NCBI GenBank assembly: GCA_030145595.1 | Contig: JAQYVG010000001.1 | Coordinates: 1 to 32,483 of the forward strand | DNA: 32,483 nt | From: Desulfobacterales bacterium | Lineage (GTDB): Bacteria > Desulfobacterota > Desulfobacteria > Desulfobacterales > UBA11574 | Direction: 5' to 3' | Shown here: positions 1 to 32,483 of the stretch, one piece after another | Layout: each line of letters starts with the position of its first letter | Position numbering within the stretch: the first letter of the stretch is position 1 | The notes under the pieces: generated by a model | Told to the model about the DNA's origin: nothing | The model's database searches: none | The model's input: only the letters and a program-made list of their open reading frames with translations | Position numbers and translations under genes: made by a program

Positions 1-84
1 ACAATCAACAATCAACAATCAACAATCAACAATCAACAATCAACAATCAACAATCAACAATCAACAATCAACAATCAACAATCA
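1..84. repeat. Perfect heptamer tandem repeat (ACAATCA)x12, truncated by window start
   Basis: Bases 1-84 are 12 exact copies of ACAATCA. Confidence 0.97.
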
Positions 85-260
85 TGTATCATCCATCTTT
101 ATGTCAACATTAAAATGCTGTGTTCCCAAGAACCGTACCTAAGTATCTTGAAATCTTACCATAGTGCCACATAGTATCACGAGATTCAAAAGAGCAGTAG
201 CTTTTAGTGCTGTACGGCATTCATGTCCTGAATATTTTTGAAGAATATGAACGCTTTTCA

Positions 261-308
261 GCACAACATATAGTGCTTACTCCGTATGCGATCATCTATA
301 TATTGTTA
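261..308. promoter_or_regulatory. Tandem NrdR-box-like palindromes upstream of aprBA
   Basis: GCACAACATATAGTGC (261-276) and CATCTATATATTGTTA (293-308); starts 32 bp apart; core C-W-A-Y-A-T-A-T-W-G matches NrdR consensus acaCwAtATaTwGtgt. Confidence 0.5.
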
Positions 309-366
309 GCGGCCAATATGCATTTAAACACCCTAATATTTACGAACCAGGTTCGTCCAAAAGTTC

Positions 367-395
367 TTGACAAGCATAATGTTAATTGGTATTTA
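367..395 (+). promoter_or_regulatory. Putative sigma70 promoter of aprBA
   Basis: TTGACA (367-372), 17-bp spacer ending TGG, then TATTTA (390-395); -10 is imperfect. Confidence 0.45.
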
Positions 396-661
396 AATCC
401 TTTGGCTTTTCATGGGCAAGCTATCTTCTTGATATTAAAGAATATATTTATGGAAATTTTGGTCGCGACGTTTCGTGACATAAATAAAACCGGATAGGAT
501 TTTTTTGTTTATCTGTAAAAAAAAATTAGACGGCCTAAAAGTTGCTTCTTTGGGCACATTTATGAAGGGAGGTGCAGAAAACTCGGAAGTTGTACCGTAA
601 AGTTTTTTTAGAGGTTAAAATACCGAAATCTTTTACAAAGCAAAATCAGGAGGTATACTAA

Positions 662-1099
662 ATGCCAAGTTTTGTAATTACTGAAAAATGTGACGGCTGC
701 AAAGGTGGAGACAAAACCGCCTGCATGTACATTTGCCCCAACGACCTGATGGTTCTGGAGCCCAATTCGATGTTGGCCTACAATCAGGAACCGGATCAGT
801 GCTGGGAATGTTTCTCATGCGTCAAGATCTGCCCCACCCAGGCAATTGAAGTAAGGGGTTATGCTGACTTTGTGCCGCTTGGAAGCAGCATTATGCCCAT
901 GCTGGGAACCGAGGATGTTATGTGGACCTGTAAGTTCAGAAACGGCACCATCAAGCGCTTTAAGTTCCCCATCCGGACCACCCCGGAAGGCGCCGCCAAT
1001 GCTTACGCAGATCTGAAAGGCAAGGACCTTGACAGCGAACTGCTTGCCACCGAAGAGGCCGACGGTTACGTTATGCTCACACCGATAGCAACCGTTTAA
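662..1099 (+). CDS. aprB: Dissimilatory adenylylsulfate reductase beta subunit
   Basis: MPSFVITEKCDGCKG start; two ferredoxin-type Cys motifs (CDGC..CMYICP, CWECFSCVKICP); KRFKFPIRTTPEG; SD AGGAGGT at 648-654. Confidence 0.98.
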   Translation: MPSFVITEKCDGCKGGDKTACMYICPNDLMVLEPNSMLAYNQEPDQCWECFSCVKICPTQAIEVRGYADFVPLGSSIMPMLGTEDVMWTCKFRNGTIKRFKFPIRTTPEGAANAYADLKGKDLDSELLATEEADGYVMLTPIATV

Positions 1100-1165
1100 G
1101 CAGATTAATGATTTTAAAAGATTCAGCAAACTGAACAACTACGATATTAGCTAAAGGAGGATAGC

Positions 1166-3154
1166 ATGGCATTACCGAATAAACCTTTAGGTGAACTCAA
1201 AGCCGTCAAGGACCCGGAAGTGGAAGAGCTCGAAGTTGATTATTTGATTGTCGGCGGCGGCATGGCTGCCACGGGAACGGCTTTCGAGATTAAAAAATGG
1301 GCGAAGGAAGACGCCAAGATTCTGCTGGTGGACAAAGCTTCTTTAGAGCGCAGCGGTGCTGTGGCCCAGGGACTTTCCGCCATCAATACTTACATTGGAA
1401 CCGCACAGGGCGACAATACACCGGATGACTATGTCCGCATGGTCCGCAACGACCTGATGGGCATCGTCCGTGAAGACCTTATTTTTGACTTGGGTAATCA
1501 CGTGGACGACTCGGTCTATCTGTTTGAAGAGTGGGGTCTGCCGATTTGGAAGATGTCGGATGACGGCAAGAAACTGGACGGTAAAAAGGGTATGAAGGTG
1601 GGGACATTGAAGAGCGGCGCCACCCCCGTACGTACCGGAAAATGGCAGATCATGATCAACGGCGAGTCCTATAAACGCATTGTGGCCGAAGCTGCCAAGC
1701 TGGCTCTCGGCGAAGACAATATCCTGGAGCGTGTGTTTATAGTCGAGCTGCTTCTGGACGCCAATGAAGAGAACCGCATCGCCGGTGCGGTCGGCTTTTC
1801 CGTACGTGAAAACAAAGTTTACATCATCAAATGCAACACCATGATGGTCGCCTGCGGCGGCGCCGTCAACATCTATCAGCCCCGCAGCGTCGGTGAAGGT
1901 AAAGGCCGCGCCTGGTATCCGATCTGGAATGCCGGATCCACCTATACCATGTGCATGAAAGTCGGTGCCGAGCTGACCATGATGGAAAACCGTTTCACCC
2001 CGTCACGCTATAAAGACGGTTATGGTCCGGTAGGGGCCTGGTTCTTGCTGTTCAAGGCCAAAACCCTCAACGGGCTGGGCGAAGGTTACGTGGGCAGTGA
2101 AGCGGCCCAAGCCGAACTTCAGAAATACGCACCTTACGGAACCGCCGCCATCACCCCGACCTGCCTGCGGAACCACCTGATGATTTTTGAGATGAAAGAA
2201 GGCCGCGGTCCCATTATGATGGATACGGTCAATGCGCTGAAGACCATGGGTGAAAAACTTGACAAGCGCGAGATGAAGGCCCTCGAATCCGAGGCCTGGG
2301 AAAACTTCCTCGACATGACTTGTGGTCAGGCCAACCTGTGGTGCGGTACCAACACCGAGCCCGCCGTGAAGAATTCGGAAATTATGCCCACCGAGCCCTA
2401 CCTGCTCGGATCTCACTCCGGCTGCTGCGGCCTGTGGGTATCAGGACCCGATTTTGACTGGGTACCCGAAGAATACAAAATCCGCTACAAAGAAAAAGTG
2501 TACAACCGTATGACCACGGTCAACGGACTGTTCACCTCCGGTGACGGTGTGGGCGCATCCGGTCACAAGTTCTCCTCCGGTTCCCATGCCGAAGGGCGGC
2601 AGTGCGCCAAGTCCATGGCCAGATTCGTGCGCGACAATGCCGACTTCAAACCGGCCATCAGCCAGTCCAACGAAGAACTGGTGGATCTGGTTTACAAACC
2701 GGTCAGGTTGTTCCTTGAGCATTGCGACTACACCACCGCCATCGATATCAACCCCAATTATCTCAAACCCGAGGGGATGACCTATCGGCTCATGAAAGCC
2801 GCCCACGAGTACGGCGCCGGTACGGCGACCTACTACCAGACCAGCAGCAAAAGCTTAGAGATGGTCATGGAAATGCTGCAGCTGATGCATGAAGACTGCG
2901 AAAAACTGGCGGCCGGTGATCTGCACGAACTGATGCGGGCCTGGGAAATCGAGCACCGTATCTGGACGCTCGAGTCTCATCTGCGCCACATCCAGTTCCG
3001 TAAAGAGACCCGTTATCCCGGATTCTACTATCAGTCCGACTATCCGGGAGTGGATGACGAAAACTGGTTCTGCTTTGTAAACTCCAAGTATGACCCCAAA
3101 GCAAAATCCTGGGATATCTTCAAGAAAGACTACATCCAGATTATCCCTGATTAG
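1166..3154 (+). CDS. aprA: Dissimilatory adenylylsulfate reductase alpha subunit (FAD)
   Basis: FAD motif IVGGGMAA; ERSGAVAQGLSAINTY; GKWQIMINGESYK; GHKFSSGSHAEGR; follows aprB. Confidence 0.98.
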   Translation: MALPNKPLGELKAVKDPEVEELEVDYLIVGGGMAATGTAFEIKKWAKEDAKILLVDKASLERSGAVAQGLSAINTYIGTAQGDNTPDDYVRMVRNDLMGIVREDLIFDLGNHVDDSVYLFEEWGLPIWKMSDDGKKLDGKKGMKVGTLKSGATPVRTGKWQIMINGESYKRIVAEAAKLALGEDNILERVFIVELLLDANEENRIAGAVGFSVRENKVYIIKCNTMMVACGGAVNIYQPRSVGEGKGRAWYPIWNAGSTYTMCMKVGAELTMMENRFTPSRYKDGYGPVGAWFLLFKAKTLNGLGEGYVGSEAAQAELQKYAPYGTAAITPTCLRNHLMIFEMKEGRGPIMMDTVNALKTMGEKLDKREMKALESEAWENFLDMTCGQANLWCGTNTEPAVKNSEIMPTEPYLLGSHSGCCGLWVSGPDFDWVPEEYKIRYKEKVYNRMTTVNGLFTSGDGVGASGHKFSSGSHAEGRQCAKSMARFVRDNADFKPAISQSNEELVDLVYKPVRLFLEHCDYTTAIDINPNYLKPEGMTYRLMKAAHEYGAGTATYYQTSSKSLEMVMEMLQLMHEDCEKLAAGDLHELMRAWEIEHRIWTLESHLRHIQFRKETRYPGFYYQSDYPGVDDENWFCFVNSKYDPKAKSWDIFKKDYIQIIPD

Positions 3155-3184
3155 TAATCGATCGGCTGCGATTTAGCCGGATAT

Positions 3185-3218
3185 ACCTCCAGGTGCCGCC
3201 AGGCACCTGGAGGTTTTT
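3185..3218 (+). terminator. Intrinsic terminator/stabilising hairpin after aprA
   Basis: Perfect 13-bp stem ACCTCCAGGTGCC / GGCACCTGGAGGT, GCCA loop, followed by T run. Confidence 0.85.
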
Positions 3219-3270
3219 ATTATGGAACCGCTATTAATCAATTGAAATTAACAATGCACGGAGGGATAGC

Positions 3271-4548
3271 ATGACAGAAGACAAAACAGCTCCTGCTAAT
3301 GGAAGCATTTTGGTTGTTGGAGGAGGGATCAGCGGGTTGACCACGGCCCTTGAAGCCGCCGAAGTGGGGTACGAGGTGTTTTTGGTCGAAAAAAACCCTT
3401 ACCTGGGCGGCAGAGTGGCACAGTTGAATCAATATTTTCCCAAGCTATGCCCTCCATCCTGCGGCCTGGAGATCAATTTTAGAAGAATCAAAGACAATCC
3501 TAAAATAACCGTCTTGACCCAGGGAGAAGTCGAAAAGATCGAGGGAACACCCGGCAGCTATGACGTTACTGTAGCGCTGAGCCCCAGGCTGGTTAACGCC
3601 AACTGCACGGCATGCAACGATTGCGTCGAAGCCTGCCCGGTGGAAAGAGATAATGAGTATAATTTTAACATGGACAAAACCAAAGCTATTTATCGACCTT
3701 TTGAAATGGCCTTTCCCATGCGCTATGCCATCGATGCGGCGGCCTGCAAAGGATCGGAATGCGGCGAATGCGCCAAGGTGTGCAAGTACGACGCCATCGA
3801 TCTGGATATGGCGGCCCAAACGCAGAACTTAAAGGTGGGAGCCGTTGTGTGGGCGACCGGATGGGAACCTTATGATGCCGCCAAAATAGACAACCTGGGG
3901 TTCGGCCAGTACCCGAACGTCATCACCAACATGATGATGGAGCGGCTGGCGGCGCCCAACGGACCGACCAAAGGAAAAATAACCCGACCGTCGGACGACA
4001 AGGAGCCCGCAAGTGTCGCCTTTGTTCAGTGCGCCGGGTCCCGCGACGAAAATTACCTTCCCTATTGTTCCTATATCTGCTGCATGGCCTCTCTGAAACA
4101 GGCCACCTACATCCGGGAACAGTATCCCGATGCCAAGGTGTATATTTTTTACATTGACGTCCGGGCACCGGGCCAGCGGTATGAAAAGTTCTATCAGAAG
4201 ATCAAAGAAGATGAGAATGTCATTTTGATCAAAGGCAAGGTCGCCGAAGTCAGCGAAGATACCGCCACCGGGAATATTACCGTGGTTGCCGAAAATGCCG
4301 TGACGGGCGAAAAGGTTTCGCAAGCCGTTGAAATGGCAGTTCTGGCCACCGGTATGCAGCCGACGGCTGCAAACGCCAAGCTGCCGGCCGATCTTACATA
4401 CAATGAAGACGGCTTTATCATCAATGATTTTGAAAAAGGCGGAATGTTTGCGGCTGGATGCGCCAACAAGCCCTCTGACGTGGTAACGTCGAATCAAAAT
4501 GCAACCGGTATGGCCCTTAAAGCGATTCAAACCCTGGTGAGGAAGTAG
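3271..4548 (+). CDS. qmoA: Quinone-interacting membrane-bound oxidoreductase subunit A (HdrA-like flavoprotein)
   Basis: VVGGGISG FAD motif, YFPKLCPPSCG, QCAGSRD..YCSYICC, ferredoxin Cys motifs; synteny after aprBA. Confidence 0.95.
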   Translation: MTEDKTAPANGSILVVGGGISGLTTALEAAEVGYEVFLVEKNPYLGGRVAQLNQYFPKLCPPSCGLEINFRRIKDNPKITVLTQGEVEKIEGTPGSYDVTVALSPRLVNANCTACNDCVEACPVERDNEYNFNMDKTKAIYRPFEMAFPMRYAIDAAACKGSECGECAKVCKYDAIDLDMAAQTQNLKVGAVVWATGWEPYDAAKIDNLGFGQYPNVITNMMMERLAAPNGPTKGKITRPSDDKEPASVAFVQCAGSRDENYLPYCSYICCMASLKQATYIREQYPDAKVYIFYIDVRAPGQRYEKFYQKIKEDENVILIKGKVAEVSEDTATGNITVVAENAVTGEKVSQAVEMAVLATGMQPTAANAKLPADLTYNEDGFIINDFEKGGMFAAGCANKPSDVVTSNQNATGMALKAIQTLVRK

Positions 4549-4558
4549 GAGGTTATCC

Positions 4559-6898
4559 ATGGATAAAAAATATGGTGTCTATATTTGCACAGGTTGCGGC
4601 ATCGGAGATGCCCTGGTAATGGAAGATCTGTGTGCCGTGCCTGAAGAAGAAGGTTTTTCCGTTAAAACCCATCCGTTTCTCTGCGGAGCCGAAGGCCTTG
4701 AACTCCTTAAAAAAGATATCGCCGATGACGGCGTCAACACACTGATGATTGCCGCCTGTTCCCGCCGGGTCAATTACGATGTCTTCAAGTTCGAAGGCTG
4801 CATTGTCGACCGGGTGAACCTGAGAGAACAGGTGGTCTGGTCCCATCCCAGATCTGAATTCCCGGCCCTTACGGAAGACCAGAAAGATGACGGTGAATCC
4901 TTCGATCGTCTGCAGATGCTGGCCGAAGATTACCTGAAGATGAGCATGGCCAAGCTTGAAAAGATCGATCTGCCGGAGCCGTACAAAGTGGAAACCCTGA
5001 GCAGAAAAATTATGGTTATCGGCGGCGGCATCACCGGTATTTCAGCGGCCCTGGATGCGGCCAAAGCCGGCTATGAGGTTACTATCGTTGAAAAAGAGTC
5101 GTCTTTGGGCGGCTATGCGGCCAAGATGCGCAAACAACTGCCCAACGAAGACCCCTATGAAAATCTTATTCCACCGGTTATTGAAAGCAAGATCAAAGAA
5201 CTGGAAGGCTATGACAATATCACCGTTAAAACCGAGACCATCGTAGCCCGTCTCGCCGGTGAACCGGGAGATTTCATTGTAACGCTGAAAAAGCCCGGTG
5301 AAAAAATCGAGTTTGACGTCCCCTTTCCGCTGCCCGAAGAGATGAAGTTCGATGAAAACGGCAAAGAGCTCGATGTTGAAGATCAGCATAAACGCTATCT
5401 GGAATACAATGAAGGCAAACTTGACATTTTGCAGTTCGATCCTGACGGTGAAAAGTTCGGAGCCGTAGTCCTGGCGGCCGGCTGGCGCCCGGATCAACCT
5501 GAGGGCGATGAATTTGCCCATTTGGGTTTCGGGGAACTGCCCGATGTCATCACCAACTGCCAGTTCGAAGAAATTGCCGCCAAGGGCAAAGTAACCAGAC
5601 CGTCGGACGGCAAAGAAGCCAAATCCGTGGCCTTTATCCAGAGTCCCGGCAAGGGGGATGACGATGCTGATTTTAAGTATTGTGGATCGGTGACCAGCCT
5701 GGTGGCCCTCAAGCAGGCCAAATATGTACGCGAAGACTACGACGACAGCAAGGCCTATATCTTTTACCAGCACATGCGTACCCCCGGCCTGACGGAAAAC
5801 TTTTACAAGAGCATCCAGCAGGACGAGGGCATCTTTCTGACCAAAGGCGACGTCATCAGCGTCTCTACAAATGGAGACGGCATGATTTTGGAAGCGGACA
5901 ATACCCTTTTGGGAGAAAAAGTCAAGGTCATCGCCGATCTGGTTGTACTGGCCACCGGTATGGTCCCGGTAACCGTTGATGACCCTGTGGTCAACATGGC
6001 GTATCGCCAGGGACCTTCGTTTCGGGAGATCGGTCTTTTCGACGGCTTTTGCGATTCAAACTATATCTGCTTCCCGTATGAAACCCAGCGAACCGGTATT
6101 TATGCGGCCGGAGGCATCCGGCGCAGCATGACCATGGAAGAGTCCATGGAAGACGCCACCGGTGCCGCCCTTAAAGCGATTCAGTGCATTGAATCGGTCA
6201 ACCGCGGCGTGTCCGTGCACCCCCGGTCCGGTGATATGACCTTCCCGGACTTCTTTTTCCAACGATGCACCCAGTGCAAGCGCTGTACCGAAGAGTGCCC
6301 TTTTGGCGCTTTAGATGATGATGAAAAGGGAACTCCCAAACCGAACCCGTCGCGCTGCCGGCGCTGCGGCACCTGCATGGGCGCTTGCCCCGAACGTATC
6401 ATCGGTTTTGCCGACTTCAACATCGACAGTGTCGGCTCCATGGTCAAGGCCATCGGTGTGCCCTCTGAAGATGATTATTACGAGCCTCCCTTTAGGATCG
6501 TGGGATTTGTGTGCGAAAACGACGCCATGCCGGCCCTTGATATCGCCGGTTTGAACAGGCTTGTCTATTCAGCCGACGTGCGCTTAATCCCGATTCGGTG
6601 TCTGGGCTCCATGAACGTTATCTGGATCAAAGACGCCCTGGCCCAGGGCCTGGACGGAGCTTTCCTGCTGGGCTGCAATCACGGCGACGATTATCAATGT
6701 CATTTTATCAAGGGCAGCGAACTTTCGGAAATCAGAGTCCAAAAGATTGGTGAGGCCTTGTCGAGCCTGGCCCTGGAAGAAGAACGGGTCGCCCAGTTCC
6801 AGGTCGCCATCGACGAATACGATAAAATTCCCAAGATGATTAATGACTTTGTGGAACAGGTAGAAGCCCTCGGCCCCAACCCGTTCAAGGGATTCTAG
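4559..6898 (+). CDS. qmoB: Qmo subunit B (HdrA-like plus C-terminal MvhD-like domain)
   Basis: VYICTGCG start, IGGGITG FAD motif, CTQCKRCTEECP/CRRCGTCMGACP, C-terminal FVCENDA..IRCLGS..GCNHGDDYQCHF MvhD-like region. Confidence 0.95.
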   Translation: MDKKYGVYICTGCGIGDALVMEDLCAVPEEEGFSVKTHPFLCGAEGLELLKKDIADDGVNTLMIAACSRRVNYDVFKFEGCIVDRVNLREQVVWSHPRSEFPALTEDQKDDGESFDRLQMLAEDYLKMSMAKLEKIDLPEPYKVETLSRKIMVIGGGITGISAALDAAKAGYEVTIVEKESSLGGYAAKMRKQLPNEDPYENLIPPVIESKIKELEGYDNITVKTETIVARLAGEPGDFIVTLKKPGEKIEFDVPFPLPEEMKFDENGKELDVEDQHKRYLEYNEGKLDILQFDPDGEKFGAVVLAAGWRPDQPEGDEFAHLGFGELPDVITNCQFEEIAAKGKVTRPSDGKEAKSVAFIQSPGKGDDDADFKYCGSVTSLVALKQAKYVREDYDDSKAYIFYQHMRTPGLTENFYKSIQQDEGIFLTKGDVISVSTNGDGMILEADNTLLGEKVKVIADLVVLATGMVPVTVDDPVVNMAYRQGPSFREIGLFDGFCDSNYICFPYETQRTGIYAAGGIRRSMTMEESMEDATGAALKAIQCIESVNRGVSVHPRSGDMTFPDFFFQRCTQCKRCTEECPFGALDDDEKGTPKPNPSRCRRCGTCMGACPERIIGFADFNIDSVGSMVKAIGVPSEDDYYEPPFRIVGFVCENDAMPALDIAGLNRLVYSADVRLIPIRCLGSMNVIWIKDALAQGLDGAFLLGCNHGDDYQCHFIKGSELSEIRVQKIGEALSSLALEEERVAQFQVAIDEYDKIPKMINDFVEQVEALGPNPFKGF

Positions 6899-7004
6899 TG
6901 ATTGATGATTTTCGATTGACGATTGTAGATTGGATAGTTGCGCCATCCGACAGGATGAAGCAACTTAATTAAGGCTTCAATCGTCAATATTCAATATTCA
7001 ATAG
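6899..7004. repeat. Inverted heptamer-array cassette between qmoB stop and qmoC SD
   Basis: Left arm TGATTGA TGATTTT CGATTGA CGATTGT AGATTGG (6899-6933); inner hairpin AGTTGC..CATCC-GACA-GGATG..GCAACT (6936-6965); right arm TCAATCG TCAATAT TCAATAT TCAATAG (6977-7004). Confidence 0.8.
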
Positions 7005-7018
7005 TAGGAGGTATTCTT

Positions 7019-8158
7019 ATGACGGATAAATACCTGATTGAGCCTGATATAAATTTTGTGAAAGAGATCATCGGGCTGGGGGGCGACACCCTGAAAAAGT
7101 GCTTTCAATGCGCAACCTGTTCGGTGGTCTGTCCTATTTCTCCGGACACCAAACCCTTTCCCAGGAAAGAGATGATTGCGGCGTCATGGGGATTAAAGGA
7201 CCGGCTGGTCGGCAATCTGGATATCTGGCTGTGCCATCACTGCGGGGATTGTACTACCAAATGCCCGCGCGGTGCCAAGCCGGGCGAAGTGCTGGGAGCT
7301 GTGCGCTCTTACGCCATCACGGAGTATGCTGCTCCCAAGGCCATCGGCAAAGCGGTCAATAACCCCAAAATGCTCCCTTTGCTTATGGGAATTCCCGTGG
7401 TGATCTTCCTGGTTCTGGGACTTATCACCGGTCTGCTCGATTTTTCACCGCCGCTGGGGGAACACGGGATCTCCCATTCTATGTTCTTTTCCACCTGGCT
7501 GGTCGATATGATTTTCGTTCCCCTGGCAGGCTGGGTTGTAATAGTTTTTGCCATGGGGCTCAAAAGATTTATCAATGATATCCATGAAAACGCCGTCCTG
7601 GAAGGCAAGACCGACAAGCAGGAGCTGGACTATGTTGGGTTAATCAAGGCGTTGTTTCGAGTTATCCCAACCATACTAAAACAGGACAAATTTTCGGAAT
7701 GCTCGGAAAACAAAGACCGGGACCTGGCTCACTGGATGGTCTTTTTATCATTTATCGGACTTTTTATCGTCACCAATGTATTTTTCGTGGCCCTTTACGG
7801 TCTGCAGCTTCACGGTCCCTATTCCCAGTTGAACCCGGTTAAATGGCTCGCTAATATCAGCGGTGTGGCCCTTGTTGTCGGTGGCATTCTGATGATCAAG
7901 AACCGTCTTTCCAAAACCGATCAGACCAGCGTTTACAAGGACTGGTACCTTTTAGGGCTTGTCCTGGGACTTGGACTTACCGGCATGCTGACCGAAATGA
8001 CGCGCCTGGCGGGTATGGCCGGTGTGACGTATGCTATGTATTTTGTCCATCTGGTGTTTGTGTTCAACCTGTTTGCATTTTTGCCGTTTTCAAAACTGGC
8101 CCACCTGGTCTACCGAACCGTGGCCATGGCATATAACGAATGGTCAGGCAGGAAATAA
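7019..8158 (+). CDS. qmoC: Qmo subunit C (ferredoxin domain plus membrane cytochrome b)
   Basis: CFQCATCSVVCP and CHHCGDCTTKCP motifs, about 6 hydrophobic segments, LPFSKLAHLVYR; synteny. Confidence 0.95.
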   Translation: MTDKYLIEPDINFVKEIIGLGGDTLKKCFQCATCSVVCPISPDTKPFPRKEMIAASWGLKDRLVGNLDIWLCHHCGDCTTKCPRGAKPGEVLGAVRSYAITEYAAPKAIGKAVNNPKMLPLLMGIPVVIFLVLGLITGLLDFSPPLGEHGISHSMFFSTWLVDMIFVPLAGWVVIVFAMGLKRFINDIHENAVLEGKTDKQELDYVGLIKALFRVIPTILKQDKFSECSENKDRDLAHWMVFLSFIGLFIVTNVFFVALYGLQLHGPYSQLNPVKWLANISGVALVVGGILMIKNRLSKTDQTSVYKDWYLLGLVLGLGLTGMLTEMTRLAGMAGVTYAMYFVHLVFVFNLFAFLPFSKLAHLVYRTVAMAYNEWSGRK

Positions 8159-8194
8159 CCACAAGCAAGCTACTAGTACCAAATTCGACCAACC

Positions 8195-8229
8195 AAGGGG
8201 ATACAGAAATGTATCCCCTTTCTTTATTT
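8195..8229 (+). terminator. Intrinsic terminator of qmoABC
   Basis: AAGGGGATACA-GAAA-TGTATCCCCTT stem-loop followed by TCTTTATTT. Confidence 0.85.
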
Positions 8230-8491
8230 CTGCCCTATTGAGTTAACTCCTCATCTTGATATTAAGCATAACAAAAATGGACAGGACATCATTTTGGAAA
8301 CAGGTCTTTATCTTATCTCAACTTAATGAAAACAGATAGTTGCAAGATGTCTGTATCGGCAGAAGTCAAAAAAAGTCCTATCTATTCTATCTACTTCTTC
8401 CACAAAACAACGCAATGACGTAATTTGATCTGGTATTTTATTCTACAAAATTTACCCTTGACTTTAGAGATATTTATTGTATTAATTTAAG

Positions 8492-8586
8492 TAATAATAT
8501 CAAAACGTTTACTTGGCATCTTCCAGCACCTCCTTCCCTAATGGGAAGTGGTGGCTCCTGTTGCTAGCTGCCACTTCTCTTTATTT
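8492..8586 (+). ncRNA. Candidate small RNA or attenuator with anti-SD motif (ends approximate)
   Basis: Upstream TTGACT (8458-8463) with AT-rich -10 region near 8480; CACCTCCTT anti-SD at 8527-8535; 14-bp terminator-like stem (3 G-U pairs) 8543-8556/8566-8579 followed by TTTATTT. Confidence 0.45.
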
Positions 8587-8783
8587 GATGAATAGATTTA
8601 CTAAAATCTTGAAATATTATAATACAAATTTGTCTAAAACAAGACAGCCAAAACTACCGCAGAAAGAAACAATGGCGGGCATCCTGCAGAATGTTGTGTG
8701 AATACTTCAAAAGAAAACCTAATTTGTACCGGTTTAATAGTGTGAATCGATATGAGAGTATCAAATGATAATGGTGGTGCTTG

Positions 8784-10952
8784 ATGCAAGAGCGTTCCGT
8801 TCAATTCTTCGATAAAATAAAGACTTCAAAAAACCTTCCCTCACTTCCTCAAATTCTATTAAAACTGATCGAACTCTGTAATAGTGAAGACAGCACATTC
8901 AAGGACATCGCCCAAGTCATCGATAAGGATACGTCTTTAAGTGCCAAAGTTGTCAAGATGGTCAATTCTGTCTATTATGGACTATCCAAAAGGGTAACAA
9001 GTATTGATCAGTCTCTGGTACTTTTAGGGCAAAATACAATCAAAAATATTGCCATTAGCGCGTCGGTTAATCAAGCTTTCAGCAAAGCAAAAGACAATTC
9101 TGTTTTTGGGTTGAAGGTTTTCTGGAGGCACTCTCTGATGTGTGCCATATTGTCCAAGCTGATTGCTAAAAAGATATCATACGCTTCTCCTGATGAGGCA
9201 TTTTTGACAGGGCTTCTTCACGATATAGGCAAGTTGGTTCTGTGGGTAAACTTTCCCAAAGAATATGCTGATATTCTTAATTCATCAAAAGGTCAGTGGG
9301 ATCTGGTTTTAGCCGGAGAAGCACGCCATGGTACTACTCACTGTGAAGTTGGAGCTTGGCTGATCAAACGCTGGAAGCTTCAATCATTCATGGCAGATGC
9401 AGTGCGTTATCATCATGAAGCAGTCGATAGAATTCAAGATGCTCTTGCTCTCGTTAAGATAATATATGTTGGGAATATCCTTTGTCCCGAAACAAATAAA
9501 GAAAAAGAGGTCAAATTTGGAATAGCCAAAAATATTTTTGGATTTGAAAACTCTGAGGTAGAAGAAATCATCCTTCAAGCCGAAAAAGATGTAATAGATA
9601 TCGCACAATCTTTAGATATAGATATTGAGCCGCTTGATGTTTCAGAAAAAACTGTTTCTGAAAAAGATCATGAAAAACAAGAAGATCTAATCCAGGAAGT
9701 AAAAGACATTACTTTGTTTCATGGCACACTCCAAAATCTTTTAGAGGCTCATGATGAAGATTCTATACTGCAAGCTGCACAGGAAGGGCTTCATATCTTG
9801 TTTGATGTTAAAAATGTTTTATTTTTTCTGCATGAATCAGAAAGAAATATTCTGCTCGGCAAGGGCATCGCTCCTGACAAAAATAATGATCCAATCAATG
9901 AAGTGACAATCCCCTTGCAAAATGGAAAAAGCCTTTTAGCCAAATCCCTTCTCCAAAGAAGGCCCCTTAATTCTTTCAGCGATTCAATCAAAGACAAACT
10001 TGCAATTATAGATGAGCAAATTATCCGCTTAGTTGAACAAGACGGTGTTCTTTGCCTTCCAATGATCGCACACAAACAATATGTTGGTGTAATAGTCTTG
10101 GGATTAGAAGAGGCTCGTGTCTCCCATTTAACTGATAAGATAAAGCTTCTGATGATGTTTACTAAACAGGCGGCTTCAGCTCTTCAAGCAAACTATTTGA
10201 CCCAAAACCAGGCAAAATTAATTCAGTCTGAACGTCTGAGCGCCACGTCAACCATAGCTCAAAAGATTGTTCACGAAGCGAATACCCCATTAAGCGTCAC
10301 AAAAAATTATCTTGCCATTCTGAAGAGAAAATTGTCTGAAGATCAGCCCGTTGAAGAGGAAATCAGGATTATTAATGAGGAAATCGATCGAGTGGCACTT
10401 ATTATAAGTGAATTGTCTGATTTTTCAGAACTTAAAATCCAGCCAAACGATCCTGTGGATGTAAATGCCCTTTTGTCAAACCTGATAAGAATTTTTCAGG
10501 AATCCCTTATACTCAAGCCCGACATCAATACTCATTTAAAGTTAGACCCTTCACTTCCGGCGGTTATGACAGATAAAAACAGAATGACGCAGGTCTTTAG
10601 CAACCTTATCAAAAATGCCGCTGAGGCTATGTCGGGCAGAGGAAATCTTTGTATTAGCACCAGAGATATTTCAAATTACATCGCCGATAAAATAAACCAG
10701 GTTGCAGACAATACACAAGGGTATATGGAAATCATTATCGAAGATGATGGTCCGGGCATTCCTGATAGCGTTAAAGCACAACTCTTTGAACCTTATATTA
10801 CCTCGAAAGGGGCCGGACATGCCGGTTTGGGACTCTCCATTGTTTATAATGCAGTCAAGGAATTAAAGGGGGCCATAACTTGTGAAAGCGGCAATAAAAA
10901 AGGAACGAGTTTTAAAATAGCTTTACCAATAACCCAACATCAAGAATCTTAA
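8784..10952 (+). CDS. HDOD-GAF-HisKA-HATPase sensor histidine kinase
   Basis: HDOD motifs LPSLP, FWRHSL, GLLHDIGKL, YHHE; GAF-like LCLPM..VGVIVL; H-box IVHEANTPL, N-box NLIKNA, DDGPGI, GLGLSIV; ATG 8784 preferred over TTG 8781. Confidence 0.9.
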   Translation: MQERSVQFFDKIKTSKNLPSLPQILLKLIELCNSEDSTFKDIAQVIDKDTSLSAKVVKMVNSVYYGLSKRVTSIDQSLVLLGQNTIKNIAISASVNQAFSKAKDNSVFGLKVFWRHSLMCAILSKLIAKKISYASPDEAFLTGLLHDIGKLVLWVNFPKEYADILNSSKGQWDLVLAGEARHGTTHCEVGAWLIKRWKLQSFMADAVRYHHEAVDRIQDALALVKIIYVGNILCPETNKEKEVKFGIAKNIFGFENSEVEEIILQAEKDVIDIAQSLDIDIEPLDVSEKTVSEKDHEKQEDLIQEVKDITLFHGTLQNLLEAHDEDSILQAAQEGLHILFDVKNVLFFLHESERNILLGKGIAPDKNNDPINEVTIPLQNGKSLLAKSLLQRRPLNSFSDSIKDKLAIIDEQIIRLVEQDGVLCLPMIAHKQYVGVIVLGLEEARVSHLTDKIKLLMMFTKQAASALQANYLTQNQAKLIQSERLSATSTIAQKIVHEANTPLSVTKNYLAILKRKLSEDQPVEEEIRIINEEIDRVALIISELSDFSELKIQPNDPVDVNALLSNLIRIFQESLILKPDINTHLKLDPSLPAVMTDKNRMTQVFSNLIKNAAEAMSGRGNLCISTRDISNYIADKINQVADNTQGYMEIIIEDDGPGIPDSVKAQLFEPYITSKGAGHAGLGLSIVYNAVKELKGAITCESGNKKGTSFKIALPITQHQES

Positions 10953-10967
10953 ATTAAGGAGTTCAAG

Positions 10968-12935
10968 ATGCCCAATAGTCCTAAAGTTCTCATAGTTGAT
11001 GACGACTCCAGAATGTGCGAAAGCTTAAAGGCATTATTAAGCAATCAGGACTATATATTGAAAACATGCAATAGTGGTAAAAAAGCAATAGAATATTTGA
11101 ACAAGGATGATTTTGATCTTGTGCTTCTCGACATGGTTATGCCTGATATGAATGGCTACCAAATCATGGATTATATAAACGATCAAAGTCCTGATACCCT
11201 GGTCATTGTTATTAGCGGACATGCTTCAATAAAATCAGCTATAAAATTTATAAAGAAAGGGGCCTACGACTGCATCAGGAAACCATTCGAGCCGGAAGAA
11301 TTGTTGATTACAGTAAAAAATGCCCTTGATCACAAAAGGTTAGTGAGTGAAAACGATGTTATTAATGAAAAGCTGATACGGACAGAAGAATGTTACAGGT
11401 ATCTGGTTAAAAATTCTCCTGACATTATTTATATGCTGGATAGTCAAGGCAACTTTAAATTTATTAGCAATGCAGCTGAGCGGTTACTCGGTTTTAAAAT
11501 TGAACAACTTATTGGTCAGCACTATACTACTCTTATCCATGGCGATGATTTAGAAAAAGCTAAATGGTCATTTAATGAAAGAAGAACCGGCGATCGTGCT
11601 GCCTCCCAAATGGAATTGCGCCTAAAAGTCTGTGATGAAAATGGTCAGTTTAAGGATAGTAAGGTCGGACACCTGACTATTGAACTGAAATCAAACGGCA
11701 TATACGAAGAGCCGATCAAAAAAGAGGATAAAAAATTCATTGGTACACATGGCGTTATAAGAGACATAGATGACCGGAAGCAGCTTGAATCCCAATTAAA
11801 ACAAGCTTATAAAATGGAAGCTATCGGCACACTCACTGGTGGAATCGCTCATGAATTTAACAACATCCTCGGTATCATTTTAGGTAATACGGAATTAGCA
11901 CTGGATGATGTTCCTGAGTGGAATCCTGCTCATTTCAACCTTGAAGAGATTAAAACAGCAGGCCTGCGTGCCAAAAATGTTGTCAGACAGCTTCTCAGTT
12001 TCATCCGAAAAACCGACATAAAGCGACAACCTATAAGTCTAATCCCCGTCATCAAAGACGCTCTCAAGTTTTTGCGATCCACGTTAACTGCTAATATTGA
12101 TATTCGTCAGAACATTCAAGATACAGCTGATACCATCCTTGCTGATCCAACTCAAATCAATCAGATAATGATCAATTTATGCACTAATGCTTCTCACGCC
12201 GTGGAAGAAACCGGGGGGATGCTGGAAGTCGGAATGCAAAATGTTTTTTTGGATGAAGATTCAACTTCTATGCTTGACCCTGAATTGACCCAGGGCAACT
12301 ATGTCAAAGTGACTGTAAGCGATACTGGTCATGGCATAGCCCCGGAAATCCTAGAACGGATATTTGATCCCTATTTTACAACAAAAGAAGTTGGAAAAGG
12401 TTCCGGTTTGGGGCTATCAGTGGTTCAAGGCATTGTCAAAATCCATAAAGGTGCAATTACTGTTGACAGCGAACTCGGCAAAGGAACCACTTTTAGCGTT
12501 TTTTTTCCCTTGACTGAAGAAGAAGTGGTGACAGAATCTAAAACTATTGAGAAACTTCCTACTGGTAATGAAAAAATACTCTTTGTTGATGATGAAGAAT
12601 CAATCGTGTTTATTGTGCAACAGATACTGGAGCGATTGGGATATCAGGTCGAAGTAAAAATAAATCCTGTCGAAGCTCTGGAATTATTTCGTTTGAACCC
12701 TGATCAATTTGATCTGGTGATCACCGACATGGCGATGCCGCAGATGACCGGTGACAAGCTGGTGAAAGAAATTTTAAACATCCGCTCTGAAATGCCGATA
12801 ATCTTCTGTACCGGATTTAGTGAAAAAGTTGCAGAGGAAAACGCAAAAGAACTTGGCGTCAAAGCTTTTGCCATGAAACCCCTGGTTATACGCGATCTTG
12901 CAATGGTGGTTCGAAAAGTTCTGGATGAGGTATAA
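10968..12935 (+). CDS. Hybrid sensor kinase/response regulator REC-PAS-HisKA-HATPase-REC
   Basis: N-terminal REC (LIVDDD, LLDMVMP, KPF), PAS (SPDIIY..G.F..IS), H-box GGIAHEFNNIL, DTGHGI, FDPYFTTK, GSGLGL, C-terminal REC (LFVDDE, ITDMAMP). Confidence 0.93.
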   Translation: MPNSPKVLIVDDDSRMCESLKALLSNQDYILKTCNSGKKAIEYLNKDDFDLVLLDMVMPDMNGYQIMDYINDQSPDTLVIVISGHASIKSAIKFIKKGAYDCIRKPFEPEELLITVKNALDHKRLVSENDVINEKLIRTEECYRYLVKNSPDIIYMLDSQGNFKFISNAAERLLGFKIEQLIGQHYTTLIHGDDLEKAKWSFNERRTGDRAASQMELRLKVCDENGQFKDSKVGHLTIELKSNGIYEEPIKKEDKKFIGTHGVIRDIDDRKQLESQLKQAYKMEAIGTLTGGIAHEFNNILGIILGNTELALDDVPEWNPAHFNLEEIKTAGLRAKNVVRQLLSFIRKTDIKRQPISLIPVIKDALKFLRSTLTANIDIRQNIQDTADTILADPTQINQIMINLCTNASHAVEETGGMLEVGMQNVFLDEDSTSMLDPELTQGNYVKVTVSDTGHGIAPEILERIFDPYFTTKEVGKGSGLGLSVVQGIVKIHKGAITVDSELGKGTTFSVFFPLTEEEVVTESKTIEKLPTGNEKILFVDDEESIVFIVQQILERLGYQVEVKINPVEALELFRLNPDQFDLVITDMAMPQMTGDKLVKEILNIRSEMPIIFCTGFSEKVAEENAKELGVKAFAMKPLVIRDLAMVVRKVLDEV

Positions 12936-12967
12936 AAAAAGGAGATGTCAGGGGACATCTCCTTTTT
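12934..12967. terminator. Bidirectional intrinsic terminator between hybrid kinase and sat
   Basis: AAAAAGGAGATGTC-AGGG-GACATCTCCTTTTT with A run on the left and T run on the right, between convergent genes. Confidence 0.88.
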
Positions 12968-13010
12968 ATGCTGCAGGTCAAACTGATTTTGTTATCAGGA
13001 TTATGAAAGA

Positions 13011-14288
13011 TTACTCTTCGCCGGTTGCAGCGCCGTGCATCTTGATTTCGACTTTTTCTTCAAGCTCTTCATAGTACTGGCGAAGGATTTCAACAACTTC
13101 ATCCCGTCCAAAATGATCGGGAAGCTCGCCGCCTTCTGAAAGCATTTTGCGCAGCATGGTTCCGGAGAGCAGTACCCGGTCCTCTTTGCCGTGGGGGCAA
13201 GTCCTTAAGGATGCCATACCGTCGCACTTGTAGCAGTAGAAGGTCCAGTCGATCTTTAAAGGTTTGCACAGCAGCATTTTGCCGGGATCATCAGAGGTCG
13301 GAATCTTGTCAAAGATCGTCTGGGCTTCGAACATGCCGTAAAAGTCACCCACACCGGCATGGTCCCGGCCGATAATCATGCGTGAGCAGCCGTAGTTCTG
13401 ACGGAAGGTGGCATGCAGCAGGCCTTCACGGGGCCCGGCATAGCGCATGTCAAGGGGATAACCGCCCTGTACCACGTTATTTTCCACAAAGTAGCCCTTT
13501 ACAAGGGCATCGATGCATTTAACGCGAACGTCGGCCGGAATATCACCCGGTTTCAGGTTACCGACCAGCGAGTGAATATAGACACCGTCGCAAACTTCAA
13601 CGGCAATCTTGCACAGGTATTCGTGGGATCGGTGCATGGGATTTCTGAGCTGCAGCGCGGCAATCTCGGTCCAGCCTTTATCTTCGAAGATCTTGCGGGA
13701 GTCTTCGGGCCGCATATAGGTGCCCGCAAATTCGACGGGGTATTCACCTTCACTCAACACTTTGACCGGACCGGCGATATTAACATCATTCTGCGCCATG
13801 ACCATCTGAACGCCGGGGTGATCGTCTTGGGAAACTTTCCAGAATTCCTCGACCGTTGGGGTCCCTTCCCCCATAAAAACCTTCTCGCATTCATACTTTT
13901 TGTCGGCCTCGGTCATTTCATACTTCTCGGTGACCTGCATAGTGGCCATGATTTCATCGCCTTCCGGGTCGTAAAGTGCAATCTCATCGCCTTCACTAAT
14001 ACCGTCAGCATCTTCTTTGGATGCATCCAGCGTCACCGGAATGGGCCAGAATGTCCCGTCGGCAATTTGAAAATTATCACAAACACCCTGCCAGTCCGCC
14101 TTGGTCATAAAACCTGTCAGCGGGCTGAAGCCTCCGATCCCCATCATGATTAAGTCACCCTTTGAGCGTGGTGCAATAGAGATCTTTTTAAGGCCCTCGG
14201 CCTTTTTCTTTTCCGCTTCCAATTCAGCGCCTTCAAGTAGGCAGCAAGTTAAGCCTTTGCCGCCATGAGGTGGAATTAAATTTGACAT
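13011..14288 (-). CDS. sat: Sulfate adenylyltransferase (dissimilatory ATP sulfurylase)
   Basis: LIPPHGG start, [42 protein letters not shown], Zn motif CYKC..CPH. Confidence 0.98.
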
Positions 14289-14430
14289 AAGTCTTTCTCT
14301 CCTTTCGCTTTTTATATTAAAATAAATGGCTTTTAGAACACCATCTCGATTTTACCAAAAGAGTACAATTAATAGGGATAAAACTATTTGTCAAGCAGAA
14401 TTCCAGCACTAATGTGTCAATCGCTTTCAA

Positions 14431-14478
14431 ATGCAATATATTGTATTATTTATATTGTTGACACGCAATATATACTGG
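14431..14478. promoter_or_regulatory. Tandem NrdR-box-like palindromes in sat / divergent gene intergenic region
   Basis: ATGCAATATATTGTAT (14431-14446) and ACGCAATATATACTGG (14463-14478); starts 32 bp apart; they straddle TTGACA at 14458. Confidence 0.45.
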
Positions 14479-14487
14479 CGATATGCT
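14458..14487 (+). promoter_or_regulatory. Putative sigma70 promoter for 14665..15102
   Basis: TTGACA (14458-14463), 18-bp spacer, TATGCT (14482-14487). Confidence 0.5.
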
Positions 14488-14600
14488 TTTTCCCAGAAAG
14501 TCGATAATAGTAGACAAAAATTGAATGATTTATTAATATGCTTAACGAATCAAACATATTGCGAAATTGACTATCTTTTTTCTCAAGCTATTAGATCGAG

Positions 14601-14634
14601 TTAGTGTCCATCCATAAATACTTTTGAGCACTAA
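14601..14634. repeat. Dispersed repeat TTAGTGTCCATCCATAAAT (likely MITE end remnant)
   Basis: 19-mer identical at 14601-14619 and 22731-22749; 14/15 match at 15103-15117; this copy is closed by CACTAA (inverted TTAGTG) at 14629-14634. Confidence 0.7.
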
Positions 14635-14664
14635 ATAGTTTTATCAACAAAAAGGGGGGGGCGA

Positions 14665-15102
14665 ATGACTGCAATAAATTTAGAAGAGGCCAGAATCAAC
14701 TTAGAAGGCCAATGGCTGTCTGCTGAAGATCTGACTAGCATGATCCAGGAAAAAATGCAGGCCGGTGATATGAAATTTTCAAATCTTGCCACTGCCCTGG
14801 AGGAGCTTAACAACGCGCTGGAAAATTCAACCACGTTGGATATAAAGCTTGTTCTTACAAAAGGAGAATACGAAAAATTAAAAGCTGCCGGCGGTGACGA
14901 TGACCGCAAGTCTGTTCGCAAAGCGCTCATGGCGTTCATCGGCGGCAGTACCGCCGGCCTAAAGAGGCTGGCTATTAAATGCCCCAAATGTAAAGCTTCT
15001 ATCGAGATACCAACAGATGAAAGACCCCTTGATGTCGAATGCCCCAAGTGTGGTACCGGCGGCCGTTTAACAGCACAGAACAAGTGGGCCAAGCTCGACT
15101 AA
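14665..15102 (+). CDS. Hypothetical protein with putative ribbon-helix-helix segment and C-terminal zinc ribbon
   Basis: 145 aa with G-rich SD; LDIKLVL-TKGEYEKLKAAG-G-DDRKSVRKALMAFIG has a beta-helix-turn-helix pattern; two CPKC motifs (CPKC-x16-CPKC). Confidence 0.8.
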   Translation: MTAINLEEARINLEGQWLSAEDLTSMIQEKMQAGDMKFSNLATALEELNNALENSTTLDIKLVLTKGEYEKLKAAGGDDDRKSVRKALMAFIGGSTAGLKRLAIKCPKCKASIEIPTDERPLDVECPKCGTGGRLTAQNKWAKLD

Positions 15103-15216
15103 TTAGTGCCCATCCATTTAGGACTTTTTAAGGGCTCGCCAATAATACCTTCGCATTTTCCTACCCTGCCACGATTCTTAACGGTCGCAACGTTAAAAAA
15201 TGGCCCTATAATCAGC

Positions 15217-15244
15217 TTGATTTTTCTTAAAAACATAATATAAT
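15217..15244 (+). promoter_or_regulatory. Putative promoter of csp gene (implies ~120-nt 5' UTR)
   Basis: TTGATT (15217-15222), 16-bp spacer, TATAAT (15239-15244); UTR hairpin GGTCCGTT/GGCGGACC at 15261-15283. Confidence 0.55.
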
Positions 15245-15371
15245 ACAATTAATCAATAAAGGTCCGTTCTTAATTGGCGGACCGGTTTCGCTCTGAAGGC
15301 AAGATCCATTTGTCAAAGCGGCAACCTGCAGTTTGGAACCATGAGAATTTTTTTGAAAGGAGCGTGTCACT

Positions 15372-15572
15372 ATGGCTAATGGAATTGTAAAATGGTTTAA
15401 TAGCAGCAAAGGTTATGGCTTCATTGAGCAGGAAGATGGCCCGGATGTATTTGTTCATCATTCAGGCATCAATGCTACCGGTTTCAAGACTCTCTATGAA
15501 GGCGACCGGGTTACTTTTGACATTGAGCAGGGGCAAAAAGGTCCTGCTGCAGTAAATGTCACTGTAGTTTAG
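15372..15572 (+). CDS. csp: Cold-shock protein (CspA family)
   Basis: GIVKWFN, RNP1 KGYGFI, RNP2 [20 protein letters not shown]; SD AAGGAG. Confidence 0.97.
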
Positions 15573-15590
15573 CTTAAATTTTTGAATTAG

Positions 15591-15631
15591 AAAAGGGCGT
15601 TCCATTTGATTTTAAATGAACGCCCTTTTTT
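15591..15631 (+). terminator. Intrinsic terminator of csp
   Basis: AAAAGGGCGTTC ... GAACGCCCTTTT stem followed by T run. Confidence 0.8.
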
Positions 15632-15661
15632 GTGGTTTTTATTCTTTTTGCAACCAAAATT

Positions 15662-15706
15662 GCTGGTCTCGCAAAAAGGTAGGAAAACGACCTTTTTACG
15701 AGAGTA
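15662..15706. repeat. Miniature inverted repeat related to the ends of the 26031-26182 element
   Basis: TCTCGCAAAAAGGT (15667-15680) / ACCTTTTTACGAGA (15690-15703), 13/14 complementary; GCTGGTCTCGCAAAAAG resembles GATGGCGTCGTAAAAAG. Confidence 0.6.
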
Positions 15707-15798
15707 TTTTGTATTTGGTTTTTAGTGTTTGGTGATTTAACATAATGGCATATAAGCATATATTTCAAGGAAAACACAAAATACTAAACACCAAACAC
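15704..15798. repeat. Inverted heptamer-array cassette
   Basis: Left GTATTTT GTATTTG GTTTTTA GTGTTTG GTGATTT (15704-15738); right AAAACAC AAAATAC TAAACAC CAAACAC (15771-15798). Confidence 0.75.
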
Positions 15799-15847
15799 CT
15801 GATGAATTTTGTTTTTTAGAATTTCATCACAACTTGCCGGTAGCGGC

Positions 15848-16945
15848 GTGAAAAACGTTTTGCTGAAATTTTTCATTCTGGCTTCAATGCTGTTGGGGCT
15901 GCCCATGCTGGGCATCATTCTTGCGGGGTACCCGGTTTTAAGATATTTGGAGTTTCCTCCTGAAACGCTGTACGTTTCCCATGCACCGTTTTCCTGGGTT
16001 GCTTTTACTGCTTACACTCTTTTTATTACTGCAGTGGTACTGCCACTCTTTATTCCGGTGATTCGATCAATCCGGCGATCTATACCAGATAGTGCGACCG
16101 TCTTTCCTTTTCCGTGGTGGGGCCGGCTGGGAGTTATTACCGGCATGCTTTTTTGGATACTGGCCTGGACCCGCTTCCCCTGGTTTGCCGGCCTGCAGCC
16201 ACATACGTTCACTCCCTTGTGGCTTTCGTATATCCTGGTCATCAACGCCCTGTGTTATCGGCGCAGCGGCCGCTGCATGTTAATCAACCGCAGTCGATAT
16301 TTTCTGCTCCTTTTCCCGGCAAGTGCGGCCTTCTGGTGGTTTTTTGAATACCTAAACCGGTTTGTTCAGAACTGGCACTACACGGGTGTCCATTACGGTA
16401 CCGTGAAGTATTTCTGTCTTGCTACCCTACCGTTTTCAACCGTACTGCCTGCGGTTTTAGGAACCCGGGAGTGGATTGCCGGCTTTCCCTGGATTAAGCA
16501 GGAGTTCAAACATTTTCTGCCTCTTGGCTTTTCACACCCCAAACTTGCGGCCTGGACCGCTCTGGGGATATCCGCTTGCGGCTTGACCGGCATCGGTATC
16601 TGGCCGGATTACCTTTTTCCCCTCCTGTGGGTATCACCTCTGATGATCATCGTTTCACTGCAGGCCCTAATGCGAGAAAGGCATGTACTGTCAGTCATCT
16701 TTAAGGGCGATTGGCGCGGTGTGATTTCTTCAGCGGCGGCGGCACTGTTTTGCGGCCTGTTTTGGGAGATGTGGAACTACTATAGTCTTGCCAAATGGCA
16801 CTACAGTGTACCGTTTGTCCACCGTTTTCAAATATTTGAAATGCCGCTTTTAGGGTTTGCCGGCTACCTTCCTTTCGGGCTCGAGTGCCTTGTGATCGGA
16901 GACCTGCTCTCTCGTCTACAAAATCCAGTTGACAAATCAAAATGA
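15848..16945 (+). CDS. Hypothetical polytopic membrane protein
   Basis: About 9-10 hydrophobic segments; internally repeated motifs FWWFFEYLN..NWHY and FWEMWNYYSLAKWHY, FEMPLLGFAGYLPFG; start uncertain (TTG 15809, GTG 15848 or ATG 15887). Confidence 0.8.
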   Translation: MKNVLLKFFILASMLLGLPMLGIILAGYPVLRYLEFPPETLYVSHAPFSWVAFTAYTLFITAVVLPLFIPVIRSIRRSIPDSATVFPFPWWGRLGVITGMLFWILAWTRFPWFAGLQPHTFTPLWLSYILVINALCYRRSGRCMLINRSRYFLLLFPASAAFWWFFEYLNRFVQNWHYTGVHYGTVKYFCLATLPFSTVLPAVLGTREWIAGFPWIKQEFKHFLPLGFSHPKLAAWTALGISACGLTGIGIWPDYLFPLLWVSPLMIIVSLQALMRERHVLSVIFKGDWRGVISSAAAALFCGLFWEMWNYYSLAKWHYSVPFVHRFQIFEMPLLGFAGYLPFGLECLVIGDLLSRLQNPVDKSK

Positions 16946-16990
16946 ATAGAAGCAACATCCTTATGCCTCGTCAGATCAAATAATGTTGGT

Positions 16991-17060
16991 TCACCGCCGG
17001 CCGGCCCCGCTGAAAACGGGGTGCGCGCAAAGGCAAAAAATATGTGCGTCTCTGCGGTGA
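16991..17060. repeat. Degenerate inverted-repeat element with nested GC hairpin
   Basis: TCACCGC (16991-16997) / GCGGTGA (17054-17060) ends; internal GCCCCG-CTGAAAA-CGGGGT hairpin 17004-17022. Confidence 0.45.
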
Positions 17061-17080
17061 GATACCATTTCCGGGCTAAA

Positions 17081-17157
17081 GTGCTATATATAGGTTTTTT
17101 TAATTGACAGACAACAATATGTTGATATATGGAGAATGAAAATGCAACATAGTGATA
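17081..17157. promoter_or_regulatory. Three NrdR-box-like palindromes around the GT4 promoter
   Basis: GTGCTATATATAGGTT (17081), CAACAATATGTTGATA (17112), ATGCAACATAGTGATA (17142); spacings 31 and 30 bp; TTGACA at 17104-17109 lies between boxes 1 and 2. Confidence 0.45.
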
Positions 17158-17239
17158 ATATGCTAAAGTAATTTGTTCTGCCCGTCGAAATAAGTTTAGA
17201 AAACATACCGACCAGCTACAACTTAGAAAGTATGATAAT

Positions 17240-18613
17240 ATGGGCAAGAATATCGGATTTGTTTCCACCCGATTTGCAGGCACAGACGGCGTCACTCTGG
17301 AAGCAAGCAAGTGGGCGGGCGTCTTTGAAAACAGCGGACACAACTGTTTCTGGTTTGCCGGCAAATTAGACCGTAATGCTGACAGAAGCTTGCTGGTCCC
17401 TGAAGCCCATTTCCAACACGATAAAAATGTCTGGATCAATTCTCAGGTAGATGGCACTGTTGGACGCACGCCATCGGTAACCCAAGAGATTCACTCCCTG
17501 CGATCGCAATTAAAAACTTGTCTTTACCAGTTTATCGAAGATTTTAACCTGGATCTTTTAATCGCGGAAAATGTCCTCAGTATTCCAATGCATGTCCCGC
17601 TGGGACTGGCATTGACGGAAACAATTGCTGAAACACAGATTCCCACCATTGCCCACCATCACGATTTTTCATGGGAGAGGATCCGTTTTTCCGTGAATGC
17701 CCTGAGCGACTATATCCGCATGGCTTTTCCACCCAACCTGCCCAACATCAAACATATTGTGATCAATTCCGAAGCTCAGGAGCAGTTGGCTCTGCGCACA
17801 GGGATTGCATCGATCATCATCCCCAATGTTCTGGACTTTGAAAATCCGCCCAAGCCTGATATTGAAGCCGCCCGTGTTTTCCGAAAAGCCATCGGCCTGG
17901 AACCGAATGACAAGATGATTTTGCAGCCCACTCGCATCGTGCAGCGCAAAGGGATCGAATATGCCATTGAATTGGTCAAGGAATTGAAAGATCCTGGCAA
18001 TAAACTGGTAGTATCCCATGAAGCCGGAGATGAAGGCTATGAATACGCCGAATGGCTGCAAGAATATGCCCGTGAACATGATGTCAACCTGCGGCTAATC
18101 ACAACCCGGATAGCAGATCCGTTGAGCAACAATGGCAACGGTGAGTGCGAATATTCGCTCTGGGATGTTTACCCTTTTGCGGACTTTATCACCTATCCCA
18201 GCCTATATGAAGGATTCGGCAATGCTTTTTTAGAAGCCATTTACTTCAAAAAGCCAATATTGGTCAATCGCTATGCCACTTTTGTCAGGGATATCGAGCC
18301 GCTGGGATTTGATTTAGCGGTTATGGATGGCTATCTCTCAAGGAAAACCGTCCAAAGTGTCGTTGAAATTCTGGAAACACCCGAGCGCAGAAAACAAATG
18401 GTTAATTATAATTATAAAGTTGCCACCCGGCATTATTCGTATTCCGTTCTACGGACCCGGCTCAATGCTATTTTGAACTATTTCTTCGGTAGTGATGTCA
18501 GAGGACTTTCCGCTAAAGCAACGTTTCCGATATATGAAGGTATGGATATTGCGCCCCACCAGACTCTACCACGGCACTTTGACAGCCACAGTTTCCCAAG
18601 ACGTTCTATCTAG
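17240..18613 (+). CDS. Glycosyltransferase family 4 (GT-B), resembling mannosylglucosylglycerate synthase-like proteins
   Basis: TDGVTLEASKW, HHHDFSWER, QPTRIVQRKGIE, GT4 signature YPSLYEGFGNAFLEA; substrate specificity is inference. Confidence 0.85.
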   Translation: MGKNIGFVSTRFAGTDGVTLEASKWAGVFENSGHNCFWFAGKLDRNADRSLLVPEAHFQHDKNVWINSQVDGTVGRTPSVTQEIHSLRSQLKTCLYQFIEDFNLDLLIAENVLSIPMHVPLGLALTETIAETQIPTIAHHHDFSWERIRFSVNALSDYIRMAFPPNLPNIKHIVINSEAQEQLALRTGIASIIIPNVLDFENPPKPDIEAARVFRKAIGLEPNDKMILQPTRIVQRKGIEYAIELVKELKDPGNKLVVSHEAGDEGYEYAEWLQEYAREHDVNLRLITTRIADPLSNNGNGECEYSLWDVYPFADFITYPSLYEGFGNAFLEAIYFKKPILVNRYATFVRDIEPLGFDLAVMDGYLSRKTVQSVVEILETPERRKQMVNYNYKVATRHYSYSVLRTRLNAILNYFFGSDVRGLSAKATFPIYEGMDIAPHQTLPRHFDSHSFPRRSI

Positions 18614-18753
18614 TAGTCTATATAGATCAAAATCTGAAAATTGTTGTCAAATTCTGGTATGACACTTTGGTTAAAGCAACACGCAGATAGCGGTATTCAT
18701 ATCGCCCTTCAAGGAAATGACAGGACCGGAGTAACTCGGCGACAATTCTTGAG

Positions 18754-19860
18754 TTAAATCTTTATTAGTTCATACTTGCGGCTTCCAAGGCCGATCTGTT
18801 CGGCGTAATCGAGCTGGATCTCCCAGTCTATGTCGGGATAAATGCCCCTGAATTTATCCTCACCGCATTCTGTGTTGGTTTTCAGGCAGGAGTCCGGCAG
18901 GGCCTGTTCACGATTTACAAGATCGACAGACGCCTGGTCAATGGCCACCGGATCAGTGGCGGCAACGATGCCGATATCTCTGACGATGGGCGCATCGTTA
19001 TAACCGTAGCAGTCGCACGCCGGCGAGACATTATTGATAAAATTCAGGTACAAGGCCTTGCCTTCTTTATTCTTTAAAACACCCAGGGTGTATTCCACCA
19101 TTTTTTCCAGAAAAACGGGTATGGCCTGATTCCACTGGATTTCAATGGCGCTTTCGGGGCAGATGAGGATACATTCCCCACAGCCGATACACTTTTTGGA
19201 GTCCAGCACCGCCTTTTCCTGCTGCAACGCAAGCGCCTGCACAGAGCAGTGGCTGACGCAGTCCCCGCAGCCGACGCATTTTTCCTTATTAACCTGGGGC
19301 GCCACGGTGGAATGCTGTTCCAGTTTTCCCCGGCGCGACGCGCAGCCCATTCCCAGGTTTTTAATGGTTCCACCGAAACCGGAAAGCTCGTGGCCTTTGA
19401 AGTGGGCTACTGATATAAGGGCATCGGCGGCGACAATCTCCGATCCGATGTACACCCTTTTACAGTTTTTTTGATTGACAACAGCAGCGGTTTCGCTTTT
19501 GCCTCTAAGCCCGTCTGCGATGATTAAAGGGGCATCCACCACGGCATAAGCAAAACCGTTTTGAATCGCTGTTGCAAGATGTTGCGCAGAGTCGCTGCGA
19601 GTGCCTGCATATAGCGTATTGGCATCGGTTAGAAATGGGAATCCGCCGGCGCTTTTGATGGTTTCCACAACTTTACGCAAAAATACGGGCCGGATGAAAG
19701 CAGTATTTCCCAGCTCGCCAAAGTGGAGCTTGACGGCAACAAGATCTCTTGCTTTGATCTTTTCAGAAAGCCCGGCCGTATGCATTAACCGTGCAAGCTT
19801 GCCAATCAGATTCTCTTTAGGCGTTGCTCGCAAATCGATAAAATAGACGCTGCTCTTCAT
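18754..19860 (-). CDS. DUF362-domain iron-sulfur protein with 2x[4Fe-4S] ferredoxin domain
   Basis: VKLHFGE, HFKGHELSGFGGTIKNLGMGC, CVGCGDCVSHC / CIGCGECILICP, SPACDC, DPVAIDQAS. Confidence 0.88.
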   Translation of the reverse strand: MKSSVYFIDLRATPKENLIGKLARLMHTAGLSEKIKARDLVAVKLHFGELGNTAFIRPVFLRKVVETIKSAGGFPFLTDANTLYAGTRSDSAQHLATAIQNGFAYAVVDAPLIIADGLRGKSETAAVVNQKNCKRVYIGSEIVAADALISVAHFKGHELSGFGGTIKNLGMGCASRRGKLEQHSTVAPQVNKEKCVGCGDCVSHCSVQALALQQEKAVLDSKKCIGCGECILICPESAIEIQWNQAIPVFLEKMVEYTLGVLKNKEGKALYLNFINNVSPACDCYGYNDAPIVRDIGIVAATDPVAIDQASVDLVNREQALPDSCLKTNTECGEDKFRGIYPDIDWEIQLDYAEQIGLGSRKYELIKI

Positions 19861-19947
19861 CCTATCCTCCCCCTATGTTAATAATTCATCCTCAAAGATT
19901 TAAGGCTCTGAATTAAATTATGTGAAAGTCATTTACCACCTGCTGCC

Positions 19948-19999
19948 GGAGCGCTGCGCTTAAGGATCACTTCGTTTAAGGAGCGGCCTGCGGCCTCGA
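19948..19999. repeat. Imperfect ~16-mer tandem repeat with mini-hairpins
   Basis: GGAGCGCTGCGCTTAA GGATCACTTCGTTTAA GGAGCGGCCTGCGGCCTCGA. Confidence 0.45.
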
Positions 20000-20143
20000 G
20001 GAAAAAAAATTATATCCGCATTCGTGTGTGTCGTCTAACGGATTCATCTTGTATAATTATTTTCAGAGTGGTAAGCGGTGACTGCTATAATTTATGAGAC
20101 CTTTGAAAAAGTCAAGGTGTTTGAGCAAAGGCAAGCAGGAGCA

Positions 20144-20836
20144 ATGGACGTCAATACCAAACTGGTGGTTTTGGACAAAATTTACAGAGTGTATGATGAT
20201 TTTACCGGCAAGCTGGACCTGGCATGCCAAAAATATTGTGCCCATTGCTGTACGTGCAATGTAACCTTGACGACCCTTGAGGGTTATAGAATTGCCCGGC
20301 ACCTGATTTCAAGCGGGCAGTCGAGTCTGTTTGAAAAGCTGCAGGCGGTGTTGAGCAGCAAGCGCTTTCAGCCCGTGGTAACGACCAACAAACTGGCAGA
20401 ACTTTGTGCGCTGGGAAAGGATCTTCCCTTAGAGTCCAGCGATCCGGCCTGGGGACCTTGTCCGCTATTGAAAAATGACGAATGCCTAATTTATTTGCAA
20501 AGACCCTTCGGCTGCCGGTGTATGGTTTCAAAACACAACTGCCGGGAAACCGGCTATGCGGACATGGATACTTTGGTGCTTACAGTTAATAATGTATGCC
20601 TGCAGTATATGGAACACATCGATGCGCATGGCTTTACGGGAAATCTAAGCGATGTTCTGGACGTGATGGCAAAGGAACAAAATCGTCAACATTATAAAAG
20701 TAACAAGCTGAAGGTCGCCGGCACCAGCCTGATCGCCAACCGGCCGATTAAGGTCCTGATGATACCACCGGAGCACCGGCATGAAGTGAAACCGATACTC
20801 GACGCTCTCAACAGAATTCAAGTCCCCATGAAATGA
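20144..20836 (+). CDS. Cysteine-cluster (YkgJ/CxxCxxCC-like) putative metal-binding protein
   Basis: CQKYCAHCC, CPLL..ECLIY..RPFGCR motifs; SD AGGAG before ATG 20144. Confidence 0.75.
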   Translation: MDVNTKLVVLDKIYRVYDDFTGKLDLACQKYCAHCCTCNVTLTTLEGYRIARHLISSGQSSLFEKLQAVLSSKRFQPVVTTNKLAELCALGKDLPLESSDPAWGPCPLLKNDECLIYLQRPFGCRCMVSKHNCRETGYADMDTLVLTVNNVCLQYMEHIDAHGFTGNLSDVLDVMAKEQNRQHYKSNKLKVAGTSLIANRPIKVLMIPPEHRHEVKPILDALNRIQVPMK

Positions 20837-20893
20837 TGAAGATAAATAAGGGTCATATACAAGACGCAGTCGATGGGACTTTTTAAGACGCTA

Positions 20894-21529
20894 TCAAGGT
20901 TTGCCGGGCGGTTGCATGCGTTTAACAAGCTCAGAAACAAGTTGCCCGTTGGGTGATTTAGCCGCCGGATTGACGGCCGCCAGTTCCTCCCAGGCTCGCA
21001 CAGCACCGGCCAGATCGTTCAGGTCATGCATCAGCACAATACCCTTGTTGAAACGCGAAACTTCGTGGCGGGGATCAACGGCAATGGCCTTGTCAAAAGC
21101 CTTAATAGCTTCGGCAGGCTTGCCGCTGCGACGGTACATGACCCCCATATCGGTCAAAACATTGGCATTGTCGGGCTTCAGGGCCAAAGATTTCTGGTAG
21201 GCATTGATGGCTTTTTCATGATTTTCGCTATCAAAGTAGAGGTTGCCCAGTTGAATCCAGGCCTCGGCATCATTAGGATTCTGGTTGGTTATTTTTTCGA
21301 GTTCAAAAATCCTGGCGGCCGTTTCAACCGAAGGGCCCTTGGCATCGGCCTGCGGCGGTGGTGGTTGCGATCGTGGCGGTGCAGAAGCAACCGGCAGTCC
21401 GCTGCTTGACTTATAAACCGTTACAACCACTCCCATCAAAAACCCCACGACCAGGGTAATGATGGCGACCCAGAGCATGGTTTCTTTTTTTACATAACCT
21501 GTTGTTGGTACTTCGTTTTGTTTAGTCAT
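20894..21529 (-). CDS. Membrane-anchored tetratricopeptide repeat protein
   Basis: N-terminal TM helix, Pro-rich linker, TPRs (AWIQLGNLYF..AINAYQKSLALKP; VLTDMGVMY..AIKAFDKAIAVDP). Confidence 0.88.
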   Translation of the reverse strand: MTKQNEVPTTGYVKKETMLWVAIITLVVGFLMGVVVTVYKSSSGLPVASAPPRSQPPPPQADAKGPSVETAARIFELEKITNQNPNDAEAWIQLGNLYFDSENHEKAINAYQKSLALKPDNANVLTDMGVMYRRSGKPAEAIKAFDKAIAVDPRHEVSRFNKGIVLMHDLNDLAGAVRAWEELAAVNPAAKSPNGQLVSELVKRMQPPGKP

Positions 21530-21589
21530 TTTGTCATCCTTTAGTTCCTTAATTGTTTATTTGTGCTTATTGTGGCAAATCCTATTCCA

Positions 21590-21720
21590 TTGCTACGAAG
21601 ACACCAAGGCAGTCACTGGTGAACCGTTATCAGTGAAAAGTGATCAGTAAGAGCAAACTGATTACTGACATTTGTGCCTTCCCGCCTGCCAAAGTAAGTA
21701 CGACGGACAGGTGTGGCAAA
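21590..21720. repeat. Composite nested repeat element
   Basis: Outer TTGCTACGAAGACACCAAGGCA / TTTGTGCCTTC...GTGTGGCAA; inner heptamer array CAGTCAC TGGTGAA CCGTTAT CAGTGAA AAGTGAT CAGTAAG (21610-21651) with inverted CAAACTG ATTACTG; GC-rich insert 21682-21710. Confidence 0.55.
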
Positions 21721-21756
21721 TATTTTCTGGTTCCGGATTGTCCATATCAGGGGTTT

Positions 21757-22596
21757 TCACAGCTTAAACAATTGAGCAGCATTCAAACCGCAGATCGATT
21801 CAATCTCAGCTTTTGATAGTCCGGAAATATCAAGCTCCCGGAAATACCTGGCCGGATTAATAAGCGGAAAGTCACTGCCAAAAAGAATCTTATCCAGCCC
21901 GACGATATCCTTGGCATAGCGGTATATTTCCGGGGCATAAAGAAACGGAGATGCCGCCGTGTCAAAATAAACATTTTTAAGGCTTGCTCTTACCTCCTTC
22001 TTAAGGAGGGCAAAGAAAAAGATTCCCCCGCCCCAGTGAGCCAGCACGATAACATTTTCCGGGAATTTTTTAACCAGATCGTATATCTGCTTCAAGGTAT
22101 GCGGTGTTTTTCCGGGGTACGTATGGCCCACCGGCTCATTGGTGTGGATCAGTACCGGAAGATCCTTGTCCCGGCAGATCTGCATCAGGGGGGCCAGTTT
22201 ATCAAGAGCTTCATCATCGATACCGGATTGATAAAAGGCAAGTTCACCAATACCTGCAAGCCCTCCTTCCAGGCATCGCAAAGCTTCCGTGGCAGCGTCC
22301 CGGCTGAAGGGATCCAGGCAGCACAAGCCGATAAGACGCTTAGGATATCTTGCCACGGCTTCCAGGATATAGTCATTGTGCTTGATAAATGTCTGCGATT
22401 TTTTCCAGGGGAACCCAAAAATAACGGATTTGTCGACCCCCTGCCGGTCCATTGCAGCGACGATCTCTTGGGCCCCGACAAGTTTTGAACCCGGCAAGCT
22501 GTATAAAAGCTTGAAAGCAGGTTCAGACGCAAAATAAGCTTCCCGATTTTCCCGTATCCCTTTAGGAAAAATATGAGTATGAAAATCGATGACCAT
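21757..22596 (-). CDS. Amidohydrolase family metal-dependent hydrolase (TIM barrel)
   Basis: IDFHTH, GIGEL, LIHTNEPVGH, LAHWGGG, YFDTAA, LFGSDFP; ATG 22596 preceded by GGAG. Confidence 0.9.
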   Translation of the reverse strand: MVIDFHTHIFPKGIRENREAYFASEPAFKLLYSLPGSKLVGAQEIVAAMDRQGVDKSVIFGFPWKKSQTFIKHNDYILEAVARYPKRLIGLCCLDPFSRDAATEALRCLEGGLAGIGELAFYQSGIDDEALDKLAPLMQICRDKDLPVLIHTNEPVGHTYPGKTPHTLKQIYDLVKKFPENVIVLAHWGGGIFFFALLKKEVRASLKNVYFDTAASPFLYAPEIYRYAKDIVGLDKILFGSDFPLINPARYFRELDISGLSKAEIESICGLNAAQLFKL

Positions 22597-22682
22597 TGAT
22601 ATAGCTCCACGCAAACAAAAACGTTTTGTTGACTGAAAGTAATTCTATACAATATATACACTTAATTAACAACCTTCTATCA

Positions 22683-22803
22683 ATGTCCGTTGACAGTTGC
22701 CCGTTGCCCGTGGGAAAAAATAAGAGGTGGTTAGTGTCCATCCATAAATTTGGAATATTCAATAACTGCCGACCACTGACAACGGACCACTAACAACGGA
22801 CAT
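22683..22803. repeat. Inverted heptamer-array cassette between divergent genes
   Basis: Left GTCCGTT GACAGTT GCCCGTT GCCCGTG; right CACTGAC AACGGAC CACTAAC AACGGAC; perfect 10-bp termini ATGTCCGTTG / CAACGGACAT; encloses TTAGTGTCCATCCATAAAT. Confidence 0.8.
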
Positions 22804-22808
22804 CACTA

Positions 22809-23135
22809 ATGTTTTTAATTGTAGGCATTGCTCCTAAAACAAAAATTTTAGACCATTCCCCCAGGATCTGTCCCGCCTGCGGATTGGCCCAGGCGCGACT
22901 GAAACGGGTGGACAGCTATTTCAACCTGTTTTTCATTCCTCTTATACGGGTTAAAAAAGGGGAACCGTTTATCATCTGTGACAGGTGTGAAAGCATTACA
23001 TCTGAGACGACCTCCGGATATTATTCCCCGTGGGACAAAAAGAAATCAAGGTGCAATTCTTGCGGCGGGACACTGGACGGTGAGTTCAAATATTGCCCTC
23101 ATTGCGGCAAACCGGTTACGCTGAATATTTCATGA
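22809..23135 (+). CDS. Zinc-ribbon domain protein
   Basis: CPAC, YFNLFFIPL, CDRC, CNSC, CPHCG motifs; stop overlaps trmL start (ATGA). Confidence 0.85.
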   Translation: MFLIVGIAPKTKILDHSPRICPACGLAQARLKRVDSYFNLFFIPLIRVKKGEPFIICDRCESITSETTSGYYSPWDKKKSRCNSCGGTLDGEFKYCPHCGKPVTLNIS

Positions 23136-23602
23136 AAGCTTTTAGCACTCAATTTGAACGCCATGTTGTTCTGGTTGCGCCTGATATCCCCTGGAACACC
23201 GGCAATATCGGGCGTACTTGCTTAGGAACCGATGCCTCTCTGCATTTGATAAAGCCGCTGGGATTTTCATTGGAAAACCGGGATATGAAACGGGCGGGGT
23301 TGGATTACTGGCACCGGGTAAAATTGACGATCTGGGACGATTTTGAAAGTTTCGAGAAAAAAATGGACCCCCAAAAAGACGAGATGGTTCTGTTTACCAA
23401 AAATGGAGCTAAACCTTTCTGGGACACGCCGTCACCTGCGAGGCTCTTTCTGGTTTTCGGCTCGGAAACCAGAGGACTTCCCCAAACAATCGTATCAAAA
23501 TATAAGCATGCCACCTATCAGATCCCCATTACCGACGCGATCCGCAGCCTTAACCTGTCCACCGCGGTAGGCATTGCATTGTACGAAAGCCTGCGCCACT
23601 AG
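23132..23602 (+). CDS. trmL: tRNA (cytidine/uridine-34-2'-O)-methyltransferase, SPOUT family
   Basis: PDIPWNTGNIGRTC, LHLIKPLGF, KRAGLDYW, FGSETRGLP, RSLNLSTAV. Confidence 0.93.
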   Translation: MKAFSTQFERHVVLVAPDIPWNTGNIGRTCLGTDASLHLIKPLGFSLENRDMKRAGLDYWHRVKLTIWDDFESFEKKMDPQKDEMVLFTKNGAKPFWDTPSPARLFLVFGSETRGLPQTIVSKYKHATYQIPITDAIRSLNLSTAVGIALYESLRH

Positions 23603-23648
23603 TCCCTTTTTTGCCACGAAATTTACGAAGAACTACATTTTTTTTAAA

Positions 23649-23874
23649 TAGCCACAGACGCACACAGACGAGTCTTCGCTGCGCTACGCCCCCGCAAGCA
23701 GGCGCAGACTTTTGCCCTGCGGACATTCGCAGGGCAAAATCACGTATCGCTTCGCCAAAGAAGTGTAATTGGATAGCCCTTATATTTACCCGAAGGGCAT
23801 GACATCTAATAGTTTGCACTGCCTGTGGCAGTGCAAACTATTAGTCTGTGTAAGTCTGTGTGTGTCTGTGGCTA
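23649..23874. mobile_element. MITE-like element with 21-bp terminal inverted repeats and two perfect internal hairpins
   Basis: TAGCCACAGACGCACACAGAC / GTCTGTGTGTGTCTGTGGCTA (20/21); 12-bp hairpin 23710-23739; 18-bp hairpin 23806-23844; sits between convergent trmL and fhs. Confidence 0.7.
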
Positions 23875-23900
23875 AATTGATTTTTAGCTTTGATTGGTGC

Positions 23901-23933
23901 AAAAAAATAGGGCCCGAAAAATTCGGGCCCTAT
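23901..23933 (-). terminator. Intrinsic terminator of fhs
   Basis: 12-bp perfect stem ATAGGGCCCGAA / TTCGGGCCCTAT, with T run on the minus strand. Confidence 0.88.
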
Positions 23934-23965
23934 GGGGTAAATCAGATGAATCGATTGTTACGTTA

Positions 23966-25729
23966 TTAGAACAATCCTGTCACCTTTCCGGTTTCAACGT
24001 CCACATCCACCCTGCGGTAAGCAGGATCGGAACTGGTTCCCGGCATCAGGCTGATAGCGCCGCAAACCGGACAAAGGAACTTGGCGCCGGAGAAGATCAG
24101 CACGTCCTGGACCGGCAGGGTCCATCCCTTGGGCACACCCTTGACCGCCGGGTCATGGGTCAGCGAGAGGTGGGTCTTGACCATCATGGTGGTGTATTCA
24201 TCGTACTGGGGATCGTTTTCAAGCATCTTGGCCTTGGCTTCGGCCGCGGGCGTCCAGGCCACACCGTCGGCGCCGTAAACGTTCTTGGCGATCAGGTCAA
24301 CCCGGTCACGCAGCTTGGTTTCCAGAGGATACAGGAATTTGAAATCACCCGGATCGTCACAGGCTTCGATGACCGCATCGGCAAATTCCAGGGCGCCGTC
24401 ACCGCCGTCGGCCCAGTGGGTGGACTCTGCACAGCGGGCCCCGGCTGCCTCGGCTGCCTTGCGCACCATGGCTACCTCAGCATCGGTATCGTTGTGGAAG
24501 CGGTTGATGCAGACCACCGGGTTGACGCCGGCCAGGCGGATGGTTTTGATGTGGTGTACCATATTATCCACACCCGTTTCCAGGAATTCCAGCCCTTCTC
24601 TCGTATACTCAGGAGGCAGCGCCAGGCCGGCTACGACCTTGGGACCACCACCGTGCATCTTCAGGGCTCGGATGGTGCTGGTAAGAACGGAGACGTGGGG
24701 TTTCAGTCCGCTGTAACGGCATTTGACGTTCCAGAACTTCTCAAAGCCGATGTCGGCACCGAAACCGGACTCGGTCACATTGTAGTCAAAAATCTTCAGG
24801 CCGACCCGGTCGCCGATAATTGAAGATTGACCCACGGCGATGTTGGCAAACGGTCCGGCATGCACCATACAGGGCTGATATTCAGCGGTGCACATCAGAG
24901 TCGGATTAATGGTGTTTTTCATCCAGGCGGTCATGGCATTGCCGACTTCCAAATCGCCGGTGGTTATCGGTTTGCCGGTTTTGTCAAAGGCCACGGTGAT
25001 GTTGTTTAGTTTTTCACGCAGATCGGCGAGATCATAAACAATGGAAAGAATTGCCATCAGCTCGGAGCTTACCGCGATCCCGAACTTGGACTGCATGACC
25101 ATGCCGTCAAACCTGCCGCCCATACCTATAACGATATTTCGCAAAGCCTGAGCACAAAAATCCATGATCCAGCCCATCTCTACTCGTGTGGGATCGACGT
25201 CCAGCCTGGGCATACGCGTCAGACGCGCAAGCTGTTCATCGTTGTAGTTGCGCTCATGCTGCATTCTGGCGGTGAGTGCCACCATGGCCAGGTTGTGAGC
25301 GTTCATGATGTCGTTGATGTCGCCGGTGAGACCCATGGAGAATTCGGTCATGGGAATCAGCAGAGAGTTGCCGCCGCCGGCCGCGGTTCCCTTGATGTTC
25401 ATGGTCGGTCCACCCGAGGGCTGCCGCAGAACGCCACCAACATTTACTCCGCGTTTGCCCATACCTTCCATAAGACCGCAGGAAGTGGTGCTTTTGCCTT
25501 CACCCAAAGGCGTGGGCGTGATGGCGGTCACTTCAATGTACTTGCCATCCGGCTTGTCCTTGAGCCGCTCGATAATCTTCATGAAATCCAGTCTGCACAG
25601 TCTCCCCTGGGGGATAATTTCATCTGGTTCAAGACCCAGTTTTTCCCGCCATTCTTCAGGAGTAGGCATGTTTTCTTCGGCCGCTTCTGAAATCTGCCAG
25701 TCGGCCATTTCTACCGCATTGTAAGCCAT
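23966..25729 (-). CDS. fhs: Formate--tetrahydrofolate ligase
   Basis: [64 protein letters not shown]; SD GAGGAGG. Confidence 0.97.
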
Positions 25730-26030
25730 CTACTCAACCTCCTCTATTTAAAGTTAAAAGATACGGGAACCCAATGCTAAATCACCCGCATGGTTCCCTG
25801 CACTTTATTCATTTTATAGGGTTATGAACCCTATATCTTCCATCAGATGGTTCCCATGTAAATAAAAAACCCTGATAGACCAGTTGTTTTTTTAGGTTAA
25901 AACAACAAGCACTTATACTTAAAAAGAACTTAAAAAGCACTGGCGGTATGTTACCATCAACTAAAAATTGCCTTAAAGCACATGCAATCTTATTTGGCAA
26001 GTAATATGTTAATGTTTTGGATAAAAAAAT

Positions 26031-26182
26031 GATGGCGTCGTAAAAAGTCCCCTCTACTGCGTTGTAGTATTTTTTCAGACACTTGACATACTACATGTAT
26101 AGCCTCGTTCCTGAAAAAATACTACGCCTTTTTATCCCGCCGTGGTTTGGCGGGGGTATATGAATCTTTTTACGAAATCATC
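26031..26182. mobile_element. MITE-like element (152 bp) with TIRs and internal inverted repeat
   Basis: GATGGCGTCGTAAAAAG / CTTTTTACGAAATCATC (14/17); perfect 15-bp inner IR GTAGTATTTTTTCAG (26064-26078) / CTGAAAAAATACTAC (26111-26125); nested CCCGCC-GTGGTTT-GGCGGG hairpin (26136-26154). Confidence 0.75.
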
Positions 26183-26250
26183 AAGATTAATCACCGTGCG
26201 ATTTTTTCCTATACCATGAGACCTTTGAAAAATGTTGCCCGCATTCATCA

Positions 26251-28272
26251 CTATAAGTTCGGGCTGTGCAGTTGATAAAGCCTGAAATAAAACCCCTGGC
26301 GCTGCATCAGTTCGTCGTGAGTCCCGGTTTCGATAATCCGGCCTCTGTTGAGCACCATAATACGGTCGGCTCCCCGGGCGGTTGAAAGACGATGGGCAAC
26401 GATGATGGATGTGCGGTTGGCCATCAGGTTAGAAAGAGCTTTCTGGATTTTAAGTTCTGTGGACGAATCGATATATGAGGTGGCTTCGTCCAGTATAATA
26501 AGATCGGGGTTGCGGGCCAAGGCCCGCGCAATCGATATGAGCTGGCGTTCTCCGCTTGAAATTGACATTCCGCCTTCGGCAAGAACGGTATCAAGACCGC
26601 GGGGCAATCTGTCGATGAGGGTATTGCAGTTTGAGTCCTTGATCAGCTGCTGCATATTTTTTCCCAAAATGCCGTCTTTGCCCAGGGTAATATTGTCACG
26701 TACAGTTTCGGAAAACAGAAAAGGATCCTGCATAACCAGGGCCATTTTCTCCCTTAATTGAAAAGTGTGTATCTTTTTGATATCTATGCCGTTTACAAGC
26801 ACCTGGCCTGATGTGGGATCATAAAACCGGGTAATGAGGTTGATAATCGATGTTTTCCCCGAGCCGGTCGGTCCCACCAAAGCAACAGTTTCGCCGGCTG
26901 AAACTTTAAAAGAGACCCGTTTAAGTACGGTTTCACCTTTTATATATGCAAGGGAAACATCTTTTAAAGCAATTTGGGTAATGTTATCCAGCGCACTTGT
27001 AAAAGTTTGGGTTTTAAGGCCGGATGTTGATCCGCGCTCGACTGTCGATACAGGCTGCGGAAGCCTTTCAGTACTGTCCAAAATTAAAAAAATTCTTTCA
27101 GCCGATGCCATGGCATTTTGCATGATATTATATTTTTCGGCGAGGTCTCGAATGGGCCTGAAAAACATTCTCATATAGGAAATAAAGGCAACCAGCGCTC
27201 CGAGGCTGATACTGCCGGTCATCACTTTGCCGCCGCCGTAATAGATTACGATCGCTATGGTTACCGCGCCCAGAAGTTCTATAACCGGCATAAAGACAGC
27301 AAAAACATGGACCTGTCGCATACCGGCCAGATAATGTTCATGATTCAGTTTGGAAAAATCCCGGTAATTCTCCTTTTCCTGCAAAAAGAGCTGGATAACC
27401 TTTAGGCCGCCGATGGTTTCCGAAAACTTGGTATTAATCTCGGCAATCTTGATCCTGAGAACTCTGAAAGCTTCCCGGGCCTGGCCGGCAAAATGGATGG
27501 ACGCCAGCAGCACAACCGGGAGCACCATAAAAGAAATAAGTGTCAGTTGCCAGTTGATGCCTAAAAGAACAGCGGTGATTCCTAAAAGCAAAAAAAGATC
27601 CTTGAAAATAAATACAATCACGGATGTGAACAGTTCGTGCATGTTTTGAATATCATTGGTGACCCGGGTGACGAGACGGCCCACGGGATTACGGGTAAAA
27701 AATGCCACCGACAGGCTCTGGATATGCTCAAACAGGCGAACCCTCAGATTATGCATGATCATCTGCCCCACATATTCCATCACCATAACCTGCACAAAGT
27801 TGAGAACAAACGTCACCAGCACAATCACGAGAAAATAAGCGGCAATCATGCTGACCCCGGCCAGGTCGCTACGGCGCAGCACAGCCAGTTCTTTTTTTTC
27901 CAATTGCTCAAGATCGTCTAATTTAACGAGGGCAAATGATTCGTATCTTTTGAAGATGTCTGCATTTTTTTGGACAATAGCCTCAACTTTGGCATCCGCC
28001 AGATCAGCCCGCAGGTATCTGACGTTACTATCAGCCACATCCCGACCAAGACCTTGCACGGATTCTGCCTGCGGCACGATATAGCGGTCGATTGCAATCT
28101 TGGTGAGATACGGCAGAGAAAGGTCCAGCAGGGTGATAACAACCATGAGAACAATTGATAAGCCCAGGAGCAGTTTGTAAGGCCTCGCATACGGATACAG
28201 GCGCTTTAACAATTTTACATCATAAGGCTTGCCAAGCTGCTTTTCCTCAAAATATCCAAAATCAGTGCGCAT
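26251..28272 (-). CDS. ABC exporter, fused TMD-NBD (MdlB/YheH-like subunit)
   Basis: 6-TM domain, Walker A GPTGSGKT, variant signature ISSGERQL, Walker B IILDEAT, AHRLS. Confidence 0.93.
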   Translation of the reverse strand: MRTDFGYFEEKQLGKPYDVKLLKRLYPYARPYKLLLGLSIVLMVVITLLDLSLPYLTKIAIDRYIVPQAESVQGLGRDVADSNVRYLRADLADAKVEAIVQKNADIFKRYESFALVKLDDLEQLEKKELAVLRRSDLAGVSMIAAYFLVIVLVTFVLNFVQVMVMEYVGQMIMHNLRVRLFEHIQSLSVAFFTRNPVGRLVTRVTNDIQNMHELFTSVIVFIFKDLFLLLGITAVLLGINWQLTLISFMVLPVVLLASIHFAGQAREAFRVLRIKIAEINTKFSETIGGLKVIQLFLQEKENYRDFSKLNHEHYLAGMRQVHVFAVFMPVIELLGAVTIAIVIYYGGGKVMTGSISLGALVAFISYMRMFFRPIRDLAEKYNIMQNAMASAERIFLILDSTERLPQPVSTVERGSTSGLKTQTFTSALDNITQIALKDVSLAYIKGETVLKRVSFKVSAGETVALVGPTGSGKTSIINLITRFYDPTSGQVLVNGIDIKKIHTFQLREKMALVMQDPFLFSETVRDNITLGKDGILGKNMQQLIKDSNCNTLIDRLPRGLDTVLAEGGMSISSGERQLISIARALARNPDLIILDEATSYIDSSTELKIQKALSNLMANRTSIIVAHRLSTARGADRIMVLNRGRIIETGTHDELMQRQGFYFRLYQLHSPNL

Positions 28273-30022
28273 TAATAAATTCCTCCTCTATTTCCTGGAG
28301 GCGAAATATTTTGGCATAGTACTGATTGTTTGCCATCAATTGAGTATGCGTTCCGGATTCCACAATACGCCCCCTGTCAAGGGCGATGATATGATCGGCA
28401 AAACGGACTGCAGAAATTCGATGGGAGGCAATAATAATGGTTCTGTTGTCGGCCATGGATCTGACGGTCGTGATAATGTCACGGCCGGTTTCCATATCCA
28501 CCTGGCTGATGGGGTCGTCCAGGATCACAATGCCGGCCTCATTCAGCAGGGCACGGGCCAGGGCAACACGCTGTTTCTGTCCACCGGAAAGAATGACTCC
28601 CTTTTCGCCGACAATGGTATCAAAGCCTTCGGGAAATGATTGGATGGTATCATAAAGGACTGCTCTTTGGGTCGACTGTATTAATTCCACCTCTTTTGCA
28701 TCAGCACCGAAGGTAATGTTTTCCCGGATGGTGCCGGCAAATAAAAAAGGCTCCTGTGACATGAAAGCGATCAGGGATCTGAGATCGGCCAGCTGTATTT
28801 TTCGAATGTCGATGCCGTCTATCAGAATGCGCCCCTGTGAGACATCATAAATCCTCGGTATGAGACTCAAAAGGGTTGTTTTACCGCTTCCGGGAGGACC
28901 AACGACACCTAAAATCTTGCCATGGTCGAGGTTAATATCGATTGCAGTTAAAACCTGGGTAGTGTCAGAAACGGCAGCTTCGAGCCCATATGAGAAGGCG
29001 ACATTTTCAAAAACAAGTCCGCCGCGGGTCTTTTTGATGGGCTTTGCGTCCGGCATATCGTCAATTTCAGGTTCTGTTTTTATAATCTTATCGATCCTGT
29101 CAAGAGAAGCTTTACCCCGCTGGATAAGGTTCGTGACCCAGCCGATGGCCATCATGGGCCAGGTTAGAAGACCCAGATAAGCGATAAACGCCACAAAATC
29201 TCCGGGGGTGATGGTAAAATCGATGGTTTGACGTCCCCCCAGAAAAAGAATGATGACCAGGCTTAAGTTTGAAAGCAACACCATCAGGGGGAAAAAAGAG
29301 CCGGTAACCCTGACCAGCTTCAGATTTTTATCGATATAATCCCTTGATTTGGTTTCAAGTCTTGCAGCAGAATCTTTTTCCCGGCAATATGCCTTTATGA
29401 CGCGGATACCTGCAAACCGCTCTCTGGTAACCTCGGTTAAATCTGAAAATGCCTTTTGTACCTCCCCATACATGCGGTGCATCTTTTTACTGAAAAACCG
29501 TGCGCTCACAACGATCAAAGGCATGGGTATGAGAACAAAAACCGTCAGCCTGATATTGATATAGGCCATAAAACCGATTGCTGCCGTCCCTAACACAATA
29601 GCGTCGGTTAGCGCCACCATACCCATACCGGTAGCCATACGAACATGTTGAATATCATTGGTGGCATGCGCCATCAGGTCGCCGGTTTTGGTTTTATCGA
29701 AATATGGGGCCGAAAGGGTTTGAATATGCGCAAAAAGTCTGTTGCGCAGGCCCTCTTCGACCCGGCGCGATGTGCCCATGAGGCAACGTCGCCATACGTA
29801 TCGGAAAAGACCTATCAGGACGGCAATCCCTACGATATAAAGGGCATAGGCTAACAGTTTCATCAGGTCGGTTTGCAGGGCGGCAAGATCGTCAATAGCC
29901 CATTTGATGACGCGGGGGATGAAAAGCTGCAGGAAATCGACGGTGATCAGACAGATGATTCCCAGGACAATCCGTAATCGGTTTTCCTGAAGATACGGTT
30001 TTATTAAATAAAAGGATTTCAT
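28262..30022 (-). CDS. ABC exporter, fused TMD-NBD (MdlA/YheI-like subunit)
   Basis: Walker A GPPGSGKT, LSGGQKQR, degenerate Walker B VILDDP, SHR; overlaps partner gene by 11 bp, consistent with a heterodimer. Confidence 0.93.
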   Translation of the reverse strand: MKSFYLIKPYLQENRLRIVLGIICLITVDFLQLFIPRVIKWAIDDLAALQTDLMKLLAYALYIVGIAVLIGLFRYVWRRCLMGTSRRVEEGLRNRLFAHIQTLSAPYFDKTKTGDLMAHATNDIQHVRMATGMGMVALTDAIVLGTAAIGFMAYINIRLTVFVLIPMPLIVVSARFFSKKMHRMYGEVQKAFSDLTEVTRERFAGIRVIKAYCREKDSAARLETKSRDYIDKNLKLVRVTGSFFPLMVLLSNLSLVIILFLGGRQTIDFTITPGDFVAFIAYLGLLTWPMMAIGWVTNLIQRGKASLDRIDKIIKTEPEIDDMPDAKPIKKTRGGLVFENVAFSYGLEAAVSDTTQVLTAIDINLDHGKILGVVGPPGSGKTTLLSLIPRIYDVSQGRILIDGIDIRKIQLADLRSLIAFMSQEPFLFAGTIRENITFGADAKEVELIQSTQRAVLYDTIQSFPEGFDTIVGEKGVILSGGQKQRVALARALLNEAGIVILDDPISQVDMETGRDIITTVRSMADNRTIIIASHRISAVRFADHIIALDRGRIVESGTHTQLMANNQYYAKIFRLQEIEEEFINAH

Positions 30023-30067
30023 AAAGTTATATAATTATCGCAATTGAAAGCAACTTTTTCCCGTACA

Positions 30068-30096
30068 TTGACTTTCACAATGGCGGTTGTTATGAT
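30068..30096 (+). promoter_or_regulatory. Putative sigma70 promoter of RNB gene
   Basis: TTGACT (30068-30073), 17-bp spacer ending TGT, TATGAT (30091-30096). Confidence 0.65.
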
Positions 30097-30104
30097 GTCG
30101 GGTT

Positions 30105-32090
30105 ATGGAACCAGGAAATATTGTTGAATACATAGACCGCCAGAAAATAATATGCGCGGTTGTCCTGGAAGTCAAGAAACAGAGACTCAGGCTGCTTGCC
30201 GAAACCAATCGGGAAGTCAACCTTTCGCAAAGCCGCCTGTCTCACAAATGTAATCTGCGTATTGAGCTTTCCATGGGCAGAACCCGGATTGTCGATAGGT
30301 TAAATGAAATCGCAAACCGGCGTAAAGCTTTAAGTGCCGATGTTGATGTCAAAGAGTTGTGGGAAGTTCTGAATACGGAGCAGGAATGGATCGACCTTGA
30401 AACCATGACCGCATTCTGTTTCCCGAACAGTCCGACTTATGACCACGAATCCGCTGTAATAAGAGCATTTTTTGAAAACAGACTCTTTTTTAAGTTTAAC
30501 CAGAATAGCTTTTTCCCGATTTCAGAAGAACTGCTCCAGCGCAAAGTTGCCCAGCAGAAAGAAGCCGCCCGCAGAAGCCGGCTCATCGCCGAGGGAAGCG
30601 ATTGGTTAACAAACATACTGGTAGGCAATCAGGTAGACTTGCTCCAGGATAAGTCTGAAATTATAACCATACTGAAATCATATTATATTTTTGAAAAGGA
30701 AAGCGAGCATTATAACATTGGCAAAGCCATTCTGGCCGGGGCCGGAATCGATGCTGCCGAAGGCTTGTTTCAGATCCTGGTAAAACTGGGAGTCTTTGAC
30801 AAAAATGAAAACATCGATCTATATCGATACAATATGCCCACTGTTTTTTCCGACGAGGTTACAGAGAGCACGACCAAACTGATCAACTTGAAGTCGCCGG
30901 CGTTTGCCGGCAACAGTCGTAAAGACCTGACCATGCTGCCCATCATGACCATAGACGGCCAGGGAACCCTTGATTATGATGATGCTATCAGTATCGAAGA
31001 TAAAGGTGATCATTACAGACTAGGTATTCATATTGTTGATGTGGGGCATTATATCAAAAAAGGGGATCTGATTGATCGGGAGGCTTTTGCGCGCGGAAGT
31101 TCCATTTATATGCCGGATCAGAAAATACCCATGCTGCCCTCCGGCCTGGCTGAAGATCTTTGCAGTCTGAGAGCCGGGGAATTGCGTCCTGCCGTCAGTA
31201 TCATGGTAAATTTAAGGCGGTATTTCGAAATCATCGATTATGAAATTTTCGCGAGCATTATCAGGGTAAAGGACCAGTGTACCTATTACGATGTCAATCT
31301 GATGGCATCCGATAATAACAAAATCATTATCTTGCGCGATATTGCCGAATCGTTCCGCCAAAAAAGGTTTGAAGGTGGTGCCGTTCAAATAAACCTGCCG
31401 GAGATCCATGTCTGGATCAATGAAGACGGTGAAGCCACTATAAGCCGCATTAACAGGGAAAGCCCCGGAAGAATGCTGGTTGCGGAAATAATGATCATGG
31501 CCAACTGGTTGATGGCCAAATTCCTTAAAGCAAATGATGTGCCGGCCGTTTACCGGTCTCAAAAGGCTCCCAGGGAACGCCTCTATAAGGGCAATGAGGG
31601 CACTATTTTTGAAAACTATATGCAGCGCAGGTTTCTAAGCCGTTTTGTGCTGAACCACCGGCCCGAACATCATTCCGGATTGGGGCTGAATGCCTATGTC
31701 ACGGCTACTTCTCCCATCCGGAAATATTTTGATCTTGCCACCCAGCGGCAGATAAGGGCGATTCTCGGTCTGGAAGAGCCTTATACCAAAGAAGAGATTG
31801 ATCATATCATCCAAATGCTGGGCCAACCGATGGGCGATGTGTCAAGGATTCAATACAGCCGCAACAGATACTGGTTGTTGAAGTACCTTGAAAAAAGAAT
31901 CGGCCAAAAAGAAGAGGCCATTGTCTTGTTTAAACGTAGAAGCAACTACAGGATACTGCTGACGGAATATGTTCTGGAATGTGATCTGGCGCAGTCGAGC
32001 GGCATAAGTTTAAAACCCGAAGACCTGATTCAGGTTACCCTGCAGCATGCCGACGCGCGCAAAGATGTGGTTTCGGTATTTATGGGCTAA
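30105..32090 (+). CDS. RNB-domain exoribonuclease (RNase II/R family)
   Basis: Catalytic TIDGQGTLDYDDAIS, GIHIVDV, RGSSIYMPD..IPMLP, VAEIMIMAN, HSGLGLNAYVTATSPIRKYFDL. Confidence 0.92.
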   Translation: MEPGNIVEYIDRQKIICAVVLEVKKQRLRLLAETNREVNLSQSRLSHKCNLRIELSMGRTRIVDRLNEIANRRKALSADVDVKELWEVLNTEQEWIDLETMTAFCFPNSPTYDHESAVIRAFFENRLFFKFNQNSFFPISEELLQRKVAQQKEAARRSRLIAEGSDWLTNILVGNQVDLLQDKSEIITILKSYYIFEKESEHYNIGKAILAGAGIDAAEGLFQILVKLGVFDKNENIDLYRYNMPTVFSDEVTESTTKLINLKSPAFAGNSRKDLTMLPIMTIDGQGTLDYDDAISIEDKGDHYRLGIHIVDVGHYIKKGDLIDREAFARGSSIYMPDQKIPMLPSGLAEDLCSLRAGELRPAVSIMVNLRRYFEIIDYEIFASIIRVKDQCTYYDVNLMASDNNKIIILRDIAESFRQKRFEGGAVQINLPEIHVWINEDGEATISRINRESPGRMLVAEIMIMANWLMAKFLKANDVPAVYRSQKAPRERLYKGNEGTIFENYMQRRFLSRFVLNHRPEHHSGLGLNAYVTATSPIRKYFDLATQRQIRAILGLEEPYTKEEIDHIIQMLGQPMGDVSRIQYSRNRYWLLKYLEKRIGQKEEAIVLFKRRSNYRILLTEYVLECDLAQSSGISLKPEDLIQVTLQHADARKDVVSVFMG

Positions 32091-32133
32091 ATTTCTCCTT
32101 AATTCAAATTCTCTTCCAATAGATATAATTAAA

Positions 32134-32483
32134 TTTGGATCATCTCCAAAAGAGTTGGAGTAATCCTAAGGATTCAAGGGTCCAAGGATCCAAGGGTTCG
32201 AGTGAAATACTTTAAAATATCTATGCCTTAAAAGTTTTGCCGAAGTTGTATAGGCTATGTTTGCATCTATATAAAAAAACGAATTACAAATGTATCCTCT
32301 GAAGAAGAAAGGTTCAATTTAAAATTACAGAAAAGAAGGGCTGTCGCGGACATTTTATCAAGTATAGCAAAAGTTGAAAGGATGCTCAAAACGATGATAA
32401 AATCGATTGAAAGCAAACACTTGAACCCTTGACCCCTTGAATCCTTGGACCCTCTTCTCCAACTAAATTGGAGAAGAACCAAA
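32134..32483. mobile_element. Inverted-repeat-bounded element with octamer arrays enclosing a decayed four-helix-bundle gene (may continue past window end)
   Basis: Outer IR TTTGGATCATCTCCAAAAGAGTTGGAG (32134-32160) vs CTCCAACTAAATTGGAGAAGAACCAAA (32457-32483); left octamers AAGGATTC AAGGGTCC AAGGATCC AAGGGTTC; right CACTTGAA CCCTTGAC CCCTTGAA TCCTTGGA. Confidence 0.7.
32207..32432 (+). pseudogene. Four-helix-bundle protein (23S rRNA IVP / bAvd-like family) pseudogene
   Basis: One frame reads IL*NIYALKVLPKLYRLCLHLYK; after a frameshift in the A7 run it reads RITNVSSEEERFNLKLQKRRAVADILSSIAKVERMLKTMIKSIESKHLNP*. This resembles the family pattern (L.VWQK...L...IY..T..FP.EE.Y.L..Q.RR...SI.SNIAEG) with the middle deleted. 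Confidence 0.7.

Follow-up and report, generated by a model that had tools for sequence, protein, structure and literature searches.

REP/REPIN elements are intergenic hairpins situated close to stop codons, and their repeat type is tied to a RAYT transposase. ISL3-derived MITEs, or mobile insertion cassettes, are taken here in their general sense; the target duplication of ISL3 elements is 8 bp long. In the sections that deal with it, the report on the Coxiella burnetii 23S rRNA intervening sequence (IVS) describes an S23p/PF05635 open reading frame, heptameric repeats upstream of that frame and cutting by RNase III (PMC4990558). Rehm et al. 2015, in their account of the repeats, describe for Xanthomonas and Nostoc intergenic heptamers in inverted pairs, built from one G-rich unit and read as G-quadruplexes (PMC4692102), and MacGregor 2015, in the corresponding part of the article, describes heptamer direct repeats before the start codons of Beggiatoaceae as unpaired and reads them as regulator sites (PMC4679880).

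The elements analysed here come from a window of 32,483 nucleotides, the whole stretch of DNA studied, of a sulfate-reducing Desulfobacterales bacterium. Like the Coxiella IVS, as portrayed in those sections, they carry a long stem whose loop encodes the same protein family, together with heptameric repeats, and the open reading frame decays; unlike it, they sit between protein-coding genes, use a wide range of units, include another cargo family and number more than 150 copies. As regards membership of the 23S rRNA IVS class, the complementary stem is present, optionally with a PF05635 frame, and the location is not inside an rRNA gene, the 23S gene of this genome lying outside the assembly. 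The likeness to the Xanthomonas and Nostoc heptamers extends to intergenic arrays that often converge in pairs near the ends of genes, lie mainly between co-directional genes and are conserved across species, but here at least ten unit types, most of them not rich in G runs, are tied to cargo clades, whereas no cargo gene is named in that account of the repeats. Unlike the Beggiatoaceae heptamers, single arms arise here by deletion of paired cassettes, and a four-helix-bundle link of those heptamers gave 0 matches in the part of the record covered. As in REP/REPIN elements, the hairpins lie between genes close to stop codons, gene-less copies outnumber gene-bearing ones and the repeat type is tied to a protein; unlike them, the arms are tandem arrays and the cargo is not a Y1/HUH enzyme.

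Results

The six paired inverted elements reported in a preliminary description of the window lie where it had placed them (Table 1), and all members are located between protein-coding genes. Three proved larger than described, namely 32137-32480, 15661-15829 and the hairpin at 21610-21669, which is enclosed in 21590-21720. The other five paired elements fold with z scores of -3.0 to -13.2 on both strands, and 21610-21669 with -6.0 on the plus and -1.9 on the minus strand. No Rfam family is matched in the window. The window was correctly said to hold no transposase, none being found among 14 scanned proteins and the other long open reading frames being judged by eye.

Table 1 Repeat-armed and related features of the window
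Positions	Strand	Feature	Context
1..84	.	7-mer tract, 12 perfect copies, single right-hand arm	unit family of 6975-7002; contig start, upstream of aprB promoter region
6899..7004	.	gene-less 7-mer hairpin, without transposon shell	qmoB stop codon to qmoC ribosome-binding site
15661..15829	.	dispersed element, 7-mer hairpin (15704-15799) between two short palindromes	palindromes match ends of DUF772/DDE transposon
21590..21720	.	outer 8-mer cassette	right arm broken by short insert
21610..21669	.	inner 7-mer hairpin in loop of 8-mer cassette	read from sequence
22683..22803	.	gene-less 7-mer hairpin	stops 5 nt short of start codon
23649..23874	.	gene-less 10-mer cassette containing perfect hairpins	between trmL and fhs
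26030..26183	.	bare MITE-like element, no tandem arms	DUF772/DDE transposon ends as at 15661-15829
32137..32480	+	non-autonomous ISL3 derivative, 344 bp	palindromic ISL3-type ends enclosing 8-mer cassette
32168..32198	+	left 8-mer arm
32207..32432	+	four-helix-bundle gene remnant	frameshifted, internal deletion, about residues 1-53 and 102-119
32416..32453	+	right 8-mer arm	overlaps stop codon of remnant

The pairing of arrays in inverted orientation holds genome-wide: 169 inverted pairs of the same period were found in the whole genome and none in either of two shuffled versions of it, with periods of 7 (102 pairs), 8 (45), 9 (13) and 10 (9). The non-redundant set comprises 154 cassettes, one of them within a called open reading frame, and is an undercount, since the scan recovers only three of the six paired elements of the window. 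A conserved outer shell of some kind surrounds 73/154 cassettes vs 134/1217 control segments, a comparison that is partly circular, and ends matched to real transposons occur at 28/154 vs 69/1217. No shell was recognised around 81/154 cassettes, and an intact gene or detectable remnant lies inside only 14/154; both figures count against the explanation favoured below. Among 105 cassettes with resolved gene context, 23 have divergent or convergent neighbours. Solo arrays (n = 211) keep their outward polarity, with a gene end at most 40 nt away on the outer side in 99 and on the inner side in 17. A strong array is present in 324 of the 1573 intergenic gaps of at least 60 nt in the lineage, among them the qmoB-qmoC junction, which belongs to the core of sulfate reduction. 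Unit copy number differs between relatives, and arrays and identical ends cause assembly breaks.

The arrays are associated with two kinds of cargo gene. Inverted arms enclose four of the five TIGR02436 (PF05635) four-helix-bundle genes of the genome, the fifth being truncated by a contig end, and all three complete GxxExxY genes. Across the family they occur at 84/100 four-helix-bundle genes with full flanks vs 15/400 swapped pairs, and at 19/27 GxxExxY genes; across the phylum, at 23/26 cargo genes vs 20/400 swapped pairs. The array unit follows the protein clade, with units agreeing (at most one mismatch) in 70/95 protein pairs that share at least 70% identity and in 17/2606 pairs below 70%, a linkage that shared descent alone would suffice to give. 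The cargo genes are under purifying selection (median dN/dS 0.10 over 106 pairs, biased low because the pairs were picked at 80% protein identity or more). Flanks are unrelated in 50 of the 78 fully resolved cargo-gene pairs, and close relatives of shell-less cargo genes occur at unrelated sites, even inside one genome. At 36 resolved loci the intact cargo gene has the orientation of both neighbours in 30 and is opposite to both in none. The D...ExK motif is present in 27/30 GxxExxY proteins, which match PF13366 (E 3e-41); no solved structure was matched by sequence, and no phage record resembled the GxxExxY cassette query.

Presence/absence polymorphism, also anticipated in the preliminary description, was found between relatives, where orthologous sites are intact, deleted, single-arm, empty or filled with a different unit. 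A decay series is seen at one site and within one family, single-arm and empty alleles both occur, and different units fill the same junction in same-genus genomes; no clean empty allele was found at the gatA-like site on contig C72. These states support the view of the family as empty or decayed cassettes with small cargo genes, and none of the three refuting conditions set in the preliminary description was borne out. The qmoB-qmoC member departs from it, being long kept and not fast-decaying: this hairpin (arms 6901-6928/6975-7002, 75% complementary) is retained in 25/27 family relatives and is old. Pure decay would not predict such retention, which counts against the favoured explanation. 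One RNA contig lacks 6899-7004 and has six other letters at that spot; it reads as an empty allele, and splicing was rejected. The tract at 1-84, which had been included in the paired pattern, stands alone as a single arm where the contig breaks. By synteny the preceding contig is C431, which terminates in an array built from a different unit, and no partner arm was found. Contigs from public runs likewise break at this point, and assembly may account for the 12 perfect copies.

Two of the six paired elements carry the ends of known DDE transposons; for these, the absence of a transposase from the window is no sign of a new mechanism. The ends of 32137-32480 are those of five complete ISL3 elements of 1344-1351 bp in relatives, which are identical to 32455-32480 at 26/26 nt. 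The element has no transposase of its own and many dispersed, near-identical copies, and was not detected at its site in 28 relatives. A target duplication of at least 7/8 bp flanks 9 of 18 two-ended sister copies (five perfect); the window copy matches at only 6/8, in AT-rich flanks. The cognate ISL3 transposase was not found in the 92%-complete assembly and is present in two of four same-genus genomes. ISL3-ended copies have very likely been transposed in trans, and 32137-32480 resembles an ISL3-derived MITE in its cognate ends, the 8-bp duplications of its sister copies and its lack of transposase; unlike such a MITE, it carries as passenger a repeat-armed cassette that has decayed, and it is only one of six paired elements, most cassettes having no matched ends. 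Its arms (32168-32198/32416-32446) are 84% complementary. The enclosed gene remnant had been recognised correctly: BLASTX matches it to an intact family protein over residues 1-25, 17-53 and 86-119 (E 2e-4 to 2e-3), with homology to the intact proteins of loci L281-L284, while the remnant alone gave no HMM match and no alignment to the genome's own C357 protein. ISL3-carried copies share the orientation of the downstream gene in a ratio of 15:2 (left ends 7:7); orientation counts from arm patterns are unreliable where the left-arm pattern matches right arms, ISL3-end counts excepted.

The element at 15661-15829 (inverted pair at 15711-15798) shares its ends, degenerate in the window copy, with an autonomous 1.9-kb DUF772/DDE transposon of relatives (L389 and L390), which we take to be of IS1182 type. 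Its cognate transposase is absent from the 92%-complete assembly, and no target duplication was recognised by eye in the flanks; copies with this shell were likely moved by a transposase in trans.

No transposase-bearing element with the ends of the remaining four paired elements was found in 20 ISL3, 30 PF05598 and 30 PF01609 loci, no transposase was matched to three further shells in 60 loci, and no target duplication was recognised for shell-less cassettes. Several of these units border intact genes elsewhere. The unit type of 21590-21720 borders a GxxExxY gene (L475) and that of the inner hairpin a four-helix-bundle gene on contig C19. The unit of 22683-22803 (arms 22683-22713/22773-22803, 81% complementary), whose loop contains the end of another repeat, borders four-helix-bundle genes L366 and L370; the arms of 23649-23874 (23649-23669/23854-23874, 95% complementary) border GxxExxY genes L461 and L466. 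No intact gene with the units of 6899 or 15704 was found among the family genes fetched.

Discussion

We propose, with a probability of about 0.65, that these elements descend from small selfish cassettes and have undergone internal deletion and lost their gene. An intact cassette would consist of one gene, for a four-helix-bundle or a GxxExxY nuclease-fold protein, between inverted tandem arrays. Some lineages would have acquired insertion-sequence ends and were probably multiplied by transposases in trans. Shell-less cassettes would move at the DNA level, their arms being predicted recognition sites of their own protein; we hold this step, for which the GxxExxY nuclease is a candidate catalyst, more tentatively, at somewhat less than even odds. 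To our knowledge the four-helix-bundle fold has no catalytic activity. Selection probably explains why the surviving copies mostly point the same way as the host operon.

The preliminary description had attributed the inverted arrays to a mobile or RNA-processing system with long RNA stems, by analogy with rRNA intervening sequences. In an IVS-like route, the arms would form a stem within the operon transcript, and cutting of this stem by RNase III would remove or separate the cargo. The Coxiella precedent, in the sections cited, combines the same protein family, heptameric repeats and RNase III cutting (PMC4990558), and the present genome encodes RNase III. The co-orientation of intact cargo genes with both neighbours, the 84.6% pairing of the qmoB-qmoC stem over 22 genomes and the better pairing of own than of swapped arms (17/25, permutation p 0.007, the relatives not being independent) are in agreement with such a role. 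Mismatch pairs in the stems nevertheless total 173 G-U vs 174 A-C over three sets (86:93, 15:19 and 72:62), with 28:21 in a further set and 7:5 at qmoB-qmoC, unlike terminators, where a small control gave 22 vs 10 (Fisher p 0.04), and column covariation at qmoB-qmoC does not exceed that of shuffles. Since neither a strand-specific G-U excess nor covariation above shuffles was found, RNA processing is unsupported. The cassettes between divergent or convergent genes, the lack of an Rfam match and the empty allele in the RNA contig also speak against it, and we consider it quite unlikely.

Movement through RNA, in which the four-helix-bundle protein, a relative of the DGR accessory protein Avd, would bind its own hairpin RNA and recruit a host reverse transcriptase so that cDNA inserts at gene junctions, is also unlikely. 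PF05635 is homologous to Avd according to the part of PMC10053308 that concerns it (PDB 2GSC, E 1e-16), the genome has three reverse-transcriptase matches, and cargo genes are co-oriented with their neighbours. However, ISL3-carried copies also follow the downstream gene, so that orientation can arise by selection, the GxxExxY cassettes are left uncovered, and the stems have no G-U bias. Reverse transcriptase was not found in 18/52 family genomes, one of them 97% complete with nine four-helix-bundle matches; its presence or absence gives the dependence no support, in what is a weak test in incomplete genomes. A very unlikely alternative grants the cassettes no mobility of their own. Their spread would be due to horizontal transfer, to illegitimate recombination and to insertion sequences on which they hitch-hike; the arms would be arrays produced by slippage, whose complementarity is maintained by template switching or which persist as mRNA insulators. 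The outer shells (by the partly circular comparison above), the transposon-matched ends, the absence of a common target duplication and the variable copy number of units all fit this account. It is at odds with shell-less cargo relatives at unrelated sites, even in one genome, and with different units at the same junction in same-genus genomes, and it gives no reason for the shared packaging of two unrelated proteins or for purifying selection.

Descent from selfish cassettes could have a wider bearing. It is possible, though doubtful, that repeat-armed cassettes constitute a separate class of transposase-free mobile element whose proteins each recognise their clade's unit and target operon stop/start junctions, that bacterial 7- to 10-base intergenic repeats derive mainly from the gene-less and single-arm remnants, and that rRNA IVS are copies that landed in 23S. 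The cassette explanation would join three published puzzles, as framed in the parts of the sources cited: why intergenic heptamers are in excess (PMC4692102, PMC4679880), what the four-helix-bundle protein of the 23S IVS does (PMC4990558) and why stray family members occur inside operons, for instance cas loci (PMC3936711). Cassette movement, if true, may explain the unexplained 7-base repeats of bacteria; in the open-access literature, supplements aside, we found no report that links arms with cargo. A RAYT as the mover was rejected, as the Y1 genes lack the same repeats (tandem scan, 3 of 4 Y1 loci), and three of the four Y1 genes of the genome have non-periodic inverted ends of their own.

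Results

All six paired elements that the preliminary description had claimed for the window are present (6/6), folding well under shuffled sequences, and its expectation of inverted pairing genome-wide is borne out: a scan of the assembly under study (G000; 700 contigs, 92% complete) for adjacent arrays that share a period yielded 169 inverted pairs, vs 0 and 0 in two shuffled genomes. The scan recovers 3/6 window pairs, so that the genome count is an underestimate; direct pairs of equal period number 135, vs 5 and 0 in the shuffled genomes. One of 154 non-redundant pairs lies inside a called ORF, and 82/105 pairs with both neighbours resolved lie between co-directional genes, vs 1008/1524 gaps generally. 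Arm polarity is fixed, as only 66/1474 left-arm 9-mers recur as reverse complements in some left arm. Solo arrays have a gene end within 40 nt on the outer side in 99/211 cases and on the inner side in 17/211; this retained outward polarity is as expected of deletion remnants, and some may be undetected pairs. The tract at 1-84, proposed as a family member, is indeed an array, but an unpaired one: it is a single right-hand arm at a contig break, and the contig preceding it by synteny terminates in a different unit. Arrays belonging to the 6899 unit family, stacked and nested over some 600 nt, precede a start codon at G000:C448:384-985 and reach the contig end.

The arms are associated with particular cargo genes. 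Within them lie all complete genes of G000 for four-helix-bundle proteins (TIGR02436, 4/4; matches to PF05635 and PDB 2GSC) and for GxxExxY proteins (3/3; PF13366 match, D...ExK motif kept in 27/30 proteins). In the family, inverted arms surround 84/100 TIGR02436 genes with full flanks (from the best 110 of 228 matches by score), vs 15/400 swapped combinations, and 19/27 GxxExxY genes (set of 30 family loci and two G000 loci); in a phylum sample (30 loci out of 215 matches) they occur in 23/26, vs 20/400 swapped. The arm unit tracks the protein, units matching with ≤1 mismatch in 70/95 protein pairs at ≥70% identity vs 17/2606 below 70%, and shared descent of whole cassettes (arm pairs with or without a cargo gene) explains this link. 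Flanks are unrelated in 50/78 resolved cargo pairs. Purifying selection acts on the cargo genes (median dN/dS 0.10 in 106 pairs selected at ≥80% identity), and intact cargo is co-oriented with both neighbours at 30/36 loci and opposed to both at 0/36. In G000, 5/154 pairs enclose an intact gene and 9/154 a remnant. The units of four of the six window pairs (21610, 22683, 23649, 32168) flank intact genes elsewhere; for those of 6899 and 15704, no flanked intact gene was found among the cargo loci fetched.

Relatives differ by presence and absence, with intact, decayed, single-arm, empty or other-unit states at orthologous junctions. At queA-tgt (gene names here and at argJ-rluB were assigned by eye), relatives carry an intact cassette, decayed full-length copies, or the last codons with the right arm, and others have empty 5-nt spacers or several different units. 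Among same-genus genomes at argJ-rluB, one is empty (stop and start overlap), one retains the right arm only and one holds a different cassette. At the trmL-fhs site, the relatives G002 and G009 match the window in unit, G001 and G003 carry different ones, and G004 has an empty site. G004 is also empty after cspA, where G002 shows the window's shell (transposon-like outer ends) with a different unit. The 21610-21669 hairpin sits within an 8-mer cassette, which G001 has without the inner hairpin. Short palindromic inserts break tandem arms at 21681-21711 and 23670-23703, with like inserts elsewhere in G000 and in relatives' arms. The window also encodes a 66-aa cold-shock protein (15372-15572; PF00313), under the ORF-list cut-off, with a terminator-like hairpin after it.

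Elements of the window with transposon-type ends
Position	Element	Ends
15661-15829	element with DUF772/DDE_Tnp_1_6 transposon ends	match 1.9-kb transposons
26030-26183	bare MITE with DUF772/DDE_Tnp_1_6 transposon ends	match 1.9-kb transposons
32137-32480	ISL3-ended element	two short palindromes

For the elements first placed at 15704-15798 and at the right end of the window, the paired arms stand and the extents required correction, the outer ends (Table) having been overlooked. The ISL3-ended element is multi-copy in G000, its right end identical across 75-77 nt in six copies; target duplications match at ≥7/8 in 9/18 two-ended copies (perfect in 5/18) and at 6/8 in the window copy. The same ends occur on five ISL3 elements of relatives (1344-1351 bp; two in the same genus), in one identical at 26/26 nt, and also on intact genes of its cargo clade. 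Sister copies grade from almost full-length genes to arms alone, and a counterpart behind the RNase II gene was not seen in 28 relatives. Neither the cognate ISL3 transposase nor that of the 1.9-kb DUF772/DDE_Tnp_1_6 transposons, which we take to be IS1182-type, is present in the 92% complete assembly. An ISL3 or DUF772/DDE end lies ≤80 nt from 28/154 pairs vs 69/1217 control segments; 45/154 pairs have other conserved shells without matched transposase, and 81/154 have no recognised shell.

Four metagenome loci (L180, L206, L217, L228) carry solitary 31-bp palindromes built from ISL3 ends and flanked by perfect 8-bp duplications; these are minimal MITEs. A scaffold gap closes the window at 32483, and beyond it (G000:C111:32484-32569) the final 77 nt of the ISL3-type element occur again, which is an assembly effect from identical copies. 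Further dispersed-repeat ends lie at 14602, 22732, 20096, 20895 and 26218; those at 20096 and 26218 are of one type, which is similar to ends beside PF05598 transposases in loci L249, L251, L253 and L278. Three G000 stretches of 1.0-1.1 kb between 24-31-nt near-perfect inverted repeats (L540:1404-2437, L541:831-1920, L542:767-1858) lie close to 3/4 Y1 transposase matches, that of L541 perhaps just outside the pair; to our knowledge, terminal inverted repeats are not expected of IS200/IS605.

Discussion

The preliminary description had read the arms as RNA stems of a mobile or RNA-processing system. On the transcribed strand, a selected RNA stem would be expected to show more G-U than A-C, and this was not found: intact cassettes score 86:93 and 15:19 (G-U:A-C), the 82 pairs with co-directional neighbours 72:62, the phylum sample 28:21 and qmoB-qmoC 7:5. 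Terminators scored identically give 22:10 (Fisher p 0.04 vs the first three sets pooled, the control being small). An RNA route is also unnecessary for orientation, since ISL3-carried copies themselves share the direction of the gene downstream at 15:2 (left ends 7:7). The retention of the qmoB-qmoC hairpin (6899-7004) runs contrary to the G-U result: it is present in 25/27 family relatives and in three genomes from other families, with a freely variable loop and a stem 84.6% paired. Its covariation is not significant, and pairing is slightly better between own arms than between swapped ones (17/25, p 0.007, kin not being independent); slow decay, template switching and domestication each fit. 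The spacer is 18 nt in G004, and one RNA contig carries a similar empty allele. In the relatives' loci L032, L034 and L036, further MITE-like elements stand alongside or replace the hairpin.

We propose that a cassette would insert at a stop/start junction, oriented with the operon, its cargo probably expressed from the host transcript. Internal deletion strips out the gene so that a hairpin or single arm is left, as the observed deletion series show; junctions are re-invaded and cassettes nested, as observed, and lineages acquiring IS ends probably amplify as MITEs by transposition, to which the observed ends and duplications point. For shell-less cassettes we tentatively favour, at roughly 40%, arm recognition by the protein and a DNA-level reaction, because two unrelated conserved cargos have common packaging, with an intact nuclease motif in one of them, and because no RNA signature marks the stems. 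A 7-nt motif, which we presume forms a very stable DNA mini-hairpin, has densities per 10 kb in G000 of 5.4 for cassettes (13 hits), 3.2 for the remaining intergenic sequence (116 hits) and 0.8 for coding sequence (231 hits), a weak hint.

With aprBA, qmoC and a pair of HdrA-like genes (qmoA and qmoB, judging by position) in the window, which is G000:C111:1-32483, the host is a sulfate reducer; the best-matching public runs come from marine sediment. The arm-cargo link was not found in searches of an open-access library; supplements may bear on the point. According to the available parts of the sources, the Coxiella IVS, excised by RNase III, shares both heptamers and a four-helix-bundle protein with the cassettes (PMC4990558), and neither the convergent heptamer pairs of Xanthomonas (PMC4692102) nor the oriented arrays of heptamers in Beggiatoaceae (PMC4679880) are described there with any mention of cargo. 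In likewise partial sources, cas operons contain PF05635 genes (PMC3936711) and Avd is similar to PF05635 proteins (PMC10053308).

Follow-up and report, generated by a model that had tools for sequence, protein, structure and literature searches.

Phased pairs of NrdR-box-like sites at aprBA, sat and other promoters of Desulfobacterales

Near-palindromic boxes at three promoter regions

The window, by which we mean the whole 32,483-nucleotide stretch analyzed here (positions 1 to 32,483 of contig JAQYVG010000001.1, assembly GCA_030145595.1, from a Desulfobacterales bacterium of the UBA11574 lineage), carries the aprBA genes for adenylylsulfate reductase, the sat gene for ATP sulfurylase and a gene for a GT4-family glycosyltransferase. 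Seven 16-bp near-palindromes lie in the upstream regions of these genes, with the bit scores listed below taken from a weight matrix of nrdD-associated sites.

261–276, strand-neutral: apr box 1 (distal), 15.5 bits, starting about 105 bp (105–106) upstream of the start of the apr −35 element
293–308, strand-neutral: apr box 2 (proximal), 16.9 bits, 32 bp from box 1 and 74 bp ahead of the −35
367–395, plus strand: predicted aprBA core promoter, TTGACA at 367–372, a 17-bp spacer and TATTTA at 390–395
662–3154, plus strand: aprB (662–1099) and aprA (1166–3154), adenylylsulfate reductase (Pfam APS-reductase_C, FAD_binding_2)
13011–14288, minus strand: sat, ATP sulfurylase (Pfam ATP-sulfurylase, PUA_2)
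14366–14394, minus strand: predicted sat core promoter, TTGACA at 14394–14389 and TAATTG at 14371–14366, a block conserved upstream of sat in nearly all loci shown
14431–14446, strand-neutral: strong sat/orf145 box, 17.6 bits, its minus-strand start 52 bp upstream of the sat −35
14463–14478, strand-neutral: weaker sat/orf145 box, 10.4 bits, its start 84 bp upstream of the sat −35, abutting a plus-strand TTGACA (14458–14463) that faces orf145
14665–15102, plus strand: orf145, a small protein with a zinc-ribbon-like C-terminal part, which the sat-region pair may serve instead of or besides sat
17081–17096, strand-neutral: GT4 box 1, 9.9 bits, its start 23 bp upstream of TTGACA
17104–17109, plus strand: TTGACA in the spacer between GT4 boxes 1 and 2, laid out as at nrdD
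17112–17127, strand-neutral: GT4 box 2, 17.0 bits, covering the promoter spacer and −10 region
17142–17157, strand-neutral: GT4 box 3, weak, 8.1 bits, 30 bp after box 2
17240–18613, plus strand: GT4-family glycosyltransferase, nearest named family mannosylglucosylglycerate synthase (243 bits against a cut-off of 640)

An earlier note on this DNA had placed NrdR-box-like 16-mers at these three promoter regions, and all seven are present where it put them, with the spacings it gave (32 bp at aprBA, 32 bp at sat, 31 and 30 bp at the GT4 gene) and with a TTGACA between or at the boxes of the sat and GT4 regions. Exact matches to the core CWAYATRTWG number seven in the window against 0.39 expected (100 shuffles, none of which reaches seven). 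Five of these matches are boxes noted earlier; the boxes at 14463 and 17142 are each one base off the exact core, and the other two exact matches, at 10077 and 11051, are single sites within coding sequence. Genome-wide there are 74 exact cores in 3.68 Mb, and the window is enriched about ten-fold.

The weight matrix was built from 31 sites upstream of nrdD in relatives, which were first chosen with a matrix seeded from the window, a mild circularity that applies to all scores derived from it. With this matrix, the genome holds 33 sites of at least 16 bits against 1–8 in five local dinucleotide shuffles (500-bp blocks), and 44 of its 66 sites scoring at least 14 fall outside long ORFs. The scan for paired sites against shuffled DNA, which the earlier note had proposed, gave these counts: eight pairs lie 30–33 bp apart with a summed score of at least 24, compared with none in the shuffles, and a further four lie at the remaining spacings between 16 and 120 bp, compared with 0–1. 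That the boxes are functionless chance near-palindromes is a reading we regard as next to negligible. The motif is AT-rich, as the earlier note cautioned, moderate single sites are frequent (249 of at least 10 bits versus 156–188 in shuffles) and the two single matches of the window lie within genes, but the site and pair counts against shuffles contradict an explanation from AT-richness, as does the retention of box position across families despite diverged flanking sequence at apr, dsrA and the GT4 gene.

Conservation at nrdD, GT4, apr, dsr and sat promoters

The genome encodes NrdR (TIGR00244, 194.8 bits against a cut-off of 124.65) with both the Zn_ribbon_NrdR and ATP-cone domains of Pfam, and of 101 genomes sampled across the class, 99 have nrdR. 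Its nrdD gene (contig C222) is preceded by a pair of boxes of the same motif 31 bp apart; in 19 of 21 relatives the nrdD pair flanks the −35, each time with TTGACA in the spacer. A second pair stands at a small ORF resembling the nrdD C terminus (C261). At the class II-type RNR gene (C32), no box of at least 8 bits was found in 2.1 kb reaching from the gene interior to beyond its start, nor one of at least 9 bits on the whole contig. The same threshold of 9 bits gave no box at nrdR, the ATP-cone-less NrdR paralogue, the class II RNR gene or the YkgJ-like contig, except for a 9.1-bit site on C15.

These features resemble the NrdR-controlled RNR operons of E. coli, Streptomyces and Listeria, which share the same-consensus 16-bp near-palindrome and an NrdR with zinc ribbon and ATP-cone. 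There, two boxes lie 14–16 bp apart, with about three helical turns between centers, and the published description gives paired boxes with 15–16-bp spacers and whole helical turns between centers as the NrdR binding mode, tight binding being said to need two boxes (PMC12051234). All seven window boxes fit the NrdR-box consensus (8.1–17.6 bits), and the window pairs (32, 32, 31 and 30 bp) fit the three-turn spacing. Based on the motif and spacing shared with nrdD here and in relatives, and on the presence of nrdR, the window boxes are, as judged from sequence, NrdR-type operators of this clade, in keeping with the earlier note.

At the GT4 gene the boxes overlap the predicted core promoter in the same layout as at nrdD, and at both genes they lie over the −35 and −10, as would be expected of a repressor (PMC12051234, PMC12176259). 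Among orthologues with at least 74% identity, 11 of 13 have the GT4 pair, as do 2 of 14 weaker matches and none of the 3 paralogues of this genome. At the position of box 3, no box of at least 8 bits occurs in the other genomes scanned. A search for the function of the GT4 protein returned generic glycosyltransferase labels only, with the named-family match far below its cut-off. Elsewhere in the genome, pairs in this layout occur at recD2, mutS and mltA. Strong single boxes are also seen between dnaN and a UvrD-like helicase gene.

Upstream of apr the arrangement is different: the pair lies well away from a −35 whose context is conserved across the order. Of 26 relatives, 21 have box 1 at 104–106 bp from the −35; it stands at 101–108 bp in 42 of 66 loci, the latter being the named Desulfobacterales loci with a recognizable promoter; related genomes are not independent, and conservation counts of this kind overstate support. 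Among the same 66 loci, box 2 (score at least 6) stands at 70–77 bp in 32. A search for a further in-phase box near the core promoter, of the kind that might allow looping, came out negative: offsets other than about 105 and 74 bp are common to at most 2 loci. Columns of box 2 show 0.79 bits of conservation versus 0.29–0.34 bits in the flanks, and box 2 is degenerate in several genera (G010, G019 and G022 score −0.6 to −8.3). The boxes are missing from several nrdR-bearing families of the order (f27, 0/6; f6, 0/3; f28, 0/2), and the link to apr is therefore lineage-specific. Footprinting across Desulfobacterales, as the earlier note had suggested, thus finds the apr boxes kept at a fixed distance from the −35. 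MAGs labelled Desulfobacula, Desulfotignum, Desulfosarcina and Desulfosudis are among those with the module. With respect to transcription, a contig from an RNA library spans 417–678 without mismatch; contigs of four metatranscriptome runs, compared with window positions 100–1300, give no cover upstream of 417, which is not evidence for a start site. An Rfam scan of window positions 1–20000 returned no family match, so no known leader RNA accounts for the long apr 5′ region.

The same module extends to sulfite reduction, beyond what the earlier note had claimed. A box lies 101–105 bp from the dsrA −35 in 13 of 29 relatives, 6 of these scoring at least 13, and dsrA promoters thereby share the apr-type module. 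The dsrA box of this genome is weak (7.0 bits), and upstream of its dsrC only weak sites and no module were found.

Sat presents a mixed picture. The pair is real in the window, but it is no general feature of sat: footprinting of sat upstream regions recovers boxes in only 5 of 30 loci, confined to this genus and one other, and their presence tracks the divergent gene for a 145-aa zinc-ribbon protein. The earlier note had called this neighbor RHH-like; Pfam gave weak zinc-ribbon matches and no ribbon-helix-helix match.

These observations bear on the possibility that the pairs serve the divergent neighbors, a YkgJ-like gene at apr and orf145 at sat, with the proximity to apr and sat being incidental. 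At apr, at least 22 of 30 loci do have a divergent YkgJ-like cysteine-cluster gene upstream. However, the distance from box to divergent gene start varies from 126 to 541 bp among relatives against a fixed distance to the apr −35, and by eye the box spacer holds no conserved −35-like sequence on either strand that could mark a second promoter; the earlier note's caveat that the 261/293 pair might belong to a gene beyond the left edge thus loses its force. At sat, the same idea fares better. Orf145 adjoins sat in 6 of 30 loci, and boxes occur in 5 of those 6 and in 0 of the other 24; moreover, the plus-strand TTGACA at the end of the spacer gives the pair a geometry toward orf145 that is close to the repressor arrangement. 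Set against this are three points: in this genus both boxes keep helical phase with the sat −35 (84 and 52 bp), G009 has one strong box, 106 bp away from the sat −35 and some 0.9 kb away from orf145, and an orf145 paralogue on C466 has no boxes. We consider it quite unlikely that divergent genes explain the pairs at both loci, and the sat-region pair on its own may mainly serve the divergent zinc-ribbon gene.

Candidate binding proteins

The most concrete alternative to NrdR at the distal pairs comes from a third set of sites. The distances seen at sat recur in this genome at C28, C152 and C36, where all three copies of a gene for a 65-aa XRE-type protein have boxes 82–83 and 52–53 bp from a TTGACA; among the best copies in 30 relatives, 19 have a pair, 15 of these at exactly those distances. 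The pairs at apr, dsr, sat and the XRE genes could in principle be bound by a different protein with an NrdR-box-like operator, with this helix-turn-helix protein, regulating itself, as the foremost candidate. An operator before a regulator's own gene is the usual sign of self-regulation, NrdR genes are described as "never found under autoregulation" (PMC5343134), and the distal layout is unlike every NrdR site in the published descriptions cited. The distribution of the gene argues the other way. Searches of 101 genomes sampled across the class failed to find it in 57, among them all those of family f22 (0/23). In this family 14 of 20 genomes have an apr box at the strict distance, and another 5 carry a strong one at 96 or 115–118 bp. 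Nor is there an association overall, with an apr box in 11 of 20 genomes that have the XRE gene and in 19 of 40 that do not. Position tables of nrdD, XRE and apr boxes likewise revealed no column that clearly discriminates the two site classes, whose motifs are not clearly different. We therefore regard binding by a different protein of this kind as unlikely.

A second NrdR-like protein, encoded on C674 of this genome, might also bind in place of NrdR, which would make control independent of nucleotides. It has 178 residues, an NrdR zinc ribbon (Pfam, 3e-17) that by eye retains most residues in common with true NrdR, and a winged-helix-like tail with no ATP-cone. About 60 database clusters hold such proteins, mostly unnamed, and its distribution among genera of the family overlaps that of sat or dsr boxes. 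Yet a search at E 1e-19 or better found it in a single one of 100 other genomes from the class, and it turned up neither in genera g7, g9 and g10 nor in families f22, f18, f5 and f30, all of which keep apr boxes. A takeover of these operators by this protein is very improbable, and the ATP-cone-less paralogue is at most a local co-player.

With two other candidates failing phyletic tests and nrdR found almost throughout the sampled class, NrdR is the likeliest binder. Some universally present factor other than NrdR or the XRE protein could conceivably fill this role instead.

Rex, which senses NADH/NAD, controls sat and energy genes in Desulfovibrio. The pairs described here are comparable in that a metabolic-state sensor would act at sulfate-activation genes, but the protein, the operator and the signal (NADH/NAD) differ. 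A search of the window with a Rex-type consensus pattern gave one match with three mismatches (560–579), compared with 2.24 expected, and hence no Rex-type operator above chance.

A two-layout model and its implications

We propose that in this Desulfobacterales lineage NrdR-type operator pairs have spread well beyond RNR genes in two layouts, and that canonical NrdR binds both; we assign this explanation a probability of roughly 0.6. In the first, a repressor layout, box 1 is followed by 7 bp, TTGACA, 2 bp and box 2, such that bound protein would cover the −35, the spacer and the −10. This arrangement is seen at nrdD, the GT4 gene, recD2, mutS and mltA, with the orf145 promoter close to it. 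In the second, a distal layout, the pair precedes a strong TTGACA promoter and is set off from the −35 by whole helical turns, with box starts at 105 and 74 bp for aprBA and dsrAB, and at 84 and 52 bp for sat in this genus and for the XRE-type genes. Loaded with ATP plus dATP, NrdR would bind either layout as a tetramer. Bound NrdR would then shut off nrdD and the GT4 gene by occlusion, and would act from afar, along a single helix face, to modulate the promoters of sulfate activation and reduction.

At apr and sat we do not expect simple occlusion of the NrdR style, because the boxes lie well upstream of the core promoters; the pairs at apr, dsr and sat do not touch the predicted core promoters. 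Class I activator sites and distal operators, for example of the CRP type, act on one helix face. The distances of 52, 74, 84 and 105 bp to the −35 resemble such sites in being whole multiples of about 10.5 bp, whereas neither an RNA polymerase contact nor a second looping operator was found here. We know of no activator role for NrdR. Motif identity, pair spacing, conservation, fixed phasing and phyletic patterns are observed here; NrdR as the binder, and an effect of binding on apr, dsr or sat expression, in either direction, are inferred. More tentatively, and at somewhat less than even odds, we suggest that across much of the Desulfobacterales NrdR exerts direct control over the promoters of the entire dissimilatory sulfate-reduction pathway (apr, dsr and, in some genera, sat) from pairs placed 5, 7, 8 and 10 helical turns ahead of the −35, where its role might be that of an activator or anti-activator.

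In this proposal the range of targets departs from that of known NrdR systems. The published descriptions cited give NrdR as a repressor of RNR genes only, and in the text cited for E. coli and P. aeruginosa paired boxes occur at RNR operons only, with no non-RNR gene having more than one box (bioRxiv 10.1101/2025.03.28.645925). Here, by contrast, targets include the genes for adenylylsulfate reductase, dissimilatory sulfite reductase, ATP sulfurylase, a glycosyltransferase and XRE regulators, as well as recD2 and mutS, and the pairs at apr, dsr and sat stand clear of the promoter, 5 to 10 helical turns ahead of the −35. [quoted passage not shown] Our sites are similar in that NrdR-type boxes stand at genes of DNA metabolism (singles at dnaN and the UvrD-like gene, pairs at recD2 and mutS), and different in that the non-RNR sites are phased pairs conserved across genera, including at respiratory genes.

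The earlier note had further proposed that these operators couple Sat and AprAB to the nucleotide pool. Any such coupling would have to be worded differently: NrdR binds DNA when loaded with ATP plus dATP (PMC12176259), so that what is sensed would be the balance of dATP and ATP and not the AMP that AprAB produces. Taken together, the comparative sequence data suggest that nucleotide pools may be linked to respiration in many Desulfobacterales. Like the earlier note, which knew of no such regulon link, we found none reported in the literature searched, although supplementary tables of NrdR papers may list predicted boxes for further taxa, and in print we found almost nothing on the control of apr, sat and dsr in Desulfobacterales.

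Importantly, a large share of the sulfate reduction of marine sediments falls to Desulfobacterales, and a conserved, sharply placed operator module offers a concrete and testable handle on how apr, sat and dsr are controlled; as a sequence marker it could also help to predict which genes of uncultured sulfate reducers are co-regulated. Should NrdR prove to be the binder, a regulator considered RNR-specific would gain a second role, in energy metabolism, together with a second mode of action, through distal helix-phased sites, that is undescribed for NrdR. Respiratory capacity in these bacteria would then be tied to the deoxynucleotide pool and to the state of replication.

Box pairs in the window and the genome

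The source genome is a draft of 700 contigs, 92% complete, and the window forms the first 32,483 bases of its contig C111; gene content of the window was assigned by Pfam, and all promoters in the analysis are predictions.

Features of the window
near the start: aprB, then aprA (Pfam)
3271-8158: three large ORFs after aprBA, in what we take to be the place of qmoABC
two sensor kinase genes (Pfam)
minus strand: sat (Pfam)
14665-15102, plus strand: orf145, 145 aa, divergent to sat; weak, sub-cut-off matches of its C-terminal part to zinc-ribbon-type families
a 378-aa gene of unassigned family (Pfam scan)
a GT4 glycosyltransferase gene (Pfam)
261/293, 14431/14463 and 17081/17112/17142: 16-bp NrdR-type near-palindromes (boxes, core CWAYATRTWG) at apr, sat/orf145 and GT4

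The seven boxes and their spacings, claimed by an earlier note, were verified in the sequence. The window holds 7 copies of the exact core where 0.39 are expected, and 0 of 100 shuffles attain 7; the whole genome (3.68 Mb) holds 74. A genome scan with a matrix derived from the window boxes found pairs nearly all at 30-33 bp spacing. Because the circularity of this matrix was to be lowered, a second one was built from 31 sites upstream of relatives' nrdD, although it was itself seeded via the window-derived matrix. Against five shuffles preserving local dinucleotide content, the nrdD matrix gave 33 sites of at least 16 bits genome-wide (1-8 in the shuffles) and 8 pairs at 30-33 bp (0 in the shuffles); the remaining spacings from 16 to 120 bp yielded 4. 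Of sites scoring at least 14 bits, 44/66 lie outside ORFs of at least 120 aa. The boxes exceed chance. Single exact-core boxes also lie within the two sensor kinase genes (10074-10089, 15.6 bits, and 11048-11063); no partner was found 29-34 bp from either, and they are probably not functional.

Pairs that frame a promoter

A box pair lies upstream of nrdD in the source genome and at 19 of 21 nrdD loci of relatives, where it should be borne in mind that these and all other counts over relatives come from kin genomes with common ancestry and are not independent. In all 19 paired loci of relatives a TTGACA falls within the 14-15 bp spacer, so that box 2 would overlie the promoter spacer as far as the -10 element. 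Judged by sequence, this arrangement is the layout of a repressor, and the boxes here are this clade's NrdR boxes. The layout of the GT4 pair is that of nrdD to the base: box 1, 7 bp, TTGACA, 2 bp, box 2. Among orthologues sharing at least 74% identity, 11 of 13 keep the pair; it is present at 2 of 14 weaker matches and at none of the three GT4 paralogues of the source genome. An in-frame stop codon (TAA, TAG or TGA) is flagged within the aligned part of many GT4-family matches in relatives, and these codons may be due to read-through of gene ends, broken genes or recoding.

Upstream of recD2, mutS, mltA and a small ORF resembling the nrdD C-terminus there are likewise pairs whose spacer holds a -35-like hexamer. 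Together with a strong single box near dnaN, the first three suggest a wider DNA-metabolism regulon.

Further boxes in the source genome (contig:position)
C33:416/447: repressor-layout pair at recD2
C75:4674/4705: repressor-layout pair at mutS
C681:11674/11706: repressor-layout pair at mltA
C676:7891: strong single box between dnaN and a UvrD-like helicase gene

The small ORF (C261:1630-2122, 117 aa, box pair upstream) is similar only to the C-terminal part of nrdD, presumably the glycyl-radical region, and adjoins a myo-inositol-1-phosphate synthase gene.

Pairs upstream of the promoter

At apr, box 1 begins 104-106 bp before a highly conserved TTGACA (measured start to start) in 21 of 26 relatives' loci; one locus has it at 101 bp, one at 118 bp, and three lack it. 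As its divergent upstream neighbour, apr has a YkgJ-like cysteine-cluster gene at no fewer than 22 of 30 loci. Because its start is a variable 126-541 bp from box 1 while the distance to the -35 element is fixed, the boxes belong with the apr promoter rather than with this gene, which removes the earlier caveat that 261/293 might serve a gene past the left edge. In the source genome the YkgJ-like gene sits on a separate contig, C431, and the break falls within heptamer repeats. Runs of these 7-bp tandem repeats, which broke the assembly at this point, fill the intergenic region between the YkgJ-like gene and apr (window 1-85; C431:~990-1151), with unlike units on the two sides; one relative, G034, has similar repeats directly upstream of its apr box.

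The best 80 loci of named genomes mostly bear the labels Desulfobacterales or delta proteobacteria, and a promoter could be recognised in 66 of them. Box 1 (score at least 10) lies at 101-108 bp in 42 of these, box 2 (score at least 6) at 70-77 bp in 32, and both together in 28; no further box offset is common to more than two of the 66. In 21 loci aligned on the -35 element, the box 2 core carries 0.79 bits per column against 0.29-0.34 around it; the 1.49 bits of box 1 are inflated because these loci were selected on box 1. The apr module was present in 30 of 60 further genomes sampled from the class, commonly in families f22, f23, f18, f5 and f30; none of the sampled f27, f6, f21, f26 and f28 genomes showed it. 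Outside the order, a box at 104 bp occurs in 2 of 40 loci, both of one genus. The aprB leader of about 260 nt (window 403-661) is conserved in length, the ATG lying 266-323 bp past the -35 element in relatives, and matched no Rfam family. One metatranscriptome contig covers 417-678 exactly, linking the long leader with aprB; this fits the predicted apr promoter at 367-395 and is no proof of it.

A similar placement is seen at dsrA, where 13 of 29 relatives have a box 101-105 bp from TTGACA, scoring at least 13 in 6 of the 13 and joined in 7 by a second site at 72-74 bp; the source genome retains only a weak 7.0-bit remnant. The family of small 65-aa XRE-type helix-turn-helix regulator genes (1 to 11 copies per genome) has boxes at 82-83 and 52-53 bp in all three source-genome copies. 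Among the best copies in 30 relatives, 19 have a pair, 15 of them at exactly these distances.

XRE-type genes with paired boxes before TTGACA (source genome)
C28:3692-3889
C36:2953-3147, directly upstream of pilM-pilQ genes
C152:216-383

The sat core promoter is kept across the order. The operator that the earlier note had placed at sat is present as a pair, yet boxes occur at only 5 of 30 sat loci: four genomes of the source genus, at 84 and 52 bp from the -35 element, and the relative G009, with a single box at 106 bp. All five are among the six loci in which orf145 adjoins sat, and, read on the plus strand, the two boxes nearly have the repressor layout with respect to orf145. Given this neighbourhood and geometry, it may serve orf145, sat, or both.

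Candidate binder and probable mode of action

Three candidate binders were compared by phyletic distribution. Canonical NrdR, encoded once in the source genome beside a deaminase-like gene and carrying zinc ribbon and ATP-cone, turned up in 99 of the 101 class genomes surveyed, with a match above the curated cut-off in 98. The second candidate combines an NrdR zinc ribbon, without ATP-cone, with a lysine-rich linker and an AbiEi_4-like winged-helix tail; similar proteins form about 60 database clusters, mostly unnamed.

NrdR-like protein
C674:1262-1795 (locus L002:1132-1668), minus strand: 178 aa, gene downstream of a radical-SAM gene

It was found in 1 of 100 other sampled genomes and not in genera and families that retain apr boxes, which rules it out as a general binder. 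The XRE protein (44 of 101 genomes, source genome counted) is likewise ruled out: it is found in 0 of 23 genomes of f22, though 14 of 20 f22 genomes keep the apr module, and this module is present in 11 of 20 genomes that have the XRE gene and in 19 of 40 that do not. The boxes of nrdD, XRE and apr could not be told apart by their motif tables. A universally present factor other than these three could also bind the boxes. With NrdR near-universal and the other two candidates failing, NrdR is the most economical candidate, as far as phyletic distribution indicates.

A full-text search of mostly open-access literature found no paper tying NrdR to aprBA, adenylylsulfate reductase, sulfate reducers or any of five Desulfobacterales names; RegPrecise-type tables could contain relevant predictions. 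The passages found of a 2025 Desulfobacteraceae regulatory-network paper do not mention apr promoters or operators (PMC11887813). In contrast to the arrangement proposed here, passages of a comparative study confine Proteobacterial NrdR regulons to deoxyribonucleotide synthesis (PMC5343134), and those of a 2025 preprint report no non-RNR gene with more than one box in E. coli or P. aeruginosa (bioRxiv 10.1101/2025.03.28.645925).

According to passages of published work, NrdR tetramers loaded with ATP plus dATP bind two boxes, and ATP alone leads to non-binding oligomers (PMC12176259; PMC12051234; PMC9110341). Bound NrdR would be expected to block the promoter at nrdD and GT4; the pairs of apr, dsr and sat are placed where occlusion would be impossible. 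Each of the distal distances (52, 74, 84 and 105 bp) approximates an integer multiple of 10.5 bp. This constant helical phase points to a need for the bound protein to be oriented towards RNA polymerase or a partner. Such a pair could hinder an upstream element or activator, or could alternatively aid recruitment, so that both hindrance and help are allowed. We infer that respiration in these bacteria would be coupled to deoxynucleotide and replication state.

Follow-up and report, generated by a model that had tools for sequence, protein, structure and literature searches.

An uncatalogued, probable non-coding RNA family with a conserved anti-Shine-Dalgarno stretch in Desulfobacterales, and its copy behind qmoC

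The DNA behind qmoC in a Desulfobacterales genome carries a member of a conserved, uncatalogued family of non-coding elements, recognizable by its sequence conservation, a covarying hairpin, plus-strand polarity, a constant anti-Shine-Dalgarno (anti-SD) stretch, two types of promoter and neighbours that are signalling genes. This copy, a predicted RNA of about 97 nt (8492–8590, plus strand), lies in what is called here the window, i.e. the whole stretch of 32,483 nucleotides that was analysed, from a genome (G000) that is 92% complete; it scores 76.9 bits with a covariance model of the family (R2) and has no Rfam match. It likely represents one subtype (A) of a multicopy family that is a sibling to csRNA-like small RNAs (sRNAs).

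On balance, the element probably encodes a trans-acting sRNA that blocks the ribosome-binding sites of several mRNAs. Specifically, a unit of promoter, core and hairpin would give rise to an RNA of about 97 nt ending at the hairpin, whose anti-SD stretch would pair with the ribosome-binding sites of several mRNAs and thus block ribosome entry, while subtype-specific bases beside it would choose the targets, subtype A adding an in-register anti-AUG. The element would be an sRNA gene in its own right, mobile between signalling islands and switched on by a neighbouring regulator. An earlier note on this DNA had proposed a trans-acting sRNA directed at aprB; a discrete, conserved, RNA-like unit near signalling genes is borne out, but its specificity for aprB is not.

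Few RNA regulators have been described in sulfate reducers, and those found in print come from Desulfovibrio-type organisms. What is added here is a family with clear limits, whose structure covaries, whose subtypes differ in their seeds and whose promoters swap between the sigma70 and sigma54 types, in a genome without an Hfq match. Should aprB or dsrC be real targets, RNA control of sulfate respiration would be directly testable with pairs of reporters.

Anatomy and predicted fold of the window copy

The apr-qmo operon is divided from the element by the qmoC terminator (8195–8220, plus strand), found where the earlier note had placed one. It was the sole terminator called by a consensus scan of the window, which left both the promoter and the hairpin of the element uncalled. 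The promoter that had been proposed holds up in part. A -35-like hexamer of the sigma70 type, TTGACT, is present at 8458–8463 (plus strand), and its TTGAC is kept in three of the other four subtype-A copies (G002, L071 and L072) but not in L064. The AT-rich -10 region (8478–8488, plus strand) is backed by a 17-nt block identical in G002 and is non-consensus, its hexamer TATTAA, at a spacer of 16 nt, having no final T; the -10 habits of G000, when tallied, gave a weak signal. Transcription presumably starts near 8492.

The conserved core (8512–8533, plus strand) comprises an anti-AUG seed, a 4-bp mini-hairpin (8513–8526) and the anti-SD, and 21 of its 22 columns are invariant in the five subtype-A copies, as are 10/20 columns upstream, 20/36 in the stem of the long hairpin and 1/9 in its loop. 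The stretch complementary to the aprB start extends over 9 nt (8511–8519, plus strand), of which 8 nt are kept in 5/5 subtype-A copies and the ninth pair is unique to the window copy. The anti-SD (8528–8535, plus strand) is followed by a long hairpin with a U-rich tail (8539–8590, plus strand), a likely terminator to judge from shuffling, covariation and the balance of G-U over A-C cells. The 14-bp stem reported earlier is real (8543–8556 with 8566–8579; -21.7 kcal/mol, z -4.42) and none of 200 shuffles folded as well, whereas its reading as a terminator was not echoed by the consensus scan.

In the consensus fold of subtype A the anti-SD is unpaired between two stem-loops, while the G000 copy by itself favours another fold. 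The lowest-energy structure predicted for it buries the anti-SD (-28.1 vs -24.9 kcal/mol, a gap of 3.2 kcal/mol), with a predicted unpaired probability of 0.21 for that stretch. Such a fold, which hides the anti-SD and would block the hairpin, is found for G000 and L071 only (2/5 of subtype A) and is missing in G002, L072 and L064. Assembled RNA contigs (X1 and X2, compared with 8000–9300 of the window, and contigs of four runs, compared with one subtype-D copy) cover the element at neither place and, being contigs, carry no weight either way.

Distribution and conservation of the family

A BLAST search of 60 relatives returned one homologue, in G002 (77% identity over 119 nt). A pattern scan of metagenomes gave 17 matches, of which 4 are full homologues, one of them identical to the G002 copy, and the other 13 were set aside; the same sequence as in G002 also occurs in one record of a genome collection, that of Ca. 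Desulfatibia vada. A first covariance model, made from the five subtype-A copies, led to weaker copies across the family, and the second, R2, was made from 21 copies. At E<=0.01, R2 matches 26 of 52 sampled and often incomplete genomes of the window's family, a group (the Desulfatibia family) of uncultured bacteria of the sulfate-reducer type, with 1–4 matches each and a few weak or opposite-strand echoes; the homologues proposed as a check do exist. Outside this family, six other genomes were matched among 150 sampled from the order, of which only G150 and G185 look real, and a sample of 150 genomes at class level gave one weak match. The counts below refer to 42 copies, six of the 48 model matches having been dropped (L133 as a duplicate; L168, L172, L180, L181 and L185 as spurious by eye).

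Viral contigs gave 0 matches. Rfam at its gathering score matched neither the window nor 14 homologous loci, and at E<=10 over the element it returned nothing except a lncRNA at 11.6 bits. A candidate paralogue in G000 (one weak match, 26.6 bits) misses the motif and was rejected, leaving one confident copy in that genome. When 3 mismatches were allowed, a pattern search across the order hit 188 of 301 genomes; it was set aside, as the motif looks like a common coding stretch on the opposite strand. In G056 and G095 (L141, L150, L151 and L180), a different long G/C palindromic repeat gets a weak model score and is judged unrelated. Two identical copies in G068:C217 (L155 and L133) lie 3.2 kb apart with their neighbours duplicated, which is either a local duplication or an assembly artefact.

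The hairpin covaries, as had been suggested for checking. In an alignment of 21 sequences with 16 consensus pairs, 95.5% of the cells are paired (47–65% when the alignment is slid as a control), and 6 of the 16 pairs and 16 cells have changed on both sides, a cell count reached by 0/500 shuffles. This result is biased towards the hairpin, a model of which served to collect the aligned sequences; even so, 4 pairs changed on both sides are present among the five subtype-A copies, for which sequence was the sole search criterion. Among the hairpin cells, 61 are G-U and 6 are A-C, which assigns the structure to the plus strand. The primary sequence of the hairpin is also kept across subtypes; subtypes B and D have weak U-tails.

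This polarity bears on the reading in which the minus strand is functional, with an SD, an ATG and a short peptide, and the plus-strand RNA is its antisense. A frame of 10 codons does stand behind a perfect SD at 8487–8519 (minus strand), SD and ATG are perfect in 5/5 subtype-A copies, and the four different codons found at position 5 all specify Arg. However, the frames run to only 10–20 codons (10, 10, 10, 14 and 20 in subtype A), L072 has a 1-nt indel, the arrangement occurs in 8/42 copies, and promoters as well as G-U pairs favour the plus strand. The frame is judged a by-product, and a coding minus strand is extremely unlikely.

Across the family, CCTCC stands directly before the hairpin in 37/42 copies, making the anti-SD the constant part. 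TTGGCA occurs in 14/42 copies, the full anti-AUG seed TTGGCAT in 5/42, and anti-SD plus anti-AUG in register in 8/42; the seed that the earlier note expected to be kept in homologues is confined to a minority of them. An upstream promoter motif is present in 31/42 copies, 17 of them sigma70-like and 14 sigma54-like, the latter called with the -24/-12 consensus, and 11 copies have neither.

Comparison with known small RNAs

The csRNAs of the CiaRH regulon in Streptococcus (PMC3091779, PMC4507080) are similarly multicopy, about 90–150 nt long and variable in genomic place. They likewise expose an unpaired anti-SD (in subtype A, with an anti-AUG) between a small stem-loop and a terminator (PMC3091779). 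Unlike the csRNAs, the present family belongs to another phylum, has no Rfam match and uses sigma70- or sigma54-type promoters. The csRNA nonamer [A/C]UCCUAAA[A/C] was found in 0/48 family matches scanned, and an anti-start-codon segment, present in nearly all csRNAs, has its counterpart here in the 8/42 in-register copies. LhrC of Listeria monocytogenes (PMC4132741) is a multicopy RNA with CU-rich sites that block translation, and some subtypes here have two CU-rich motifs; there is no sequence match, however, LisRK control and the targeting of lapB as described there have no demonstrated counterpart, and G000 has no Hfq match. As to copy number, the family here gives 1–4 matches per genome, with a single confident copy in G000.

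Qrr genes of the Vibrionaceae adjoin luxO. The Qrr RNAs are multicopy too, and 14/42 copies of the present family have a sigma54-like promoter motif, several of them divergent from a gene for an enhancer-binding protein; unlike the Qrr RNAs, the window copy has a sigma70-type promoter, no Hfq was found in G000 and there is no Rfam match. The family likely works in the manner of csRNAs and LhrC, with a sigma54 subtype that recalls Qrr, and is a member of none of these, from which it is set apart because there is no Rfam match, no csRNA nonamer and no Hfq found.

Precedents in sulfate reducers come from Desulfovibrio vulgaris. DseA is an RNA predicted to block a ribosome-binding site and start codon; it is a SAM-I riboswitch RNA (10.1101/803072), of a kind that Rfam would detect, and Rfam is silent on the present element. 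Dv_sRNA2 is an sRNA encoded beside its response regulator (PMC3333781), and was compared by description only. An Rfam-based survey of sRNAs in sulfate reducers does not mention aprB in its accessible text (PMC11124144). A literature search over the main text of mostly open papers found no description of this family.

Genomic neighbourhood

Downstream of the window copy lies a gene for an HDOD-GAF-histidine kinase (8781–10952, plus strand), found downstream of the element in L071 and L072 as well, and then one for a REC-PAS hybrid kinase (10968–12935, plus strand). Both stand between qmoC and the convergent sat (13011–14288), within the sulfate-activation cluster (8781–14288). A palindromic TATAAT on both strands at 8615–8624, likewise present in L071 and L072, may serve the kinase as a promoter of its own. 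At 8672 there is what is left of the REC gene fragment found in L072. Only L071 shares the gene order of the window, other genes lying upstream of the element in L072 and L064. Twenty-five further qmoC loci, all with downstream sequence of 600 nt or longer, lack the element behind qmoC; G002 lies outside this set, its contig ending 63 nt past the qmoC match.

The gene that comes next shares the strand of the element in nearly all cases and varies in kind and distance (REC kinases, PilZ, HU, CstA, a 92-aa protein; one convergent), and therefore fits a free-standing gene. Other neighbours across copies are PAS-LuxR and VpsT-like LuxR regulators, PilZ proteins, kinases and a LytTR regulator. Beside seven sigma54-type copies lies a divergent gene that belongs to one and the same family, and the two of these genes that were scanned encode GAF-sigma54 activators. 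Such regulators may control the RNA next to them. Hfq was sought in G000 with PF17209, without a match, and the family may well act independently of it.

The main rival to a trans-acting sRNA is a cis-acting 5′ leader, whose hairpin would attenuate transcription while its anti-SD would fold onto the SD of the next gene. Against a trans role, an ORF begins no more than 10 nt from the element in 11 of the 42 copies, and for 9 of those 11 the anti-SD is predicted to pair with the SD of this ORF (0.67–0.80), which fits a cis role, as do the shared strand of the next gene and the alternative fold of G000 and L071, which would preclude the hairpin. However, folding programs pair any anti-SD with a nearby SD, copies that have no gene close by (including all of subtype A) retain the anti-SD, and three of the five copies without CCTCC sit before the SD of the 92-aa protein gene. 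Moreover, the alternative fold is missing in the other three subtype-A copies, the class of the downstream gene is not constant and no riboswitch family is matched. A leader is therefore improbable, and a trans-acting sRNA is preferred.

The protein of about 92 aa, with Cys pairs (L159:1222–1497, minus strand; L164:1600–1932), is encoded within 10 nt after many copies and has no Pfam or NCBIfam match. Its gene travels with genes for the GAF-sigma54 activator, the VpsT-like LuxR regulator and PilZ proteins.

aprB and dsrC as candidate targets

The proposed target is the ribosome-binding site and first three codons of aprB (648–670, plus strand), whose identity, like that of qmoC, passes the NCBIfam cut-off. 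The complementarity described earlier is correct: 8511–8519 is the exact reverse complement of 662–670, 8528–8534 that of the SD at 648–654, and the spacings are 8 vs 7 nt. In the best duplex, helices of 7 bp and 9 bp flank an unpaired 8x7 loop, with another 3 bp beyond; the additional CAAA and AGTAAT matches fall out of register, need bulges and are missing from the G002 copy. As had been conceded, the anti-SD match is generic, fitting qmoB and qmoC in the window and 98 of the 3559 start regions of G000. The 9-nt match was taken to be the specific part. In 5000 shuffles, the chance of such a match over a start codon is 1.9% when the 19 genes of the window are considered, rising to 24% with the 245 genes that have AGGAGG and to 80% with all 3559. 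The match is thus mildly unusual locally and expected genome-wide.

Among these 3559 start regions, taken from a crude ORF caller with some wrong starts and some spurious ORFs and scored with opening costs, aprB ranks 38th with the terminator folded, 61st in the free ensemble and 110th by hybrid energy alone. With 25 homologous RNAs, for which the G000 start regions served as a stand-in for each genome's own, its rank is 20–1683 singly and 53–80 combined. Ranking against all start regions, suggested as a check, does not single out aprB, and no target stands out in any ranking, with either the window RNA or the 25 homologues. The hybrid kinase, held earlier to be a further target, does have the short matches at 10956 and 10965, but is predicted to be poorly targeted at its start region (ranks 667, 933 and 1056 under the same three scorings). 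The top-ranked start region, G000:C532 near 3339, has a 12-nt pairing around the SD and presumably belongs to ribosomal protein L10. Perfect complementarity to the unpaired region reaches at most 14 nt in G000, and none of the listed sites of this length is at an evident gene start; the targeting of 'M..KPTYEE' signalling proteins by the seed was rejected, their starts not being complementary.

It could still be argued that subtype A evolved to repress aprB, perhaps also dsrC, and so throttles dissimilatory sulfate reduction. The exact motif GGAGG-N6-11-ATGCCAAG has three matches each in G000 and G002, of which only aprB is the start of a full-length gene, the others being the element's own minus strand and a site with a frame of 21–30 codons. 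The 8-nt seed is constant in subtype A, the local chance of the aprB match is about 1–2%, aprB lies in the top 1–3% of starts and is 8th of the 98 AGGAGGT starts for the window copy (13th–27th combined), and dsrC has the same two-part fit. The TTGGCA of subtype B, which doubles as an arm of a small hairpin, could still pair with codons 1–3 of aprB.

Against this, the seed is confined to the five subtype-A copies while the aprB start is identical in 30/30 relatives' loci, and the RNA of G002 puts aprB 217th. Of the 8 bases between the two seeds, 7 are invariant yet unpaired with aprB, unlike csRNA-comC, where the interval between seeds was required (PMC4507080). Half of the anti-AUG seed falls inside the conserved mini-hairpin, and the element is absent behind qmoC in the 25 other loci. 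The dsrC start (L192:130–160, G000:C98) fits both seeds at -20.6 kcal/mol in G000 and -23.0 kcal/mol in G002, ranks 75th, and keeps its fit in four genomes of the genus (G000, G001, G002 and G004) but not in G063 and G074; it was noticed post hoc.

The link to aprB is thus weak, and by complementarity aprB and dsrC are possible but unproven candidates among dozens. Evolution of subtype A towards repression of aprB is unlikely, it is doubtful that aprB is the main target of the element, and even less should be staked on the composite proposal that subtype A is an Hfq-independent sRNA which would cover the SD and the opening codons of aprB as well as dsrC, giving a signalling island the means to throttle dissimilatory sulfate reduction at two steps. 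The literature searched, again the main text of mostly open papers, holds no description of an RNA regulator of this pathway or of an sRNA acting on aprAB.

Without a clear mRNA target, it may be asked whether the RNA has a protein or a second RNA as its partner (pairing with GGA-rich CsrA sites, sponges) rather than a set of mRNA starts. CsrA is encoded in G000, and the preserved primary sequence of the hairpin would suit such a role; however, the plus strand of the window copy has no exposed GGA array and nothing speaks directly in its favour, making this very unlikely next to the preferred pairing with several ribosome-binding sites.

Some further observations concern aprB itself. Two copies are present in G004 (C51 and C396), and G000:C655:234–503 is a second, partial aprB-like match, 69% identical. 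In the window, a TTGACA at 367–372 would mean a leader of about 260 nt for aprB (367–661), and the contig end upstream of the gene (1–84) carries a tandem 7-nt repeat with 11 full copies.
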